Virus record (IMG/VR): IMGVR_UViG_3300024502_000010
Span: 1-64,000 of that record
Strand: one strand, 5' to 3'
Length of the DNA stretch: 64,000 nt
Shown: positions 1 through 64,000 of the stretch, one piece after another
Layout of the letters: each line of letters begins with the position of its first letter
How positions within the stretch are numbered: the first letter of the stretch is position 1
The notes under the pieces: model-generated
What the model saw: the letters and a program-made list of their open reading frames with translations, nothing else
What the model was told of the DNA's origin: nothing
Database searches by the model: none
Position numbers and translations under genes: made by a program

Positions 1-390
1 CAACACCACTATAGTTAATATCAGTACCATTGAGATTAGTTACTGTTCCAGTAGTACTGTTCAGTGTAGCAATAGTACCAACACCACTATAGTTAATATC
101 AGTACCATTGAGATTAGTTACTGTTCCTGTAGTGCTGTTTAGTGTAACAACAGTGCCAATACCAGTATAATTGATATTAGTTCCATTTAAGTTGGTTACA
201 GTACCAATACCACTGTAGTTAATATCAGTACCACTAAGATTAGTTACCGTTCCTTCGGTGCTGTTTAGAGTGGTAAAAGTACTAATACCAGTATAATTAA
301 TATCTGTTCCTGTTAGAGTTGTGATGAATCCAGTAGTACTGTTCAAAGTTGTAACAGTACCTACTCCGGTTACATTAAGATCTTGAGTGT
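1..390 (-). repeat. 78-bp (26-aa) degenerate tandem repeat in the tail fibre gene, block 1
   Basis: caacaccactatagttaatatcagtaccattgagattagttactgttcc recurs with period 78; peptide unit is about GVGTIATLNSTTGTVTNLNGTDINYS. Confidence 0.85.
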
Positions 391-3300
391 TTAGAGTACC
401 ATAAACAGTTGCACCAATTCCAGAGGTTTCAAATACTTTTAAATTGTCATAATAAAGTGAAATCGAACCATCCGCAGTAAAAGTAGCAAGAGTTTTATTT
501 CCCGTATCATCATAGAAAAGATGTGAGCTAGCTCTATGATAAGTGTTGGAAGCATCAATAAAGAGATTTCCAACTCCAATATCGCGAATAAAACTATTGC
601 CCCCATCGTGATAAATTCTTAAATCATTGCCGTCACCAAAGTAAACACTCTTGCCATCAGTAATTTTTACATCACCATGGAATGTGGAAACACCAGAAAC
701 ACTTAATTGTTTGGTGAATAATGTTGGTCCAGCAACTGTTGTAATACCAGCAAAAGTGGAGAGACCAGAAACATTGATATTAGTCGAATTTAAATTATCA
801 ATCGTAGAGTTTGTACTATTGAAAGTCGCAATAGTACCAATACCACTATAGTTGATATTAGTTCCATTGAGATTGGTTACTGTTCCTGCAGTACTATTCA
901 GTGTAACAACAGTGCCAATACCAGTATAATTGATATTAGTTCCATTTAAGTTGGTTACAGTACCAATACCACTATAGTTAATATCTGTTCCTATTAAAGT
1001 TGTAACAGAACCAGTAGTACTGTTTAAAGTTGCAATAGTACCAATACCAGTATAATTGATATCAATACCACCAAGATTGGTTATAGTACCAATACCAGTA
1101 TAATCAATATTTGTACCACTAAGGTTGGTTACTGTTCCTGTAGTGCTGTTTAAAGTCGCAATCGTACCAATACCAGCATAATTGGCATTTATACCACCAA
1201 GATTGGTTATAGTACCAATGCCATTATAATTTACATTCGTACCACTTAGGTTAGTTACGGTTCCAGTAGTACTATTAAGAGTTGCAATAGTACCAATACC
1301 ACTATAATTGATATTAGTTCCATTGAGATTGGTTACTGTTCCTGTAGTACTATTCAGTGTTGCAATAGTACCAATACCAGTATAATTAACATTTGTGCCA
1401 CTAAGGTTAGTTACTGCCCCTGTAGTACTATTAAGAGTTGCAATAGTACCAATGCCATTATAATTTACATTCGTACCACTTAGGTTAGTTACGGTCCCAG
1501 TAGTGCTATTCAGTGTAGTAATAGTACCAATACCACTGTAGTTAATATCAGTGCCGCTGAGATTAGTTACTGCTCCAGTAGTACTATTCAATGTTGCAAT
1601 AGTGCCAACACCAGTATAATTGATATTAGTTCCATTTAGGTTAACTACAGTACCGACACCGCTGTAGTTAATATCAGTACCACTAAGATCAGTTACTGTT
1701 CCAGTAGTACTATTAAGAGTTGCAATAGTACCAATACCACTATAATTGATATTAGTACCATTGAGGTTAGTTACCGTTCCGTTGGTACTATTCAGAGTGA
1801 CAATAGTACCAACACCACTGTAGTTAATATCAGTACCACTAAGATTAGTTACTGTTCCTGTGGTGCTGTTTAAAGTTATAATGGTGCTTATGCCAGAAGC
1901 ATTAATATTTCTTACGACTGCTAAATCACTTTCAGTGAATTGAACAGCACCTGCCGCTAATCTGGTTCCATATGGGAATTGTGTACTGCCAATACCTACA
2001 GCATAGTTTATCAACCAAGCATCAGTTCCGAGTCCAGCAAACTCACCTGCCTTGAACCACATAATTTTCTTATATGTGGCAGGATTTGTTTCGATACCAG
2101 CGATGAATAACTGAACTAATGGAGTTCCTTCTGTTGATGCGACTGCAACGCCACCATGATTTGCCGTATTATCATTTGAAACATCATTGCCAAGTGCATC
2201 AGTTCTAAATCCAAGAACAATGTCTGGGTCGAATACATTTAATGATTGTGAAAAGATTGCTGCAGATGTTCCCCCAATTGTAATATTACCCGTTACACTT
2301 AAATCGCGATTGACAAATAAATCTCGCGTAACTGTTACATCTTGTGGAGCAGTAAATTGATTTGGGATGCTTAATACTGGTGAAGAACTCTCTCCAGTTC
2401 CGCTGGTAACTGTAATTTGATTTGCAGTTCCGGAAATTGTTTGGACATAATCCCCAGTTGTATCAGTTCCTAATCCAACACTATTTGGTTGAATTGTTGC
2501 TGCTAATGATACATTGCCGGTTCCATCAAAACTAATTGCAGATGCAACAATATCTCCGGTAATTTCAAATGTTCTTGAGTTTTGAAGAGCAGTTGCTGTA
2601 GATGCATTACCTTGAAGAGATCCTGAAAATGTTGTAGCGGTAATTATTCCCGCATTAAAATTGCCAGACGAATCTCTTGCTACTATTGATGAAGAAGTGT
2701 TATCGCTTGTAGCATTAGAAGTTACCGTAAATGTTGTATTATTACTTTGATTAGCAGTAAAAGTTTGTGATCCAGACAACCCAATGCCAGATGTTTGTAG
2801 AGTAAGCGTTCCATCACCAACAATAATTGAACTGGTAGTTACTCCAGTAACTAAACCTTTTGCATTGACAGTGATGCTTGGAATTGAAGTTTGGGAACCA
2901 AAAGTTCCAACATTATTATTAACTGTTGCAAGAGTAGTTACAGTATTATCTGAAGTTACATCGCCAGTTAAATTTGGAATATTAGTTGTAGATGTTGCAG
3001 TTCCGCTAAAACTTGATGCCGTTACTACACCAACAACTGATACTCCACTACCAACATTTAAACTATTTGTAATATTAACTGATGGTGTGGTTGTTGAACC
3101 GAAATCAAGTGCCTTATGTCCGGATGTGTTATTGATTGTACCTACACCAATAGTTCCCTGAAATGCTACATTTCCAGTTCCGCTATAGATGTAGAATGAA
3201 TTAGTTCCATCCGCTGCTTGGATATATCCACTACTTGGGTGGAAAGATGATGCAGTTATGATTCCAGAATAATTTGCACTTGTACCGCTAAGGTTAGTTA

Positions 3301-4078
3301 CTGTTCCTGTAGTGCTGTTTAAAGTCGCAATAGTACCAATACCATTGTAATTGATATTAGTACCACTGATATTGGTTAAATTTGCTGTAGTGCCGTTTAA
3401 AGTTGTAATAGTACCAATACCAGTATAGTTGATATTTGTACCACTGAGATTAGTTACTGCCCCTGTAGTGCTATCCAGAGTAGTAACAGTACCAATACCA
3501 GAAACATATATTGAAGAAAAGGATGATGCTGCTCCAGCAACTGCTACTCCTTTAACTCCACTATAAACTGCTCCACTAATATAGATACTCTTCCCACTAA
3601 AATTGACTCCACTTGGAAGATTAGTTCCAATAAAGTTTAAAGTTCCAGATTGATAATCAAAGAACCATTCGTCATTATTACCAGAACCAGCAGCAATTAA
3701 TTGAGTTCCTGATGAAGCGGCAGTTGCTGCATTTCCTGAGGTATGAACATATACTTTTACAAGATAAGTAGAACCAATTTCGGGAGGAATCCAATCTGTT
3801 ATATTTGTCTTCCAAGTCCTATTTGTTGATGATGTAATATCAGCAATACATTCTACAGGTAATGATGTTGGATATAAAGTAACTACTGATGTGCTGCTGC
3901 CGGGAATTGTTCCCGGAATTAGATTTGATTGTGACCAAACATTATCCCCTCTTATTAGTAGAGGACTTGAAATAGATTCATTAACCGCATCTTTGATTGT
4001 CGAGACATCGGTTTTTGTTCTACCGTAACCAAGTTTTTTCCAGAGATAATCAATCTTCTGATCGTTTGAAATGGCCAT
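1..4078 (-). CDS. Tail fibre / long virion fibre protein, 3' end truncated by the window edge
   Basis: Absent from the ORF track, apparently because its stop lies outside the window. ATG at 4078 follows the TAA of the upstream gene and reads MAISNDQKIDYLWKKLGYGRTKTD. The body is rich in Thr/Gly/Asn/Ser fibre-type repeats. Confidence 0.75.
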   Translation of the reverse strand, partial: MAISNDQKIDYLWKKLGYGRTKTDVSTIKDAVNESISSPLLIRGDNVWSQSNLIPGTIPGSSTSVVTLYPTSLPVECIADITSSTNRTWKTNITDWIPPEIGSTYLVKVYVHTSGNAATAASSGTQLIAAGSGNNDEWFFDYQSGTLNFIGTNLPSGVNFSGKSIYISGAVYSGVKGVAVAGAASSFSSIYVSGIGTVTTLDSTTGAVTNLSGTNINYTGIGTITTLNGTTANLTNISGTNINYNGIGTIATLNSTTGTVTNLSGTSANYSGIITASSFHPSSGYIQAADGTNSFYIYSGTGNVAFQGTIGVGTINNTSGHKALDFGSTTTPSVNITNSLNVGSGVSVVGVVTASSFSGTATSTTNIPNLTGDVTSDNTVTTLATVNNNVGTFGSQTSIPSITVNAKGLVTGVTTSSIIVGDGTLTLQTSGIGLSGSQTFTANQSNNTTFTVTSNATSDNTSSSIVARDSSGNFNAGIITATTFSGSLQGNASTATALQNSRTFEITGDIVASAISFDGTGNVSLAATIQPNSVGLGTDTTGDYVQTISGTANQITVTSGTGESSSPVLSIPNQFTAPQDVTVTRDLFVNRDLSVTGNITIGGTSAAIFSQSLNVFDPDIVLGFRTDALGNDVSNDNTANHGGVAVASTEGTPLVQLFIAGIETNPATYKKIMWFKAGEFAGLGTDAWLINYAVGIGSTQFPYGTRLAAGAVQFTESDLAVVRNINASGISTIITLNSTTGTVTNLSGTDINYSGVGTIVTLNSTNGTVTNLNGTNINYSGIGTIATLNSTTGTVTDLSGTDINYSGVGTVVNLNGTNINYTGVGTIATLNSTTGAVTNLSGTDINYSGIGTITTLNSTTGTVTNLSGTNVNYNGIGTIATLNSTTGAVTNLSGTNVNYTGIGTIATLNSTTGTVTNLNGTNINYSGIGTIATLNSTTGTVTNLSGTNVNYNGIGTITNLGGINANYAGIGTIATLNSTTGTVTNLSGTNIDYTGIGTITNLGGIDINYTGIGTIATLNSTTGSVTTLIGTDINYSGIGTVTNLNGTNINYTGIGTVVTLNSTAGTVTNLNGTNINYSGIGTIATFNSTNSTIDNLNSTNINVSGLSTFAGITTVAGPTLFTKQLSVSGVSTFHGDVKITDGKSVYFGDGNDLRIYHDGGNSFIRDIGVGNLFIDASNTYHRASSHLFYDDTGNKTLATFTADGSISLYYDNLKVFETSGIGATVYGTLNTQDLNVTGVGTVTTLNSTTGFITTLTGTDINYTGISTFTTLNSTEGTVTNLSGTDINYSGIGTVTNLNGTNINYTGIGTVVTLNSTTGTVTNLNGTDINYSGVGTIATLNSTTGTVTNLNGTDINYSGV
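821..1895 (-). repeat. 78-bp (26-aa) degenerate tandem repeat, block 2
   Basis: More than ten consecutive copies of the same unit with synonymous and conservative variation. Confidence 0.85.
3281..3500 (-). repeat. 78-bp (26-aa) repeat, block 3
   Basis: Same TLNSTTGTVTNL.GT.INY.GIGT unit, about three copies. Confidence 0.75.
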
Positions 4079-4079
4079 T

Positions 4080-6698
4080 TTACGCAGCAGCTCCTATGCT
4101 AAGACTCGTTATAGATTGTCCAGATGTTAAAGCAATTCTTACGAGAACAACATTGCCAGTAGCATTACTCATATTTTCGCTACCTAAGGTCATAGTATAT
4201 CCACCACTTAAAGATGTTGAAGCAATAATTCTATCTCCATTAGTAACAGCACAACCATCAGAACCATTTCCACCAGATCCACTCCCCGGAACACCGGAAC
4301 CTGCATAAGCAGTGTCTGCTTTTAACCAACCATTTAATCCACTTGTAGTATCTATACTTGTTCCGGGTGCAGCAATCCAGAGACCCGAAATACCTGTAGA
4401 ACTTGTGATATTAATATCAAAGTTAGCAACAACTTTTCTTCTAAATGCAAAAGTGAAATACTGAGTTCCACTTCTTCCAGATGAAAAATCTGGACCAACT
4501 GGGAGATATCCAGTTGAGTAGTTCACTTGATTATGAGTGATGCTACCCAATCTCACAACCGCTTCTCTTGTTGCAGTAATTCCCGCAGGAGAAGAAGATT
4601 CTGAATATGGGTTGTTGGTGTAAAAATTAGTTACGCCACTATATGATGGAGTGTTTGTAGTAATTCCGGGACCAAAATCATATATTCTCTTACCATTGTC
4701 AGTGTAAGTTCCATCACCAAGTCCAGAAGGAACTGCTATAGAAATTTCGGAAATTCCAGATTGAGATGCAGTATGAACTTGAATGTTCGTTGAAATATCA
4801 CTTGTGTAACTACTGGTTCCATTTACATTCTTAGCACGAACTCTAACTCTATCAACAGTTCTTACGCTTGATGATGTGATTGGAACGGTCAAACTTGCAA
4901 TAGCATATGGTGAAGACACTCCAACATTAGCAATCGGTATCCCACCACTCAGCATACTTGAAGGACCATCAATCTGAGCATAAGTGTAATCAGTATCATT
5001 TGTAGCCGCACTTGAAGTTCCTTCTTGGTTTGTTCCAGTATCAACTTCAACAATATTAGATTGATTAGTATATGTCTGCCCAGTAAGGTTAGTAACTGTC
5101 AGTCCAGATAAAGTAAGAGATGGTGAACCAGTATTATAATAAGGAATACCAGAAACATATCGATAAGTGCCGGCAACATTTTCGGTAAGTGTTGCTGTAG
5201 AAATACTGACAACGGGTGTAGCGGTTATATCATCTTTCACAAACTGCACTGTATTAGTATTTCCAGTAGAACTATGAAGCAACTGCATACTATTCACACC
5301 AGTTGCTAAAGAAGAAACTAATTTAGAAACTTTTGCTTTGAATCCTTTATATAATCCTGGATAATATATGCTTGATGCGAAAGTAGTGGTAGAACCAGAA
5401 GAATTCAATAATTGATAATCACTCTCTTCAGTAATCACCAAACTCGTATAAGTTCCTGAATCATCTCCACTAGTTAATACTCGGGAACCATCTGAAGAAC
5501 CATTCACCTGTGCTGTAAGAGTTCCATTGTTTGCATCATATGCAAAAGAAGAAATTGCTGTTGCTTCAGCAGTTCCACTAGTTACGCGATTAACATCAGT
5601 ACCTGCTGTTAGTGTTGTACCTCCAGTATTATCAGTAAATCCAGAAACAAGTCTTGGACTAGTCCCGGTGCTAGTAACATTCGATAATGTTTTGCTGCTT
5701 AGTCCATCTGGTGCAGTTGGAGCATCATCATAAACTTTTAATAGTGATGTTCCAGTAGCAGGAATAACAGATGGGTTTGCTGTATTGTGTGCGTTTAAAG
5801 TTAGTGTAAGTGTATCTCTACTTGTAGAACTATTTGTACCTTGACTCCAAGTATGCTGAAGTCTAGCGGCAGAAGCATCAGCACCTCCATTAGCAGTATT
5901 AATTAGGATAGAATCATTAGTTGATCCATCTCCCCAGTTCATTGTATAATTAACTGTTGCGCCATTAGTATTTGTTGTATTATTATCTAAGTATAAAGAT
6001 TGCCCTTCTACAACATATAAATCATTACCTGAGAGAGCAGTACCTCCAGATGATGCTCTGTATAAATCAAAAGTAACAACTGGATCTGGTGTATAAACTG
6101 TAATATAATTACTCTTTGCCGCAGAATAACTACTCCCTGCTCCAATTCCGGAGTTATTTTTGGCGACCAAAGAGATTGAGAATAATCCTCCCGCAGGTTG
6201 GGTATATGTATGTGGAATAGAAGCAGAAGCGTAGTTAGAAGTTGTAGTTCCATCGCCCCAATCAACATCATACCTATTTGCGTTTCCGGAACTTGTAACT
6301 GATAAAGTAATTGATAAAGGAGAACCTCCAGTCACCACATTTGATGAAAAATCGACATTAGTAACTGCAGTGTTTCTAATAATATTAAATGCCAGTTCGT
6401 TTAAATCATCTATACTATTGACAATTTTTGTATTGGTTGTGAATGTATTCAATGCTCCTGATGATGTTAAACTTCCATCATCAGCAGAACCTAGAGTTAA
6501 ATATCCACCAGTCCCAGAAAATGATGATGCGGTAACAACACCTGTTATTAATACATCATCAATTACATGAAGTTTTGATGAAGCATTTGTTGTACCAATA
6601 CCAACCTTCCCAGTAACTTCTAATACCGTACTACTTTCGGTATATGATATGATACCAACCTTAAGATTTTTTTGTCTGTTACTGAGATATTTTGTCAT
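4080..6698 (-). CDS. Virion structural protein with PKD-like domains (872 aa)
   Basis: Two PKD-type signatures (YDVDWGDG...HTY and YTMNWGDG...HTW); N-terminal VGIGTT fibre motif; Ser/Thr-rich beta-strand content. Confidence 0.7.
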   Translation of the reverse strand: MTKYLSNRQKNLKVGIISYTESSTVLEVTGKVGIGTTNASSKLHVIDDVLITGVVTASSFSGTGGYLTLGSADDGSLTSSGALNTFTTNTKIVNSIDDLNELAFNIIRNTAVTNVDFSSNVVTGGSPLSITLSVTSSGNANRYDVDWGDGTTTSNYASASIPHTYTQPAGGLFSISLVAKNNSGIGAGSSYSAAKSNYITVYTPDPVVTFDLYRASSGGTALSGNDLYVVEGQSLYLDNNTTNTNGATVNYTMNWGDGSTNDSILINTANGGADASAARLQHTWSQGTNSSTSRDTLTLTLNAHNTANPSVIPATGTSLLKVYDDAPTAPDGLSSKTLSNVTSTGTSPRLVSGFTDNTGGTTLTAGTDVNRVTSGTAEATAISSFAYDANNGTLTAQVNGSSDGSRVLTSGDDSGTYTSLVITEESDYQLLNSSGSTTTFASSIYYPGLYKGFKAKVSKLVSSLATGVNSMQLLHSSTGNTNTVQFVKDDITATPVVSISTATLTENVAGTYRYVSGIPYYNTGSPSLTLSGLTVTNLTGQTYTNQSNIVEVDTGTNQEGTSSAATNDTDYTYAQIDGPSSMLSGGIPIANVGVSSPYAIASLTVPITSSSVRTVDRVRVRAKNVNGTSSYTSDISTNIQVHTASQSGISEISIAVPSGLGDGTYTDNGKRIYDFGPGITTNTPSYSGVTNFYTNNPYSESSSPAGITATREAVVRLGSITHNQVNYSTGYLPVGPDFSSGRSGTQYFTFAFRRKVVANFDINITSSTGISGLWIAAPGTSIDTTSGLNGWLKADTAYAGSGVPGSGSGGNGSDGCAVTNGDRIIASTSLSGGYTMTLGSENMSNATGNVVLVRIALTSGQSITSLSIGAAA

Positions 6699-6705
6699 TT
6701 TCGTA

Positions 6706-7035
6706 TTAGTTAAGAGTTTCTAAAATACTTGCAATGAATTTTAAATTAGTTGCATCACTTCCCGACAAAACTAATTTATCTCCACTCTCAAGAACCAATT
6801 TTCCTGAGAGAAGATTTGCAGTATCATTTCCCGAAATTGGATAATTTTTTACCAATTCAGTATCAGTAGAGCTTCTTCTATGAATAAATGTTATATCGTA
6901 GGGAGATGCTCCGATATTTGTGACTTGTGCCAAAAGAACAACGCCAGTATATCCGACTGGAGCAGTGTAAACTTCTACTGGACTTGTAGAAACTACTGAA
7001 GTTACTGTCTGAAATACATTAAGTGCTAATGCCAT
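6706..7035 (-). CDS. Small virion-associated hypothetical protein (109 aa)
   Basis: Tightly packed between fibre genes; all-beta-like sequence. Confidence 0.6.
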   Translation of the reverse strand: MALALNVFQTVTSVVSTSPVEVYTAPVGYTGVVLLAQVTNIGASPYDITFIHRRSSTDTELVKNYPISGNDTANLLSGKLVLESGDKLVLSGSDATNLKFIASILETLN

Positions 7036-7039
7036 GTTA

Positions 7040-10000
7040 TTATCCTCCTAATGCGAGTATGAATGGTGTCATTGTAGAAAATAAACTTCTTGTATAAGAT
7101 GCACCACTGATTGTTCCTGTTTGTTGATTAATAACAACTCCATCACCAATTCTAAAATTGCCAGATTGATCGGTAGTAGTATAAACAACCAATCCGCCAT
7201 TTCTAGAATCAGTTTCATTTTGTTGAATAGGAACACCACCATTTCTAGGAAGAGCTGTTGCAATGTCAACACCAGAACCAATATATTCTAGAGAATGACC
7301 AGAAGCTAAAACACGACTTTGTTTGAAGAAATTAACTTCACTGCCAACACCAACTACATAAGGAATTGTATCATTAACAGTAATAGTACAGATTCCACTT
7401 GAAATTGGAGTCGAACTCAATACTGCATAATATACAGGAGAAATAATTGCCGATCCTATGGCTGTATTTATTCCTGCATTTGGGGAGCTAAAAGTAACTT
7501 TTGGTGCAACAGTATATCCCCTACCTTCGGAAATAATATCAACTGAAGAAATTGATCCATTTGTAATTTGCACAGATGCAGTCGCTGGTATGCCCCAGTC
7601 AGACTCTGGTGGATCAATAGTTACTATTGCAGGTCCAGTATATCCACTACCTCCAGATGATATACCAATACCTTTTATTGTATAATATAATCTATCAAAA
7701 TAAATTACTTGACCATCGAATGGTCTTACAATACTGATATTTACTGTTCCTGTATTTGAAATATGAGCATGTGGAAGAGTAGAAACTCCAACATAAACAC
7801 TAAATGTGGTGCTTGCCATAGAAACCGCTGGCAAAGCGTTTGCTCCATTTATATTTCCTGCATTTAGGCGAGTTGTGATAATACCAACAAGATTGTCTAT
7901 GAATGACTGTACATCGGCACATGATGATGGACTTGTATTGATGCCTGTAAGAGGATCTGCAATGATTGATAAATCCTTATTTGTTAAATTATTAGTAATC
8001 GCAAGTTTCATTAATTCTCTTGCAGAAGTAAACCCAACAATTGTCTGAGGAACTTCTCCATCAACACCATGTGTTAAAATTGATCCATCTAATTTAAAAT
8101 ACGCTTTAGTAGCATCTAAAGTATTTTTACTTGTATAATCTCTAACATCAATCGATACTGCATCTACAATATATCCAATATCTCTTTTGCACTTATCTGG
8201 GCTTGGATTTGTGAAGTCAGTATATGCAACTCCTATGGCGTTATATGCCAAATCAACAATTTCTTGACGATTTGATTGAATCAAATTATATGCATCATAG
8301 TATCTACCGGGAGCAACAGAAACGGTATTGAATGTATACCCATTTCTTCCAGAAGGATATGTGACTATTCCGGGACCTGAAGGGCAATTAAATTCCAAAC
8401 CATGTAAAGATACTCCCATTCCAACTGAAAACTTATGGGGAATATTTGTAGTTGCAGTTAATATTCCAGTGGTATTATCATATCTTGCAGAAACTATACC
8501 TAAAATTGGAGAATTCAAATTAACTACGAATGTACTTGAATTTGCTGAAGATTGTTCAGTAACAATTCCAGTATAACTCTTACTACCTACACCATCAGCA
8601 ACAAGACCATAATTACCGAATGAAGCATTTGAGTTTGTTAAATCACATGCTCCACCAGATCCGCAATAGACAGCTATGTCATTGCATATAGTAAACAATG
8701 ATACCAACTGGGCATATCCACCATTAGTAATAGAAACTCCAATACCATTTTGATTGTATTGTGTAAAGGAATCTGTAACCATACTCTTAAATGGACCAAG
8801 AACATGGTTACCATCAATCTTCATTCCAATACTGTTGACAATAAAATTAGTACAGTTCCTAATATAAGGAGATTGGCTTGAAAAACCTATCTGGTTTGGA
8901 TTAAATGCAAATACTGCTTTTCCTTTATTTAAAGAACCAGTATATGAAATTTCAGTCACATAATTTCCTTCAGAAACATGGAATAAATCTTGGTCTGGAT
9001 TTAGTGGAGATACTGATACCTCTCTCAAACTATCTCCAGTAATTGAAACTTGTTTTTTAAGGACTAGTGGATTATTTTCTACATAATGTCCAGAAGTAAC
9101 CTTAATAACTGTTCCAGTTGTTGCTACTGTGAGAGCTGCTCCAATTGTTCTTTTTGCATCTCCGAGTTTGAGTCCTGTGTTTGTGTCGTTTCCATCTGAG
9201 GTTACATATAAAATACTTGTTACTTGAGTACCAAGAATTCCCGAAATACCCTGAGCACCTTGTATACCATGAGCTCCCTGAGCTCCTGCATTTCCAGATC
9301 TTCCCTGAGAACCTTGAGAACCTTGAATGCCTTGAGAACCTTGTATTCCAAATCCAGTATTTCCTTGAACGCCTTGAGTACCTTGGACACCTTGACCAGC
9401 AAATTCTCCGGGTAATCCTTGAGATCCTTGAATGCCAAATCCAATAATACCTTGAGATCCAATACTTCCCTGTACACCTTGTCCAGCAAATTGTCCGGAA
9501 ATTCCTTGTGGTCCTATAGGTCCAATAGAACCGATATCACCGACAGATCCTTGAATTCCTTGCCCCTCAAAACCTTGAATTCCTTGTGCTCCAATTTCAC
9601 CCTGAATACCTATTAACCCCTGAGAACCTTGAGTACCTTGCCCCGCAAATTCTCCGGGGATACCTTGAGAACCCTGAGAACCACTAAACCCAGCAGACCC
9701 CTGGGCTCCTTGGCCAGCAAATTCTCCGGGGATACCTTGAGAACCCTGAACACCTGTAGATCCAAGAATTCCTTGAGCACCCTGAGAACCCGATAATCCA
9801 GAAGAACCTTGAGCCCCCTGTCCAACAAATTCTCCAGATATTCCTTGAAGACCCTGAAGACCTCTTTCACCTCTAGCTCCTTGAGAACCTTCAAAACCTT
9901 GAGAACCTTGAAGACCCTGAATTCCTTGGTTTCCAGAAGAACCTTGAACTCCAGTTCCCACTCTACCTTGTGTTCCCTGAGTTCCTTGTCCAGCAAATTC

Positions 10001-12307
10001 TCCAGATATTCCTTGAAGACCTTGAAGACCTTGGGGACCTTGGAGACCTTGTGAACCTTGGGCACCTTGAGTTCCATCTAATCCTTGAATACCTTGAACA
10101 CCCTGAATGCCCTGAACTCCTTGTTCACCTCGGAGACCTTGTGTTCCTTGAGTTCCTTGTCCAGCAAATTCTCCGGATAATCCTTGGAGACCTTGGAGAC
10201 CCTGTAGACCCTGTAGACCTTGAATTCCACCTAAACCTTGAGCACCTTGGGCACCTTGGGCAACAAATTCTCCGGAGATACCCTGAGCTCCTTGCTCACC
10301 TTGTTCGCCCTGTTCACCAATAGATCCCTGAACTCCTTGTGATCCTGCAGGTCCCGGTGGACCTTCATTTCCAGGATCTCCTATATTACCTTGAACACCT
10401 TGAAATCCTTGAGAACCAACACTTCCCTGTACACCCTGTCCAGCAAATTGTCCAGATAATCCCTGAAGACCTTGAAGACCTTGAAGACCTTGAGTTCCTT
10501 GAACACCCTGAGACCCTTGAACACCTTGTCCAGCAAATTCTCCAGGTAATCCTTGAATACCTTGAGAACCTTGCGAACCATCGTATCCTTGAATTCCTAT
10601 TGCACCTTGAGTTCCTTGCCCAGCAAATTCTCCGGATAGTCCCTGAAGACCTTGAAGACCCACATCTCCCTGAGATCCCTGAGAACCTTGAGCACTTAAA
10701 CCACCCTGAATACCTTGGGCTCCTTGGAAACCTTGAGGACCAACTCCACCAAACCTACCTTGAGGACCTTGAGGACCTTGAGGACCATTTTCTCCTTGAA
10801 TACCTTGAATACCTTGAATACCTTGAATACCTTGAGGACCATCTGCCCCCTGAACACCTTGTCCAGCAAATTCTCCAGATAATCCTTGGAGACCTTGACT
10901 ACCTTGAGAACCACTAGTTCCTTGCAGACCTTGTATTCCTTGAGGACCAAAAATTCCCTGAAGACCTTGAGGACCTCTATCGCCAAAAGATCCCTGAATT
11001 CCTTGCAATCCAAATCCAGTATTACCTTGAACACCTTGAACACCTTGGGGTCCAAATCCTCTAATTCCTTGAGAACCTTGAGGTCCTTCGTCTCCCTGAA
11101 TACCTTGAGAACCCTGAGAACCTTGGGAACCTTGGGAACCAAGATCTCCTTTACTTCCCAATCTTCCTTGAACACCAATTAATCCCTGAGATCCTTGTGT
11201 TCCTATTGAACCTTGAGAACCTTGAGTACTTAATCCACCCTGAATACCCTGCGAACCTTGAAGTCCTTGTGTTCCTAATAATCCTTGAGAACCTTGAGCA
11301 CTCAATCCACCCTGAATACCCTGCGAACCCTGATAACCTAAAGAACCTTGAGCTCCTTGACCAGCAAATTCTCCAGATAGTCCTTGAAGACCTTGAGTTC
11401 CCGAAATTCCCTGAGAACCAGAACCCTGAATACCTTGTAAACCTTGAAAACCTATATCTCCCTGAATACCTTGAGATCCGAGATTACCTTGAACACCCAA
11501 ACTACCTTGAGTTCCAGTTCTTCCTTGAGAACCTTGGAAACCCTGAGAACCTAATAAACCCTGAAGACCCTGAGAACCTTGAAGACCCTGTAAACCTTGA
11601 ATACCTTGTTCTCCTTGAGTTCCTTGGGATCCTTGCTGACCTCGTAACCCTTGAATACCCTGAGAACCTAATAAACCCTGAAGACCCTGAAGACCCTGAA
11701 GACCCTGTAAACCTTGAAGACCCTGTAAACCTTGAACACCTTGAATTCCTTGGTCACCAAGTGGTCCCCTTAAACCTTGAGAACCTAAATTTCCTTGAGA
11801 ACCTTGTAAACCTTGAGTTCCTTGAAAACCATAATCACCTTGAATACCTTGGAGACCCTGTAATCCCTGAGATCCCTGAGACCCATTATTTCCTTGAGTA
11901 CCTCTTTGACCTTGAACACCTATAGAACCTTGTGTTCCTATATTACCCTGAATTCCCTGAATACCCTGGACGCCTTGTAGACCCTGCGCTCCATCAAATC
12001 CTTGTGGTCCAGATCTACCTTGTGTTCCTTGTAAACCTTGCGTTCCATTAGCACCTTGTACACCCTGTGCCCCATCAGACCCCTGTACTCCCTGAGCTCC
12101 ATCAGTGCCTTGTAGACCCTGAGAACCCTCAGTTCCTTGTACACCTTGTCCAGCAAATTCTCCAGATAATCCTTGAGAACCTTGAGAACCATCAAGTCCC
12201 TGAATCCCCTGAGAACCTTGAGTTCCTTGGGCTCCTTGGGCTGCGTAACCTTCCTGCGTTACAACGAAGTCTGAAGTATATCCTAAAGTGACATTATAAT
12301 CTGTCAT
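7040..12307 (-). CDS. Collagen-like (Gly-X-Gln) fibre protein with a C-terminal beta-helix-like domain (1755 aa)
   Basis: About 1000 aa of Gly-X-Y triplets with Y mostly Gln. These are followed by [14 protein letters not shown]...AKRTIGAAL, a typical start of a parallel beta-helix domain in cyanophage fibres. Confidence 0.85.
9230..12250 (-). repeat. Collagen Gly-X-Gln 9-bp/18-bp low-complexity repeat region
   Basis: Continuous accttgagaacc/ccttgaagacc-type repeats on the plus strand; these produce the many shadow ORFs in the track. Confidence 0.9.
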
Positions 12308-12317
12308 TTATATCTCC

Positions 12318-12653
12318 TTAAACTGACGCAGAGGGTGTCACAATTGCCATACCTTCAATGATTTTCTTTTTCTTTCCGGTGGAATTGTTAATAATGACAA
12401 CATCATAATAATGTCTTCCATCTTCTAAAGTTGAAGATACTGTACTTCCCATAGAAAGAATTACCTGTCCCCTTGAAGTAACAATTCCAACAGAAAAGGG
12501 CGTTGAAGTTCCTGAAGATGGAAACTTCTTTATTTTAGAGACTGAAGAAAAATTATTTAAATTAAGTGCTGATCCATCTGGATTTGTTACAGTGAAGACA
12601 CTTTCAAAATCTGTCCCTCTTTCAATTGTTATATTGACTGCTGGAACCGCCAT
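12318..12653 (-). CDS. Virion structural hypothetical protein (111 aa)
   Basis: MAVPAVNITIERGTDF...GRHYYDVVI; preceded by an ATAAATA late-promoter motif at about 12671-12681. Confidence 0.65.
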   Translation of the reverse strand: MAVPAVNITIERGTDFESVFTVTNPDGSALNLNNFSSVSKIKKFPSSGTSTPFSVGIVTSRGQVILSMGSTVSSTLEDGRHYYDVVIINNSTGKKKKIIEGMAIVTPSASV

Positions 12654-12677
12654 TTATAATTTTAGTATTTTATTTAT

Positions 12678-13115
12678 TTATTCTTCTTGATTCAGTTGAC
12701 TTTTCAATAACTTAGCTAAATCAGCTGTAGAACCAACAAAAAGTGCATTATTGACGGTTGTTGGGCTTTTAGATTGCTTTTGTTCCTCAATATCTTTCAA
12801 TTTCTTCTGCAAATCCATAAGTTTGTCAGTTGCATCTGCAACACTTTTTATCAATTGACCAGCAACTTCATAAGCCCTTGGCATTTCACTTTCTTGAGCA
12901 AGTTCTAAAATTCCATTTATTGCCTCTTGTCCCTTTTCTATTAAGGAATATAAATTTCCTCTTGTGTAATTGTAATCTTTTTTTATATCATCAAAATCCG
13001 AAGAAATTTTTTCAACTTTTTCTACAACAGAATCAACTTCTGTAGGAACTATATCTAAACTTCCACTATTTTCTAAATTGAAAGCATCATTCAGAGAATT
13101 AAATTTTTTATCCAT
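12678..13115 (-). CDS. g16: Terminase small subunit (T4 gp16-like)
   Basis: DYNYTRGNLYSLIEKGQEAINGILELAQESEMPRAYEVAGQLIK motif; lies directly after g15. Confidence 0.85.
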   Translation of the reverse strand: MDKKFNSLNDAFNLENSGSLDIVPTEVDSVVEKVEKISSDFDDIKKDYNYTRGNLYSLIEKGQEAINGILELAQESEMPRAYEVAGQLIKSVADATDKLMDLQKKLKDIEEQKQSKSPTTVNNALFVGSTADLAKLLKSQLNQEE

Positions 13116-13118
13116 AGT

Positions 13119-14120
13119 TTAAAAAGCACTTCCACTAAATCCAAAATCATCACCATCTTCAATCAAGAGATTATCTTGCTGAGTAATTGATTTAACTTCA
13201 GCACCGGAAAGATGAGATGTAATCTGAGTTTCATCTCTACCTCTTTCTACAGTTAAAACATTGCCAGAAACAAGTTTTACATAAACTTCTTCCCCCTCAA
13301 TATCCAAATAAGAATTCTTGACAATTGATGCTGCATTATTTACGGTAATTAGGGTATCTTCAGTATTAACATCCTTTGCTAAGTTGGTTAAAACAGTGCC
13401 AGTGTAATTTTTGATTGCTCTTGGTTGAGCGGAATATACAACTTCTCTTGTTGGAGAATTTGTAGTATCTCCTGTAATATAACTGATAGTAGTTTTCTTG
13501 ATAATGTCCTTCGTTGCAGAAGAAATAGGACCAAATAGATAAACCTTTGCAGTAAATCTTAATGTATAAATTAAAACTCTTCTTGTAGTAAAATCTCCTT
13601 CATAGTCATCCTGCATCGTAATATTTTCTAATACCACAGGAATATCTCTTTTTTCATTAATACTATCAACTAACTCCACTGTCATTGTGTAAGCTGGTTG
13701 GAAATATGGAAGAATTTGTTCAATAATTTGCAATGCATCATCATTTAATTTTGACATGATGCTTAATTCAAATTGCATATTATATGGAACAGGTAAATAT
13801 GCTTTTTTTGTTTCCTTAGTATCATTTACATCTTTTGCTGTAAATGTTTGAGTAGTTGTTGATTTTCTTGTTGGATCATATGTCAACCCAGTAAATTCAA
13901 AAGACATCCTTGGGAGTGTAATTTGAACTGGTTTATTTAAATTTGCAGATTGCTCTAATCGGGCAAGAAATTTTTGAGTAGGTCCATATGCCAGAGGAAC
14001 CTTAATAATACTTACAACATCATCTTCGGTGTTTTTATGCTTAATCTTTATATCATTAAACAATGAACCAAATGATATGACAGTTCTTCTTAAAATTTCG
14101 TTATAGAAATACTCAAACAT
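13119..14120 (-). CDS. g15: Tail sheath stabilizer / terminator (T4 gp15-like)
   Basis: YFYNEILRRTVISFGSLFNDI, VPLAYGP.QKFLARL and LPRMSFE motifs; g13-g14-g15-g16 synteny. Confidence 0.9.
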   Translation of the reverse strand: MFEYFYNEILRRTVISFGSLFNDIKIKHKNTEDDVVSIIKVPLAYGPTQKFLARLEQSANLNKPVQITLPRMSFEFTGLTYDPTRKSTTTQTFTAKDVNDTKETKKAYLPVPYNMQFELSIMSKLNDDALQIIEQILPYFQPAYTMTVELVDSINEKRDIPVVLENITMQDDYEGDFTTRRVLIYTLRFTAKVYLFGPISSATKDIIKKTTISYITGDTTNSPTREVVYSAQPRAIKNYTGTVLTNLAKDVNTEDTLITVNNAASIVKNSYLDIEGEEVYVKLVSGNVLTVERGRDETQITSHLSGAEVKSITQQDNLLIEDGDDFGFSGSAF

Positions 14121-14163
14121 GATAGAAACCTATTATAAAATAATTATTACTAATAACTAATAT

Positions 14164-15573
14164 TTATGGCATTCCAAATGGGTTTCTCTCACTAAAGTCA
14201 ATTATTAAATCAGATTCCAATTCAATTTCAGAATTTTGTGCATATCCATCATCAATTGGATACTGATCAATAAAACGCAATTCGTGATAAGATCCAGAAT
14301 CTTCTCCTGTCACCATTTCTCCCGCAACAAATTCTCCGTTAATATTTGATAATTCTAAAACATTAGTAACAGAATTCCAAGATTTTACTCTTCCTTTTGT
14401 GCCACTATCAGATCCAACAACTACTTCGTTAAAGATATAGTTTCCATAAGAGGATGTTGACGCTGCTCCAATTATTATGGTTGGGGAAACGGTATATCCC
14501 AATCCGGCGTTTGTAATTCTTATCGATGTGATTGTTCCCGCAGAACTTACGACAGCAGTTGCGGCTGCAGAAACTGAAGAAATTCCACTGAAAGAAATAG
14601 TCGGCGGTGATGTATAACCAGATCCCCCATTAGTTAGAGTTATAATACCAACAACACCATTTCCAATTGTAGCTGTTGCTGTAGCACCACCACCTTCTTC
14701 ACTAATAAATCTTACTCCCGGAGACTGTGTATATCCAAATCCAGAATTTATTAATTGTACACTTTGAACTGATTTTGAATTTGGATTTGTATTGTCATTG
14801 CAAACAACAATACCGCCAATCATAATAGCTGTTGCTATACCAGTTTTTCCTCCAATTGGTGCTGAAGATATTCCAACTTTTGGCGCTGTTAGATACCCAC
14901 CACCTCTATTTGTTACAGTTATGTATCTTATACCACCATTTACTATATGTGCTGTTGCTGTAGCAGTTACTGCAGACCCAACCATGGTAAGCTTTTGAAT
15001 AGAACCAATTGAAGCATTTTCTCCATCAATACCAGTACCACTTATATTATCATCTATTTCCGCAATACCTGTATCAATGACTTCATCTTCATATCTAAAG
15101 ATTTCGCACCTTAATTCATAAGTATAGTTTTTTTGTAATTGATAAAATGGTTTTTCATGCTCAACATATTTAATTTCAAATAATCTATCTCCCAAAGGTA
15201 AATAAATTAAATCACCTTCTTTCGGTCTTGATGCTAATTTAATTCCGGGTCTGGATTTTATTAGTGGATATATGTAATTTTCATATCTTTCTTTTGAAAT
15301 TGTAATTGTTAATTCATTTAGTGCCTGTATACCAAATTTTGAAAGTATAGTTGGATTATTGCCATATCCATCATAATTTTCAATATAAGCTTCTATAGGA
15401 AAAGCCTGATTGAAAAGAGACTCTATTACTTCTTTTATTATTGTTCTTTCTGTCACATACTTTCTAGGTATATAATAAACTTCAACTCCATACATTCTAA
15501 GTTGTTCATTTATTAAATCTTGTATAAGACCCTGCTCAGATTTTGATCCTTGAAGAAAAAATGGATTAAGCAT
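14164..15573 (-). CDS. g14: Neck protein (T4 gp14-like) with a Gly-rich beta-repeat insertion
   Basis: LNPFF...EQ.LIQDLINEQLRMYG, PKEGDLIYLP and FEIKYVEHE.PFYQL motifs. Confidence 0.85.
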   Translation of the reverse strand: MLNPFFLQGSKSEQGLIQDLINEQLRMYGVEVYYIPRKYVTERTIIKEVIESLFNQAFPIEAYIENYDGYGNNPTILSKFGIQALNELTITISKERYENYIYPLIKSRPGIKLASRPKEGDLIYLPLGDRLFEIKYVEHEKPFYQLQKNYTYELRCEIFRYEDEVIDTGIAEIDDNISGTGIDGENASIGSIQKLTMVGSAVTATATAHIVNGGIRYITVTNRGGGYLTAPKVGISSAPIGGKTGIATAIMIGGIVVCNDNTNPNSKSVQSVQLINSGFGYTQSPGVRFISEEGGGATATATIGNGVVGIITLTNGGSGYTSPPTISFSGISSVSAAATAVVSSAGTITSIRITNAGLGYTVSPTIIIGAASTSSYGNYIFNEVVVGSDSGTKGRVKSWNSVTNVLELSNINGEFVAGEMVTGEDSGSYHELRFIDQYPIDDGYAQNSEIELESDLIIDFSERNPFGMP

Positions 15574-15577
15574 GAGA

Positions 15578-16423
15578 TTAACCTATCATATCTAAAGGTG
15601 GCAACTCATATGTATTTGACATTTTTTCCATTAAAATATCTATTTCTCTTTGAGCATCATCATACATTTGTCTGCCATTCAACTCAACACCACCGGGAAG
15701 TTTAACTCCAGTGAATTTCATCATATTCTGACCCCATTGTTTTTTAATCAAGGAGGTTAGATATGGTTTAAGGAAAGAGTCATTCCAAACTCTAGAATAA
15801 TCATTTGGATCGAGAGTTGAATAGCAATCAATTACAAAATACTGCCCCTCACTTACTGAACCCCAATCAATATCCAAATATAATCTATCTTGCCTTTTAT
15901 TAAAACGAATTTGTTTCTGTGTATTCAAAAGAAAATCCAAATCTTCCAAATAAGTTTTGACCATAGCATAAGAAAGTAGTTCAGTGGTCCCCCAGTAGTA
16001 AACATCATTTAAGAATAATTGATATTTTACGCTGAACATACTGTGGGTAATTGTATTTGCCCCATCAAAAGTAAAGATTTTATTTACACCAATAATATTA
16101 GGGGGAACTTGGAGATAATTGCTATTTTCATAATAATTAAAAGTAGTTGTTGTGCCAGCAATATTTGTCGTGGCGCTAATAGTCGTTATGCCCACATTTC
16201 CGGAAAGACCTTTAGCTCTTCCTCTATCAATGTCGTTCTGAGTTACTTTATACTTATAAAATGTTGGATAGACTCCATCAAAATGTCTTTCTTGAAAAAA
16301 CTGGATGGCATCATCAACTAAATCTTCAATTTGTTCATCTGCAACATTTATTTCCAAAACTGGCGCACCCAGTTTTCTTTTACAATAATCTATTAGTTCT
16401 TGTCTAGTAGATGGTTGCGCCAT
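15578..16423 (-). CDS. g13: Neck protein (T4 gp13-like)
   Basis: RQELIDYCKRKLGAPVLEINVA.EQ and KKQWGQNMMKF.GV.LPGGV.LNG motifs. Confidence 0.9.
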   Translation of the reverse strand: MAQPSTRQELIDYCKRKLGAPVLEINVADEQIEDLVDDAIQFFQERHFDGVYPTFYKYKVTQNDIDRGRAKGLSGNVGITTISATTNIAGTTTTFNYYENSNYLQVPPNIIGVNKIFTFDGANTITHSMFSVKYQLFLNDVYYWGTTELLSYAMVKTYLEDLDFLLNTQKQIRFNKRQDRLYLDIDWGSVSEGQYFVIDCYSTLDPNDYSRVWNDSFLKPYLTSLIKKQWGQNMMKFTGVKLPGGVELNGRQMYDDAQREIDILMEKMSNTYELPPLDMIG

Positions 16424-16444
16424 TTATCTTCTCTTTTAAAATAT

Positions 16445-16624
16445 TTATGATTTGGTTGTTAAAAGTTGAGATACAACTTCTTGCTGCTTTAAGTATAATT
16501 TAAAATAGCATTTTGCAATGTTTTTTGCATCTTCTATATTAGATATATTATCTATTTCTGAGCAAACTTTAAAATATTCAAAGCTTTTACTAAGATTTTC
16601 AAGTTCTATATTATCTGGATTCAT
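16445..16624 (-). CDS. 59-aa helical protein resembling NblA (phycobilisome degradation adaptor); not in the ORF track
   Basis: Manual translation MNPDNIELENLSKSFEYFKVCSEIDNISNIEDAKNIAKCYFKLYLKQQEVVSQLLTTKS; its start overlaps the 3' end of the upstream gene. The NblA resemblance is by eye only. Confidence 0.45.
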   Translation of the reverse strand: MNPDNIELENLSKSFEYFKVCSEIDNISNIEDAKNIAKCYFKLYLKQQEVVSQLLTTKS

Positions 16625-16838
16625 TTATCAAACCTCTAAGTAGCATTTTAATTTCATCTAAATCATTTTTTATACTCGATACTTCATGCTCCAAACTGTT
16701 AATTTTTTTCTGTTCTTCATTTTTTACATTACGTCTAGACAGATACTGTTGATATTCTGACATATTAGCATTAATAATCGAATTTGTTTTTGGGTCCCTA
16801 AAAAGGTCGTTTTGACCTTCTACTTTTAAGTAATTCAT
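16611..16838 (-). CDS. Conserved cyanophage hypothetical protein with C-terminal coiled coil (75 aa)
   Basis: LKVEG..DL.RDPKTNSIIN motif and a heptad C-terminus; packed into the late operon. Confidence 0.7.
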   Translation of the reverse strand: MNYLKVEGQNDLFRDPKTNSIINANMSEYQQYLSRRNVKNEEQKKINSLEHEVSSIKNDLDEIKMLLRGLINESR

Positions 16839-16846
16839 AATTTTTT

Positions 16847-19800
16847 TTATGCAAGTGAAATAACTCTTAGATTTTTAACTCTCGGTGGATACACTTGACT
16901 CGTTGATGTCATTACTAACTTAATTCTATAGAATCTAAATGAAGGTAGTTGATCTGCAGTGAATGTATATTCTCTAAAATCAACATTTGCAGATTCAAAT
17001 GCCAATGCTAAGGATGGTTGGACAAAAACATCAGGTAATCCATCACTGTCTTCAAGATTAATTACTTGTTTTGTTGTAACATCAATGTTATTGTATCCTG
17101 GGAATGGTGTAAATATTGGAGTAAAATTAGAAGTCTCACTTATTGCATAGAAAGCACGAATATCACAATAAGAATTGATGTGAGCATCTAATAGAATTTT
17201 AATTGATGATGCAGGATTTTCTAATGTAATTTCCTTTGATAGATATTGGAATGCAGATGGATCAACACCAACAGTATTTACTCTATTATCAGTTGCATAA
17301 TTTCCGATAACTTTATTAACTCTGTTTGAAGTTAAAACGGCTGTCATTCTTTGGGTATCAATAACTGGAGAGACCTTTGGATCGGAGGTACTCAAATTAA
17401 ATCTAATATTCAATGATTTTTTGCCAGGTAAGTCAACAATATTTTGTGTTTCGTTAGTTTTGGAAGCAATAATTCTTGGACTATTAAAATAATGAGTTTT
17501 ATTAATCGGAATAGTTTCAAAACCTTGATCCACATATGCAATTTCATTGCCACTAATACTAGAACCACTTATTGTTCTTATTTCGGCATCCAAACTAGTT
17601 CCCTGTACAGTTGTATTCTGAATACTTGTAGTAATTAATTCATAAGGAATATTTTGTGATGCCTTTATGTTAAATCCTCCCGCATTTTTTGTATTATTGA
17701 AATAAAGTGCTGGGAAAGATTGACCGTTACTTCTATCTGTACCTTCTTGATTCGATCTAATTTTAATAGAATATGAATCAAAAGTTATTGGATCTTTTAC
17801 TGAAGCATTGCCCAGATAATGCTCAGTATTAATTCTTCTTAGAGACACTCCATTAAGTTCATATTTGTAAACTGGAGTTCCTGCCAAATATTCTATGCTT
17901 CCACCTGGATATGAATTCAATACATTTTGATATACTGGATCGATATATCCAAAAGAAGTAATTCCACGAAGAGCACCACTGCTAACAGAAGTGTATTCTA
18001 AAAGTTGATTATCTATCAATACATATCCTGGATTTGTTGATGCGACACCAACATTTTCAAAAGTTGTAAAATTAGATGGATCGTCAATAAAAATACTATC
18101 CCCAGTTTGATATGGTATTGATAATTTTGTTGGTGGTACATCACTTTCAACGCCTGAAATATTAACATAGTTATTTTTAAAATACATACCATGATTTTTG
18201 TGATTTACAGTGAAGTGAAGACCATCTGTTTCAACATTAATATCATTTATTTGAACATTTCCACCATTTGAGTAATTTAATGCACTAGTTATTCCTGCAC
18301 TATTAATATAACTGACAGTTTTTCCTACTCCAGCAACTTCAAAATTACCCTGAACATTATCTAAAATAAGTTCATTAGTACTTGCTATTGATACTATAGA
18401 GAATGTTGCATTTCTTCCTATCGAATTCCCTCCAATTGTAGAAATTCCTAAGATATCTCCGACTTTGTAACCATTTCCAGATTGACTTATGGTTGCTGCA
18501 ACAGCAACTCCGCTACTAATTGTCACATCAGCCTTAGCATTTCTCCCACTTCCGGTAATTGTAACTAAAGATACATCATTGAAAGTGAGTGATCCTGCTG
18601 ACGGAGTATATCCGATTCCAGAATTGATAACCTCTAGTTGTCCTGTAGCTATTCCTGCACTTCCTACATAATTTCCGGATGCATTTGTTCCACCTTGAAC
18701 AATTGTATTACCTAAAACTAAATTAGCATCTGTTAATGATGAAGAAAGAGAAACTCTTATCTTTCTGGAATTCATTGAAATTGAGTTTGGCATTAATGTT
18801 GGAATTTGGGAATTTCCTATGCTCAATTCTGGATTATAAAATTCTACTCTTCCTTCCGGAACAAATTCTGCCCTATAAAGAGAAAACTTAAGATCTTCCC
18901 ATTGGCTAGCTTCCCAAGTTGATGCATTTTGGGACTTGAATAGAGAACCAAGTGTTGGTTGAGTGGAAACTGCGGATTGAGTTAAAATATCAACCTCACC
19001 AACACCAACTCTTGAAATAAAGACATTATATTTTGAAGAAGATGAACCAACAACAAGAGCGTATTCGGCTGGTCCAGTCAAGTAAACTGGAGCTTTAAAA
19101 GTAAATGTTGTTGCAACACTACCATCATTAGAAGTTTTTACTTCGTCTGGGCTTAAGAATACTTCAGAAAATGGTAGAACTTCTCTTGTAGGATAACCAT
19201 TTTGCATGGTTCTAATCTGAACAAAAACTGGCGTCTCAGCATCTTCTTTTGTCTTAAAGAAGATATCACACTTAGTAATAAAGACTCCCCCACTCTCATT
19301 AACTAAGAATGATTGTGCAAGAGGATCCCACCAATAGCATCTGTATCCATAATTTGTTGTGGAAGTAACTTGAGTATCTACCAATTGGGGCCCAGTTGTT
19401 TTGGATACTGCCTCTTGTTTGGTTTGTTGCTTTTGCTCAATTCTACCATTTCTTGTTGAAATGATATTTTCTTGAACGGTTTCCAAAGTTCCACTTGAAG
19501 TAAATGCTTCTTCAGCTAATGTAGCTGCAGTAGCTGCATTGTTTAAATTATTATTAATTAATGTAAAAGTTTTATTGCCATTTTCAAATCTTGGATTTGC
19601 TGATACATTTGGGTTGGGTAGATAGAAACTACCAATAATCCATGTGTATACATCAGTAAGCAATCTGACATTAGTAATTCTTGCCTGAGCACCACTTGTT
19701 TTTCCAACCAGTGTCATACCACTTTCTACATATCCGGAGTACTGTCCTTGATACTGTGCAGAAAGAGAGAATGTATCAACATTCAAAACTGTAGAAGTTG

Positions 19801-22800
19801 AAGAATAAGTTGATGGTAGGGGCTGACTTGTATATGGATTTAATGGGAAAACTGAAGATGGTGCATCATATTGACCGTCTTTATGATTAGACTGTGCAAC
19901 TCTAAATGTAATACTTGCAGTACTATCTGCTATAACTGTTGGACTTATACCAGTTTTAATAACAGTACCAACAACATCCTCTCCGACTTGGAAGACGCCG
20001 CTTATCATATTAATTTCAAGGAGTTTAGGTACACAATATTTTGTTACATCAATTCCATCGAAGAAAGCATATAGTTGTGTTAATGGTTTTAAGTTCTTAG
20101 AAACAAACTGAATGTTTCTAGACCTCATGTATTGAATAAGATTTCTACTTACTACCTTATCACCTATAGACTGTCTATCAAATTCCTCAACAACGAAGGT
20201 TGTTGTACCGGTGCTGCTCTTAACACCAGTTTCTTTTACTTCTCTATATTTGTCTTGAGTGACTGTAGTTGTTTGGCTATACCATCCACGATTATGCCAT
20301 CCGTAGTATCCCCAGTATCCGTAGTATCCCCAGTATCCATAATAATAACCATAAGGATAACCATACCAATAATACCCATAGTGTCCATAGTTTTGTGTTG
20401 TCTTACTGCTGGTTTGTACTGTTTCAATAACTTCCTTTCCAGTCCATGTTGTTTCCCATGCGCTCCAAACAGTGGGAGAATATCCAGTCTGAGGGTCTAC
20501 ATTAAACTGCTCTGCAGCAAGAGCCATAGTTTGGGCATAATTTCCTTCAACATTAATTGTTTTTGCATCTAAACGAACAGTATCGACCCAAGTATCGGAT
20601 GCTGGTGTTAATTCTGTAGTTCCTTGCCAAAAACTAATTACGAATGGAGTTACATTTTCAGTTCTTGTTGCAAATGGTTGTTTGAAATATTCAACCTCAG
20701 AATAATTTAGAGTAATTAAATCACTATTTTTTATGATATTAGAACCCTCTGGTTGCTCAACAGAATAATCGATAGAAGGATTTAATCCTTCTACGGGACC
20801 TTGAACCAAATCAATTGCAGTTGTGTAATGTCTTGGTCTTAGTTCTTTATTTTTTATATCAATACTATTTTGATATGGGAATCCACTTTCTTGTGATTGT
20901 AGAGTGCTAAAATTATCTACAAAAAATCCTGATTTAAAACGATCCAATCCTTCAGAATCTGCAACAAATAAATTCGCCGTGCTTGTTTCTAGCATTGAAA
21001 GCGCGGTGTAATACTCAAGATTCTTAATACGATTCTCAAGTTGTTTAATATCAACCATTCTATATCTTTTGTGCTCAAGAAGTTGAACAGTTGATTGCGA
21101 AACCGCAAATAGATATGGAGAATGTGTTACTGTTGCAATTTCTAATGAATCATCGACTGTAATTGGTTTTTCTGGTTTTTCTGAAGGAACTCCATACTGT
21201 ATTTGGAAAGTCCCATCTTTTCTTAAATATACTCTATCAATTCTTCCCAAGTAATAAGAGAATGATGTTATAATTTCTTCATCTGATGCTAAAATATTAG
21301 CAGAAGAATTTCCTGCAGCATTAAATACTCTTCCGTAGAATTCAAGAGGAGACCTTGAGTTTTGTGATACTGTATAATTAGACACTCTAGGTCTAATGTC
21401 AATCATATCACAATTTCTTATGGAGTTTGTTGTTTGGATATCTTTAACATAATCAAATCCACTATAGGATTCTATAGTTGTAATATCTCCAATATCAGAC
21501 TCTTGATGGTAACCACTAGAGTAATAAACTTTTATTTTATATACGGGTTCAGATGCCGAAGAATTCCTTGAAATATATCCATATCCATAGAAAGAACCAT
21601 TTTGCCCATTATCAAACTTATAACTTGAAGAGATATTCGAACTTGGAGAATCTATAGTTGTAATAACAGCTTGTATATTTGATTCTCTAAAAATTATTGG
21701 TTCCCCTTCTTTGAAATTAGTTTCATTTTCTGGTACAAATGTTATCTCAGAATCGGTCAATCTTTCGGTATATAAACCTATTGCACCACTAATTTGACCA
21801 ACAAATTGTTCGCCAATGATTAAATCTGTTGTTTTTGTTGTTGGTCCATTAATTGATGATAAAGTTGCCCTAGGTGCAGTTGGATCGCTGGTATCCTTGG
21901 ATTCATAAACAGCAATAACATTTAATACATCGGGAACATTTAATGATATTACATCATCTTGAACTCTTGTTCCATATGGATAATTTCCATAAATCAATCC
22001 ATCATTTAAAGTTGTAGTTCCTGTTCCAGAAGCTGCGTTCCTTGATTTATCTACAATATATACACCAACTCTATTTTTTAACTTATTTTTTGATTTTGGC
22101 TTTATTTTTCTGAGAGTTGTGACTAAAGTTGCTGCCGAATTTGTTCCCAAATTATAAATTTGAAGTTCTTTTGAACCATTTATAAAATCGAATTTATCTT
22201 CTGTTAAAACTTCAAAGGTTCCATCCTCTCTGACAAGAGTATAACGCTCTTCATCAAATGGTAGAAATGTCTCATTTTCTCCAGCAGCAACTGTGGATGA
22301 TAACTGATTTGATACTATGTTTACATCATATACCTTTCTTATTGTTAATGTTGTTTCTGATAAATTTATTGATGCAACATTTGGTCTTGGTAATACCGTA
22401 AATAAAGTATCATCGCTAGATCTTGAAAGTTTAGCTCCAAGTACTTTAAGATCAACTACTTCTAGTGTTGAATTTGGTAGTTTTCCTTCATTAGTTCCAA
22501 AAACAGTAGTAACTCCAGTTACTGATATTGAAGTTTTTCCTACACTAACTACACTTGCATAAACTGGATATGGAGAACTAAAATTACTAAATTCTACTAA
22601 ATTTCCTGGTTTAACTACTTTTCCTGGGAAATTTGGATTTGTGCTTATTATTGTACTAATTCCTAGTACATTTGCCGTACTTATAGTTGCTATACCAATA
22701 TTATAGTATGGGGATTGGATAACATTAGCATTGAAAGTTTTAGCAGTTCCTACTGTTCCTCTTATAGATTCAACATCGGAAATTGAATATGATGTTACTG

Positions 22801-24418
22801 CTATAGCTGTTCTTGTCTCCTCTATTCCATCAATTATAAGTGATTCATTGGGTATAAAATCACCATTCTTTTGATAAAGTACAATTGACCTACTATTATT
22901 AACAGAATCTTTTAGAAAAGCTGTTGCTCCGCTATTTGCCCCTGTAATAAAATTGGGAGTTGAAAGTGTAATCGGTTGGTTTAGGGTAATTTCTGTTGTT
23001 GTCTGTACATCATATAGTGATATTGTCCATTGATTTAAATTTGGATTTAGGCTGTCATATGAGCCAGATTCTAATTTAAAATCATAGACTCTAGCTACAC
23101 CAATTTCTTTTCCGGCAGCATCTGTAGATGCAGTCCCAATTCTACTATCTCTTAGACTTACAATATAAGTATTCCCAATTCCTACTATTGGAGAACCATA
23201 AACTCTATTCAGCGAAAGAGTTGATCCGGTATTATAATTAACAGCAATATTTTCTAAAGTTTTTGTATCTCTTGGTTTAGGAACATCTAAAAATGTTGTT
23301 GAAATAGTCTCAACTTCATATCCCTTGACAAAAGCTTTACCTGGAGAAATTTGATATAAAGCTAAACTTTCTGACGGAATTGATCCCCCATAAGTAAACT
23401 GACCTGCATTAAATATTCCACCATTTCCAAGATTGTCATTCAAAGATTCTTTAACACTTAAATCAAAAGGAGTTACATAATAGTCACCAGATTCTGCATA
23501 AGTTCTTCTTGCAAGTTCATCTGCAATTAATGAATATTCCTTGGTTACCCTGTTGGTTTTTAAGATACCATTTTCGATTGAAGCTAGTTCTACGAAATTA
23601 TTGTCGGAATAATCGTTTAAAGATTTTTTGAATAAAGATACTGTTATTTTTAATCTATCAGCTCCGGGAGAAGAGTAATTATTATAACCTTGAGAATTAT
23701 CATTTAGAGATTCATCTACATCTGAGGTAACAATTTCTTCATTAATATACAAACCAACTCTATAACTTGGAGTGTTTGTATATTGATCTAATATTAATGT
23801 CTCAGTATTAACTGTGATAAAATGACCACGAATAAAGTATACTCCTTCACTAATTGAAAATGAAGATCCCACAGAGCTAGCTCCGCTAGAAACCGTTGAT
23901 GCAAAAGGAGATCCTTCAGAAATTGTACTGTTTGACAGTAATCCAGATTGTATCGTTGTAGTTGTTATTAAATTTTCCCCATCTAAAAATTCTGTAGTAG
24001 AATTATTAATTAAACTTGATGAGATATAATTTACATATAATGTTGTATTTCCCCTTTCAGATTGAGTTGAAGGTAAAACCTTATCAATTGTTGCTGTTAT
24101 ACCAGAAGTCTCTCCAATAATTTTTGTTCCAACTAATTGATCTATATAAGCTTCTACGGGAACTCCAAGAAAAGAATTGTTTAGTCGGACAGCATAATAA
24201 GACTGATTATAAGAAATATTTCCCGGTATTACTTTTGCACCTTCTTTAAAAAAATGTTGTCCAAATTTTTCAATTTGATTTTGTAAAGTTGATTGTAGAG
24301 TTGTTAACTCTCTAGCTTGAACAGGATACCCTGGCTTAAAAAGAACTTTATAATAATCTTTATTTGCATCAAAATCATCAAAATATGGTGCAACATTGAG
24401 ATTTGTTTCTTGTGACAT
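16847..24418 (-). CDS. Large virion/baseplate-associated protein, VrlC/DUF4815-like (2523 aa)
   Basis: N-terminus TNLNVAPYFDDFD..KDYYKVLFKPGYPVQARELTTLQ; later IKQLE.RIKNLEYYT.LS.LE, DRFKSGFFVDNF and DPLAQSF motifs. Confidence 0.8.
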   Translation of the reverse strand: MSQETNLNVAPYFDDFDANKDYYKVLFKPGYPVQARELTTLQSTLQNQIEKFGQHFFKEGAKVIPGNISYNQSYYAVRLNNSFLGVPVEAYIDQLVGTKIIGETSGITATIDKVLPSTQSERGNTTLYVNYISSSLINNSTTEFLDGENLITTTTIQSGLLSNSTISEGSPFASTVSSGASSVGSSFSISEGVYFIRGHFITVNTETLILDQYTNTPSYRVGLYINEEIVTSDVDESLNDNSQGYNNYSSPGADRLKITVSLFKKSLNDYSDNNFVELASIENGILKTNRVTKEYSLIADELARRTYAESGDYYVTPFDLSVKESLNDNLGNGGIFNAGQFTYGGSIPSESLALYQISPGKAFVKGYEVETISTTFLDVPKPRDTKTLENIAVNYNTGSTLSLNRVYGSPIVGIGNTYIVSLRDSRIGTASTDAAGKEIGVARVYDFKLESGSYDSLNPNLNQWTISLYDVQTTTEITLNQPITLSTPNFITGANSGATAFLKDSVNNSRSIVLYQKNGDFIPNESLIIDGIEETRTAIAVTSYSISDVESIRGTVGTAKTFNANVIQSPYYNIGIATISTANVLGISTIISTNPNFPGKVVKPGNLVEFSNFSSPYPVYASVVSVGKTSISVTGVTTVFGTNEGKLPNSTLEVVDLKVLGAKLSRSSDDTLFTVLPRPNVASINLSETTLTIRKVYDVNIVSNQLSSTVAAGENETFLPFDEERYTLVREDGTFEVLTEDKFDFINGSKELQIYNLGTNSAATLVTTLRKIKPKSKNKLKNRVGVYIVDKSRNAASGTGTTTLNDGLIYGNYPYGTRVQDDVISLNVPDVLNVIAVYESKDTSDPTAPRATLSSINGPTTKTTDLIIGEQFVGQISGAIGLYTERLTDSEITFVPENETNFKEGEPIIFRESNIQAVITTIDSPSSNISSSYKFDNGQNGSFYGYGYISRNSSASEPVYKIKVYYSSGYHQESDIGDITTIESYSGFDYVKDIQTTNSIRNCDMIDIRPRVSNYTVSQNSRSPLEFYGRVFNAAGNSSANILASDEEIITSFSYYLGRIDRVYLRKDGTFQIQYGVPSEKPEKPITVDDSLEIATVTHSPYLFAVSQSTVQLLEHKRYRMVDIKQLENRIKNLEYYTALSMLETSTANLFVADSEGLDRFKSGFFVDNFSTLQSQESGFPYQNSIDIKNKELRPRHYTTAIDLVQGPVEGLNPSIDYSVEQPEGSNIIKNSDLITLNYSEVEYFKQPFATRTENVTPFVISFWQGTTELTPASDTWVDTVRLDAKTINVEGNYAQTMALAAEQFNVDPQTGYSPTVWSAWETTWTGKEVIETVQTSSKTTQNYGHYGYYWYGYPYGYYYGYWGYYGYWGYYGWHNRGWYSQTTTVTQDKYREVKETGVKSSTGTTTFVVEEFDRQSIGDKVVSRNLIQYMRSRNIQFVSKNLKPLTQLYAFFDGIDVTKYCVPKLLEINMISGVFQVGEDVVGTVIKTGISPTVIADSTASITFRVAQSNHKDGQYDAPSSVFPLNPYTSQPLPSTYSSTSTVLNVDTFSLSAQYQGQYSGYVESGMTLVGKTSGAQARITNVRLLTDVYTWIIGSFYLPNPNVSANPRFENGNKTFTLINNNLNNAATAATLAEEAFTSSGTLETVQENIISTRNGRIEQKQQTKQEAVSKTTGPQLVDTQVTSTTNYGYRCYWWDPLAQSFLVNESGGVFITKCDIFFKTKEDAETPVFVQIRTMQNGYPTREVLPFSEVFLSPDEVKTSNDGSVATTFTFKAPVYLTGPAEYALVVGSSSSKYNVFISRVGVGEVDILTQSAVSTQPTLGSLFKSQNASTWEASQWEDLKFSLYRAEFVPEGRVEFYNPELSIGNSQIPTLMPNSISMNSRKIRVSLSSSLTDANLVLGNTIVQGGTNASGNYVGSAGIATGQLEVINSGIGYTPSAGSLTFNDVSLVTITGSGRNAKADVTISSGVAVAATISQSGNGYKVGDILGISTIGGNSIGRNATFSIVSIASTNELILDNVQGNFEVAGVGKTVSYINSAGITSALNYSNGGNVQINDINVETDGLHFTVNHKNHGMYFKNNYVNISGVESDVPPTKLSIPYQTGDSIFIDDPSNFTTFENVGVASTNPGYVLIDNQLLEYTSVSSGALRGITSFGYIDPVYQNVLNSYPGGSIEYLAGTPVYKYELNGVSLRRINTEHYLGNASVKDPITFDSYSIKIRSNQEGTDRSNGQSFPALYFNNTKNAGGFNIKASQNIPYELITTSIQNTTVQGTSLDAEIRTISGSSISGNEIAYVDQGFETIPINKTHYFNSPRIIASKTNETQNIVDLPGKKSLNIRFNLSTSDPKVSPVIDTQRMTAVLTSNRVNKVIGNYATDNRVNTVGVDPSAFQYLSKEITLENPASSIKILLDAHINSYCDIRAFYAISETSNFTPIFTPFPGYNNIDVTTKQVINLEDSDGLPDVFVQPSLALAFESANVDFREYTFTADQLPSFRFYRIKLVMTSTSQVYPPRVKNLRVISLA

Positions 24419-24424
24419 AATTCT

Positions 24425-25993
24425 TTAAAACTGCAAAATGACCTTAATATCTTCTTTTTGATTTAATGAACGGGTAATTGCTGGTCTGTTATCAACATAT
24501 ATTATATTTCCCGAATATTTTTTGACTTCAGGATTAGATAAACCGTTCGCAAAAGACTGTCCAAGGTAGTATGTCCTATTATTTATTACTGTAGATATAC
24601 CAGAAAAAGTTGAATCTATACTTAAAGTATTTCCACTATTTCCAGTAACTGTTAGACCACCTCCAACAAGAGGAGAACTGGTAAACCTTGTCAATTCGTA
24701 CCCAAAGTTGGGATATTCTTGAGTTTCGCCATTTGTATTGAATCCGGAAAGAGTTCTATCTTGCCAATATTTAAGAACACCGGTGGTTTGATCATAACTT
24801 ACTACTCTACCGATAGCAGTTACACCATTCCCTACAGTTTGCTTAATAAAAGAATCTTGTGAGAAAATTGCAGAACTATACCCTATTCCCGCTAGTTTTA
24901 ATGCATAAACTCCACTGGCTTTATTCGTACTTAATATCTCAGATGAAGCAAATGATTCCGGATTTGCTACTATTCCAACTCTAGCAATTTGATTTCCTGT
25001 AATAAAGTCTGGATTTTGGAAATCATTTTCTATTCTAGAATATAGGAGCACATTATACGCACCAAGTTCTTTGTAAATATCGTATCCATGTCCTCCCTTT
25101 GGAGAAATAATAACATCAAATTTTGGATTTATTACTCCTTCAGGAACATTTCCTCCCCTTAAATCAACATTTGCATAGGTATATCCGGATCCTTGACTGG
25201 AAACAACAACAGATCTTACTTTCTGGTCATTATCAATCGTTATTGTGCATTCTGCCCCCTGACCATCGCCTTTAATCGGAACTCTTGTGTATGTTTTATT
25301 TGCTGTTCCGACACCAACACCTCTGTTGTCCAAACTACTTGGATTTATGATAACCGTTTTTATAGATCCATCTACAGCATTATCTCTAACTAAAGAGTTG
25401 TCTGAGCTAGTGGACCAATCTTTAGGTACTGGAATAAAATCTGTAGATTCAAATTTTATAATATCACTTGGCTTTATTGTATACAAATATTTCCAAACAT
25501 ATCCATCTCCACTTGTTCCTGCAGATCTAGGCTCTAAATCTGTAAATCTAGGCTCATCTAATGAAGGTTTCCCTGAGGGGTTTTCTGGATCAGTACCATT
25601 CTGAAGACAAATGTATACTCTATAATCACTATTCATTACATAATATGAAGCGGCATATAAACTAGTAGATCCAGAAACTGAAGCAGTATTAGATCTACTA
25701 TAATCATGTCTATAATAATCATATGATATTCCCGAAGACCATACTCTTTTAGGAATAACATGAGAAACGTCAGTGGAGAGTATCTTCTTTAGAGATACGA
25801 TAGTATCCCAGTAACTATTTTCCTCATTGAAATTATCCTTTGGTGATGGTGGATTATAGTCCCAATCACTTTGGACTTCATATGGGTTTGGTAGTCCGAG
25901 GAATATGTAATATGAATTATTTGAAGATGTTACTCCGGCAACAAAATTTTTGGCATTGAGTATTCTAATTTGATCAGTTATAATTGCTGCCAT
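24425..25993 (-). CDS. g8: Baseplate wedge subunit (T4 gp8-like)
   Basis: AIITDQIRILNAKNF, YRVYICLQNG, GDGYVWKYLYTI and YSGNIIYVDNR motifs; follows g7. Confidence 0.85.
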   Translation of the reverse strand: MAAIITDQIRILNAKNFVAGVTSSNNSYYIFLGLPNPYEVQSDWDYNPPSPKDNFNEENSYWDTIVSLKKILSTDVSHVIPKRVWSSGISYDYYRHDYSRSNTASVSGSTSLYAASYYVMNSDYRVYICLQNGTDPENPSGKPSLDEPRFTDLEPRSAGTSGDGYVWKYLYTIKPSDIIKFESTDFIPVPKDWSTSSDNSLVRDNAVDGSIKTVIINPSSLDNRGVGVGTANKTYTRVPIKGDGQGAECTITIDNDQKVRSVVVSSQGSGYTYANVDLRGGNVPEGVINPKFDVIISPKGGHGYDIYKELGAYNVLLYSRIENDFQNPDFITGNQIARVGIVANPESFASSEILSTNKASGVYALKLAGIGYSSAIFSQDSFIKQTVGNGVTAIGRVVSYDQTTGVLKYWQDRTLSGFNTNGETQEYPNFGYELTRFTSSPLVGGGLTVTGNSGNTLSIDSTFSGISTVINNRTYYLGQSFANGLSNPEVKKYSGNIIYVDNRPAITRSLNQKEDIKVILQF

Positions 25994-26029
25994 TTTTTAG
26001 AAATTTTTTATTTTATTTATGGTAGATTC

Positions 26030-29000
26030 CTATGGATTTTTATATTGAGAATACTTTAATGGATTTTTTCTTTTTAAAATAGTTCCAGTAGAGATGCCCG
26101 AATATCCATTTAATGTATATGCATTAAATGCACTTTCCTTTTGTCTGTAATCTAGAATAACTCTTCCCCAACTAAAATCTCCATAATAATCACTAATTCC
26201 AATTCCAGATAGTCCGTTTAAGTTGTCCACACTCACAGTAACTCTTGCAATGTATGTTGTTCCCACTCCGATTATAGAAGATTGCTCTATTGAAACATCA
26301 ACTGCCTTATAAACACCATCCAAAAATGTAGTTGCTATTCCGACAATATTTGAACTCTCATCCAATGATGTAAGTCCATTTCCAATATTTGAATTTGAAA
26401 CTACGAAATAATAATCAGTTTTTATTTGACTCACGGTTGTAAGTCCTGTTATTTTGCTGTTTCTCAATGGTGAGTTTATTGGAATCATAAAATCAAATAT
26501 TATTCCAGTTGAAGCAACTCCGACAGAAGTAGTCGCAATTCCAGTTATTACTCCAAAATCTCCTCCATATGATAAAACTTTAGTAGATTCTATTTTAATA
26601 ATTGGTGGTTCTATCAATACTAATGGTGGATTTTCTTGAGAATATCCTGTAGTAACTCCAGTTACAATGATAGAAGTCACTATTCCAGAACTAATATAAG
26701 AAACACAAGTAGTAGTTGTGGAAGCAATTCCTACCGGACTTTGAACAACTACTGATGGTGCTTCAGTGTACCCAAATCCACCGTCAGTAATAACAATTGA
26801 AGAAACAGTTCCTGCTGACGATACAACTGCAGTAGCAGTAGCTGAAGCAACTTGATCTTGGGAAATCAAGTAAATATCTTTTTGAAATTCTAAGGAAGAT
26901 ACATTTTCATTTATTGGATTGAAAAATGGTCTACAATTGTCAACAAAAATAAGAGTGGATCCAACACCAACTGAACTTATGATATTTGCCGATGGATGTA
27001 TCAAAGGCTCATATAGAATTCTATCCTTTCCAATTTGCTTTTGATTAATTATTTTGTCCTTGGTTTGTTTATACCAAGATATCGGTCTGTTTAGATTTTC
27101 GATATTAGTGTTACCTGGACCAAAATAAGGATTAGTTTCTATTAAATCAACAGTTTTAATGTCTAAAACTGTTCTTCTATCCTCAAGTAAGAATGGGTTT
27201 TGTCCGGCAGAATAATCATACTCAAGTCTGACCTCATCTCCCATTTTAACTGTTTCTATTATGTTCCTAAAAGGAACATCTATTTCCCCACTTCCCTTAT
27301 AGAAAAGAATTTTACAAACATCATCTTCTTTAGGGGGCTCAACAAATCTAATTACACTTCCACCATCAAATATATAAGATTTCTGTGGAACTTGAAGAAT
27401 ATTATTTAAAAATACCAATAAGTTATCTCTTATATTGATAAGAGATCCTTTACCTGCTAAAATTGAAATCGATTGTCCTTGATATATTAATGGGAAAACA
27501 GTTCTTTCTCCTGTAAAAAGTATATCAATAGAATCTAATAACTGCAATTCTCCAATAGACCAAGCAGTAAATTTATCAGTAAAAGTTCTTTGAACTTCTA
27601 TTTGAAACTCTTCAAATTGCGATCCTTGTACTGTTGGTATTCCAACTATTGAATTAGTTGAAACTGTTAAGATATCTCCAGATTTGTATCCATAACCCAG
27701 ATTCTTTATCTCAAAATCAACTACACTTGATCCCTGACCAACAACAATATCAATCGTTGCTTGTGTACCAACACCAGAAGAAGATGGACTATAAACTAAA
27801 GGTAAATCTGAGTATGAAAGTGGAGAATCAAAAATAACAAAGGGGGGATTTGAACGAGTATATCCAATTCCCGGATTAGTAATTGCAACACTAACAATGT
27901 TTCCTTTACTTACTGCAGCTGTTCCAATAAATTGAATGCTTCTAGAATTTAAAGAAGATGTTGAAACCCCTACTCTAACCTGAACATCTCTAGTTCCAAA
28001 GGAATTTTGAATTTTTTGTCTATATCCAGACCCACTGTTTCCTATACTAATTGCTTGGATAGTTCCTGCATCCGAAACAATTGCTGTTCCTCCAGCGGAA
28101 ACTAATGGTTGATATCCAAATCCTGATGTTGAACCGACAGAAACTATAATACCACCCGCAGGCAATCCAGATGTATTAATATCAGAAGCCAATGAAGTTC
28201 CTGCTCCAATAAATCTTATAGAAGTAAATCCAACATTTTCTTCTTCTAAGACATAAGAAGCAATATCGCCAGGTTCTTGGAAAATATCATTAATTATAAC
28301 TATAGCATTTTCTACAGAAACTCCAGAAACATTCTCTGCATTCGATGTTAAACTAAATGTATTTTTTTTGCCGTCAAACTGATTTGAAATATCATCGTAA
28401 AGATAATTTTTATAGTATGTGTCTTGATTTGAACCTGTTGCACCAGACCTCATAAAAATTCTTCCGTAGAAAGTGGAATTGGTTTGTATATTTTCCCAAT
28501 CCCTTTCATCTGGTGGATTTGTTGGTGTTCCTATTGGAACTCTTCCGTATGGAGCTTCAACGAAATGAATTTGATTTTGTACAATATTATAATTCCCAGT
28601 TACTTTAACAACTTTTGTTAAAGATTCATGTTCTTCTACTTTGGTGCCCAACCAAGGTCTATTTACTCTTACTGCGTTTGTTGACCCAACACCAACAGAC
28701 TCGACCCTCATAACCTCATCATCAATCCTTAATAAATCTCCACTAAAAATATTTGTAGTATTGTGGACATATAAAACATCTTCAGATATAAGATTCTTGG
28801 TAGAAAGAATTGTTGTAGTTGCTGTGGCAACTAGTGGAGACTGAATAAGATTGTCTAGAGTAATTAATCCTTTAGAATTTTGATTTGCTGCAGTGAAAGT
28901 ATGATTGGTTCCAATACCAAGAGAAGTTAAATTTAATATTTCAGGTATAAATTTAAGTGCGCTACTAGCACTCTTCGCCAATCTAATTCTATTTTGGTCT

Positions 29001-32000
29001 AACTTAATTGCATAAACTGTAGAAGGTAACCTGTCAGTAGTACCTATTCCCACTCCAAAATCTGTGGTTGTAATTCCTATTGGTTGGTTTATCTCACCAA
29101 GAGTTCCTGAAGAATAAGTTAATTTTTCTCCAGTAACGAAGAAATGATTTTTGATATAAATTAAATCTCTATCTATATCAACAATTGCAGGAGAACTTCC
29201 ATCAAAATATCTTTCAAAAATTGGTTCTCCTTGATGATTTAAATCAAATGTTCTCTTAACATCAACTGCAGCTCCGAGATAAACTGCAGATTGGTTAGTT
29301 ATTGTAGAATCATTGAAGTTCAATGGTTTACTAGCATCTCTATAATCTCTCATTGCATTTGAATAAACTTTTACCTCTGCGTTTATATTTGCAATGGGAG
29401 TGAATAAAAGTTGAGTAGAATTTGGAGTTTTATTAGAAGTTATAGTTCCAATTCCTGTTTCATTTGCTGCTTGCAAAATAGCAAATTCGCTGATATAAGA
29501 ATTATCTGAATCGTTAATTACAATAACCTCAGATATTTGATGAATATTATTTGTAGTATCTGAAATTTGAACAATAAAATATGCCCCGTTATGTAAACTC
29601 GAATATTCTGAAATTACATTTGCTGTTGGGGTTGGGGATGATGCAATAGATGTTGATCTCCCTTCAATTGTAGAATGTCTTAGATAGTAGGTTCCTATGC
29701 CAGATGATTCAGTATTTGCAATAGAAATTTGAATAGAGTTGATAGTAACAGCTATTCCGGGAGTTGCAATAAAATCGACATTTATTTTTGAATTTGCAAG
29801 ATATGCATCAAACTCTCCCAAAGATAATAATGGATTGTTGTCTGAAGAATTTGTTACCAACTGTCCATAATTAATAAATTCAATATTTGTCCCATTGTGA
29901 ATAGCAGTAATTTCTTCAAATTGGCGCTGCCCATTATCTGCAGAAATTTCTATTATTGCCTTCACTGAAGTAAATGTTGTTCCTATTCCAATTACGCTTG
30001 TTGTTCCAGAAGAAACTTGATTGACTTTTGAATCTATATAAACAACATTACCAAAACTTGTACTTGCAATACCAACAAAAGCATCTTTTATATTATAAGA
30101 TAAGACTGATACATCATAATCATTCCAAAGCGATCTATTTGGATAGAAAAGAAGAGAACCTTGATTATCTTCTTTCTTAAAATCAAATGAACCCAAATCA
30201 TAGACGCTTTCTACTCTACCATATTGATTTAAATATGCATCTTTTTCATCATAAACAACAGAAACAAGCATTAATTGCCTCTGCCCAACATATCTTCTAT
30301 CTTTTACAAAAGTTATATACTTCTGTGATTGAATTTGATTAGTATCAATAGTGTCCAGAACGACATATCTAGAGAATCTTGGTAAATTATAGAAAGAACC
30401 ACTAAAATCATCAATTGACAATACTCTGTTATTCAGTGACTCATAATAATCCGTAAGAACTCTGCTGGAAAAATAAATTTGATCTGAAAATGGATAAGAG
30501 TCATCAATAAGTACGTTTTCTCTAGCCAAATCAAAGTCATAAAAACAATTTAAATCAGCAACTCCGACAATATCTGTAAAAGTATCGACATAGCTTATTG
30601 GACTAATATTAATCTGATTATTCTTAACTTCATCTAAAGAGGGTTCGCATTGATAATCGCCAAATTTTCTAAATCCTAATGTATGATTTAATGATCCAAC
30701 TGCGTCTTCCCAGGTATCATATGGAACTTTAGATTTTAATGAATATGAAAAATTCTGATAGTAGAAACTATCTTGAATTCTTTGTAAGTTATTGCTTAAA
30801 AATCCTATTTGAGTTTCCCAACCATCTTCAACCTTAGAATATGGTGCCAAATTAATAAACGCATCTCCAGAAATAACTGAAGAAATTAATCCTTGTGTTT
30901 TTGAGGTATCCCCTTGTATAATTTTACCAGATTCTATTCTTTCTCTTGAAGAAATTCTTAGTTGATTTACTTGAGAATTCCACCCCTCAACTTCACCGAC
31001 AGTTTTAGCATCCCCCAAATATCTTATCTTTTCATCTTTTAGATAATTATTCTTCTTAAAAATTGTTTTAAATTTAGGAAAATATTTCTCAGGAATAATT
31101 CTGGCGGAAGAATTTGTGGAATTGTATACACCTGGAGTTTCTCCAGGTTGTAAAACATTATTCATCGTATAAGTTACAATTCCAATTCCTCCAAGATTCT
31201 CAGAAACTGCAGTAATTGTGAAAAGTTTATAATTATAATTCTTAGAATTGAATCCTCTACCCGTAGAATTAATACCCACACTGACATTTTCTACCATAAT
31301 TTTATCATTAACAGCAAATGGGAAACTATCTGCTGTACTGAATCCTACTGATAAAGTGGCAGTAACACTATTTTTTGTTAAATCATAGACCAATGAAGAT
31401 ATTCCAACTCCATTTGAATTTTGTGTTGGAATTATAATTGGTTCAACATTATTAATACCATAAGTATTTTTTAAAATAGTAACAAAACTATCACCAAAAG
31501 AATATTCTAAATCAACTTCAGGAACTATATTTTTTGTAACTCCATCTAAAACTACTAATTTTGGTGGATGATTATATCCGTTACCCAAAGAAAGTATTTG
31601 TATTGATTCAAATGATGATAATAATTCAATTTTAGCAATTTGTGGTAAAGATAAATTTGGTTTTAAAGTAAAATCTGATGGATAATTAAATCCAATATCA
31701 TTTATTTTTATTTTTTTAATTTTACCAATATTTTTACTATTGTAATCTAATATTGCTCCAGATCCAATTCCAGATGAAATTTTGGAAAATTTTGGAAGAT
31801 TATAATAATTTTGACCATTTGATACAACTTCAACTTCCGAGATAGATCCCTTTGTATTTTTGGAAGTGGTTTGATAATTTATAATTGCTTGAGTTTTATC
31901 GTAAAAATTAGATTCTGGTTTTTTTCTTAAGCTGTAAGTAAAAGTTGTTCCTGAAGTTGAAACAATAGAATATTTTCCATTATAAAGACTATCTTCAATA

Positions 32001-35000
32001 CTAATTTCATTATGGGAAGAAACTGAAGAATCTATTGAAATCTCGGATTTAACACTTGGTAAGTTGAAAGCAGTAATAGGGTCTAGTCTGTAGTAAAGTT
32101 TATTAGGAATATCATCAGTTATAGTTAATGAAATTCTCGCATTTGAACTTATTCCAACTGTACCAACTCTTTTTATATTGAAGAAATTACTATTTTTAGA
32201 CGATTCAAATAGTTCTTCAAATGAAGAATTAGTATAAAAATTAAAATTAAACGCTGGAAACTTAGTTTGGGAAGAATTTGTATATGATAAAGATGAATCT
32301 GATACATCAAAAAATACTGTGCTATTCTTATATAATTTTATTGGAGGATTTACCAAAGATAAAGTTCCACCGAATTGTGAGGACAATCCAACGACGACAG
32401 GATCGTATTGAATAGAATTATAATAATTATCGGACAACTTTATAGTATCCTTATCAATGACAATAACATAATAATCTTTTTCATTTTTCAATACTTTAGA
32501 AGGAGAAGTTTGGATTACTTGTTGACCAGTGGTAAATCCATGGTTTTCAATGGTTATAGAATTAGTTAAAGTGTTAACACCAACTGGAGAAAATGATTTT
32601 GGATTAATTACTAATTTTCTATTATAATCACTATATGCTACTACGAATGATGTTGATATTGAAGGATTAACATCAACAAAAACAATGTCTCCATCAGACA
32701 ATCCATGAGTTGTTGCTGTAGAAACAATCGTTTTATTCTTTGAAATATTCCCCCTCAATGAATTGTAATTAGTTTTAAAACTATGATAAGTACCGCTTCC
32801 AAAAGAAGTAAAGTAAAGAATACTCTGATTTCTTTGTGTTGATGCAATACCAACAATAGTTCCTGTTGAACCAATTCCAACTTTTACTGTAGAAATTCCT
32901 ATAAAATTCGGAGATACATTTGTTGCATAAATTAAGGATCCATCCGCAAGATTTGCTCCAATTCCTTCACCATTTGTGGAAATTGCAATAGGATCTCCTC
33001 CATTTGAGTCATAAATCAACTGATCGCCAGTTTCTAATTTATGATCTGGGAGGTAAATTAATCTACTTGGAACCGTAACATAACTAACTCCTGCTCCCGG
33101 ATTTGAAATAAAAATAGTAGTTCCTATTCCCACCGCTGTTCCGACACCAATAGATTCCCTAGGATTAAAATATATTTGTCTATTTGATGAATAATTAAAA
33201 GGATTAGTCAGTCTATCACTTATTACCAATCTTCTTGAATTTTCATATAAAATATCAGAATAACTGTGAGACGAACCAACAGTGTTATTGACTGCCCTAA
33301 GGATTTTTAATCTCGATGAATTTTTATCTACATTTAAAACTTTAACCTTTTCTGTTCCTATCGTGAAAATGTCATTTTCACGAATATTTGATAAGTTTCC
33401 TCCAACAGAAATAAAGGTTACTATACCTGTTGCTCCAGTTGTACCAAGACCAACTGTATTAATTAAAGAAAGAGTGTTTTTCCTTGGAACTTCTGCAGAA
33501 TACAATTCGTTGAATATTGTCAAAGAAGTGGTGAGACCTGAAATAGTGACAATATCACCGGTATTAAATTCATGCGGATTCTCTGCTAAAATATTAAAAC
33601 TATTCACCCTCCCAGAATCTGGATATATTTCTACATTATAAGAAACAATGTTATCAACGCTAATAGTTTCTACTTCCTTTCCTTTTAGTTTAGAAACTCT
33701 TGCAGAAAATCCATATCCTCTAGTATCTGTTTCATCAGAAACTAATAAATCATTTATACTATAGTTATTACCTCCAGTCAATATACCAACTGTTTGTATA
33801 TTTCCGGGAGATGCATACTTTATAGTAGATGTTTGATTTAGTCTATTTGGAAGATCTAAGTACTTGTAGTAAGATTTTTCTCCAAGTAAGTTATAATTTT
33901 TTGTATACCTAATCCAATCAGTTTTGTTTAAGTCAATATCATCTTGATTTGAAGAGGCTTTAAAATTGAATTCATTTGGACGTGACTTGAAAGTATTTCC
34001 AATAAGATATGGAAATACGGGTATCCTGTAATTTCGAAATGGACTTGAAGATGTTCTGGTAGTTGTCGCTGCTATTGTGCAAAAATAAGCGTATACTCCA
34101 TTGGGAAATTCTGGAGTAACACAAAATCTACCATTATGCTCATCCAAAACACTATCATCTTGATTTAGTCGAGTATAATATTTGTAATCTTCTACAAAAA
34201 ACCCTAATGGGTATATTTTTTCAGATGGTCTATCACTTGATACTGGTGCAAGTTTATACCCAGATTTCATCTGTGTTATTGAACCGCCACCGGAAGCGTC
34301 CTTTTTAGCGTATCCATATGGACCATAGATTGGATTCCCATCATATGCCCAACCAATTATCGGAGAATGTTTAGTCGAAGATACTTCACTTCCTCCTACT
34401 CTACTTAAATCAAAATTTCCATAAGATGGTCTTCCTGTAGGATCTACAGAATATATTGATTCTCTAAGTTTTCTTGGTGCATATAAATGAGAGTACTGAA
34501 GACCACCTTTAGTGTATGAATTATAAAATACGAATCCATCATCTGGAGTTGTATTGCTAAAATTCCTACTCACTAAATTTATATTCCATGATTTTAATTT
34601 TGATTTAAATGTTGCCCCAGAACCAGAATCTTGGACTGTAATAAAAGTATTTTTTTGAGAATATCCAATTCCTCCATTTATTATTTTTACTTGTTTAATT
34701 TGACCATTTTCAACAATTGGCACCAAAACAGCGCCTAATCCATCTCCAGATATGTTGATAGTTGGTGCATTATTATAATCATAACCAGAATTATTAACTA
34801 AAACTTCTACTATTCTTCCATTATTGATAATTGGTACTATTTCTGAACTTTTTCCTTGTCTTAAAATCAAAAGTGGTTCTCTGAGGTAATTCAATACTTC
34901 AGGTGTTCCATATGATCTTCCTCCATTTTGTAAATGGAAAGATGTTATTTCTCCCCTAAAAACTGGTTGAATTTTTGCCGCAAAATCCACACCGGCAGAT

Positions 35001-38000
35001 GTTGAAACCCCAATTTCTCCCACAACTTCAACAGAAATTGGTTGATAGTTAAAGTAGTGTACTCCAGTTCCTCTAGAGGTTAAATCTACATATTGATTTG
35101 TTGTATAATAAAAATCTTGATTGGATGAACTTACCCCAACAATTGATAGCTTAAAATTATTGTCGTCGATCTTAGTCAAATAATAATCAGAGTTTTTAGT
35201 TAATCCACCTATTGCTGTTCCACTGCTAGTATATCTGACTATTTCTCCAGAATTAAAATCGTGTTCATTTATATTAATACTATTAGTTGATGTATTAATC
35301 CCCGAAGGTGAGGTAGTTCTTATTTTATTTTGATATCCAAATCCTGGGTTTAGAACATTAATGGTAGAAATAACTTGTTTTTTATTGATGCATTTGAATG
35401 AATGATTACCTATACCATATGTGGTTAAAGAAACGGTATTAATCCCAACAAGAGCATCTTCGGCACTATTATGGATTGTTAAAGTCTTTAAGTCAACAAC
35501 GCGGGCATAATACTCCGCATTTGTCGAAATTCCACCAACTCCTTTTTGATTATTTGTATAATATGTTATTTTTTCTGCATTTCTAAATTTATGATAAGTA
35601 GAAAAACCAATGGAGTTGTTAATTATATTAACTTCATTAAACTTTTGCTCAGAATTGAAAAATACTTCATGATCTATAAATTTAGTTGATACATCTGCTA
35701 CAGCTCCAACTCCATTTCCCCCAGTAATTCTTATTGTTGGTTTTGAAACATAATCAAAACCGGGATCTAATAATCTAATTTCAAATAAACCACCAGAAAC
35801 GGCGCAATATCCAGTAGCACCAATTCCAATAGAATCAGTTATATCTAAAACAGGAGGACTAATAACATCATATTCAGAACCTCCTGAAGAAACATCAATA
35901 CTTTCTACGGGTCCATAATAAATTATATCTTTAGATTTATAATTTAATATTTCTGTTCCGTTAATAAGAATTCCGGTAGGTCCGGGAAAAGTTTCATAAT
36001 TCTTCCCATCATTATATGGTAAAGAAATTTCTCTAAGTAATTTTTGTGATATTAATGATTTTGATTTGAATTGTTGGAGAATAATTTTATCAGATGCTAC
36101 ATTTATGTTTTCTTCTGTTTTTAAGAATTTGGAATTCTGAATATCTGAACTACTTTTGGCAAATTGTACATTATTTGCATCTACTCTTTTTATATAATAA
36201 ACTCCACTATCAAATAATGATCTTGGAATATCACTAGTTTCTCCCGAAGATTCGTAGTAAATACAATCTCCCGTATAGAATCCATGATCTTTTTGATTTG
36301 TTATCCTAAAAGTATCTCCGGCAGGAAAAGTACCACTAATATATAAAGATCTATCAGAAGCATTGAGAGACTGTCCATTATAAAATGGTAATGATGGAGA
36401 CGCAACTAAAGTTTTTTCTTTTATTTTGTAAATATTTTGAACATTTGCATTTTGATTTGATAGTTCGTTGTATAGAGTATGTCTAACTTTAGTCAGTACT
36501 TTCTCTATAGTATATTTGAAATTTGTCGGAACAGCAATATTACTTCCAATATAAACCTCAGTATCTGAAACAACTCCAATAATGGACAATACAGTTTTAG
36601 AACCATTATTTGAAATTAAATTAACCGAGTCTCCAGTTGCAAAATTGTGTTTATCGCTTGTTTTTACACTATAAATTTTTGATGAAGAATTGAATACGGA
36701 TATTTCTTTAACTTCGTATGTAGTTTGGATGTTAAAAATCCAACTATTTGAAATTGGATCTATAGAATCAGCACCTAAAGTTCTAATTATTGCATTATCA
36801 CCCGAAATTTGATAATAAACTGCTTCATCATCAACAAGAGACACCTCATTTAGTACCGAATTAATTCTAACTTTTATAGTCTCATTACTATCCGATTGAC
36901 TTGAGGATCCGTATGCAAATACATTTAAAGAAATATCAGAAGCATCGAATATTTTTTTAGTTATATTTACACATCCAAAAAACTGAGTCAGACTTTTTGA
37001 TGCATATGAAACTACGCCTGTTGTACCATCTTCATAAGTTACAAATAAATCACCACTAGAGGGGAATCCAACTGTAGAATCTACATCAATTGTTGATACA
37101 TCTGGATTTACGTCACCTATTATTCTTGTCTTGGGATGTATGGAAAAGTTTCCATATAGTGCTCCACTTACACCAATATCTCTATTATACCCACCATCAA
37201 ATCCCAATCTATAATACTCTTTTCCTTCCGTAGAATAAATTTTTTCTACATCAGATATTGAAGCATAACATTTGGTTATATCGCCATACTCATCTTGAAA
37301 TAAAGTAGAGTTTCTTAAATTATATGGGTCTCCTTCTATAGATTCTACAACTAAAGCATTGATGACATTAAATCCAGCATTTGATGGTCTAATTAGACTA
37401 TTTTGTGGTTTTACAATATCAACATCTTCTCCATATAAAACTTTAAATAGAATCTTATATGAAATATCTGTTCCCTTTGAGGAATAAAAATCCTTTGATT
37501 GTTTTAGAAATAGATATTGGTCTAAATTACTATATAATTCCCTCCCTTCAAATCCGGGAATTAATTGATACTTTATCTTTTTTAAAAACTCTTTTAAAAA
37601 TAACGAACTTAAATTAGTTATTTTTGAACCAGATAAATGCTCTTTAGATTCTGTTGATTCGAATACGAGTTGATCAGATAAATCCGATAGAGAATTAGTT
37701 CTACTTGTGCTTATTCCAACATTTGAGTAAGAAGAAATTCCACTAAAACCTCTGATACAATTAACAAAAGAATTTGAAGTTTTATATTCGTAGGTTATAA
37801 TTTCATCATCAATTTTAATCAAACCATAGGAATCTGGAAAACCAATAGTTCCAGATTCTGAGGAGACCGTAATAACATCATCATCAAATGAAATATCATT
37901 TGAAAGAATCGCAAAGTCTGTATTGCTCTTAATTTCATCTAATTTAATATATTGATCAATATTTTGTATCAAATCATAAGGAGCTCCAGTAAATTCCTGA

Positions 38001-38110
38001 GAAAGATAATATTGTTTTAAAAATTCAGCAACTAAAGGAAATTCTTCCCTTACATAAGAAGGTAGCTGTCTTTCTAAAATGGTATTAAATTTTACTCTTT
38101 TCTTTGTCAT
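26030..38110 (-). CDS. g7: Baseplate wedge initiator (T4 gp7-like), 4026 aa
   Basis: QLPSYVREEFP...FLKQYY, FYSSKGT..SYKILFK, HSPIIGWAYDGNPIYGPYG and IQDSFYYQNFSYSLKS motifs; lies between g6 and g8. Confidence 0.75.
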   Translation of the reverse strand: MTKKRVKFNTILERQLPSYVREEFPLVAEFLKQYYLSQEFTGAPYDLIQNIDQYIKLDEIKSNTDFAILSNDISFDDDVITVSSESGTIGFPDSYGLIKIDDEIITYEYKTSNSFVNCIRGFSGISSYSNVGISTSRTNSLSDLSDQLVFESTESKEHLSGSKITNLSSLFLKEFLKKIKYQLIPGFEGRELYSNLDQYLFLKQSKDFYSSKGTDISYKILFKVLYGEDVDIVKPQNSLIRPSNAGFNVINALVVESIEGDPYNLRNSTLFQDEYGDITKCYASISDVEKIYSTEGKEYYRLGFDGGYNRDIGVSGALYGNFSIHPKTRIIGDVNPDVSTIDVDSTVGFPSSGDLFVTYEDGTTGVVSYASKSLTQFFGCVNITKKIFDASDISLNVFAYGSSSQSDSNETIKVRINSVLNEVSLVDDEAVYYQISGDNAIIRTLGADSIDPISNSWIFNIQTTYEVKEISVFNSSSKIYSVKTSDKHNFATGDSVNLISNNGSKTVLSIIGVVSDTEVYIGSNIAVPTNFKYTIEKVLTKVRHTLYNELSNQNANVQNIYKIKEKTLVASPSLPFYNGQSLNASDRSLYISGTFPAGDTFRITNQKDHGFYTGDCIYYESSGETSDIPRSLFDSGVYYIKRVDANNVQFAKSSSDIQNSKFLKTEENINVASDKIILQQFKSKSLISQKLLREISLPYNDGKNYETFPGPTGILINGTEILNYKSKDIIYYGPVESIDVSSGGSEYDVISPPVLDITDSIGIGATGYCAVSGGLFEIRLLDPGFDYVSKPTIRITGGNGVGAVADVSTKFIDHEVFFNSEQKFNEVNIINNSIGFSTYHKFRNAEKITYYTNNQKGVGGISTNAEYYARVVDLKTLTIHNSAEDALVGINTVSLTTYGIGNHSFKCINKKQVISTINVLNPGFGYQNKIRTTSPSGINTSTNSININEHDFNSGEIVRYTSSGTAIGGLTKNSDYYLTKIDDNNFKLSIVGVSSSNQDFYYTTNQYVDLTSRGTGVHYFNYQPISVEVVGEIGVSTSAGVDFAAKIQPVFRGEITSFHLQNGGRSYGTPEVLNYLREPLLILRQGKSSEIVPIINNGRIVEVLVNNSGYDYNNAPTINISGDGLGAVLVPIVENGQIKQVKIINGGIGYSQKNTFITVQDSGSGATFKSKLKSWNINLVSRNFSNTTPDDGFVFYNSYTKGGLQYSHLYAPRKLRESIYSVDPTGRPSYGNFDLSRVGGSEVSSTKHSPIIGWAYDGNPIYGPYGYAKKDASGGGSITQMKSGYKLAPVSSDRPSEKIYPLGFFVEDYKYYTRLNQDDSVLDEHNGRFCVTPEFPNGVYAYFCTIAATTTRTSSSPFRNYRIPVFPYLIGNTFKSRPNEFNFKASSNQDDIDLNKTDWIRYTKNYNLLGEKSYYKYLDLPNRLNQTSTIKYASPGNIQTVGILTGGNNYSINDLLVSDETDTRGYGFSARVSKLKGKEVETISVDNIVSYNVEIYPDSGRVNSFNILAENPHEFNTGDIVTISGLTTSLTIFNELYSAEVPRKNTLSLINTVGLGTTGATGIVTFISVGGNLSNIRENDIFTIGTEKVKVLNVDKNSSRLKILRAVNNTVGSSHSYSDILYENSRRLVISDRLTNPFNYSSNRQIYFNPRESIGVGTAVGIGTTIFISNPGAGVSYVTVPSRLIYLPDHKLETGDQLIYDSNGGDPIAISTNGEGIGANLADGSLIYATNVSPNFIGISTVKVGIGSTGTIVGIASTQRNQSILYFTSFGSGTYHSFKTNYNSLRGNISKNKTIVSTATTHGLSDGDIVFVDVNPSISTSFVVAYSDYNRKLVINPKSFSPVGVNTLTNSITIENHGFTTGQQVIQTSPSKVLKNEKDYYVIVIDKDTIKLSDNYYNSIQYDPVVVGLSSQFGGTLSLVNPPIKLYKNSTVFFDVSDSSLSYTNSSQTKFPAFNFNFYTNSSFEELFESSKNSNFFNIKRVGTVGISSNARISLTITDDIPNKLYYRLDPITAFNLPSVKSEISIDSSVSSHNEISIEDSLYNGKYSIVSTSGTTFTYSLRKKPESNFYDKTQAIINYQTTSKNTKGSISEVEVVSNGQNYYNLPKFSKISSGIGSGAILDYNSKNIGKIKKIKINDIGFNYPSDFTLKPNLSLPQIAKIELLSSFESIQILSLGNGYNHPPKLVVLDGVTKNIVPEVDLEYSFGDSFVTILKNTYGINNVEPIIIPTQNSNGVGISSLVYDLTKNSVTATLSVGFSTADSFPFAVNDKIMVENVSVGINSTGRGFNSKNYNYKLFTITAVSENLGGIGIVTYTMNNVLQPGETPGVYNSTNSSARIIPEKYFPKFKTIFKKNNYLKDEKIRYLGDAKTVGEVEGWNSQVNQLRISSRERIESGKIIQGDTSKTQGLISSVISGDAFINLAPYSKVEDGWETQIGFLSNNLQRIQDSFYYQNFSYSLKSKVPYDTWEDAVGSLNHTLGFRKFGDYQCEPSLDEVKNNQINISPISYVDTFTDIVGVADLNCFYDFDLARENVLIDDSYPFSDQIYFSSRVLTDYYESLNNRVLSIDDFSGSFYNLPRFSRYVVLDTIDTNQIQSQKYITFVKDRRYVGQRQLMLVSVVYDEKDAYLNQYGRVESVYDLGSFDFKKEDNQGSLLFYPNRSLWNDYDVSVLSYNIKDAFVGIASTSFGNVVYIDSKVNQVSSGTTSVIGIGTTFTSVKAIIEISADNGQRQFEEITAIHNGTNIEFINYGQLVTNSSDNNPLLSLGEFDAYLANSKINVDFIATPGIAVTINSIQISIANTESSGIGTYYLRHSTIEGRSTSIASSPTPTANVISEYSSLHNGAYFIVQISDTTNNIHQISEVIVINDSDNSYISEFAILQAANETGIGTITSNKTPNSTQLLFTPIANINAEVKVYSNAMRDYRDASKPLNFNDSTITNQSAVYLGAAVDVKRTFDLNHQGEPIFERYFDGSSPAIVDIDRDLIYIKNHFFVTGEKLTYSSGTLGEINQPIGITTTDFGVGIGTTDRLPSTVYAIKLDQNRIRLAKSASSALKFIPEILNLTSLGIGTNHTFTAANQNSKGLITLDNLIQSPLVATATTTILSTKNLISEDVLYVHNTTNIFSGDLLRIDDEVMRVESVGVGSTNAVRVNRPWLGTKVEEHESLTKVVKVTGNYNIVQNQIHFVEAPYGRVPIGTPTNPPDERDWENIQTNSTFYGRIFMRSGATGSNQDTYYKNYLYDDISNQFDGKKNTFSLTSNAENVSGVSVENAIVIINDIFQEPGDIASYVLEEENVGFTSIRFIGAGTSLASDINTSGLPAGGIIVSVGSTSGFGYQPLVSAGGTAIVSDAGTIQAISIGNSGSGYRQKIQNSFGTRDVQVRVGVSTSSLNSRSIQFIGTAAVSKGNIVSVAITNPGIGYTRSNPPFVIFDSPLSYSDLPLVYSPSSSGVGTQATIDIVVGQGSSVVDFEIKNLGYGYKSGDILTVSTNSIVGIPTVQGSQFEEFQIEVQRTFTDKFTAWSIGELQLLDSIDILFTGERTVFPLIYQGQSISILAGKGSLINIRDNLLVFLNNILQVPQKSYIFDGGSVIRFVEPPKEDDVCKILFYKGSGEIDVPFRNIIETVKMGDEVRLEYDYSAGQNPFLLEDRRTVLDIKTVDLIETNPYFGPGNTNIENLNRPISWYKQTKDKIINQKQIGKDRILYEPLIHPSANIISSVGVGSTLIFVDNCRPFFNPINENVSSLEFQKDIYLISQDQVASATATAVVSSAGTVSSIVITDGGFGYTEAPSVVVQSPVGIASTTTTCVSYISSGIVTSIIVTGVTTGYSQENPPLVLIEPPIIKIESTKVLSYGGDFGVITGIATTSVGVASTGIIFDFMIPINSPLRNSKITGLTTVSQIKTDYYFVVSNSNIGNGLTSLDESSNIVGIATTFLDGVYKAVDVSIEQSSIIGVGTTYIARVTVSVDNLNGLSGIGISDYYGDFSWGRVILDYRQKESAFNAYTLNGYSGISTGTILKRKNPLKYSQYKNP

Positions 38111-38111
38111 T

Positions 38112-40043
38112 TTATTGTCTTACTAAATTCCCGTTACTGTAGCTTGAAGTTACTATGTAATTTGATGCAGATGGATCAAGTCCTGATGATATTTGATCAG
38201 TAATCATTTCAAATATACTGTTATTAATATCTAGCTGCAAATATAAATCCTGTAATCCGATAACATCATTTGATTTTGGAATAGTTGAAATTTCAATGAT
38301 TGATTGTCCATCTTTTACTTTATCGGTAGATAAAACATTTATTGGATTGAGTGTAATTATTCCTTTGACATAATCAATTCTACCAACATTTCTTCTTACT
38401 ATAGTTGCATCATTGGAATTAACACTTGGTACAGTAAAAAGGAACATGCTTCCAGTATTTCCATTAGTATCTGGGATGTCCGATAAGTAAACAGAACCTT
38501 GTATTCCGGAAATAGTAAATGCTGTAGATTTCACATTGTATCCATTCATACTCTTAATATGGAATGCATTGCCGAATCCAATCTGATATTCTGCTATAGA
38601 ATTTAAGACTACTCTTAAATCCCTTCTCATTTGAATCTTAGTGATGTTTGATGTTATTGCTGGATGACTATCATCTATTATCTTAAGAAATTTACTGTAT
38701 TTAAATCTTGCTCCATACTTATTCAATTCGGTTGATTCTGCATATTTATTGGTATTTGACTGAACAATACTCGAAACATAATCAGATCCTTGTGCGGAAT
38801 TTGTATTATAATAAATTTTAGAATCTACCTCAATATAGAGATACTTAAGATCTAAAATTTCAGGAACAATTCCTGCCACTGCGTATTTCTTTAAATCTCT
38901 TTTAATATTTTCTTTTATTAAATTGGGAATAAAATCTCCAGTCCTTGGTTTAATACTTATGAAAACTTTTCCATATTGGGGAGGAATCAACTCTTCTCCA
39001 CCAAAAACTGATATTGATTCCGTTTCTGGATAAATCTTTGAAGGTATTAATGATTCATAATCACTAGCAGTCAACGCTCTATTCTGGGAAGCATATATTC
39101 TTGTTGAATATTTTTTAATAGATTCTACAGTTTCTATGTTTTCTCCACCAGAAGAAATTAACCCAGTTGCCAACAAAGAAATTCCTGAGTTTACTGTATA
39201 CTCTACAGAATTTCTGGTATATGTTAATCTTCCGGAAAAAGCAAATTGATTTACTCCATTTCCACTATCACCATTTGATACAATATAATTAACTTCTATA
39301 AAATTATCATTCTCAAGTTTTTTGCCATATAAAATACCATCACCAAAAAGCAATTCATATCTTTCGTCTTCAATTTCTTGGATATAATAGACAGTAGAAT
39401 CCTTATCTACATCAAAGACACTATTTTGTAAAGAATAATTGACCAAAGAGGTTGAATTCTGGTCATCTTTTACTGATACTGAGATTAAAGAAGTATCTAC
39501 GCCAGGATTGGGTAATATAAATCTTTGATTTGGATTTCTCGAAGAATAAGTAAAAGATGTTGTTAGCAGTACACCCTCATATATTTTTAAATCATTAAAT
39601 GTTGCTACTTTATTAATTACTGGTACAGTCACATCATCTAATATTGAAAAAACAAATGATTGATTTCCAAAAGAACTTGATGATGTTGCTACAATTCCTT
39701 TTTTTAGAGTTATTGATGCTGGAACAGGAGTGATATTTGAGGTATCAATAAAAAAGCTTACCGTAGCTCTTGCTGCTTTTCTTGACCTAGGAACATATCC
39801 AATATTCCTAGCGAGGGCAACAACATTCTCTCTAAGAGTAGCACTATCAATAAAAACCTCATTCGCAACCATGTTTGCGTTATATGAGGTAATATATGTG
39901 TTATATGCTAAAACATCAAGTATAGACGATAAATTAGATCCCTCAAAATCATAGTCGGTGAAATTTGAGTTTGCTTTTAAATAGTCTCTTAAAGAAGCTT
40001 TTATCTGGTTAAAATCCAGATTTGAAAAATTTGTTAATGGCAT
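38112..40043 (-). CDS. g6: Baseplate wedge subunit (T4 gp6-like)
   Basis: LDFNQIK.SL.DYL...FTDYDFEGSNLS.ILDVLAYNT, SATLRENVV and QNRALTASDY motifs. Confidence 0.9.
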   Translation of the reverse strand: MPLTNFSNLDFNQIKASLRDYLKANSNFTDYDFEGSNLSSILDVLAYNTYITSYNANMVANEVFIDSATLRENVVALARNIGYVPRSRKAARATVSFFIDTSNITPVPASITLKKGIVATSSSSFGNQSFVFSILDDVTVPVINKVATFNDLKIYEGVLLTTSFTYSSRNPNQRFILPNPGVDTSLISVSVKDDQNSTSLVNYSLQNSVFDVDKDSTVYYIQEIEDERYELLFGDGILYGKKLENDNFIEVNYIVSNGDSGNGVNQFAFSGRLTYTRNSVEYTVNSGISLLATGLISSGGENIETVESIKKYSTRIYASQNRALTASDYESLIPSKIYPETESISVFGGEELIPPQYGKVFISIKPRTGDFIPNLIKENIKRDLKKYAVAGIVPEILDLKYLYIEVDSKIYYNTNSAQGSDYVSSIVQSNTNKYAESTELNKYGARFKYSKFLKIIDDSHPAITSNITKIQMRRDLRVVLNSIAEYQIGFGNAFHIKSMNGYNVKSTAFTISGIQGSVYLSDIPDTNGNTGSMFLFTVPSVNSNDATIVRRNVGRIDYVKGIITLNPINVLSTDKVKDGQSIIEISTIPKSNDVIGLQDLYLQLDINNSIFEMITDQISSGLDPSASNYIVTSSYSNGNLVRQ

Positions 40044-40445
40044 TTACCTAATAGGTTGCAAAACAAACTGTAACTGTTGAGGTGTAACATCAATACCGAC
40101 AATTCTATAAGAAATTAATACGTCAAATGAATTGTTATCATAATCTGGAATTACGACCACTTGATTTAAAGAAACTCTTGGTTCATAGTTTGAAATAGAA
40201 TACTCTATTTCATCCTTAATGTTTTCAGCTGTCAGTTGATCTAGGTTTTCAAAGAGAGAGCGATTAATTTTGGAACCAAAACCTTCATTAAAAAATTTTT
40301 CACCAGGGTAAGTAAAGACAATATTTCGAATGGAACGAGCAATCGCATTTGCATTGTTAATAGCAATCAAGTCATTAGTCAGAGGATTGCTCTGAAATGA
40401 CATACTAATGTCTTTAAATCCTTTACTTACCCTTTCTAAAGGCAT
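40044..40445 (-). CDS. g25: Baseplate wedge / sheath initiator (T4 gp25-like)
   Basis: FKDISMSF..NP.TNDL...NANAI.RSIRNIV.T..GEKFF and YEPRV motifs. Confidence 0.88.
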   Translation of the reverse strand: MPLERVSKGFKDISMSFQSNPLTNDLIAINNANAIARSIRNIVFTYPGEKFFNEGFGSKINRSLFENLDQLTAENIKDEIEYSISNYEPRVSLNQVVVIPDYDNNSFDVLISYRIVGIDVTPQQLQFVLQPIR

Positions 40446-40470
40446 TTTAGTTATAATTCTATCTTATTTA

Positions 40471-40632
40471 TTACCGATTTTTTGATTCATAAAGAGGTTC
40501 TGTTCCATATTCCCAATCATCATAGTCTTCATCATTGCGAATTTTTGAATGAATTTCATTTTGGTGGAAAAAATCGTGTTTTTTGGGATTCATATCGTCG
40601 TTTGCGATTTCCCTCAGCATTTTTTGGTCCAT
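40471..40632 (-). CDS. Small acidic hypothetical protein (not in track)
   Basis: Manual translation MDQKMLREIANDDMNPKKHDFFHQNEIHSKIRNDEDYDDWEYGTEPLYESKNR; fills the intergenic gap. Confidence 0.55.
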   Translation of the reverse strand: MDQKMLREIANDDMNPKKHDFFHQNEIHSKIRNDEDYDDWEYGTEPLYESKNR

Positions 40633-40644
40633 TTTTGCTCCTGA

Positions 40645-41283
40645 TTAGTTAAAATCAGAACTTTTTACGGGGTTGCTATCCCGGGTGTCGATGTAAAACC
40701 CTTCTCTTAGATAGTCTTCGTCTTTAACAAAGGTAAAATCTTCTATTTTTTGTATTTTTTCTCCTTTCCAAACGGGAATTGCAACTGAATTGCCATAACG
40801 AAAGTCTGGATTGCGTCTAAAATGAACTTCAATCAGTTTATTGCCAATAAATTCACAGTTAATCCACTCATAATTACCTTTTAAGTTGTTTAGAATCAAA
40901 GGAAATTCAATATCTTTGTCAATTTTAGTCCATTTCTTCCATTTATACAATGACTTATTATCATATCTATCACCTAAGACAACCAATTATGCTTTTCTAT
41001 CTCTGAAATCTACACTAATATGTTCTCCTTGAAATATCTCACACCAAAATTCTGCTGGGTGAAGATGATCTGTAGAATTATCAATCCACTCTATACGAGA
41101 AAATCGTCCCATACCGAGTAAATTAATACTTGGTCGGACGATATAGTAGTCTGGAGATGGTACAGATGCGCCTACAGGACCACATAGGTGCCCCAGAGAG
41201 CGTGCTAGAAACAGTTTATTATATACCCACAGATCTTCCTTGTGAATTGAGTTCCATTCATCTATTGGATCTGAGTAGTACAT
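40645..41283 (-). pseudogene. One gene of about 212 codons interrupted by a single in-frame TAA (40987-40989)
   Basis: Track ORFs 40987..41283 and 40645..40986 share a frame and abut. The second begins at TTG right after the stop, and the joined reading DFRDRKA*LVVLGDR is continuous. Confidence 0.65.
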
Positions 41284-41489
41284 GAAGAAAATCCGATTGG
41301 ATTATTTCTATGAAGAGTATAGTTCTTCTGAATACGAATATCAGAGTTTTTAAAAGTCCAACATTCCCCATTACTATCTAGAAAAACTACCCATTCAAGA
41401 TCGTGTTCTTGAGAACGGTCAATTACAAAAAAAGCCCAACCATTACCCCAAAAGGTAATGGTTGGGATTTGTGGATTTAATTGAAGCAT
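41262..41489 (-). CDS. Conserved phage hypothetical protein (75 aa) containing a perfect 13-bp hairpin
   Basis: MLQLNPQIP...EHDLEWVVFLD..GECWTF; inverted repeat at 41435-41466. Confidence 0.7.
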   Translation of the reverse strand: MLQLNPQIPTITFWGNGWAFFVIDRSQEHDLEWVVFLDSNGECWTFKNSDIRIQKNYTLHRNNPIGFSSCTTQIQ

Positions 41490-41630
41490 TTACTTCCCTT
41501 GACCACGATACCTTTTCTTACGTCCATTGCGAGAGGTTGCACTGAGAAGTGTTCGAGCAGAACGTCCTTGACGAGTCTTTTTAGGTGCTCCTGGTTCAAA
41601 TACGGTTTTATTACTTCCACCTTTAGCCAT
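41490..41630 (-). CDS. Small basic protein (46 aa, not in track)
   Basis: MAKGGSNKTVFEPGAPKKTRQGRSARTLLSATSRNGRKKRYRGQGK; GGAGG SD upstream; its stop lies next to the start of the following gene. Confidence 0.7.
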   Translation of the reverse strand: MAKGGSNKTVFEPGAPKKTRQGRSARTLLSATSRNGRKKRYRGQGK

Positions 41631-41778
41631 TGTTAATTTCCTCCAGTTCAATTAAATTAGGATCAATATCATCACCCGAGTAAAAACGCTCAGATAAGTC
41701 TTGAAGAACCTCAAGACATTCATCTGTAGTGAGGTTCATATAAATTTTACGTCCTTTATAAAGTACGTGATAGTTCAT
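41623..41778 (-). CDS. Small hypothetical protein (51 aa, not in track)
   Basis: MNYHVLYKGRKIYMNLTTDECLEVLQDLSERFYSGDDIDPNLIELEEINNG; TAATG overlap with the upstream gene. Confidence 0.65.
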   Translation of the reverse strand: MNYHVLYKGRKIYMNLTTDECLEVLQDLSERFYSGDDIDPNLIELEEINNG

Positions 41779-42545
41779 TAGATAATGCGAGTTTTTTCAT
41801 GTCCAACTCTAATGCGAGGATCGCACCAGATATCAAACCCCGCATCCTTGGCATCAAGACAGAATGAAACATCTTCGCCACACATATCTTGAACATTACC
41901 AGACTCAAAGACTTGCATCTTCGGAGCAAACCAAGGATACTCAAGATTCTCAAAGACTCCATTCTTAATCATAACCCATCCAAAACCTGTGTAATCTACA
42001 GTGAATGGCTTACGACGCTTGCTGATTGATTCCACAGTTTCGTGGTTCATTACACCACCATTCTTACGGAAATCATCTTCTTCTAACCAGTGTGCGACAG
42101 AAGTTGTGTGACCATCTTCTGTTGCGTACCAACCTGCAACAACTTCTTTCTCTTCTCCTTCAGCAGAAAGAGCTAAATCACAAAGCTGCCAGAACTTGTT
42201 AGAATCAAAAACAATATCATTATCAATCCAGAGCTGATAATCATATTGAAGTTTTCCATCCCAAGGTTTTTGGTTTGGTCCACGGAGAACATTTGCTCCA
42301 AGACACTTGCATCGTGCAAAGTTAACCATTGATGAATAATCTTGAGAAATTTGAATACTCATTCCATTTTGTACAATATCAAAACAAAGTTGTACAAATG
42401 CTTTCAAAAAGATATAAGAGCATCCTCGTCCAGGAAGACAGAATACAATACTCTTACCCTTCATCCTTTCTTTAATCGCATCGTAGTCCCATTCTTCAGT
42501 GGACTTCTTTGGTGCTACAGTTTTAACAGTGAATCCTTTTGCCAT
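41778..42545 (-). CDS. Putative glycosyltransferase (GT-A fold-like), 255 aa
   Basis: IVFCLPG, VNFARCKCLG, DYQLWIDNDIVF (DxD), YTGFGWVMIK, GEDVSFC and RVGHEK are GT2-like motifs. Confidence 0.7.
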   Translation of the reverse strand: MAKGFTVKTVAPKKSTEEWDYDAIKERMKGKSIVFCLPGRGCSYIFLKAFVQLCFDIVQNGMSIQISQDYSSMVNFARCKCLGANVLRGPNQKPWDGKLQYDYQLWIDNDIVFDSNKFWQLCDLALSAEGEEKEVVAGWYATEDGHTTSVAHWLEEDDFRKNGGVMNHETVESISKRRKPFTVDYTGFGWVMIKNGVFENLEYPWFAPKMQVFESGNVQDMCGEDVSFCLDAKDAGFDIWCDPRIRVGHEKTRII

Positions 42546-42569
42546 AAGTTAAAATAACCTTCAACATCA

Positions 42570-42599
42570 ATTTTAACAGTCTATATATGCTTTTGTCAA
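42570..42599 (-). promoter_or_regulatory. Sigma70-like promoter for the glycosyltransferase operon
   Basis: Minus strand TTGACA-18-TAAAAT with an extended -10 TG. Confidence 0.65.
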
Positions 42600-42787
42600 T
42601 GAGAGGAGTTCAAAATAATTTCCTTATTTACAATAAGTTCCTCATAGGATAAATCCTCTGCATTGTAATCAGTTTTCATAATTTCCACCATATTCTTCAG
42701 AGTATTCCAAGTGGTCGAGAACTCATCTTCTTTAATAGAGTGGAATAAACACTTATCCCCTGCGTATATGTGGTATATTTTTTCCAT
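42596..42787 (-). CDS. Hypothetical protein (63 aa)
   Basis: KIYHIYA.DKCLFHSIKEDEF; same strand as its neighbours. Confidence 0.6.
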   Translation of the reverse strand: MEKIYHIYAGDKCLFHSIKEDEFSTTWNTLKNMVEIMKTDYNAEDLSYEELIVNKEIILNSSH

Positions 42788-43264
42788 TTTTTATTAAACT
42801 TTTTCCGGAAAATTTTTTAGTAAAAACTTATTTTACTAACGCATTATATATCAATACAACAAAAACCCCCAGGGGGATTAATACAATTCTACCCATTGTT
42901 TTTGGATATCTGATTATCCAACCTGCGAGTATCACTCTCCAAAAATTCCAATATGGTGTTCTCCTTCTCATTTTTTCTTCTTTCGCTTTCTCGCAGCATT
43001 CTTTTGAGCACAAGTTCTTGCTGCACCTTTTGATTTATTTTTATTGGGGCGACTCTTACCGTTCTTGTGAATCCATCCAAACACTTAGAAATACCTCCGG
43101 AAAATTTTTATGAGATTGATATTTATCGGTCGATTTGTCACCTCTGTAGGTTAGGGTAGTTTGCTTTTTTTAATAAGGGGGGGGGGCATCGGCGGGCTTA
43201 TAACAACGCCGCGCGGCGCTATAACAAATCGGCGGCAATTAACTGCCGATAAGCATCACTGCCA

Positions 43265-43293
43265 ATCATAACATAAACGCCCCTCAGTGTCAA
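43265..43293 (-). promoter_or_regulatory. Strong sigma70-like promoter
   Basis: Minus strand TTGACA-17-TATGAT with TG extension, pointing into about 180 nt of non-coding GC-rich sequence. Confidence 0.65.
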
Positions 43294-43342
43294 CATCGCT
43301 CACGCTCTGTCTAACAACCAAGGGGCATACAGTTACTAACAA

Positions 43343-43513
43343 TCAGAAGGCAATCTCTTCCAGAGTAGGAATACCCAGTGCCGACTCAAGTTGCGGCGAC
43401 TCGATATAATCGAAACCAGCAACATTATCAGCAACGATTGCATCCAGAATGGACAGAATTTCGCTGCCGTTGTTACCTTGTGCCAGCAGAGAAAGAAGAA
43501 CTTGCTTGGACAT
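43343..43513 (-). CDS. Small hypothetical protein (56 aa, not in track)
   Basis: MSKQVLLSLLAQGNNGSEILSILDAIVADNVAGFDYIESPQLESALGIPTLEEIAF. Confidence 0.6.
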   Translation of the reverse strand: MSKQVLLSLLAQGNNGSEILSILDAIVADNVAGFDYIESPQLESALGIPTLEEIAF

Positions 43514-43599
43514 AATGAAGAAGAAAAGTGTAAATCAGTGTGTGTTGAGTAAGTGTCTTTATAGGGCGCATCTTATTCCCCCCTTGTTGTTACTTAAGG

Positions 43600-43857
43600 T
43601 CAGAAATCGAACACGTCAGAGTTAATCTCAAGGATGTTAATCTTGGGGTCTTTGAATGATACTCCGTCAGGCGTTTTTAGGGAATTGAAAGAACACGCTT
43701 CCAGAGCATCTACGAAGTCTTCATAGTTACCTACCTCACGGGCAAGACTATAGAAACCCTCATCATTTTGAATCCAGAGAGCAACATTCCAGGTCTCATA
43801 ATTCGTCCAACCGTTATACTCAGTATCGGTCAGATTTGCTTGGAAAGTAACAGTCAT
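43600..43857 (-). CDS. Conserved early hypothetical protein (NGWTNYETW family)
   Basis: YNGWTNYETWNVALWIQNDEGFY motif. Confidence 0.7.
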   Translation of the reverse strand: MTVTFQANLTDTEYNGWTNYETWNVALWIQNDEGFYSLAREVGNYEDFVDALEACSFNSLKTPDGVSFKDPKINILEINSDVFDF

Positions 43858-43891
43858 TGTGTGTGTTGTGAGTGTTAATTAAGAGACGAAA

Positions 43892-44095
43892 TCAGGCAGA
43901 AGGCATAACACCAGCGAGCATCAGATTGAGGTTCGTTTCGTTATGCTCTGCTTCGATTTCTGTGATGTGCTCAATGTTATCAATCACCTGAACATTGTGC
44001 AGACGCTCATACCAGGCGTCGAACAGTTCCCAACTCTGAGCGGCACAAAGTTGGAAGGCATTCTCGATAGCGGTGTTCAGTTCGATTTGAGTCAC
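43892..44095 (-). CDS. Early hypothetical protein (67 aa)
   Basis: GTG start downstream of repeat copy 1. Confidence 0.55.
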   Translation of the reverse strand: MTQIELNTAIENAFQLCAAQSWELFDAWYERLHNVQVIDNIEHITEIEAEHNETNLNLMLAGVMPSA

Positions 44096-44149
44096 TTAGT
44101 GGTTTGTGGTTGTCCTTACACTATAGGTACACTTTAGAGGATCCAAGTT

Positions 44150-44296
44150 TCAGTTACCCAGACGGTCTTCGATATCACTTAAGACGCGCAATATCACCTC
44201 ACGACTATCCTCACCGTTCTCCTCTAACTGTTGCATAACCTCTTGCAGTTGAGGTAGAATATCAGTGGTTATTTGGGCGACTCGTATAATCCTCAT
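44150..44296 (-). CDS. Small hypothetical protein (48 aa, not in track)
   Basis: MRIIRVAQITTDILPQLQEVMQQLEENGEDSREVILRVLSDIEDRLGN; its stop lies 1 nt from repeat copy 1. Confidence 0.5.
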   Translation of the reverse strand: MRIIRVAQITTDILPQLQEVMQQLEENGEDSREVILRVLSDIEDRLGN

Positions 44297-44410
44297 GTCG
44301 CCCAAATGTTTATATTTTAGTGTTCTCATTTTGTTAACATAAAGACCCGATTATTTATGCTTTATGTTAACAAAATAAAAACGCCTTATATGGTATAAAT
44401 TGATACCAAA

Positions 44411-44584
44411 TTACCATCGGTCAGGTGTACTTAGGTCCTCAACATAAGCATCACACTTCTCTGCAGGTTCCAACTTGAATAACTTCTCCCAATCAATCTG
44501 GTGTGGGTCGAAGTCACCGAACACTGATAGATCCAGAGTAATCCTATAACGCTGCTTCTGTGCCTGCTGATATGCAACTGACAT
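44411..44584 (-). CDS. Hypothetical protein (57 aa; start likely 44584, not 44773)
   Basis: MSVAYQQAQKQRYRITLDLSVFGDFDPHQIDWEKLF; GGAG SD and a promoter lie immediately upstream. Confidence 0.65.
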   Translation of the reverse strand: MSVAYQQAQKQRYRITLDLSVFGDFDPHQIDWEKLFKLEPAEKCDAYVEDLSTPDRW

Positions 44585-44611
44585 AAGTTCGCTCCTGTGT
44601 GTTATGAAACT

Positions 44612-44640
44612 ACTATAAGATGCTGGGCGGTTTTTGTCAA
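44612..44640 (-). promoter_or_regulatory. Sigma70-like promoter
   Basis: Minus strand TTGACA-17-TATAGT. Confidence 0.7.
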
Positions 44641-44713
44641 TGGTCTGGGGGTATTTATCAGGGGTCGGTGGATTTATGCGGGGGGATTGTGGGGATTTGA
44701 GAACGCGGGGGTA

Positions 44714-44743
44714 TTGACATTTTGGGGGCGAGTGTGATAGAAT
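44714..44743 (+). promoter_or_regulatory. Divergent sigma70-like promoter
   Basis: TTGACA-18-TAGAAT with extended -10 TG, pointing at the TTTTCCACA cluster. Confidence 0.6.
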
Positions 44744-44788
44744 GACCTGTAAGATAACGACCCCCAGAGACATTTAAATGACTATAAG

Positions 44789-44852
44789 TTTTCCACAATT
44801 CTAACAGTTTTTCCACACATTTATTATACTTTTTCCACAACATTGTGGAAAA
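44789..44852. promoter_or_regulatory. Cluster of four DnaA-box-like 9-mers (TTTTCCACA)
   Basis: Direct copies at 44789, 44809 and 44831; inverted copy TGTGGAAAA at 44844; AT-rich context. Confidence 0.6.
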
Positions 44853-44912
44853 CTAATATCATTATTTCAGCACTTAAATATAAATAACGCAAGTACATTT
44901 TTCATCAATTCA

Positions 44913-45926
44913 GTGGCATACATCTACTCAATCACCAACCTTGAGAATAGCAAACTCTATGTGGGAAAGACTACACAACCCAACCCATATGATAGATGGA
45001 AGCAACACCTACAGAACGCAAGAAGTAAGGATAATTTAGCAGAGAACAATTCATCTCACTCTATGCCTATTGTTCGTGCCATATGTAAGTACGGAGCAGA
45101 TAACTTTAAGTTTAGAGTATTGGAAGAATGTAGCGATGATAATGTTAATGAACGTGAAACCTTTTGGATAAACAAACTTGATACTTGTGGTAAGAATGGA
45201 TATAACATTACATTAGGTGGTGATGGTGTAAAGAAACCAAAAAAGTATTGGGCAAATCATCCACATTCCAAAGCAGTGAGTTGTTATACATTAGAAGGTG
45301 AATGGGTTAGAGACTATGAGAGTGTAGGAATTGCTGCTGATAGTTGTGGAAATAAAAAGGGAAAAACTGGGATAATTGCTTGCATTAAAGGTGTGACATT
45401 TCAAGCACTTGGATATAGATGGGCTTGGAAAGGTGAAACACCTAAAGTAATAGAAAAGAGAGTAAATGTTCGTGGTGCTGTATATGGAATCAATCCAACA
45501 TTAGGGCGTAAAAAGATGTGGAAATCAATGGCAGATGCGGCAGAAGAAATACAAGGAAATCGTACAAATAATCACGCTATTCATCACTCACTTAACAGTC
45601 CCGACAATAGCAAATTACAGGTAAAAGGTTGGTATTTCTTTAGATCAAAACCAACAGATTGGACACCAGCAACAAAAACAAATTCAATAGAACACTATAA
45701 AAAAATTGCTGCAATTAGCAACGAAAAAAGAAAGAAACCTGTCTATGGTGTAAGTATTAAAACCAACGAAATCGTAGAATTTGGTAGTATGAGTGAGGCG
45801 TCATTCTTTATCAAAGGTGATGGTAATTATAGTGGCGTTGCTAATATCAAAAACAACATTCAACGTATAAACAATGGGCAAACTTGGTGCAATGCTTATG
45901 GTTATAGATGGTACGAAAAAGCATAA
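44913..45926 (+). mobile_element. Free-standing GIY-YIG homing endonuclease with NUMOD1-like DNA-binding repeats (337 aa)
   Basis: AYIYSITN...KLYVGKT...RWKQH, E.E.FWI and NGYN motifs; repeated V.G/C....G....F.S..EA modules; TATAAATA late promoter at 44879-44886; antisense to its neighbours. Confidence 0.9.
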
Positions 45927-45949
45927 AAAAAGACCCCTGATGTGGGGTC
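45925..45949 (-). terminator. Intrinsic terminator ending the minus-strand early transcript
   Basis: GACCCC-acatca-GGGGTC stem followed by T7 on the minus strand. Confidence 0.75.
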
Positions 45950-45960
45950 ACTGTGTATCA

Positions 45961-46254
45961 TCAATCAAGTGCTAATCTGTACCTTGCATAATCCTCTGCA
46001 TCACTACGTTTGCGGAATCGTGCTTCTTCTCCTTCAAATCGTAAAGGTAAGTATCGGTATTTCTTTCCTTCCTTGGTGATAACGATTCGGGAGAATAGGT
46101 GAAGTGAGTAACTACCTTCTTCAGTATATTCATCCTCTTTCTTTACTATGAAAGGGAGAACTTGTTGATTGTTGAATGACTGTTTGGAGAGTAACATTGG
46201 AAGATTAGTTGTTAATGAGTTCAGCAGGACTTCCGCATGATTTGTAGAACTCAA
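45961..46254 (-). CDS. Early hypothetical protein
   Basis: ORF track; the true start is probably the internal Met of MLLSKQSF. Confidence 0.6.
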   Translation of the reverse strand: MSSTNHAEVLLNSLTTNLPMLLSKQSFNNQQVLPFIVKKEDEYTEEGSYSLHLFSRIVITKEGKKYRYLPLRFEGEEARFRKRSDAEDYARYRLALD

Positions 46255-46510
46255 TCATACGATTTGCTTCATCTAGTGTAGAGAATGTTTGCGTTCTCCA
46301 CTGTTGTTGATACGGTGTAAAGTAGCGAATCGTGAACATTTTGTTTGATTCAGTTAGAGTGAGCATCTTTTGGTAATAGTTGTCTGCTTCTACTTCACAC
46401 TTATGAGATTCAGTTGCATCTTCAATCTCGTATTGTTTCATACTCAGAGAGTGAATCACGTTGTCCAGAAGATTAGTCAGTGCCTCAATCTTTTGTTCGT
46501 TAGTCATCAT
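46205..46510 (-). CDS. Early hypothetical protein, possibly two fused small genes
   Basis: MTNEQKIEALTNLL... then an internal MFTIRYFTPY... preceded by a leader-like CAAACAAA. Confidence 0.55.
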   Translation of the reverse strand: MMTNEQKIEALTNLLDNVIHSLSMKQYEIEDATESHKCEVEADNYYQKMLTLTESNKMFTIRYFTPYQQQWRTQTFSTLDEANRMIEFYKSCGSPAELINN

Positions 46511-46667
46511 TAGTGCGGTTCCTTTTACTCTGTTGGTGGTTTCTCCAAGTCAGGAAATCGTGGAGTGCTTTTTGATATTCTTCTTCCGAGAAGTATGTAC
46601 GGAGACCAATCGTATATGGGAAGGTACGGATTGTGGGTAATGCCTCAATCTTTTGTTCGTTAGTCAT
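46500..46667 (-). CDS. 55-aa hypothetical protein sharing its first nine codons with the next gene (not in track)
   Basis: MTNEQKIEALPTIRTFPYTIGLRTYFSEEEYQKALHDFLTWRNHQQSKRNRTNDD. Confidence 0.5.
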   Translation of the reverse strand: MTNEQKIEALPTIRTFPYTIGLRTYFSEEEYQKALHDFLTWRNHQQSKRNRTNDD

Positions 46668-46984
46668 CAGTTAAGCACCATACCTTCAGTGAAAGGAACT
46701 TTGTTGCCGTTATCAATCACAAACCATTCAAAGTCACGTTGAAAGATACGAGCATCATTTCCATGAACTTTCAGAATAGCATTGAGACGTGATTTGGTGG
46801 TTACAGTTCTATAACCACAGGTGTAAAGTTCAAGGAAGGTATCACCAATCGTTGCAATATGATTGCCGTGAAGATACACATAAGAGGCATCTCTTTCGGG
46901 CGAATAGAGAACTTCAGTGTTGTCATTTTTCCAGTCTTTGCAATCAATGATTGCTTTATTCATTTGGAGTTCAATCTTTCGCAT
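46667..46984 (-). CDS. Conserved early hypothetical protein (105 aa)
   Basis: MRKIE.QMN.AI, VYLHGNHIA and T.TTKSRLNAIL motifs; downstream of repeat copy 2. Confidence 0.75.
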   Translation of the reverse strand: MRKIELQMNKAIIDCKDWKNDNTEVLYSPERDASYVYLHGNHIATIGDTFLELYTCGYRTVTTKSRLNAILKVHGNDARIFQRDFEWFVIDNGNKVPFTEGMVLN

Positions 46985-47037
46985 GGTTGGAAGTTGTGGT
47001 TATACTATAGGTACACTTTAGAGGATCCAAGTTGCAA

Positions 47038-47241
47038 TCAAGCAACGATTGCAGACTCTACATTCACCTCACGGGTTTCCAGTAGAGCATAATCGTAGTT
47101 TGCTTCCAGATGCTTCAGGTAAGCATCTGCAGCGGAGAAGCAATCAAACAAGCGGAGAGATTTGAAGTCTTCACCTTCATAATCCAAACCGCCAATCACA
47201 GCGTAGACTTTAGACATTTGGGACATTTGGGAAGTGCTCAT
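47038..47241 (-). CDS. Early hypothetical protein; single gene between repeat copies 2 and 3
   Basis: KVYAVIGG.DYEGEDF.SLRLFDC. Confidence 0.65.
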   Translation of the reverse strand: MSTSQMSQMSKVYAVIGGLDYEGEDFKSLRLFDCFSAADAYLKHLEANYDYALLETREVNVESAIVA

Positions 47242-47534
47242 ACTATAGGTACACTTTAGAGGATCCAAGTTAGTATCACACTTCAATCAAAGGTCCAGAT
47301 ACATCACAAAACTCACACAAATAATAATCAATACTCACATTGATTTCCTCTGCAAGTTGTGAGAATTGTGCAAATTGTTCTTCGGAAAGAATGTAGAAAT
47401 CAGTCTCAATCATGGGGTGCAATAATGTCAGCAACAGTGTGTAATGTGGTGGCAGTGATGTTACGAACTCCTGGTGATAGGATACTCGCAACGATAAAGA
47501 TTAACAGAATTGTTTTCACTTTCTGTCGTCTCAT

Positions 47535-47765
47535 TCAGTCAAAGCGGGAAGATACATCACGACCAGGATTCTCAAGATGTGCTACACTCTCAGCAACACC
47601 TTCAGCAGTTAATGCAAACTGAACTTTTTTGCCTTCGTGATAGATGTCAAAGACAGATTGCACATAAGGAGTCAAATTGCCTTCAGAATCCCATGCGTTT
47701 CGTGTGTGTGAAGTCTTGACGATTTCGTAGACTTTAGAGGTGAGAGGTGAAGTGTAAGTGCTCAT
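47535..47765 (-). CDS. Early hypothetical protein
   Basis: MSTYTSPLTSKVYEIV...; the only ATG is the one directly after the repeat. Confidence 0.6.
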   Translation of the reverse strand: MSTYTSPLTSKVYEIVKTSHTRNAWDSEGNLTPYVQSVFDIYHEGKKVQFALTAEGVAESVAHLENPGRDVSSRFD

Positions 47766-47810
47766 ACTATAGGTACACTTTAGAGGATCCAAGTTAGTGA
47801 CTCTTACGAA

Positions 47811-47993
47811 TCACAAACCGTTGATATAATCAGCAACTGCTTGCTTATATTCTTCTTCAGTCTCAAAGATGCGACCGTGAATGTTACGCGGATAAGTAGG
47901 GTTCAATTCACCTACTGCAGCAACAGCGTAACAATCTTGGGCATCATATCCCATTTCAATGAGATTTTGAACGTAAGGATTGTAGTGTGTCAT
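47811..47993 (-). CDS. Early hypothetical protein (60 aa)
   Basis: MTHYNPYVQNLIEMGYD...YPRNIHGRIF. Confidence 0.65.
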   Translation of the reverse strand: MTHYNPYVQNLIEMGYDAQDCYAVAAVGELNPTYPRNIHGRIFETEEEYKQAVADYINGL

Positions 47994-48241
47994 TGTGATT
48001 TAGTGGTAAAACAGTGAGTGTGAATCAGTTGCCGAAGAAAGCGTCGAACTCATCAGCAACATAATCAATCAGTTCGTCAGTTGCATCAAGGTCAAAGACA
48101 TTGCAAACGAAATCTACACAATCATTCAAATCTGTGTGATTGTTGCACATGAACTCCAGAAGTGCAGGAGTGATGTCGGTTTGGAAGTCGAAAGAGGTGT
48201 TAGTCATACTATAGGTACACTTTAGAGGATCCAAGTTGCTA

Positions 48242-48832
48242 TCAGAAAAGATTGCGACCGAATGAACCACACAAATAAAATGCCATTCCTTTATCCTTAA
48301 GCGTCACACCTGCGAAACGGAGAGGAACATAGCGACCGTTAGTTTTAGATGCTTTGGTGCGAATCTGCAGCAATCCGTTAGGTCCAGTGATTGTATTCAG
48401 TTCGCTTTCAATATCAAATGCACGGCGAATCTGCTCACAAATGAACTCATAATCCTCACGCAGTTCCTGATAGTGTTCGGGATGAGTTTCCTCATTCAGT
48501 ACAACAGAACCTACATAATCGTTCTCACGGGTGAATCCAACATATACAGTTTGCTTCAGTTTCTGTCCAACCTTACTATCATCAAAAGACACAGAATCTT
48601 CAATGATTTCAGATAGACAATGCTTCAACTGTGTGGCAGCAATAGATTCACCAACTGTAAAAGTCTTAATCTCTCCATCCTCCAAATCTTTGAGGTCAGA
48701 AGAGTTAGGAACTCCAAGGACAATTTCTAACAGTTGCCCGCGAGCACCTTTGTTCTTGCCAGGTTTATCAAATGCACTGAAATCAGTTACATTCAGTTTG
48801 GCAGATACCTGCAAAGTGGTAAGTTTGGACAT
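48242..48832 (-). CDS. MutH/Sau3AI-like PD-(D/E)xK endonuclease (196 aa)
   Basis: NKGARGQLLEIVLGVPNSSDLKDLEDGEIKT resembles the MutH KG..G.LLE..LG.......D.....ELKT core; C-terminal LLQIRTKAS and AFYL motifs; flanked by repeat copies 5 and 6. Confidence 0.7.
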   Translation of the reverse strand: MSKLTTLQVSAKLNVTDFSAFDKPGKNKGARGQLLEIVLGVPNSSDLKDLEDGEIKTFTVGESIAATQLKHCLSEIIEDSVSFDDSKVGQKLKQTVYVGFTRENDYVGSVVLNEETHPEHYQELREDYEFICEQIRRAFDIESELNTITGPNGLLQIRTKASKTNGRYVPLRFAGVTLKDKGMAFYLCGSFGRNLF

Positions 48833-48883
48833 TGTGGAATTGCGGTGATACTATAGGTACACTTTAGAGGATCCAAGTTGCTA

Positions 48884-49138
48884 TCAACTTTCTTGTGTTA
48901 CACTTTCCACCAAATCGTTCACATAATCCTCATCATAGAGTCGTGAAATCTCTTCGATTAACTCTTCTGGAAGTGAGCAAGTTTCGCGGAGATTCTCTTC
49001 AATCGTATCGCTTGCAAATTGTACCAAACTGTCGAGGTCCATACCATCAACAATCGACTCAATGTAGAGTGCAAGCAGTTTATCGTATTGGTCTTGAGTA
49101 AGTGTCATTTTGTTTGTGAAGTTAGGGAGGGAAATCAT
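48884..49138 (-). CDS. Early acidic hypothetical protein
   Basis: Y.ESIVDGMDLDSLVQFA; packed in an operon. Confidence 0.6.
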   Translation of the reverse strand: MISLPNFTNKMTLTQDQYDKLLALYIESIVDGMDLDSLVQFASDTIEENLRETCSLPEELIEEISRLYDEDYVNDLVESVTQES

Positions 49139-49377
49139 TTCAAGATGTGGCGATAATCAATGGATTTGATACACCAACCGTAGGCAGTTGTAATCTCTTC
49201 TACTAAATCTTCTTCATCATCTGCCTCCCAGATTTGACCGATTGTTGCTTGAGTGGCATAATCAAACTCCAAGAATCCATCACATTCTGCATCGTGTTCT
49301 GGAGATTGATTCTCGCCACAATACGGACATTCATCATCAAAATCAAAAGCGATTTCAGTAACTTGGAATTGCATCAT
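49135..49377 (-). CDS. Early hypothetical protein with a CxxC..H..C motif
   Basis: QFQVTEIAFDF, CPYCG and DLVEEIT..YGWCIKSIDYR motifs. Confidence 0.65.
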   Translation of the reverse strand: MMQFQVTEIAFDFDDECPYCGENQSPEHDAECDGFLEFDYATQATIGQIWEADDEEDLVEEITTAYGWCIKSIDYRHILK

Positions 49378-49514
49378 TTGCAGTAGTTAGGGTCAATTTG
49401 GCAGAACTGATCTGCTTGGCGTTCTTGATACTCATTCACCGTCGCATAAGCAGGAATTGCAACTTTAAAACCAAGTGCAATAGTAGCAATCAGGAAAGCA
49501 ATTCGCATTACTAA

Positions 49515-49685
49515 TCAGTCAACGACAGAGTAACAGGCAACCCAGGAAGGAATCCCAGAAAGTGATAGCGAACCGTTGCGGGCATCGCAATAGTCTTGGG
49601 CGTCATCTTCAGTGTAGAAAGGTCCAATATACTCGGGAGAATCCAGAGCATCGGATACGAAACGGACGGTGAAAGTGTTGCTCAT
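49515..49685 (-). CDS. Early hypothetical protein
   Basis: MSNTFTVRF...SPEYIGPF; starts at the ATG adjacent to repeat copy 7. Confidence 0.6.
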   Translation of the reverse strand: MSNTFTVRFVSDALDSPEYIGPFYTEDDAQDYCDARNGSLSLSGIPSWVACYSVVD

Positions 49686-49719
49686 ACTATAGGTACACTT
49701 TAGAGGATCCAAGTTAGAA

Positions 49720-49863
49720 TCAACGAAAACTTACATTGACCGCAACAACTTTTGCGTGAGGATTTCGTGCCAGTGCAGTCTCACGGGCATCTTTTGGGTT
49801 GGTTGCTTGCACTTCTTCTTTGAAGACTTTGCCACCAACGTAGAGTTCAACGATGTACTTCAT
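49720..49863 (-). CDS. Small conserved protein (47 aa, not in track)
   Basis: MKYIVELYVGGKVFKEEVQATNPKDARETALARNPHAKVVAVNVSFR. Confidence 0.7.
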   Translation of the reverse strand: MKYIVELYVGGKVFKEEVQATNPKDARETALARNPHAKVVAVNVSFR

Positions 49864-49901
49864 GTGTTTGTTTGTATTTTAGAAAAAATTGAGGATTTCC
49901 C

Positions 49902-49990
49902 TGCAGTGAATGACCTATGACACCGCTGCAGTAGAATTGAAGAAAAAACAGGTTTTTGCTTCAGTGGTGGACTGGGTTCTCAGTGAGACA
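49902..49990. repeat. Duplicated intergenic hairpin element, copy A
   Basis: tgcagtg(a/g)atgacctatgacaccgctgcagtagaattgaagaaaaa is shared with 56087-56176. Confidence 0.85.
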
Positions 49991-50355
49991 CAAGTGAGAA
50001 TCACAGGGTTTGCCACTCTTGTGCCTCTTTCAAGTTAGAGTTAAAGAATTTTTGGAAGATAGAATCGATCACAGGATACCATTCTTCGTTTGCACTAGGA
50101 TACCCACATTCTCGTGCTTGATTGAGAAACTTAAGAATACAACTTTCCTCATTAGGAGTAAAATTAACGCGATTGAAAGTGTAACCGTCAGTCATCAATC
50201 ATCTCCAAAGTTGTTGACAAGAAAATCCTCAAGTTCGCAAAGTTCCACCTCATCTAAGGAGTCAATGTAGTTACGCAAAGTATCTTCTAAGACACCATTA
50301 TTCTTTTTGCAAGTTTCATACAGAAACTCAAAAAGTTGTGTTTTGTTAGTCATAA

Positions 50356-50625
50356 TCAGTTAGCGTAGATGGACATTTGCTTACGGTCACGGATTGAATC
50401 ATCAATCACCTCACCAATCTGTTCGTAAATGTAGTCGGAACCGCCTACATCAGCGAGCACATCTTGAGTGAAAAGAGAAGAAAAATACTTCTCTTGATTG
50501 TCCTCACCATCAAACTCAACGACATCGTGTTGAGTGAATACAAACGCAGCACAGGGAGCGTTCTCACCTTGACTCTCAATCATTTGGTTGATAGAGTCAC
50601 GAAGTTCAGAAAGAGTGCGGTACAT
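50356..50625 (-). CDS. Early hypothetical protein (89 aa)
   Basis: MYRTLSELRDSINQMIESQGENAPCAAFVFT..DV. Confidence 0.65.
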   Translation of the reverse strand: MYRTLSELRDSINQMIESQGENAPCAAFVFTQHDVVEFDGEDNQEKYFSSLFTQDVLADVGGSDYIYEQIGEVIDDSIRDRKQMSIYAN

Positions 50626-51078
50626 AATTAAACAGGGGTAACTTCAACAGAGCGGATAAGATTTGTGCGGTCTTGTGCTAGGTAATCATCAGCGATTTTA
50701 CCACAAGATGAACGAGACTTGATGAACCTTTCTTCATAGTAAGTCTCTGCACTGTTGGGGACTTTATACTCAATCAAGAGTCGATAGTTGTTCATAATCA
50801 GTACAGAAGAGAGAAAGAACCACAGAACTTACGAACCCACTGGAGAGTATCATAATGACTGCGAGGATTAGACATTACCATGCTCTTGTTAGTTACAGGA
50901 TTGAGAGCAATAGCAACATATTTGTGGTCACATTCTTGATACTCAGGGGTGATTTGTTGAATGAACATTTGCATCACCTTACCTTCTTTCCAGTTGGTGA
51001 CATAGTGAAAGACTTGATCCATTTCAGTGGTTGTGCTCATACTATAGGTACACTTTAGAGGATCCAAGTAAGAATCAC

Positions 51079-51333
51079 TCACCACTTTCCTTGTTGAATG
51101 AGAATCTTTTTGATTTCAGTATAAATGAAGTGACGAAGTTTAGAGTCGGTAGTGTTATCAAAAGCATAATAGAGACGATTCAAGTATTCATTCTGTGTCG
51201 CACCTATGTTACCATTACCACCGATGTCATTGAGTGTAGAACCTCCCTTAGATTTGGGTTTTCCGAAGTTGCCTGTAATGTTTCCTTGTGTGCGAAGTTT
51301 GGGGCGAATCTTTGAAAGGTTAGAGTAAGTCAT
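51079..51333 (-). CDS. Early hypothetical protein (84 aa)
   Basis: SKIRPKLRTQG.ITGNFG..K.K.GS.LND motif. Confidence 0.65.
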   Translation of the reverse strand: MTYSNLSKIRPKLRTQGNITGNFGKPKSKGGSTLNDIGGNGNIGATQNEYLNRLYYAFDNTTDSKLRHFIYTEIKKILIQQGKW

Positions 51334-51587
51334 CGTGCTACAATGTCAAGAGTTTCCAACAGCATCATAGAAAGTTCCATCTGGTTCTCATCATCAACCA
51401 CAGGAATGTTTGTCTCTACAAACTCACTAATCAGTTGGGCAAAGAGTTCAGTTGTGCGCTCATCTGCGAATAGAGCAGTGGCAAGTTCGTTCTTGAACCC
51501 ATCACGCAAAAGTTTGAGAGACTTTGTGACAGTCATTTCTTTGATTTGTTCATCATAAGTCATTTCAGTGTCAGGGATTGTGCTCAT
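51330..51587 (-). CDS. Early hypothetical protein (85 aa)
   Basis: Four-base overlaps with the genes on both sides. Confidence 0.65.
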   Translation of the reverse strand: MSTIPDTEMTYDEQIKEMTVTKSLKLLRDGFKNELATALFADERTTELFAQLISEFVETNIPVVDDENQMELSMMLLETLDIVAR

Positions 51588-51808
51588 TCTTCATTTCCAT
51601 CAAAAATCGAATCTTCCCAACCATCAAGGTAAGGTTGTTCATCCTCCTCATAAGGGAACATTTCGTCATACTCTTCGTCAGTCAGAGTAAGATACTGAAC
51701 ATTAGCATTTTTGTGCTCTTCAGCATACACTAACTGATAGTGAGCGAAAGAAGAAGGGTCTGAACTAGCGTATTCTAGCAAACCATCAACAAAACAAAGG
51801 TAGTTCAT
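51584..51808 (-). CDS. Early hypothetical protein (74 aa)
   Basis: MNYLCFVDGLLEYAS...FAHYQLVYAEEH. Confidence 0.65.
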   Translation of the reverse strand: MNYLCFVDGLLEYASSDPSSFAHYQLVYAEEHKNANVQYLTLTDEEYDEMFPYEEDEQPYLDGWEDSIFDGNEE

Positions 51809-51843
51809 TTTGCGTACAGATAGGTTATAAATAATAACACAGT

Positions 51844-52332
51844 ATGCAGGTATTAAAGATGAAAGAACACCCAGAACATAAAGGTTATTTTATCACAGAA
51901 AACGGTGAAGTTTGGTCATACTGGCGCAATCGTGGAAGAGATGGGTGGGGAGTAGTATTGGATAAAGAACCAAAAAAAAGAAGATTTAATAATCATTGCA
52001 AGGGATACTTGACTGTTTGGATTAAAACGGAAGAAGGACAGAAGTTAAAAAAAGTTCATCGTTTGGTCGCAGAAACTTACATTCCAAATCCAAATAATCT
52101 CCCTCAAGTTAATCACATTGATGGCGTAAAAACAAACAACAATGTCAGTAATCTTGAGTGGTGCAGTAATCAAAAAAACACGGAGTTGGCATTAGCAAAA
52201 GTTCATCGGTTAGTAACACCAACTGGAGAAATAGTAGAAGTTTTTAATCTTGGAAAGTTTTGTAGAGAACATAAAATTGATAGGGGAGACCTTTATAAAG
52301 GGAAAAAGTCCAAAGGTTACTATTTGCAATAA
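51844..52332 (+). mobile_element. Free-standing HNH homing endonuclease (NUMOD4-like N-terminus plus HNH)
   Basis: Y.ITENGEVWS, GYLTV, VHRLVAETYIPNPNNLPQVNHIDGVKTNNNVSNLEWCS motifs; TATAAATA late promoter at 51826-51833; antisense to neighbours. Confidence 0.92.
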
Positions 52333-52764
52333 TCACCTTTTGTAAAGATATCCGGACGACCAATCTGCGTTCTCAAACAACCATTCACGGTCCTTAATTA
52401 ACAAGAGATTGTATCGCTCACCCTTTGCAGGACTACGCCACGACGCTGACTTGAAAACGCCTCCATTTTGCTTGTCGATAAAACAGTGAACCGATCTCGA
52501 TCCACCACCATTCACCAGAATGACTTTGTGATACTTTTTGCCAGTCTCAACAGTATAATCAATGTCACACTTGCCAGACTTGAGTTCATCAATCTTGCGC
52601 TGATGATACTCTTGATTATCAGCATCATTCACGAACTTTTGGTGACCGCGAATAGAATACTGACGATAGTTGTCTTTCAGTGCTTCAATCAGCAGCAGAG
52701 TGTTCTTATACACATTCTCTGCAATAGTTTGTTGTGCTTGTGCTTGCATCGTAGGAGTGCTCAT
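52333..52764 (-). CDS. Conserved early hypothetical protein
   Basis: GKKYHKV...SVHCFIDK..G.V.KSASW..PAKG.RYNL motif; start after repeat copy 9. Confidence 0.7.
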   Translation of the reverse strand: MSTPTMQAQAQQTIAENVYKNTLLLIEALKDNYRQYSIRGHQKFVNDADNQEYHQRKIDELKSGKCDIDYTVETGKKYHKVILVNGGGSRSVHCFIDKQNGGVFKSASWRSPAKGERYNLLLIKDREWLFENADWSSGYLYKR

Positions 52765-52792
52765 ACTATAGGTACACTTTCGAGGATCCAAG

Positions 52793-53710
52793 TTACCAAC
52801 TCTTTGCGATTGTGAAGTTGGCATGAGAGAATACCTCACGATCAACTACTTTGTAAGACCCAAACTTGTTATGAATGACATAACCCTCGTGGAAACCTGC
52901 AACATCCCAGAGGAAACATTCAATGTCATCCTCTTCATGAATGAACAGGAACAAATCATCCTTGATAGACTTCACCAACTTCCACAATCTGATGAGGTTG
53001 ATGTCACAATCGCATTTTTCTGCAATTTCATCCTCACGGATGGTGCGTTGCTCTCGGATGCAAGCGTTAATCTCTTTTTTGATTTGTGATGCTTTCTTGT
53101 CGCTCACAAACTCACACAGAGTGCTCATTTGTTTAGCAAAGTTACACACATCCTCCAAATCTTCACGATAAGGATTCAGCGACACAGCAGGTTGCACAAA
53201 CAAACATTTCTTTGTGCTTGCAAACTTGCTAGTGATAGGATGTGCTACCATTTCAGGCAGACGCTCACCAGTGTAGTAAGTATGTGGAGCAACGATAATC
53301 TCTTGACGCACAACTTCAGGAAAACGATAGGTAATCGTGTTGGGCGTGAATGTATCCAACCCTTTACCGAAACCAATCCAATCTCCCTGATACACATTGT
53401 TAGTGCGAGGAAGATAATCCAGACAGAAGATGAGGATTTGTGCTACCCTTGGTTGTCCACCAAAATGAGTAAAGATGTCATCTTCGTTATAGCAAAGGCG
53501 AATCTTTTGCTTGTTAAATGCTGCTTTGGTGCAGACAAAAAACTTACCATTCTCAGGATTAGTGCCCCAAACAATAGCAGGAGCACCATCCATCTTGACG
53601 CTGATAAAACTATCAACCTCAGAGAACCAATCAAGAACAGATAGATTACCCGTCAGGATTTCATCTTCAGGGTGCTCAAGGTGCTTATTTTGCATTGGTT
53701 GCTTACTCAT
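52793..53710 (-). CDS. Conserved protein with a KxDG ligase-type motif (possible nucleotidyltransferase)
   Basis: NKHLEHPED, SVKMDGAPAIVWG..P..GKFFV.TK and HEGYV...K.VDR..FS..NF motifs; exactly fills the interval between repeat copies 9 and 10. Confidence 0.6.
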   Translation of the reverse strand: MSKQPMQNKHLEHPEDEILTGNLSVLDWFSEVDSFISVKMDGAPAIVWGTNPENGKFFVCTKAAFNKQKIRLCYNEDDIFTHFGGQPRVAQILIFCLDYLPRTNNVYQGDWIGFGKGLDTFTPNTITYRFPEVVRQEIIVAPHTYYTGERLPEMVAHPITSKFASTKKCLFVQPAVSLNPYREDLEDVCNFAKQMSTLCEFVSDKKASQIKKEINACIREQRTIREDEIAEKCDCDINLIRLWKLVKSIKDDLFLFIHEEDDIECFLWDVAGFHEGYVIHNKFGSYKVVDREVFSHANFTIAKSW

Positions 53711-53980
53711 ACTATAGGTACACTTTCGAGGATCCAAGTTTCAATCAATCAAACTTGCATCAGTTTAGCAAGACGATTGCGAATATCAAAGAGTTCCATT
53801 TCATCCATATCTACATCATCAAGACCTACGGGAGCAAACGCTTCAAGATCTACAGTGCCATTTTGCATAATGGGAGAATAATATAACTCATCTCCATCTT
53901 CTTGCGACAGAGTATAGACGCAACCGTGACCAGGAACAGTGAGGAAAATCATTGAAGTTTTACGAACAAAGGTACAATAA

Positions 53981-54010
53981 AGGAGCACTTGCTAAATTGC
54001 AAGTGCTCCT
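53981..54010. terminator. Perfect 12-bp hairpin downstream of 54021..54308 (terminator or processing site)
   Basis: AGGAGCACTTGC-taaatt-GCAAGTGCTCCT; the U-tract is weak. Confidence 0.5.
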
Positions 54011-54020
54011 GTGTCAGTTT

Positions 54021-54263
54021 TTATACTGCCACACGACGGGCAGATATTTGTTGTTCAATAAAGTTCAATACTTGCTTCACATAAGGCGAAACAGTTTGAG
54101 TGAACTTCACCACATCTTCACGAAGTTTGTTGACTTCATACTGATGGATTTGCCAGCGAACCTGAATGTCTTGGAAGTATTGTTCACGAGTAATCAGTAC
54201 CTGTGGGACGGACACTTCGGGAGCAACAGAGACATTAGCAGTTTGCTTGCGAGCGCGAGGCAT
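54021..54263 (-). CDS. Early hypothetical protein
   Basis: MPRARKQTANV...LITREQYFQDIQVRWQIHQYE. Confidence 0.65.
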   Translation of the reverse strand: MPRARKQTANVSVAPEVSVPQVLITREQYFQDIQVRWQIHQYEVNKLREDVVKFTQTVSPYVKQVLNFIEQQISARRVAV

Positions 54264-54310
54264 AGGGTAAATGCGTCTTACACTATAGGTACACTTTAGA
54301 GGATCCAAGT

Positions 54311-54490
54311 TTAATTCACTGGAAGTTTTGCCATTGACTTACCTTTTTTGTGGTCTGTGATATACTTTCGCGCAGAACTTTCGGTCCTACAAACTTTCTC
54401 AAGTTGCTGACCATTGTGAATGATAAGATACTGATTCCCAAACGGAATTGCAGCATATGTATCCTTGAACATTGTAAATCCTTCTTTCAT
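54311..54490 (-). CDS. Small hypothetical protein (59 aa, not in track)
   Basis: MKEGFTMFKDTYAAIPFGNQYLIIHNGQQLEKVCRTESSARKYITDHKKGKSMAKLPVN. Confidence 0.65.
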   Translation of the reverse strand: MKEGFTMFKDTYAAIPFGNQYLIIHNGQQLEKVCRTESSARKYITDHKKGKSMAKLPVN

Positions 54491-54492
54491 CG

Positions 54493-55356
54493 TTACATAA
54501 ACTTGGTAAGACCAACAGTTTCACTAACTCTCTTTTCAATCAATTTACCATACTCCTCGTGAAGTTCGCATCCAACATAATTCCTTCCCAAAGATTTGGC
54601 AACAGCAGCAGTAGTCCCACTACCCATAAATGGGTCAAGAATAGTGTCACCTTCACGAGAACCAGCAATAATACAAGGTTCAATAAGTTCTGGAGGATAA
54701 ACTGCAAAGTGAGAACCTTTGTATGGTTTAGTTGTTACTTCCCATACACTACGTTTCCGTTTTAATTCCTTGCCATCTACAGTGGGTTCTTTAATCGAAT
54801 CAACATCAAAATAATAGTTCTTGCTCTTAGATAAGAGGAAGATATATTCGTGAGATTTGGTACATCGATCTTTCATACTTTCGGGCATTGGATTTGGTTT
54901 GCTCCAAATAATATCCTGTCGTAGATACCAACCATCTGCACGCAAAGCAAATGCTAGCATCCAAGGAATACCAATCAAATCTTTATCCTTTAGACCCTCA
55001 AGTTTATTTCCTCTTCTAGGATTTCGTATTTGTGGCAAATCTTGGTTGTTAGATGCCACAGATTGCTTAGGTAGTGTCTGACCTTTACCAGAACGATAGT
55101 TGTAATAAGAATCACCAATGTTAACCCACAATGTGCCATCATCTGTAAGAACATCACGCACACCGCGAAACACCTCTACCAGTTGGGAGATAAACTCTTC
55201 AGGCGACTCTTCTAAACCAATTTGATTATCTTCGTTACCGTAATCACGCAGACCGTAGTATGGTGGAGAGGTCACACACATTTGTGCTTTTACACCAGCG
55301 TCTACAAAATGTTTAAGAGTTGAGCGGCAGTCACCATAAAGAATAACATCCTTCAT
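54493..55356 (-). CDS. DNA methyltransferase, N4-C/N6-A beta class (287 aa)
   Basis: VTSPPY catalytic motif near the N-terminus; HFAVYPPEL and ILDPFMGSGTT SAM-binding motif near the C-terminus. Confidence 0.92.
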   Translation of the reverse strand: MKDVILYGDCRSTLKHFVDAGVKAQMCVTSPPYYGLRDYGNEDNQIGLEESPEEFISQLVEVFRGVRDVLTDDGTLWVNIGDSYYNYRSGKGQTLPKQSVASNNQDLPQIRNPRRGNKLEGLKDKDLIGIPWMLAFALRADGWYLRQDIIWSKPNPMPESMKDRCTKSHEYIFLLSKSKNYYFDVDSIKEPTVDGKELKRKRSVWEVTTKPYKGSHFAVYPPELIEPCIIAGSREGDTILDPFMGSGTTAAVAKSLGRNYVGCELHEEYGKLIEKRVSETVGLTKFM

Positions 55357-56048
55357 TCAAGAACCTCTTTTACAAACAATTTATCCATATTTGAGTGATT
55401 TATACGAAAGCAAGTGCCACGATTGCGAACACCCTTACCAGTGCCAACATTATACTGGGTTCTCAGTCGTAAGTCAATAGAAATTACATCATCTTCGATT
55501 GCCTTACGAAACAGATTTTTATCAATAGAAATGTAGACATACGCTTCATTGTAGTGAAAATACTCTATACCATTACGAACTTCAACATCGGCAAATACTT
55601 TAACACAAGATGGAAATTTGTGAGCAAACTGTTTAATAAGTGAATCCCAATCCCACCTAACAATCTCCAGTTCTTCGTGCTTTATGGAAACATATTCATC
55701 ATCAGTATGAATCCAAAATCCTCTGTTGTTTTTGGTTCTTGTCACAGTAGATTGTCCAGACAATTCCCCAATGTGTTTTGTGTGAGGAAATCCAAAAGTT
55801 TCTAGGAACTTTAATTGAGGTATCTGCCATTCACCTTCCTTTGTAAAGAGAGTTTGTTTTCCACCAGCACCTTTCCTTGCTGCTTTCAACTCTTTTCCAT
55901 CAATATCTGGACCAGAGATACAATTCTCAGTCAAACCAAGTTCTTGTTCAAAAGTATGACCAACTCCAGTATCACCTTTGCGATGAGACTTTATGAAACC
56001 TTTTGCTTTAATTCGGTTGTAAGCAGGAACGAACTCAACGAAATCCAT
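55353..56048 (-). CDS. MvaI/BcnI-family restriction endonuclease-like protein (231 aa)
   Basis: RKGDTGVGHTFEQELGLTEN..SGPDI.G.ELKA, TLFTKE and RNRGTCFRI motifs; ATGA overlap with the methyltransferase. Confidence 0.8.
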   Translation of the reverse strand: MDFVEFVPAYNRIKAKGFIKSHRKGDTGVGHTFEQELGLTENCISGPDIDGKELKAARKGAGGKQTLFTKEGEWQIPQLKFLETFGFPHTKHIGELSGQSTVTRTKNNRGFWIHTDDEYVSIKHEELEIVRWDWDSLIKQFAHKFPSCVKVFADVEVRNGIEYFHYNEAYVYISIDKNLFRKAIEDDVISIDLRLRTQYNVGTGKGVRNRGTCFRINHSNMDKLFVKEVLE

Positions 56049-56086
56049 GGTAAAATCTATACTTTAGTAAAAATCAGGAATTTGGT

Positions 56087-56176
56087 TGCAGTGGATGACC
56101 TATGACACCGCTGCAGTAGAATTGAAGAAAAATCAGGTTTTGACCCCTGACTGTGACTGGGTTCTTAGGCGAGACT
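56087..56176. repeat. Duplicated intergenic hairpin element, copy B
   Basis: See copy A at 49902. Confidence 0.85.
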
Positions 56177-57363
56177 CACCGCCGCACTACACTATCAACC
56201 ATCTCACCCTTCTCAAACACAGCATCAACAACTCGCTGGAGTGCTCGCTCTGTAGATACTCCAACTTTGGAATATACAGGCACCACACAGAGACCGAAGA
56301 CCTTTTCTTTGCCGCCAAGGCGAAGAACCCGACCAATAGTTTGGGTCATTTCAATCACATCCATATTGCGAAGAAAGACGACCGCCTCTAGTTCGCTGAC
56401 ATTAATTCCTTCGCTCAAAATAGAGCGATGGAAGCAAACAAACTTCTTGTTAGGGTCACGACCCCAAGAATTGAGCGTGTCAAAGAATACTTCACGATTG
56501 ACTTTCTTACCATCAATAATCGCTCCAGTTTTTGAGGTGATGTAGAGGTAAGAATAACCACGCTGATTTAGTTGGGAAGCACAGTCAGTATGAGACATCA
56601 GGTTGATAAGTTGCTTCGCAGACTTAACACATACCAGGATTTTCTTGCAATCAATATCCTCCAGAGTGTCCATCAGATTGCTACTGTCACATTCAGCAGT
56701 TACCTGCTTTGGTGCAAGTACATCAAACTTCTTCGCTACAATCTTAGGAGCAATAATGTATCCTCCATCAACAAGTTCAGGAGCAGAAACGCGGCAAATA
56801 ATATCTCCATAGACATCACGATCGTTCATTCCAGGTTTAGAAGGAGTGAGCGAAGTCTTCCTGGTAGCAGTGAAGAAGTAGCAGCGGCGTGCATTAGCAG
56901 CAAAGTGCTCAGTTGCAGGGAAAAAGTGACGCTGAACAGAATTATGTGCCTCGTCAAAGTAAATGGTATCCACATCAACTTCTGCCACTTGAAGACGCGA
57001 CAGAGAGTTGTAGGTGGTTACAATCAGGCGATGATTGTCGGCATTAGCATCAACCCAGTTGCGAATCTCTTGAGGGCGAGTAGAAGACTCGTGATGAGTT
57101 TCGCCACTGTGAACATGGAAAACAGCAGCGTTAGTGATAAACTCCAGGAACTCCGAAGACAGTTGCTCTGCCAGAAGAATACGCGGAGCAACAACAACAA
57201 TGGTCTGGGGAGTTTGTGACTGCAACTCACGCAGACAATCATAGATCATCTTCAGAGTCTTGCCACCACCAGTAGGAACAATGACTTGACCTTTATCATG
57301 CTGTTGCATAGCAGCAACTCCGCGTTCTTGGTGAGGACGAAGATTGATCAGATGAGGAATCAT
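56176..57363 (-). CDS. Superfamily 2 helicase (ResIII/DEAD-like, 395 aa)
   Basis: LRPHQ, PTGGGKT (Walker A), DEAH, TAT and ILSEGINV...MTQTIGRVLR motifs. Confidence 0.88.
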   Translation of the reverse strand: MIPHLINLRPHQERGVAAMQQHDKGQVIVPTGGGKTLKMIYDCLRELQSQTPQTIVVVAPRILLAEQLSSEFLEFITNAAVFHVHSGETHHESSTRPQEIRNWVDANADNHRLIVTTYNSLSRLQVAEVDVDTIYFDEAHNSVQRHFFPATEHFAANARRCYFFTATRKTSLTPSKPGMNDRDVYGDIICRVSAPELVDGGYIIAPKIVAKKFDVLAPKQVTAECDSSNLMDTLEDIDCKKILVCVKSAKQLINLMSHTDCASQLNQRGYSYLYITSKTGAIIDGKKVNREVFFDTLNSWGRDPNKKFVCFHRSILSEGINVSELEAVVFLRNMDVIEMTQTIGRVLRLGGKEKVFGLCVVPVYSKVGVSTERALQRVVDAVFEKGEMVDSVVRR

Positions 57364-57453
57364 TACGAATTACAGAGTTTCAGGTGGTTTGGTATCTAAA
57401 AGACATTATAGCACCCTTCCTGACGCTTGGAAAGGGTGCTGGCGGACAGTTAA

Positions 57454-57609
57454 TCAACCGCCAAACATTTCATCAAACAACCAATCACCAGAACGCTCTT
57501 TTTCTTCCCAGACTTTGTTAGCGTTTGCTTCAATCATTGCTCGCTCAATTTTCATGTCGATAGGAGAAACAGTGCTGAACCAGTTACCGTTGCGGTCTTG
57601 CCAGAGCAT
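57454..57609 (-). CDS. Small hypothetical protein (51 aa, not in track)
   Basis: MLWQDRNGNWFSTVSPIDMKIERAMIEANANKVWEEKERSGDWLFDEMFGG; downstream of repeat copy 12. Confidence 0.65.
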   Translation of the reverse strand: MLWQDRNGNWFSTVSPIDMKIERAMIEANANKVWEEKERSGDWLFDEMFGG

Positions 57610-57668
57610 AATGTTGTTTCGTTTGAGTGCTTATACTATAGGGACACTTTAGAGGATCCAAGTAAGTA

Positions 57669-58277
57669 TCAGCGAGAAGTGTATCGGTGTTGGAGGTCTT
57701 TCTCACTCTTAATGTTTTTACCTCTTTCTCTTTCTCCTGCAATTACAAGATCGCGGAGTTTCTGTTCTCCCTTTCTTGTAACATGCAATCTTTCTTGTCT
57801 GCTTAGACCAGATGCTTTTTGTGGTTTGTATCCAGGAGCGGGTTCTGCTGTTGCTTTCTTCTTAGAAAGAAGTTTAGTTGCTGCTTTTACTACTTCTTTT
57901 GCTTTTGGTTTTTCTGCTGCTGGTGCTGGTGATTCTCCACCTTTCTTAGCAGCAATTCTTGCCTGTGCTGCTTTTCTTCTTTCCTCTTTTGCTGCTGCCA
58001 GTTGTCTTTCTCTAGCAGATCCACGCTCTTGTTCTGGTTGTTGAATTTGTGAACCCTTTGGTTTTCCAATATCCTTGCGTGGTTTGTATTCTTTTGCTGG
58101 TTCCATTTTACCACCGCCAACTGCTTTCATACGGCGTTTTTCAGGAGTTGTCTTTTTGCGTTCAGCACCAATACGACCGCCAGGTCTTGCTTTTCTGATT
58201 GTTGCTTGGAATCCAAGTGCTTTTGACTTGTCATCAACTTCTTCGCAAATAGACATAAACTCCTGAAAGGTTTTCAT
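57669..58277 (-). CDS. Lys/Arg-rich protein with a T4 capsid-targeting-like N-terminus (202 aa)
   Basis: MKTFQEFMSICEE; CTAAATA late-promoter-like site at 58302-58308. Confidence 0.6.
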   Translation of the reverse strand: MKTFQEFMSICEEVDDKSKALGFQATIRKARPGGRIGAERKKTTPEKRRMKAVGGGKMEPAKEYKPRKDIGKPKGSQIQQPEQERGSARERQLAAAKEERRKAAQARIAAKKGGESPAPAAEKPKAKEVVKAATKLLSKKKATAEPAPGYKPQKASGLSRQERLHVTRKGEQKLRDLVIAGERERGKNIKSEKDLQHRYTSR

Positions 58278-58304
58278 TGTTATCTAAACACTACTTTTTA
58301 GTAT

Positions 58305-58505
58305 TTAGAACTCTACTTCCTTTGCTTTATATGAACCCTTGAATACTCGTCCTTCAGTATAGAATTGCTTTACACGTTCGCGGCGAGTAGCAAGAAGCAA
58401 ATCATATTCTTCTTGTTGCTGCTTAGTAAAGATAAAATCTTGACGACGCCAAGCATCTTTCAGTTCTTGAATGTGAGGGAGCACGTTGGGGATGTGTTCA
58501 GTCAT
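58305..58505 (-). CDS. Hypothetical protein (66 aa)
   Basis: VLPHIQELKDAWRRQDF.FTKQQQEEYDLLL..RRERV. Confidence 0.65.
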   Translation of the reverse strand: MTEHIPNVLPHIQELKDAWRRQDFIFTKQQQEEYDLLLATRRERVKQFYTEGRVFKGSYKAKEVEF

Positions 58506-58752
58506 TTGAGAATAATAAAGGAAAAGTGTTCTGTGTGGGTGATTTGGTGGACAGTTTAGAAACTGTCAGTAATCATAGTTGGAGTTAAGATACTCATTAA
58601 GATTGAAGTCGTTAGATTCTTCAATGAGTTCAGTTAGATCTTTTTCAATAAAATCAAATCCATTAGATTCTTCAATTTGAATGTCATCGAAGCAGTCCAT
58701 AATTTGTTTCATGCTTACATTATAGGTACACTTTAGAGGATCCAAGTAAAAA

Positions 58753-59001
58753 TCAATCAATTTTTTTAACAGATTTTGCTAACTTTTTCAGTCTCTTTGT
58801 TACTTCTTTTCCGCCACTACGCTTTACAATTAACTTATTAACTTCTTTCTTTGTTGGTTTCCCTTCTGGACCTTCATATCTTTGAAGAGTATAAGTTTGC
58901 ACACCAGTATCACTCCTCTTGTAAGTTCCAGGAACTGCTTGAGGTGGAGTGTCTGGTCTTTTTGCTTCGCAGATTTCGTAGAACTCTCTAAATGTTAGCA
59001 T
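58753..59001 (-). CDS. Basic protein with a CTS-like N-terminus (82 aa)
   Basis: MLTFREFYEICEAK; co-transcribed with 59003..59647. Confidence 0.55.
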   Translation of the reverse strand: MLTFREFYEICEAKRPDTPPQAVPGTYKRSDTGVQTYTLQRYEGPEGKPTKKEVNKLIVKRSGGKEVTKRLKKLAKSVKKID

Positions 59002-59002
59002 T

Positions 59003-59647
59003 TTATCCTAATTCTCCCATTGCTTTTTGCTTACGAAGTTTCTTAGGATTCTTCGTCTTATCTGCAGAGTAGTTATTATCATCCTCATTATCAGGATCTA
59101 CAGCACTACGATGTCTCGTGCGTCTTTCTTCATCATCCATATTTGCACGACTTCTCTTTGCTTCATCTGGAGAATATCTTCTACCACTGTTATACCATTC
59201 CTTACCTACATGACCTCTCTTCTCAGCATCAGCAGAAGCAGATCTCCTCTTATTCTTCTGACGATTTGCCTTGAAGTCCTTCATAGTCATTCCTTCAGCA
59301 ATCATAATACTCTCTCTCCACTCTTCACTCATATTCCCCATAATTGCCGTTGCTGCTTGTTCAGTATCAGCATATCCTTCATCAAGAAGGTGCGAAAGAA
59401 TGATGTCGTATAGGTCATAATCCTCAACATATTGTGAACGATATTTGCCACCTGTTTTTTTATGAGTATCTTCAAGTTCTGCTGCTCTTGCGTCAGCATA
59501 CTTTCTACTCTTTACTGGTTTACCAATCTTCTTCTCTTTCTTTCCATCAGGAGAACCCATTACTTGATATGGCATCTCATCAAGTTGCTGGTTTTCAACA
59601 ACTTCCATATATGCTTCTTGAAGATTGCGAATGTCTTGAGCGTCCAT
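59003..59647 (-). CDS. Charged late protein with the DLYDIILSHLLDEGYA domain (214 aa)
   Basis: MDAQDIRNLQEAYMEV...LDE; ATAAATA late promoter at 59668-59674. Confidence 0.65.
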   Translation of the reverse strand: MDAQDIRNLQEAYMEVVENQQLDEMPYQVMGSPDGKKEKKIGKPVKSRKYADARAAELEDTHKKTGGKYRSQYVEDYDLYDIILSHLLDEGYADTEQAATAIMGNMSEEWRESIMIAEGMTMKDFKANRQKNKRRSASADAEKRGHVGKEWYNSGRRYSPDEAKRSRANMDDEERRTRHRSAVDPDNEDDNNYSADKTKNPKKLRKQKAMGELG

Positions 59648-59905
59648 CTTATGAATAACTTTTTAGTTATTTATTGTTACTCAAACTCAAGGGGTTTATT
59701 TGCAACTCTCATAGGTGGAGTTTGATATTCTGGCATACTAGAAGTTTCAACAAATACTTCTATCTTAGTCTCATCATTCCAATGTCGAATTGCATTAGCG
59801 ATAATGAAGCAGTTGGTAATAAAAATGCTCAAAAACATCAAAAGGCGGATAAGTGCTACCTTATCCGCTTCTTTATCACATTTACTTGCTTTTTCTCCAA
59901 GTGCC

Positions 59906-60169
59906 TTAGCAAGCAATCGCCAGACAGTTCTGTTCTTCTTCATATCTTGATTTTCTTGATTTAACATACTTTAAATGTTTCCAATCTTCTTTATAACAAA
60001 CAACAAGCAATCTTTCATTTGCGTGAATGGGGCAGGCGTGATAGTTTACTTGGTCTTTAGGACGAACAACATACTCAATCGTAACATATTCGTCATCCCT
60101 AAAATAAACCCAACCTTCAACACCTTTTGTCCATTCAACATAATCATTGACTTGTGGTTTGTATGTCAT
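59906..60169 (-). CDS. Conserved hypothetical protein (87 aa)
   Basis: Y.PQVNDYV.W...VEGWVYF.DDEY.TIE motif. Confidence 0.65.
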   Translation of the reverse strand: MTYKPQVNDYVEWTKGVEGWVYFRDDEYVTIEYVVRPKDQVNYHACPIHANERLLVVCYKEDWKHLKYVKSRKSRYEEEQNCLAIAC

Positions 60170-60603
60170 ACAAAGAACGCATCCAATGGAGACTGCTTGA
60201 TAGGCATTGCTGAATAGTTTCGCGTGTCGTTGATATTTACACGAGCACCAACTGTCTTACTATTGATTGGGGCAAAGTATTCTCTGGTCTTGGATTTGTA
60301 GAATCCCCAGATTGTCCTTGTGGGAGCACCATTATTGTAATCAAACTTACGATTGCAATACAACCATATAGCAATAACTCCACGCTTGAACTCTTCGAAC
60401 TCATAATAATAATTTTCGGGTGCTTTATGCGGAAACTCAGCAATCATAGAACTTGTCACGCGACATATACTCAATTTGTTTCTGCAGTTGTGAGATTTCG
60501 TGTTCTTGTTCTGCAATTTTACTTTGCAGTTGTTCAATACGTTCTTGGTACTGTTTCTTCAAATCAAACACCATTTTATTGGTGTGAGTAACGTGGTGAG
60601 TCA

Positions 60604-60846
60604 TCAGGTTGTAAAAGATTCAACTACTGCAGATTCTACATCCTCAGCAAGCGCATAAGTCCTCGCGCTTAACACATTTTCACGAAGAGTAGTATAGTGT
60701 TGCTCATAAAAATTGTCAGAATCTTCTGCAGAAATCAAATCAAAACATTCATTGTCGTTTTCCGCAATCACATTCCAAAGTCCACCGTATTCACTGGACG
60801 GAAAAGGAATGTAGTGGTCAACGATGTAAAGAAACTTTTGTGCCAT
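60604..60846 (-). CDS. Conserved hypothetical protein (80 aa)
   Basis: LYIVDHYIPFPSSEYGGLWNVIA. Confidence 0.7.
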   Translation of the reverse strand: MAQKFLYIVDHYIPFPSSEYGGLWNVIAENDNECFDLISAEDSDNFYEQHYTTLRENVLSARTYALAEDVESAVVESFTT

Positions 60847-61381
60847 TTGTCTTTGTAAATTACCTCTTAAGTTTAAGATTAGTTGTCGTTATTGTCAATG
60901 TCGGAAGCAACTATAAAAGAAACTCCTACAGTCAAAAGAATACCGATTCCCATACCAAGAATAAAAGTCATTAGTAAAACTCAGCGAGATAGTAGTCAAC
61001 AGTTACCTCAAGTTTCGCTGCTTCACGCTCAACTTCTTTCCAGAACTCTTCTGCTACTTTGTCCATTTCTGCTTGTTTAATAAGGTCACGGAGTCGTTTG
61101 GGGATCATTTGGATTTCTCCTTAAGTTTTGCTTCTTCGCGTGAATACATTACCTTTAAGTAATATAGCATAATGGAGGATACAAATGCAACCAGTGCTGC
61201 GTAGATTGCTACACCGAGTACAATACTCATCTGATTTCTATAGAGGGTGGTTTCTTGAGATTCTCTATTGCCTTAGAGCGATAGTAAGCATCATACATTT
61301 TGTCATCACGCTGGATTAGAAAGACATTCCAACCAAGAATAACTGCAAAACCAATCAATCCAACAACAATGTACTTTTTGT

Positions 61382-61789
61382 TCATTTGCTCATTTGAAGA
61401 GTAGGAACAGGCATACCACCTTCGGTGGGAACATAGATGGTCACATTACCTTTGTTAGATCCTTCTTCAAGACCAGTAATGTAAAGATACTGAAGATACT
61501 CACGGTTGTCCTTCAGACTATCACCAATGATTTGGTTTGCCTTAGCAACACCAGTAGCACGGATGATTTCAGCATCAGCAAGTTGTTGAGCACTATCTTT
61601 CTTTGCTTGTGCTTCAAGAACTGCTACCTGACGAGTGTATTCTGCTTTTTGCAACTCTGCTTTACCAGCAAGAGATTGCTGCCACACATTATATTGTGGA
61701 CCACCAATAAAGATGAGACCACCAATCACAACCACACCGACAGCAATAGCAGCAACAGCAGGGTCAATAAATCCGTTTTGTTGTTTCAT
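61382..61789 (-). CDS. Membrane-anchored coiled-coil protein, SPFH/prohibitin C-terminus-like (135 aa)
   Basis: N-terminal hydrophobic helix, A/E/K-rich heptads (IRATGVAKANQIIGDSL) and YL.YLY.....IYVPTE. Confidence 0.65.
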   Translation of the reverse strand: MKQQNGFIDPAVAAIAVGVVVIGGLIFIGGPQYNVWQQSLAGKAELQKAEYTRQVAVLEAQAKKDSAQQLADAEIIRATGVAKANQIIGDSLKDNREYLQYLYITGLEEGSNKGNVTIYVPTEGGMPVPTLQMSK

Positions 61790-61806
61790 AATAATTTACC
61801 TAAGAA

Positions 61807-62220
61807 TTAAACAGCAAGCGCAGCAGAGGGGATTTCAATCACTTCAGGAAGTTTTTGTTCATAACAATTCATATTGTAGCACACCCATTCACCGTTGCGG
61901 AAGACATAGGCATACTCTTCACCATTAGCAGGCAGAAGATACTCACACAAATCAGCATCAAGACGAGGAGGACAATCATCGTTACGATAAGAATAATAGT
62001 TGGGTCCATAAACACCCTTCACTGCACTATCATTCCAGCGGTCATCAGTCCAGCAGCAAGACATATCACCACCATCAATCAAGTCAGCAACTTTCTGACG
62101 AGTGTTGTAATGAGTGTTCAGGATACGACCCAACCATTCAGGATAACCATCCCAGTGGTGATACACAGAGAGAATAGAACCATTCTTAAGTTCAAGACCG
62201 ATTCGTGCTCGGGTGGACAT
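61807..62220 (-). CDS. Conserved early hypothetical protein
   Basis: MSTRARIG...SVYHHWDGYPEWLG..L..HY motif. Confidence 0.75.
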   Translation of the reverse strand: MSTRARIGLELKNGSILSVYHHWDGYPEWLGRILNTHYNTRQKVADLIDGGDMSCCWTDDRWNDSAVKGVYGPNYYSYRNDDCPPRLDADLCEYLLPANGEEYAYVFRNGEWVCYNMNCYEQKLPEVIEIPSAALAV

Positions 62221-62266
62221 TTCAAGTTTGTTGCTTACATTATAGGTACACTTTAGAGGATCCAAG

Positions 62267-63118
62267 TTAGTAAACTGCTATGAGTTCACTTGCTTTTTTC
62301 CTACTGCCGCCTTTTGCAGCAATCGTTCTAGTTACTTGAATTTGATAGATTGTAGCATTTTTGTAGAGTTCTCTTGTAATAGGAACATCGTGATTTGATA
62401 CAATCACTTTGATACCTTTAGATGAAAGAGATTCTGCAAGTTGTGCTAACTGAACTTGTTGGTCAGAAGTAAATCCATCAGTCGCATAACTTGTGAAATT
62501 TGCAGTATTTGATGCAGGAACATACGGTGGGTCAAAGTAGACAACATCACCTGCTTCCAAATCCTCATACAGAGATGAATCTTCAAAAGAAAGTGATGTG
62601 AACCTCACCAATTGTTTGGATAAGAAATACATCCTGAAGTTCATCATTTCCTCTCTGGGAAAGTAAGCACTTTGTATTTCTTTCTCCCCAGTATCCTTAT
62701 TTACAACTTCTCTACCATAAGGAACATTAAACATTCCTTTGCTATTATATCTTGATAGTCCATTAAAACAGTGCTTATTCAAATAAATGAATAACCTTGC
62801 TCTCTCTGTAGTATCTGTTGCTTGATTGAAGTGCTCTCGCAACTCCAAATATACTTCTCTTGTATTATTCTCTGGCGTGAATAGTTCTTCGCAGTATTGA
62901 ATGAAACTATCATCATTTGGATTTACCAAATTCTGATAGATTGCTACCAAATCCTTATTCACATCGTTGAGGATATATTGCTGTGCTGGTGTATTCAAAG
63001 CAACAGCAAGACTACCACCAAAGGGTTCACAATAACGCTTTGGATAACCAATATGGGGAATAAGATGGGGCAGAACTCTTGTTTTATTGCCAGCCCATTT
63101 AAGAAAAGTTTTGTTCAT
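62267..63118 (-). CDS. dam: Dam-like DNA adenine methyltransferase (283 aa)
   Basis: FLKWAG.K, EPFGGS, FNGL.RYN..G.FNVPYG and YFDPPY motifs closely follow the E. coli/T4 Dam family. Confidence 0.9.
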   Translation of the reverse strand: MNKTFLKWAGNKTRVLPHLIPHIGYPKRYCEPFGGSLAVALNTPAQQYILNDVNKDLVAIYQNLVNPNDDSFIQYCEELFTPENNTREVYLELREHFNQATDTTERARLFIYLNKHCFNGLSRYNSKGMFNVPYGREVVNKDTGEKEIQSAYFPREEMMNFRMYFLSKQLVRFTSLSFEDSSLYEDLEAGDVVYFDPPYVPASNTANFTSYATDGFTSDQQVQLAQLAESLSSKGIKVIVSNHDVPITRELYKNATIYQIQVTRTIAAKGGSRKKASELIAVY

Positions 63119-63124
63119 TGGATA

Positions 63125-63152
63125 AGTATAGCATAAAAAAGAGGGTTGTCAA
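63125..63152 (-). promoter_or_regulatory. Sigma70-like promoter of dam
   Basis: Minus strand TTGACA-16-TATACT. Confidence 0.65.
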
Positions 63153-63164
63153 CCCCCCAGAAAC

Positions 63165-63356
63165 TCAACCACCCTTTTCTCTCAAACTTCGCACAAGATA
63201 CTCAGTAAATTGCTCCATCTTCTCAGGAACTACAGCAGCAGGGCGTTGATTGATTACATTTTTAAGTGCAGTCATTTCATTAAACTCTTCGTCTGTAAGT
63301 TTTTTATTTCCCTTTGAAGGAAGAGTCATAAGTTTTGCTCCCGTGATTATGTCCAT
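63165..63356 (-). CDS. Hypothetical protein (63 aa)
   Basis: LTDEEFNEM.ALK..I...PAAV.PEKME.FTEYLV.SL. Confidence 0.6.
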   Translation of the reverse strand: MDIITGAKLMTLPSKGNKKLTDEEFNEMTALKNVINQRPAAVVPEKMEQFTEYLVRSLREKGG

Positions 63357-63422
63357 ATCCTAACACTATTTAAGGGGGTTGTGTGGTTTCTTAATATTCT
63401 CTTTGGGATTGTTTAACAGTTC

Positions 63423-63647
63423 TTAATCGTTGAAGAAAGAACCAAAACTACCACGACTTCCTGGTTTTCTATCTTCCAACATATCCATCAGTTCTTCGAT
63501 TTTTTTGCAGTTTTCCATATCAAGAAGAACTTGTGACAGTTGTTTTACAACTAATGGTTTTTCTGATGTAGATGCAACACGAATAGCAGCACGAAGATGT
63601 GATTCTGCTTCCAAGATATGATCTAAAGTTTGTTTACTTAGTGCCAT
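63423..63647 (-). CDS. Conserved hypothetical protein (74 aa)
   Basis: MALSKQTLDHILEAESHLRAAI..A...EKPLV. Confidence 0.7.
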   Translation of the reverse strand: MALSKQTLDHILEAESHLRAAIRVASTSEKPLVVKQLSQVLLDMENCKKIEELMDMLEDRKPGSRGSFGSFFND

Positions 63648-64000
63648 TTAATCGGTCCTCGCATTTAGTGTAAAAAGTCCCTTCAACATAACAGGACTTA
63701 CCAGCTTCGTAGTATCTTACCACAGATGGTTTGGGTTGGTCAAGAGCACAATATCCTTGATTAGATAATGCACTTTCGGCACATAACATTAAAGCAGCGG
63801 GTGCAAGAAGTTTGATTGTATACATCAACACTCATCCATTCCAAGTGGTTTAGTTACTTTACGCAACTCAAAACTACCGTCCCCACGGTCAATCCACTCC
63901 ACAGTATCACCTTCCTTCAGATTTGCTGCTTCTAATAAATCATCAGGGAAACTGATAAAATATTCTGTCTCATCAGTATCAGTATCTTTACATTCTTCAA

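What the first reader, a model, noticed from the sequence alone, without database searches (positions are those of the whole stretch)
48242..63118. Possible GATC-centred circuit: Dam + MutH-like nuclease + GATC in every repeat copy
Seen: a Dam-family methylase whose stop touches repeat copy 14, a MutH/Sau3AI-like gene, and an invariant GATC in all 14 copies, near the -35 position. Inference (speculative): methylation state could time early transcription, or transiently hemimethylated repeats could be nicked to stimulate cassette recombination. The pair could also discriminate against unmethylated host or competitor DNA.
Basis: inference. Interest (0 to 1): 0.6.

Follow-up and report, generated by a model that had tools for sequence, protein, structure and literature searches.

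The report
Cyanophage Dam–MutH pair and early promoters
All three observed parts are real in this T4-like cyanophage, but only the Dam methylase and the MutH-like GATC nuclease form a conserved pair; the GATC in the 14 repeats sits in a variable part of a repeated early-promoter element and is probably incidental.

Summary
Observation confirmed. Gene 62267-63118(-) is an E. coli-type Dam. Gene 48242-48832(-) is a remote but clear MutH homologue. A 27-nt core occurs 14 times, only at 44.1-62.3 kb of the 205-kb genome, always on the gene strand and always containing GGATCC.

Interpretation partly supported. Dam and the MutH-like gene are linked across cyanomyoviruses. All 25 phage records with the nuclease also carry Dam: 23 adjacent, one fused into a single ORF (S-8S29), one apart. 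Another 39 records have Dam alone.

The third part does not hold. The repeat is a PeSL-like cassette junction, most simply an early promoter (-35 TTGGAT, 17 nt, -10 TAGTAT). GATC lies in its -35 box, the part that differs between lineages. Of 80 MutH-like-bearing relatives, 23 have a GATC box, 26 have other boxes (GGGCCCC, TACTCACC, GGGGCC, CTGAGCC) and 31 lack the repeat. Cassette boundaries fall at the repeats whichever box is present.

Dam has its own, different promoter. The repeats hold only 14 of the genome's 418 GATC sites.

A second MutH-fold nuclease (MvaI/BcnI family, 55353-56048) overlaps its own methylase. It is a separate type II restriction-modification cassette inserted only in this lineage.

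The most likely role of Dam plus MutH-like is a restriction-modification-like module that nicks unmethylated GATC; this is inferred, not shown.

The parts
62267..63118 (-). Dam: D12-class N6-adenine DNA methyltransferase, E. coli Dam type, predicted GATC-specific
   Evidence: Pfam PF02086 6.3e-60. TIGR00571 257.6 bits, above cut-off. PDB E. coli Dam 8e-67 over the full length, with DPPY and FLKWAG.K / GLsRYN / NVPyGR conserved. 69% identical to S-CAM7 Dmt.
63125..63158 (-). Dam's own promoter and hairpin: GGGGGGTTGACAACCCTC, a T-run, then TATACT, with the ATG 6 nt after the -10. It differs from the 14-copy repeat.
   Evidence: Consensus scan: TTGACA, 16 nt, TATACT, 11 of 12 matches, plus a terminator-like stem. 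Sequence read.
48242..48832 (-). MutH-like endonuclease (P0001, 196 aa), predicted methylation-sensitive GATC nickase; expressed behind repeat copy 6
   Evidence: Family profile against PDB: MutH 1.3e-16. 26 of 54 family members hit Pfam MutH. NCBIfam MutH 6e-9, below cut-off. AlphaFold pLDDT 96.5; top Foldseek hits 2AOR/2AOQ/2AZO MutH, probability 1.0. Invariant K28 G29 D49 K56 K91; near-invariant E36 R158 F185 Y186.
62241..62267 (-). Repeat copy 14, first in transcription order; abuts the Dam stop codon
58721..58747 (-). Repeat copy 13
57637..57663 (-). Repeat copy 12 (1 mismatch, GTGTCCC)
54284..54310 (-). Repeat copy 11
53713..53739 (-). Repeat copy 10 (1 mismatch, CTCG); upstream of the DUF6267 gene
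52767..52793 (-). Repeat copy 9 (1 mismatch, CTCG)
51043..51069 (-). Repeat copy 8
49688..49714 (-). Repeat copy 7
48852..48878 (-). Repeat copy 6; the MutH-like ATG lies 20 nt after its TATA
48210..48236 (-). Repeat copy 5
47768..47794 (-). Repeat copy 4
47244..47270 (-). Repeat copy 3
47006..47032 (-). Repeat copy 2; upstream of the Kyano_Gp96 gene
44122..44148 (-). Repeat copy 1, last in transcription order
55353..56048 (-). Second MutH-fold nuclease: MvaI/BcnI-family type II restriction endonuclease (P0002, 231 aa). Not a partner of Dam.
   Evidence: Pfam PF15515 6.7e-39. PDB R.MvaI 6.5e-15, R.BcnI 4e-9. PADLOC REase_II. Only one other record among 50,697 phage records.
54493..55356 (-). 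Cognate N4/N6 DNA methyltransferase of the MvaI/BcnI-like nuclease; its start overlaps the nuclease stop by 4 nt
   Evidence: Pfam PF01555 4.1e-57. PADLOC MTase_II 1.5e-108. In relatives L147, L202 and L156 homology jumps from 56058 straight to 54490-54497, so this 1.56-kb cassette is missing there.
56176..57363 (-). DEAD/ResIII helicase. It is the gene next to the Dam-MutH-like pair in S-RIM8-type phages.
   Evidence: Pfam; S-RIM8 annotation.
56060..56141 (-). 82-nt element, second copy at 49875-49956 (87% identical), with a terminator-like hairpin; marks the upstream edge of the restriction-modification insertion
   Evidence: (family D4)

Best explanation
The 44-63 kb stretch is the early, hyperplastic cassette region of a T4-like cyanophage (Kyanoviridae; the closest isolate by Dam and MutH-like identity is S-CAM7). 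It holds three separate things.

(1) A junction element repeated 14 times fills the roughly 40 nt between the stop codon of one cassette and the start of the next. On the gene strand it reads [box TTGGATCCTCT]-AAAGTG-N6-TAGTAT-GAGCAC. Most simply it is a host-polymerase early promoter (-35 TTGGAT, 17 nt, -10 TAGTAT). It also serves as the homology at which cassettes are exchanged, like the PeSL elements of other T4-type phages. The right half is shared by many cyanomyoviruses. The 11-13-nt box is nearly invariant within a genome and differs between genomes. GATC is simply what two central box positions (GG-AT-CC) spell in this lineage.

(2) Dam and the MutH-like nuclease are a conserved two-gene module: a GATC methylase that protects the phage's own DNA, and a nickase predicted to be methylation-sensitive that attacks GATC-unmethylated DNA. 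It would work like a restriction-modification pair against co-infecting phages or Dam-negative host chromosomes. In most relatives the two genes are adjacent; here 13.4 kb of cassettes separate them.

(3) The MvaI/BcnI-like nuclease with its overlapping methylase is an independent type II restriction-modification cassette, inserted only in this lineage.

Shown: gene identities, linkage statistics, repeat anatomy and its distribution. Inferred: promoter activity, GATC specificity of both proteins, and the biological target.
For: Dam identity.

MutH homology, fold and catalytic residues (D49/E54/K56/K91, LQIR158xK160, F185-Y186 aligned with MutH D70/E77/K79/K116, R184/K186, Y212).

Linkage: 25 of 25 nuclease-bearing phage records have Dam (23 about 80 nt apart, one fused, one apart); 39 further records have Dam only. 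The S-8S29 fusion ORF of 492 aa has no internal stop. In metagenomic relatives the order can be MutH-like then Dam with gaps of 30-92 nt.

Box variability.

The repeat abuts the upstream stop codon and contains or precedes the start codon.

Homology-block ends: 80 of 240 lie within 15 nt of a repeat, against 5.9% expected. The share is 31% for non-GATC relatives and 35% for GATC relatives.

Restriction-modification cassette absent from relatives. Dam has a different promoter. mutH is absent from all cyanobacteria surveyed (PMC5101192), so the gene is not a host repair gene. PeSL definition: PMC2839356 and PMC4122927.
Against: - There are no transcription start or methylation data. The RNA-library contigs simply break at the repeats.
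- TTGGAT/TAGTAT is too weak for the consensus scan to call it a promoter.
- In 7 of 14 copies here (220 of 233 ATG-bearing copies across relatives) an in-frame ATG overlaps the putative -10. A transcript started 7 nt further on would lack it. A frequent second in-frame ATG 15-24 nt downstream softens this but does not settle it.
- A D12 methylase is present in 268 of 301 sampled cyanobacterial genomes. Many hosts may therefore already methylate GATC, which weakens host-DNA attack as the role.
- E. coli MutH needs MutL to be active; whether this shorter protein is self-active is unknown.
- Within GATC-type boxes the flanks vary (TTGGATCC, AAGGATCC, TAGGATCG, TATGATCG) while GATC stays. Wherever the contig was long enough to tell, except one 15%-complete fragment, GATC-box phages had Dam or MutH-like. 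A lineage-specific use of the site is therefore not excluded.
Confidence: 0.6

Rival explanations
1. Reader's circuit, version A. Dam methylation of the GATC in the -35 box sets the activity of all 14 early promoters. Fully methylated parental DNA and hemimethylated replicated DNA would then differ, which would time early transcription.
For: GATC overlaps the 3' half of the putative -35 in all 14 copies. The phage encodes a Dam with its own promoter at the head of the array. GATC is retained in all GATC-type box variants while the flanks vary. Dam-sensitive promoters with GATC in -35 or -10 are known in E. coli and its transposons (my own knowledge).
Against: The central AT of the box is replaced by GG, GC, GT or unrelated sequence in sister lineages that keep Dam and MutH-like. 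Dam+/MutH+ phages S-CAM7 and S-RIM8 have no GATC in their early repeats. GATC is no more conserved than the other 23 core positions. There are no expression data.
Confidence: 0.1
2. Reader's circuit, version B. The MutH-like nuclease nicks transiently hemimethylated GATC in the repeats and so stimulates recombination between cassettes.
For: Repeats coincide with cassette boundaries. The nuclease is predicted to nick at GATC. 14 of the 35 GATC sites in 44-64 kb lie in repeats.
Against: Block boundaries fall at repeats just as often in relatives whose boxes lack GATC (29 of 95 against 51 of 145). Only 14 of 418 genomic GATC sites are in repeats. PeSL shuffling in other T4-type phages needs no such nuclease (PMC2839356). 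SynMITS9220M01 and S-SM2 have the repeat family without the nuclease.
Confidence: 0.05
3. Dam plus MutH-like serve the phage's own DNA metabolism rather than self/non-self discrimination. This could be methyl-directed strand discrimination for mismatch correction, or nicks that prime recombination-dependent replication.
For: The catalytic and methyl-sensing residues of true MutH are kept. Hosts have MutS and often MutL but no MutH (PMC5101192). Many cyanobacteria carry a D12 methylase, which makes host DNA a poor target. T4-type replication depends on recombination (established knowledge).
Against: The genetics look like restriction-modification: the nuclease is never found without the methylase, the two are tightly adjacent in either order, and there is a fusion. 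The protein scores far below the MutH equivalog cut-offs (35 against 243 bits). Activation by a cyanobacterial MutL is undocumented.
Confidence: 0.2
4. The 14-copy element is not a promoter. It would be an RNA-level intercistronic element (translation start or processing site, for instance a RegA-type operator) on long early transcripts.
For: The element fills the whole gap between a stop codon and a start codon. 220 of 233 ATG-bearing copies have that ATG in frame with the downstream ORF. GenBank annotators of S-SM2 and SynMITS9220M01 use it as the start codon. The consensus scan does not call it a promoter.
Against: The distance from the element to the start codon varies from 3 to 28 nt. A second in-frame ATG 15-24 nt downstream is strongly enriched, which fits a transcript start just after TAGTAT. 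I saw no consistent RNA pairing across box types (inspection only). No Rfam family matches. The -35/17/-10 geometry holds across all box types.
Confidence: 0.15

Closest known systems
E. coli Dam / T4 Dam / M.DpnIIA (D12-class GATC N6-adenine methyltransferases)
   Same: Full-length homology (8e-67 to E. coli Dam), the DPPY motif, conserved residues in the target-recognition loop, and scores above the TIGR00571 cut-off.
   Different: It is phage-borne. Its closest cellular relatives are gammaproteobacterial (42-45% identity), not cyanobacterial. In cyanophages it is linked to a MutH-like nuclease.
MutH (methyl-directed mismatch-repair endonuclease) and the Sau3AI N-terminal domain
   Same: Same fold, the same D-x(n)-E-x-K plus Lys active site, the LQIRxK DNA-reading loop, and the Phe-Tyr pair that holds the MutH methyl sensor Tyr212.
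   Different: It is 196 aa against about 229 aa and falls below every curated family cut-off. It is encoded by a phage whose hosts have no MutH pathway. It is genetically tied to the methylase (adjacent or fused), which chromosomal mutH is not (the last point is my own knowledge).
Type II GATC restriction-modification systems (DpnII/MboI with Dam-like methylases; Sau3AI with an m5C methylase)
   Same: A methylase and a nuclease predicted to share the GATC site. The nuclease never occurs without the methylase, and the methylase often occurs alone.
   Different: The combination is new: a Dam-type m6A methylase with a MutH-type nuclease that is probably a nickase. It is carried by lytic phages, not by bacteria. 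In this genome the two genes are 13.4 kb apart.
PeSLs, the promoter-early stem-loop cassettes of T4-type phages (Arbiol 2010, Comeau 2014)
   Same: A repeated intergenic motif in a hyperplastic region, one orientation, in front of small ORFan cassettes, reaching as far as the start codon. Differences between related phages begin and end at the motif.
   Different: It has no stem-loop and no Shine-Dalgarno sequence. The -35 is weak and lineage-specific. The start codon often overlaps the -10. It is longer and more uniform within a genome (27 nt, at most 1 mismatch). PeSLs have not been described in cyanophages, and the S-PM2 study found no comparable density.
MvaI / BcnI type IIP restriction-modification systems
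   Same: Pfam family membership at 134.7 bits; an overlapping methylase gene of the N4/N6 class.
   Different: It is phage-encoded and rare there (2 of 50,697 phage records, counting this lineage's relative). The recognition site is not determined: CCWGG observed/expected 0.71, CCSGG 1.15.

Membership tests
Dam (GATC-specific D12-class N6-adenine methyltransferase) | D12-class methyltransferase domain above the curated thresholds | tested here: met
   PF02086 203.5 bits against 22. TIGR00571 257.6 against 114.85. The E. coli equivalog NF008152 scores 258 against 441, so it is a family member, not an ortholog.
Dam (GATC-specific D12-class N6-adenine methyltransferase) | Catalytic DPPY motif and the residues that read GATC in E. 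coli Dam (K9, L122, R124, P134) | tested here: met
   The alignment to 4GOL/2G1P shows FDPPYVP, FLKWAGNK, NGLSRYN and NVPYGR. Which residues read GATC comes from my own knowledge of the E. coli Dam-DNA structure.
Dam (GATC-specific D12-class N6-adenine methyltransferase) | m6A actually placed at GATC | not testable with these tools
   Needs SMRT or Nanopore methylome data, or DpnI/MboI digestion of virion DNA.
MutH | Sequence-family membership at curated cut-offs | tested here: not met
   No Pfam hit for P0001. NCBIfam MutH 35.3 bits against 243, and 23.8 against 229.9. Therefore it is MutH-like, not MutH.
MutH | Full-length homology and the MutH fold | tested here: met
   Family profile against E. 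coli and H. influenzae MutH: 1.3e-16 and 1e-15, covering profile positions 22-211 of 214. Foldseek top five hits are all MutH, probability 1.0, TM-score 0.51-0.67. Model pLDDT 96.5.
MutH | Active site D70/E77/K79 plus K116, the R184/K186 loop and the Tyr212 methyl sensor | tested here: met
   D49, K56 and K91 are invariant; E36, R158, F185 and Y186 are at least 90% conserved in 54 homologues. They align with the MutH motifs. The roles of the residues come from my own knowledge (Ban and Yang 1998; Lee 2005; Friedhoff 2003).
MutH | Works with MutS/MutL in methyl-directed mismatch repair | not testable with these tools
   The hosts have no MutH pathway (PMC5101192). No interaction test was run.
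Type II restriction-modification system (Dam + MutH-like as a pair) | Methylase and nuclease genes linked; the nuclease depends on the methylase | tested here: met
   25 of 25 nuclease-bearing phage records have Dam: 23 adjacent, one fused, one (S-CAM7) 32 kb apart. 39 records have Dam only. In this genome the genes are 13.4 kb apart.
Type II restriction-modification system (Dam + MutH-like as a pair) | Same recognition site; cleavage blocked by the cognate methylation | not testable with these tools
   Inferred from homology only.
PeSL (promoter-early stem-loop cassette) | Repeated, oriented intergenic motif in front of small ORFs in a hyperplastic region | tested here: met
   14 copies in 18 kb, one strand, each between a stop and a start codon.
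PeSL (promoter-early stem-loop cassette) | Strong sigma-70-like -35/-10 | tested here: inconclusive
   TTGGAT, 17 nt, TAGTAT matches 3 of 6 and 4 of 6 consensus positions and is not called by the consensus scan. The geometry is conserved across box types. No transcription start data.
PeSL (promoter-early stem-loop cassette) | Stem-loop terminator within the motif | tested here: not met
   The 37-nt element contains no hairpin, and no terminator-like site coincides with a copy. S-CAM7 and S-RIM8 relatives do have hairpins.
PeSL (promoter-early stem-loop cassette) | Insertions, deletions and replacements between related phages begin and end at the motif | tested here: met
   80 of 240 homology-block ends lie within 15 nt of a copy, against 5.9% expected (binomial p = 2e-38; the events are not independent). 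A cassette is transposed in L136 relative to this genome.
MvaI/BcnI restriction-modification system | MvaI_BcnI nuclease domain plus an adjacent N4/N6 methyltransferase | tested here: met
   PF15515 134.7 bits against 25; PF01555 194.1 against 26.7; 4-nt gene overlap at 55353-55356.

The most novel reading that the evidence does not exclude
In the sub-lineages whose box spells GATC, the phage's own Dam would write an m6A mark into the -35 box of every early promoter. Parental (fully methylated), freshly replicated (hemimethylated) and foreign (unmethylated) copies would then be transcribed differently, or nicked by the MutH-like enzyme. That would be an epigenetic early-gene switch built from a restriction-modification-like pair. 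This is not excluded. GATC is retained in every GATC-type box variant while its flanks vary, and every GATC-box contig long enough to judge carried Dam or MutH-like, except one fragment that is only 15% complete.
Probability: 0.07. Interest if true: 0.8.

Novelty: new variant of a known kind. Interest (0 to 1): 0.45.

Why it matters
Dam-type methylases are among the commonest accessory genes of marine and freshwater cyanomyoviruses and are usually read as passive anti-restriction. A MutH-type GATC nuclease travels only with Dam: next to it, and once fused to it. This suggests that part of these phages carry an active, methylation-guided nuclease system whose target (competing phages, Dam-negative hosts, or the phage's own replication forks) can now be tested directly. 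My paper searches found no description of this pair; it appears only as scattered database labels.

The repeat analysis also extends PeSL-type modular shuffling to cyanophages. Here it takes an unusual form: no stem-loop, the start codon built into the repeat, and a small set of discrete -35 box types shared across lineages. That may help explain how the ORFan-rich early regions of these abundant viruses are reshuffled.

For the scan itself, the result shows that an invariant short site inside an invariant repeat is not evidence that the site is functional.

Tried and rejected
1. T7/SP6-like promoter reading. CCTATAG resembles ..CACTATAG, which would start transcripts at the G and give near-leaderless mRNAs. 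I dropped it: no T7-like polymerase is found in the 205-kb record (the record is about 78% complete and the control genomes did not ring either, so this is weak). Relatives vary the TATA (CCTAGTAGT, GCAGTAGT) while TAGTAT stays fixed.

2. Transcript ends from metatranscriptomes. 24 riverine RNA runs hold the region, but they are kept as contigs. These break exactly at the repeats because of the shared 31-mers. The 'loose end' at 47275 is the copy-14 contig aligning to the repeat. No transcription start information resulted.

3. GATC depletion as a signal. GATC is at 0.51 of expectation genome-wide and 0.26 in 42.6-80 kb. Every 4-nt palindrome is more depleted in that region as well (AGCT 0.06, CCGG 0.15), so the depletion is not GATC-specific.

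4. Reverse association (GATC boxes only in Dam+ phages). Contigs are too fragmentary to test it. Five long non-GATC contigs (8-26% complete) and five GATC-type contigs (5-15% complete) gave mostly blanks.

5. Host methylation. A D12 methylase is present in 268 of 301 genomes of the cyanobacterial class sampled, but no genus labels were given, so the actual hosts cannot be picked out.

6. Distant MutH-like proteins (27-34% identity) on three metagenome contigs have no Dam next to them in the short context available.

7. The search for related loci with the 54-sequence alignment failed for lack of a conserved stretch; the single protein was used instead.

8. Doron et al. 2016 (Syn9 transcription start map, PMC5029184) is not held.

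9. Rfam found nothing in 42-64 kb.

10. No complex prediction was run. Only genetic code 11 was used. Read laying was given 6,000 bases.

Full report
WHAT THE WINDOW IS. The window is the first 64 kb of a single 204,829-bp viral contig (36.7% G+C; CheckV completeness about 78%). Patches match Synechococcus myoviruses. The best protein matches are to Kyanoviridae, and S-CAM7 (Mazuvirus) is the closest isolate by Dam and MutH-like identity. Near-identical contigs occur in IMG/VR, and the region is held in 24 riverine metatranscriptome libraries. Bases 1-42 kb carry giant structural ORFs on the minus strand. From about 63 kb down to 43 kb lies a run of some 45 small minus-strand ORFs, typical of the early, hyperplastic region of a T4-type phage.

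The 27-nt core occurs 14 times with at most 1 mismatch, where 0 are expected. It occurs nowhere else in the genome even at 5 mismatches, and always in the gene orientation. Every copy contains GGATCC and hence GATC. The three substitutions seen in the 14 cores fall outside GATC, but that is expected by chance 62% of the time. GATC is therefore no more constrained than the other 23 positions.

Gene 62267-63118(-) is an E. coli-type Dam: Pfam D12 class, TIGR00571 above cut-off, 8e-67 to E. coli Dam structures with DPPY and the recognition-loop residues. Its TAA stop overlaps the first base of copy 14. This is not special: in all copies the preceding gene's stop lies within about 9 nt upstream of the core.

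On its own it hits no Pfam family, only an unannotated PHROG and the NCBIfam MutH models far below cut-off. A profile of 54 diverse homologues hits MutH structures at 1.3e-16 over the full length, Sau3AI at 3e-5 and BcnI at 4e-4. 26 of the 54 members hit Pfam MutH. An AlphaFold model with pLDDT 96.5 has the MutH-DNA complexes as its best PDB matches. The invariant or near-invariant residues (K28, G29, E36, D49, K56, K91, R158, F185, Y186) align with the MutH motifs that hold the active site, the LQIRxK DNA-reading loop and the Tyr212 methyl sensor (the roles are from my own knowledge). It is a MutH-like nuclease, not an orthologue of MutH.

Gene 55353-56048(-) belongs to the MvaI/BcnI family (Pfam 6.7e-39; R.MvaI 6.5e-15). 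Its stop overlaps the start of an N4/N6 methyltransferase at 54493-55356(-). This is an ordinary type II restriction-modification pair with its own methylase, unrelated to Dam. In relatives L147, L202 and L156 the homology jumps from 56058 straight to 54490-54497. The 1.56-kb cassette is therefore a clean insertion in this lineage, placed just after an 82-nt element that has a second copy at 49875-49956. Only one other record in 50,697 phage records has this nuclease.

DAM AND THE MutH-LIKE GENE ARE TRULY LINKED. tblastn finds the MutH-like gene in 25 phage records, all Synechococcus myoviruses.
- In 23 of them it starts about 80 nt after the Dam stop on the same strand. Compare the coordinates: S-RIM8, KBS-M-1A, S-IOM18, S-RS29, QB2, S-M1, WH25-B, S-H25.
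- In S-CAM7 the genes are 32 kb apart.
- In S-8S29 they form one uninterrupted 492-aa ORF: Dam domain at residues 8-254, a linker, then the MutH-like half.
- The same Dam (E below 1e-60) is in 64 cyanophage records, so 39 have Dam alone and none has the nuclease alone.
- In metagenomic relatives the order can be reversed (MutH-like then Dam, gaps of 30-92 nt), or the two can be separated by 1-5 kb of cassettes.

A nuclease that is never found without the methylase, adjacency in either order, and a fusion are the genetic signature of a restriction-modification-like dependency. mutH is absent from all cyanobacteria surveyed (PMC5101192). The closest cellular relatives of this Dam are gammaproteobacterial. 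The pair is therefore not a borrowed host repair pathway.

THE REPEAT AND WHERE GATC SITS IN IT. On the gene strand each copy reads: stop codon, about 6 nt, ACTTGGATCCTCT AAAGTG TACCTA TAGTAT GAGCAC. Scanning IMG/VR with the right half, and then with the MutH-like protein, brought in many related phages.

The conserved part across phages is AAAGTG-N6-TAGTAT(G/A)A(G/A)CAC. The 11-13 nt to its left are nearly invariant within a genome but fall into discrete types between genomes: (T/A)(T/A)(G/T)GATC(C/G)TC, CTGGGCCCCTG, TGGGGCCTTC, CTGGGTCCTTC, CTGAGCC(A/C)CTT, TACTCACCTC and GGGGGGACGC. Right-aligned, most read (T/C)TGG-nn-CC, and GATC is produced when nn = AT.

With TAGTAT as -10, the box occupies -37 to -25. 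TTGGAT sits at -35 to -30 with a 17-nt spacer, and GATC at about -32 to -29. The geometry is that of a host sigma-70-type early promoter, which is what cyanomyoviruses are thought to use (PMC2984593). The match is weak, however, and the consensus scan does not call it.

A PUZZLE AND A PARTIAL ANSWER. In 7 of the 14 copies an ATG overlaps the -10 (TAGT-ATG), and all 7 are in frame with the downstream ORF. Across relatives, 220 of 233 such ATGs are in frame with an ORF of at least 40 codons. GenBank annotators use this ATG as the start codon. A transcript starting 7 nt after TAGTAT would lack it.

However, 75 of 229 such ORFs have a second in-frame ATG exactly 15 nt further on, and many more at 18-24 nt. 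Only 19 ATGs in that stretch are out of frame, against 154 in frame. That is the same distance at which copies without the first ATG have their start codon (mode 18).

The simplest reading is two start codons. The downstream ATG serves transcripts from the element's own promoter. The ATG inside the -10 serves read-through transcripts from upstream copies, since there are no terminators between cassettes, and it is kept in frame so that it does no harm. An RNA-level role for the element is kept as a rival. A T7-like promoter reading was considered and dropped.

THE ELEMENT BEHAVES LIKE A PeSL. [quoted passage not shown] Here, in blastn comparisons with 12 relatives, 80 of 240 homology-block ends lie within 15 nt of a copy, against 5.9% expected. 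Cassettes are transposed between genomes: window 49374-49722 lies downstream of the MutH-like gene in L136. Unlike PeSLs, the element has no stem-loop and no Shine-Dalgarno sequence. The separation of Dam from the MutH-like gene in this genome (13.4 kb, with copy 14 right after Dam and copy 6 right before the nuclease) looks like a product of such shuffling.

TESTING THE THREE-PART CIRCUIT.
- Of 80 IMG/VR loci that encode the MutH-like protein (76-100% identity), 23 have GATC-type boxes, 26 have the repeat with a GATC-free box, and 31 have no such repeat; these carry S-RIM8-like hairpin promoters.
- Lineages with 88-92% identical nucleases carry entirely different boxes.
- S-CAM7 and S-RIM8 (Dam+, MutH-like+) have GATC-free early repeats.
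- The complete isolates SynMITS9220M01 and S-SM2 have the repeat family (boxes TTACTCACCTCT and GGGGGGTCGC) but no D12 methylase and no MutH-like gene.
- Block ends fall at repeats as often in non-GATC relatives (29 of 95) as in GATC relatives (51 of 145).
- Dam is not behind the repeat. It has a near-consensus TTGACA, 16 nt, TATACT promoter embedded in a hairpin, with its ATG 6 nt after the -10.
- Only 14 of the genome's 418 GATC sites are in repeats.
- The stronger GATC depletion of the early region (observed/expected 0.26 against 0.58) is shared by all 4-nt palindromes.

The Dam-MutH-like module and the repeat family are therefore independent. GATC in the repeat is best explained by concerted evolution of a variable box.

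WHAT REMAINS OPEN. Within GATC-type boxes the flanks vary while GATC stays. Wherever a GATC-box contig was long enough to judge, it carried Dam or MutH-like. The one exception is a 31.6-kb fragment, only 15% complete. Because the phage has Dam, these 14 promoters will be methylated in the -35 box whatever the origin of the site, so a lineage-specific effect on transcription cannot be excluded (about 0.1).

The biological target of the nuclease is also open. A D12 methylase is present in 268 of 301 sampled cyanobacterial genomes, and most genomes without it are small. Many hosts may therefore be protected, which favours competing phages or under-methylated replicating DNA as targets, or a role in the phage's own recombination or repair (about 0.2).

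VERDICT. The parts are real and the sequence observation is accurate. The proposed circuit reduces to a conserved two-gene Dam plus MutH-like module, a new variant of restriction-modification logic carried by cyanophages and apparently undescribed in the literature searched. Alongside it sit an independent PeSL-like early-promoter repeat and an unrelated type II restriction-modification insertion. Interest is moderate.

Noticed in passing
Phage record OQ504979.1 71201-72679 (locus L304:702-2180): In Synechococcus phage S-8S29, Dam and the MutH-like nuclease form one uninterrupted 492-aa ORF, a natural methylase-nuclease fusion. It is annotated only as 'DNA adenine methylase'.
   Followed up: yes
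window 54493-56048 (-): A complete MvaI/BcnI-type restriction-modification cassette (nuclease plus overlapping N4/N6 methylase) is inserted in this lineage only. It is absent at exactly this point in relatives L147, L202 and L156. The recognition site is undetermined.
   Followed up: partly
window 49875-49956 and 56060-56141: A pair of 82-nt direct repeats (87% identical) with a CTGCAG...CTGCAG inverted repeat and a terminator-like hairpin. Relatives also have it. The second copy borders the restriction-modification insertion. No Rfam match.
   Followed up: partly
all 14 repeat copies, and 338 distinct copies in related loci: An ATG overlapping the putative -10 (TAGT-ATG) is in frame with the downstream ORF in 220 of 233 cases. 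A second in-frame ATG is strongly enriched exactly 15 nt later. This suggests dual start codons, or that the element is not a simple promoter.
   Followed up: partly
related loci L129-L208, L031-L126, L211-L223: The 11-13-nt box upstream of AAAGTG falls into a few discrete types that do not follow the phylogeny of neighbouring genes. Nucleases 88-92% identical sit behind GATC, GGGCCC or TACTCACC boxes. Possible causes are concerted evolution or a co-varying phage factor; this was not resolved.
   Followed up: partly
window 63125-63158 (-): Dam has a different promoter: TTGACA inside the loop of a G/C hairpin, a T-run, then TATACT, with the ATG 6 nt later. This implies a leaderless mRNA. It is the same architecture as the early repeats of S-RIM8-type marine phages.
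   Followed up: partly
genome 42.6-80 kb against the rest: Every 4-nt palindrome is more depleted in the early region than elsewhere (AGCT observed/expected 0.06, CCGG 0.15, GGCC 0.15, GATC 0.26). No GATC at all lies between genome positions 67252 and 76426. Genome-wide, GGTACC is 0 against 19 expected and GGCC is 23 against 86.
   Followed up: partly
window 51844-52332 (+) and 44913-45926 (+): HNH and GIY-YIG (SegE-like) homing-endonuclease-type genes lie on the opposite strand among the minus-strand cassettes.
   Followed up: no
window 26030-38110, 16847-24418, 7040-12307, 2-4078 (all -): Very large ORFs (4026, 2523, 1755 and more than 1359 aa), presumably virion or fibre proteins. The 10-12 kb stretch inside the 1755-aa ORF has a distinctly higher G+C content (0.465).
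   Followed up: no
Genome-contig loci L224-L303: The closest cellular relatives of the phage Dam are gammaproteobacteria (Rickettsiella, Aquirickettsiella, Coxiellaceae; 42-45% identity), not Synechococcus. MutH is likewise mainly a gammaproteobacterial protein (my own knowledge).
   Followed up: no
proteins P0241 and P0266 (distant MutH-like homologues): MutH-like domains also occur fused to DUF6996/DUF6997 (517 aa) and to ankyrin repeats (449 aa) in metagenomic proteins.
   Followed up: no

What the first reader, a model, noticed from the sequence alone, without database searches (positions are those of the whole stretch)
54493..57363. Apparently complete restriction-modification pair on a lytic phage, downstream of an SF2 helicase
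Seen: an MvaI/BcnI-like endonuclease with an ATGA overlap into an SPPY methyltransferase, both intact, 127 bp after a ResIII-like helicase and within one repeat-bounded interval. Established: T4-like cyanophages often carry orphan methylases, and characterised MvaI/BcnI enzymes cut CC(W/S)GG. Inference: a phage-borne system for host DNA degradation or competitor exclusion. The methylase may instead be a common orphan type unrelated to the nuclease.
Basis: partly seen in the sequence, partly recalled or inferred. Interest (0 to 1): 0.6.

Follow-up and report, generated by a model that had tools for sequence, protein, structure and literature searches.

The report
Restriction-modification gene pair on a cyanophage
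A T4-like virus of cyanobacteria carries an intact DNA-cutting enzyme joined to a protective DNA methylase; dozens of wild relatives keep the pair under selection but almost no catalogued phage has it, so these viruses probably turn a bacterial-style weapon on host or rival DNA.

Summary
On the minus strand lie an SF2 helicase (57363..56176), a 127-nt gap, an MvaI/BcnI-family endonuclease (56048..55353) and a beta-class SPPY methyltransferase (55356..54493), the last two sharing an ATGA overlap.

The nuclease looks active. All four MvaI catalytic residues are present and invariant in 39 homologues. The AlphaFold model matches MvaI and BcnI bound to DNA (TM 0.80). dN/dS is about 0.17.

The pair is a real unit. 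In 41 of 42 related viral loci with room downstream, the methylase follows the nuclease within 12 nt, in at least three different genomic neighbourhoods.

The helicase is not part of it. It is a common cyanomyovirus gene.

The methylase is the common cyanophage "orphan" type, far more often found without the nuclease.

Bacterial MvaI/BcnI homologues (40% identity or less) pair with a differently ordered, larger methylase, so the phage pairing is non-canonical.

A sigma-70-like promoter inside the nuclease gene, conserved beyond coding needs, probably gives the methylase its own transcript.

Residue mapping predicts CC/WGG cutting. Matching specificity of the two enzymes, and their role (host DNA breakdown or exclusion of rival phages), remain inferred.

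The parts
57635..57659 (-). Upstream copy of the 25-nt promoter-like repeat that opens the interval
   Evidence: One of 14 same-strand copies confined to 44120-62263 of the genome, 0 expected by chance. It lies about 25 nt before the ATG of the 51-aa ORF.
57454..57609 (-). 51-aa ORF of unknown function, first gene after the repeat
   Evidence: ORF list; no PADLOC match.
57405..57433 (-). Sigma-70-like site with a TG-extended -10 element, just upstream of the helicase and preceded by an inverted repeat
   Evidence: Consensus scan, 10 of 12 matches with TG before the -10 hexamer; sequence read. This is a consensus match only.
56176..57363 (-). SF2 helicase (cyanophage gene cluster T4-GC 36); a neighbour, not part of the system
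   Evidence: ResIII, DEAD and Helicase_C domains; phrog_16. It is present in 419 cyanophage records. It is adjacent to R-M in only a subset of loci.
56049..56175 (.). 127-nt intergenic region holding a weak terminator-like hairpin (56152..56131) and a 38-nt stretch (56095-56132) repeated exactly at 49910-49947
   Evidence: No significant RNA fold (z = 0) and no Rfam family.
55353..56048 (-). MvaI/BcnI-family Type IIP restriction endonuclease, 231 aa, predicted to cut CC/WGG
   Evidence: PF15515 at 6.7e-39. Sequence matches to MvaI 6.5e-15 and BcnI 4e-9 in the PDB. E34, D48, E53 and K55 correspond to MvaI E36, D50, E55 and K57 and are invariant in 39 homologues. AF2 model pLDDT 92.4; Foldseek 2oaa and 2odi at TM 0.80. 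dN/dS median 0.17.
55449..55477 (-). Sigma-70-like promoter (TTGACT-N17-TATAAT) embedded in the nuclease ORF, 92 nt before the methylase ATG
   Evidence: 11 of 12 consensus matches. Both hexamers are identical in 10 nuclease lineages that are 41-81% identical to the window's nuclease, while the spacer's synonymous sites vary. The Asp codon is GAC in 10 of 10 lineages, against 15% GAC usage in the same genes.
54493..55356 (-). Beta-class N4/N6 DNA methyltransferase with an SPPY motif (predicted m4C), 287 aa, overlapping the nuclease by ATGA
   Evidence: PF01555 at 4e-57, collinear with the profile; PADLOC MTase_II at 1.5e-108; phrog_67. It is the only PF01555 or PF00145 methylase in the 204,829-b genome. 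dN/dS is about 0.05-0.15.
54311..54490 (-). 59-aa ORF of unknown function, last gene of the interval
   Evidence: ORF list; no family match. A homologue lies elsewhere relative to R-M in L008 and L009, so it is not a fixed member of the pair.
54282..54306 (-). Downstream copy of the 25-nt promoter-like repeat, which closes the interval and opens the next gene
   Evidence: Contig breaks in the metatranscriptome assemblies fall on this repeat.

Best explanation
This is a working Type IIP restriction-modification cassette carried by a lytic T4-like cyanophage. The nuclease is a monomeric MvaI-like PD-(D/E)XK enzyme that nicks one strand and then the other. Residue mapping predicts that it cuts CC/WGG. 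The methylase, whose start overlaps the nuclease's stop codon by 4 nt, is a beta-class SPPY enzyme predicted to make N4-methylcytosine at the same site. That would keep the phage's own 173 CCWGG sites uncut. The methylase probably has its own sigma-70-type promoter inside the nuclease gene, so it can be made independently of the nuclease, and perhaps earlier. The incoming phage DNA arrives already methylated. Unmethylated DNA in the infected cell, meaning the host chromosome and any co-infecting phage that lacks this methylation, is cut. I take host-genome breakdown (shut-off and nucleotide supply) as the main pay-off, by analogy with chloroviruses, and exclusion of rival phages as a side effect. 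Shown here: family membership, an intact active site, the fold, purifying selection, strict R-to-M linkage in several genomic contexts, and a conserved embedded promoter motif. Inferred: CCWGG specificity, m4C chemistry, protection of the phage by the methylase, timing of expression, and the biological role.
For: The nuclease belongs to the family and looks intact.

The central-base readers resemble MvaI, not BcnI. BcnI H77 and H219 correspond to T69 and C213 here, where MvaI has T and A. MvaI R209, which contacts the central T, corresponds to R194.

The close nuclease relatives (at least 46% identity) recovered from marine metagenomes are nearly all full length at 227-256 aa, apart from a few truncated fragments. 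dN/dS has a median of 0.17 over 44 pairs.

The methylase follows the nuclease within 12 nt in 41 of 42 viral loci with room downstream; these carry 28 distinct methylase sequences. The same holds in independent ENA contigs, where the upstream neighbour is UvsX or small ORFs instead of the helicase.

The genome holds 173 CCWGG and 69 CCSGG sites, and this is its only cytosine-type methylase candidate.

The embedded promoter is conserved beyond coding constraint.

Both genes lie on contigs assembled from six metatranscriptome libraries.

Published work reports m4C at CCWGG in marine myovirus genomes with no methylase assigned (PMC8919816, PMC9516812), and N4-methylation of the inner C blocks MvaI (PMC3001055).

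Chloroviruses set the precedent for a lytic virus using R-M against host DNA (PMC7019647).
Against: No direct evidence links the methylase's specificity to the nuclease's.

Bacterial MvaI/BcnI homologues pair with a different, permuted methylase of 414-461 aa, so a match here cannot be assumed by homology.

One contig (L037/G001; 126,920 b, 70% complete) has an intact nuclease but no PF01555, PF00145, PF02086 or PF05869 methylase, and still holds 102 CCWGG and 29 CCSGG sites.

The nuclease and methylase trees are only partly congruent, and synonymous divergence differs between the two genes.

The site-frequency contrast is weak and confounded.

Presence in RNA libraries does not exclude DNA carry-over.

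If nuclease and methylase are made together, the host DNA would also become methylated, so the host-degradation role depends on kinetics that were not examined.
Confidence: 0.55

Rival explanations
1. The cassette serves phage-against-phage conflict, or its own spread, rather than host DNA degradation. In mixed infections the nuclease cuts related phages that lack the methylation. Repair from the R-M-bearing genome, or simple killing of the rival, then favours the cassette, much as freestanding homing endonucleases spread in T4-like phages. Phages carrying only the methylase are immune.
For: The same methylase type is very common without the nuclease: at least 593 viral stretches carry it against about 44 with the nuclease, and isolates such as P-SSM2, P-SSM4 and S-SSM5 carry the methylase alone. 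The nuclease always sits exactly at the methylase's 5' edge, whatever lies upstream (helicase, UvsX or small ORFs), as expected of a mobile insertion. Some lineage pairs have much lower synonymous divergence in the nuclease than in the methylase. One locus (L051) combines a methylase about 86% identical to the window's with a nuclease allele about 41% identical, which indicates exchange. The cassette lies in a repeat-rich early region of the kind described as mediating module shuffling in T4-type phages (that comparison is from my memory of Arbiol et al. 2010).
Against: No nuclease remnants were found next to 74 methylase-only loci, so gain and loss events were not caught in the act. In chloroviruses the restriction enzymes were tested and do not cause mutual exclusion (PMC7019647). 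Nothing here measures co-infection outcomes. The two roles are not mutually exclusive.
Confidence: 0.25
2. The two genes are neighbours but not a cognate pair. The methylase is an ordinary anti-restriction orphan aimed at host enzymes. The nuclease has a different specificity or a different self-protection route: site avoidance, another DNA modification, compartmentalisation or timing.
For: The methylase lineage is overwhelmingly orphan and differs from the methylases paired with bacterial MvaI/BcnI homologues. One contig holds the nuclease with no detectable methylase. CCGG, and therefore CCSGG, is completely absent from 23 of 28 nuclease-bearing loci. A BcnI-like CC/SGG enzyme would therefore find no target in most carrier genomes.
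Against: Linkage in 41 of 42 loci, with start and stop overlapping by 4 nt or lying within 12 nt, across three genomic contexts is hard to explain without functional dependence. The window genome itself holds 69 CCSGG and 173 CCWGG sites. The BcnI residues that read the central C:G pair are missing. The promoter embedded in the nuclease gene for the downstream gene is a typical R-M arrangement.
Confidence: 0.1
3. The nuclease acts as a site-specific nickase in the phage's own DNA transactions, in the manner of its relative MutH. It might mark unmethylated new strands or create 3' ends for recombination-dependent replication, with the methylase setting the strand mark.
For: MvaI, BcnI and MutH share one monomeric fold and cut one strand at a time (PMC1874612, PMC3089477). 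In several genomes the pair sits among replication and recombination genes: DNA polymerase, UvsX, the gp41-type helicase and the SF2 helicase.
Against: The model matches MvaI and BcnI at TM 0.80 but MutH only weakly (E 0.13, TM 0.37). The gene is absent from almost all cyanomyoviruses, so it cannot be a core replication function. The residues that let MvaI bind its site in both orientations and cut both strands are retained.
Confidence: 0.07
4. The nuclease gene is an inactive or decaying passenger.
For: Nothing specific, beyond the general observation that phage-borne nucleases are often lost and that most carriers of this methylase lack it.
Against: The reading frame is intact in nearly all close relatives recovered. 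The catalytic tetrad is invariant. dN/dS is about 0.17. The fold model is confident.
Confidence: 0.03

Closest known systems
R.MvaI (CC/WGG) and R.BcnI (CC/SGG), monomeric Type IIP restriction endonucleases (PDB 2oaa, 2odi)
   Same: Same Pfam family, same two-lobed fold (TM 0.80) and same E-D-ExK active site. The CC:GG-reading positions are kept or conservatively changed: D192 and R194 correspond to MvaI D207 and R209, R215 to R230, T66 to T68, and the HDH triplet becomes RNR. The size is similar, 231 aa against about 240-250 aa.
   Different: Only 23-26% identical in the structural alignment. It belongs to a separate viral clade whose nearest cellular relatives are 40% identical or less. It is encoded by a lytic phage. 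Its partner methylase belongs to another lineage with another motif order. Its specificity has not been measured.
Bacterial MvaI/BcnI-type R-M operons as found here in 40-odd genomes and MAGs (for example Parageobacillus thermantarcticus)
   Same: The nuclease gene is adjacent to, and often overlaps, an N4/N6-family methylase gene.
   Different: The bacterial partner methylases that were scanned are 414-461 aa, with the AdoMet-binding region first and the catalytic region last. The phage partner is 287 aa with the catalytic SPPY motif first. No bacterial neighbour is a close relative of the phage methylase.
Cyanophage 'orphan' methylase, gene cluster T4-GC 38 (annotated dam or cytosine methyltransferase in P-SSM2, P-SSM4, S-SSM5, P-HM1 and others)
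   Same: 64-72% identical to the window's methylase. It has the same SPPY and FxGxG motifs and often the same helicase neighbour.
   Different: In those genomes no nuclease is present: only one of 50,697 phage records has one. Many orphan copies carry a 26-aa insertion in the variable middle region, but both forms occur with and without the nuclease.
Chlorovirus restriction-modification pairs (for example in PBCV-1)
   Same: A lytic virus encodes adjacent Type II R and M genes. Only a minority of its methylases have a companion nuclease. The rest are orphans, proposed to result from loss of the nuclease (PMC7019647).
   Different: The host is a eukaryotic alga and the enzyme families differ. 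Virion packaging of the nuclease and host DNA degradation are shown there and unknown here.
Freestanding homing endonucleases and promoter/stem-loop cassettes of T4-type phages
   Same: A small nuclease gene inserted between conserved genes in a repeat-rich early region, with a patchy distribution among close relatives.
   Different: This nuclease recognises a short, frequent site and needs genome-wide protection by a methylase, rather than cutting one long homing site. The comparison rests on my recollection of the T4 literature and was not tested here.

Membership tests
MvaI/BcnI restriction endonuclease family (PF15515) | Sequence match to the family profile above the curated cut-off | tested here: met
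   134.7 bits against a cut-off of 25, covering profile positions 5-227 of 227. The genome search gives the same single match.
MvaI/BcnI restriction endonuclease family (PF15515) | Catalytic residues E...D-x4-E-x-K (MvaI E36, D50, E55, K57) | tested here: met
   E34, D48, E53 and K55 align to them (numbering checked against PMC1874612). They are invariant in 39 homologues.
MvaI/BcnI restriction endonuclease family (PF15515) | Two-lobed monomeric fold resembling the DNA-bound enzymes | tested here: met
   AF2 pLDDT 92.4 and pTM 0.86. Foldseek gives 2oaa at E 1.2e-18 and TM 0.80, and 2odi at E 3e-18 and TM 0.80. The monomeric state itself cannot be tested here.
MvaI/BcnI restriction endonuclease family (PF15515) | Recognition of CC(W or S)GG and cleavage after the second C | tested here: inconclusive
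   Residue mapping favours W: T69 and C213 stand in place of BcnI H77 and H219, and R194 corresponds to MvaI R209. Site statistics do not settle it. An enzyme assay is needed.
Type II restriction-modification system | Adjacent nuclease and methylase genes inherited together | tested here: met
   ATGA overlap. The methylase lies within 12 nt downstream in 41 of 42 loci with room. The same holds in three different genomic contexts. RE+ methylases cluster on the tree: 8 changes against 24 in shuffles.
Type II restriction-modification system | The methylase modifies the nuclease's site and protects DNA from it | not testable with these tools
   Only indirect evidence is available. This is the sole cytosine-type methylase candidate in a genome with 173 CCWGG sites. 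m4C at CCWGG has been reported in marine myovirus genomes (PMC8919816).
Beta-class N4-cytosine DNA methyltransferases | PF01555 domain with the catalytic motif (S/D)PP(Y/F) before the AdoMet-binding FxGxG motif | tested here: met
   The profile match is collinear, residues 25-274 to profile positions 2-220. SPPY lies at residues 30-33 and FMGSGTT near residue 245.
Beta-class N4-cytosine DNA methyltransferases | Product is N4-methylcytosine rather than N6-methyladenine | not testable with these tools
   SPPY rather than DPPY is the usual mark of m4C enzymes (established knowledge, recalled from memory). The best PDB sequence matches are adenine enzymes (CcrM, MboIIA) over the shared C-terminal half only.
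Canonical bacterial MvaI/BcnI R-M operon | Partner methylase of the permuted type (414-461 aa in those scanned), AdoMet-binding region first | tested here: not met
   The bacterial neighbours scanned show that order. The phage partner is 287 aa with the opposite order, and tblastn finds no close relative of it in 47 bacterial loci.
Helicase-dependent restriction system (Type I/III-like, ResIII) | The helicase/ATPase subunit is co-inherited with the nuclease and methylase | tested here: not met
   The helicase is present in 419 cyanophage records, only one of which holds the nuclease. It is absent from the neighbourhood of most R-M loci.
Virus-borne R-M used against host DNA (chlorovirus type) | Nuclease packaged in the virion and host DNA cut early in infection | not testable with these tools
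   No proteome or infection data are available. There is only presence in RNA-library contigs.

The most novel reading that the evidence does not exclude
The 'orphan' m4C methylases carried by a large share of ocean cyanomyoviruses are not mainly shields against host restriction. They are antidotes in a phage-against-phage contest. A minority of phages carry the cognate MvaI-like nuclease and destroy unmethylated co-infecting genomes, and host DNA along with them. Methylase-only phages are immune free-riders, and the nuclease gene moves among methylase-bearing genomes by recombination at the methylase's 5' edge.
Probability: 0.15. Interest if true: 0.8.

Novelty: new variant of a known kind. 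Interest (0 to 1): 0.55.

Why it matters
Complete restriction-modification pairs are well known in bacteria, in some temperate phages and in chloroviruses. I found no description of one in T4-like cyanophages. The nuclease has no PHROG family and occurs in one of 50,697 catalogued phage records. Yet it forms a diverse clade, under selection, in marine and estuarine metagenomes.

It offers three things. First, it is a candidate route by which cyanophages without modified bases could distinguish host DNA from their own. Second, it gives a concrete, testable reason for the abundance of orphan m4C methylases, and of m4C CCWGG marks, in ocean myoviruses. Third, it is a natural case of a nuclease joined to a methylase lineage other than its usual bacterial partner.

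The embedded promoter is a compact example of a regulatory signal written into a coding sequence. If the enzyme is active, it may also be a useful small MvaI-type enzyme from a mesophilic marine source.

Tried and rejected
1. The helicase as part of the system: rejected. It is a core cyanophage gene and its linkage to the pair is not conserved.

2. Other nucleases hiding upstream of 'orphan' methylases: rejected. The recurrent upstream ORFs are the gp45 clamp, UvsX, a halogenase, denV and a 2OG oxygenase.

3. Nuclease pseudogene remnants beside 74 methylase-only loci: none at E 0.05. The direction of change (gain or loss) is therefore unresolved. The rooted methylase tree needs at least 5 changes and does not polarise them.

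4. Site avoidance in the window genome: CCWGG O/E 0.71 and CCSGG 1.16. These are unremarkable beside the general palindrome avoidance in this genome.

5. The natural experiment with the methylase-less nuclease carrier G001: neither site is depleted, so it says nothing about specificity and remains unexplained.

6. A contrast of 77 palindromic patterns between 9 methylase-bearing and 8 methylase-less cyanophage genomes. CCWGG ranks first (mean O/E 0.73 against 0.92), but AGATCT is about as strong, the ranges overlap, and the two groups differ in host and ancestry. I do not count it as evidence of specificity.

7. RNA structure or a known RNA family in the 127-nt gap: none.

8. The 25-nt repeat as a canonical sigma-70 promoter: it fails the consensus spacing and was not picked up by the scan. 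I call it promoter-like only.

9. Expression: contigs from RNA libraries cover the pair, but they cannot show strand, transcript ends or level, and DNA carry-over is possible.

10. Literature searches for a cyanophage-encoded restriction enzyme of this family found none. The supplementary tables of PMC8919816, which list R genes in viral MAGs, are not held.

11. The large profile search and a complex prediction were not run. The family assignment was already clear, and Type II R and M proteins are not expected to bind each other.


Full report
**What is there**

The window belongs to a 204,829-b viral record with 36.7% G+C. Its baseplate genes resemble those of Synechococcus phages Bellamy and S-SM2. 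Its closest catalogued relative for this locus is classed in Kyanoviridae. It is a T4-like cyanomyovirus. Near-identical DNA occurs in riverine metagenomes.

Between 57363 and 54493, on the minus strand, the gene order is as follows:
- a 395-aa SF2 helicase;
- a 127-nt gap;
- a 231-aa protein matching the MvaI/BcnI family (6.7e-39, 134.7 bits, cut-off 25);
- a 287-aa PF01555 methyltransferase (4e-57), whose ATG overlaps the nuclease's TGA as ATGA.

**Is the nuclease real and intact?**

- Sequence search of the PDB finds only MvaI (6.5e-15) and BcnI (4e-9).
- The MvaI paper names E36, D50, E55 and K57 as the active site (PMC1874612). After correcting a 3-residue offset in the deposited chain, these align to E34, D48, E53 and K55. 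All four are invariant in an alignment of 39 homologues that are 33-91% identical to the window's protein.
- An AlphaFold model built on that alignment is confident (pLDDT 92.4). Its only significant structural matches are MvaI and BcnI, best in their DNA-bound forms (TM 0.80).
- The word search returned 158 relatives. About 95 clusters at 46-91% identity are nearly all full length (227-256 aa), apart from a few truncated fragments, and come almost entirely from marine metagenomes.
- Pairwise dN/dS among viral copies has a median of 0.17 over 44 pairs with dS below 1.5.

An inactive remnant is therefore very unlikely.

**Predicted specificity**

BcnI reads its central C:G pair with H77 and H219 (PMC3089477). 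The window's enzyme has T69 and C213 at those positions, where MvaI has T and A.

MvaI R209 contacts the central thymine and the neighbouring guanine, and D207 contacts the cytosine. Both are kept, as R194 and D192.

The residues that read the outer pairs are kept or conservatively replaced: R215 corresponds to R230, T66 to T68, and the MvaI triplet HDH becomes RNR.

This points to CC/WGG, but it is an inference from alignment, not a measurement.

**The methylase**

The match to PF01555 is collinear. SPPY lies near the N-terminus and FMGSGTT near the C-terminus, which is the beta-class order. From established knowledge, SPPY rather than DPPY usually marks N4-cytosine enzymes.

It is the only PF01555 or PF00145 methylase in the genome. 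The genome's two other methylases are D12-class adenine enzymes.

The genome holds 173 CCWGG and 69 CCSGG sites. An active nuclease of either specificity would therefore need a protector.

**Do the two genes belong together?**

A profile-guided scan of IMG/VR found 44 loci with a nuclease at least 50% identical to the window's. In 41 of the 42 loci with room downstream, a homologue of this methylase follows within 12 nt, often with the same 4-nt overlap. These loci carry 28 distinct methylase sequences.

The upstream neighbour varies:
- the helicase, in the window, in AG-345-L05 and in a few others;
- UvsX, in a set of ENA contigs up to 167 kb in which the pair lies between uvsX and the gp41-type helicase;
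- small ORFs, in the most abundant cluster.

So the nuclease is tied to the methylase's 5' edge and not to any other gene.

The reverse does not hold:
- At least 593 viral stretches encode this methylase type.
- In 60 of the loci examined no nuclease is present.
- Cultured phages such as P-SSM2, P-SSM4, S-SSM5, P-HM1 and P-TIM68 carry the methylase alone.
- In those genomes the gene upstream of the methylase is an ordinary one: helicase, gp45 clamp, UvsX, denV, an oxygenase or a halogenase.

The helicase is present in 419 cyanophage records and is simply a frequent neighbour of the methylase.

**History**

On a tree of 95 distinct methylases rooted with homologues from phages of other bacteria, the nuclease-linked ones are strongly clustered (8 state changes against about 24 in shuffles). 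They are not one clade, however, and at least 5 changes are forced.

The viral nucleases form one group apart from four bacterial outgroups, and their tree is only partly congruent with the methylase tree. Several lineage pairs show much lower synonymous divergence in the nuclease than in the methylase. One locus combines a methylase about 86% identical to the window's with a nuclease only about 41% identical.

No nuclease remnants lie beside 74 methylase-only loci.

My reading is a single entry of the nuclease into the cyanophage pool, followed by recombination among methylase-bearing genomes and clean losses. The order of events is not resolved.

**Origin of the pairing**

The nearest cellular nucleases are 40% identical or less and come from scattered bacteria and archaea, none cyanobacterial. 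Two closer 'MAG' hits are cyanophage contigs binned by mistake.

The methylase-like neighbours scanned beside those cellular nucleases are 414-461 aa, apart from one cut off by a contig end. They have the AdoMet-binding region first and the catalytic region last, and none is a close relative of the phage methylase.

The phage cassette is thus a non-canonical marriage of an MvaI-type nuclease with a phage-type beta-class methylase.

**Regulation**

It recurs mainly in contigs of the same phage lineage. Each copy sits shortly before a gene start. It does not fit sigma-70 spacing, so I call it promoter-like only. Two copies bracket the unit made of the 51-aa ORF, the helicase, R, M and the 59-aa ORF.

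The more telling signal lies inside the nuclease gene, 92 nt before the methylase start: TTGACT-N17-TATAAT. Both hexamers are identical in ten nuclease lineages that are 41-81% identical to the window's nuclease, while the synonymous sites of the spacer vary freely. The aspartate codon that supplies the -35 cytosine is GAC in all ten, although GAC makes up only 15% of aspartate codons in these same genes. This is selection beyond the protein's needs. It suggests that the methylase has its own transcript, the usual safeguard of R-M systems. The motif is degraded in another nuclease subclade, so it is not universal.

**Expression**

Six metatranscriptome libraries from the riverine studies hold the whole stretch. 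In the four that were laid, one contig spans 54283-56132 (the 59-aa ORF, M and R) and another spans 56103 onward (the helicase), both at 100% identity. Contigs cannot show strand, ends or level, and DNA carry-over is possible. This is consistent with transcription but does not prove it.

**Site statistics**

Three tests were run.
1. Within the genome, CCWGG is mildly depleted (O/E 0.71), no more than many other palindromes.
2. The one contig with a nuclease but no detectable methylase (G001, 70% complete) is depleted in neither CCWGG nor CCSGG. It stays unexplained.
3. Across 9 genomes with this methylase and 8 without, CCWGG is the top discriminator of 77 patterns (0.73 against 0.92). AGATCT is nearly as strong, the ranges overlap, and the two groups differ in host and ancestry.

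I do not lean on any of these tests.

**Mechanism and role**

- Most likely (0.55): a working R-M pair in which pre-methylated phage DNA is spared and unmethylated DNA in the cell is cut. Host DNA breakdown is the main benefit, as in chloroviruses, whose packaged restriction enzymes degrade host DNA within minutes and whose many orphan methylases may be leftovers of lost nucleases (PMC7019647).
- Chief rival (0.25): conflict between phages, or selfish spread, which the patchy and mobile distribution of the nuclease and the abundance of methylase-only genomes would fit.
- Lesser rivals: a non-cognate neighbour pair (0.10), a MutH-like nicking role (0.07) and a dead gene (0.03).

Published marine methylomes report m4C at CCWGG and CCNGG in myovirus-like genomes with no methylase assigned (PMC8919816; PMC9516812). 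N4-methylation of the inner cytosine is what blocks MvaI (PMC3001055). This makes the proposed match plausible and easy to test.

**Novelty**

The enzyme families and the idea of virus-borne R-M are known. The following appear to be new:
- the presence of such a pair in lytic T4-like cyanophages;
- a diverse environmental clade missing from PHROGs and present in only one of 50,697 phage records;
- the non-canonical methylase partner;
- the embedded promoter.

I found no paper describing it. I rate it a new variant of a known kind, with interest 0.55.

Noticed in passing
Whole genomes of S-SSM5, P-SSM4, P-TIM68, P-HM1, S-SSM4, S-TIM4, P-SSM7 and P-SSM2 (loci L262-L358); IMG/VR loci L057-L129: CCGG is completely absent from all 8 isolate genomes that carry this methylase type (2 to 137 sites expected in each). 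It is also absent from 53 of 53 methylase-only viral loci (0 sites in 296,891 b) and from 23 of 28 nuclease-bearing loci. Eight methylase-less Synechococcus phages keep 8-144 sites. The window genome has 155 (O/E 0.84) and G001 has 98. GCGC is also absent from four of the isolates. The link between the methylase and total CCGG loss is unexplained; shared host pressure is one possibility.
   Followed up: partly
L037:4001-4693 (IMG/VR contig of 126,920 b, handle G001): An intact nuclease homologue (57% identical, catalytic residues kept) is followed by a glycine-zipper protein and an Hsp20 rather than a methylase. No PF01555, PF00145, PF02086 or PF05869 methylase lies anywhere on the contig, which is 70% complete, and its sites are not depleted.
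   Followed up: partly
window 44120-62263, minus strand (14 copies, for example 54282-54306): A 25-nt repeat sits shortly before many small genes of this region and nowhere else in the 204,829-b genome. It is probably a phage-specific promoter or regulatory cassette, and it recurs mostly in contigs of the same lineage.
   Followed up: partly
window 56049-56175 and 49864-49990: The helicase-nuclease gap is roughly 80% similar by eye, over its whole length, to another intergenic region that precedes a 47-aa ORF. Within it, 38 nt are identical (56095-56132 and 49910-49947). This is a second class of repeated intergenic element, with no significant fold and no Rfam match.
   Followed up: partly
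L051:2294-2998: A much more divergent nuclease allele (about 41% identical, with a 2-residue insertion inside the PD...ExK motif) sits in front of a methylase about 86% identical to the window's. This is evidence that nuclease alleles are swapped on a conserved methylase background.
   Followed up: partly
window 51844-52332 (+): An HNH_3 endonuclease ORF (1.6e-8) is the only plus-strand gene inside a long minus-strand block. It is likely a freestanding homing endonuclease.
   Followed up: no
window 62321-63097 (-) and genome 197178-197906 (-): The genome also holds two D12-class (Dam-like) adenine methylases, so the phage encodes three DNA methylases in all.
   Followed up: no
window 52793-53737 (-): A 314-aa DUF6267 protein (5e-81; phrog_455) of unknown function begins at a copy of the 25-nt repeat, so its true start codon is probably a few codons inside the listed ORF.
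   Followed up: no
L130 (contig NHGE01000052.1) and L131 (contig NZVD01000053.1): Two contigs filed under a Euryarchaeota MAG and a Rhodopirellula MAG carry the cyanophage-type nuclease-methylase pair (66-68% and 79-81% identical). One of them is the same 14,985-b contig as an IMG/VR viral record. They are probably phage contigs binned by mistake.
   Followed up: partly
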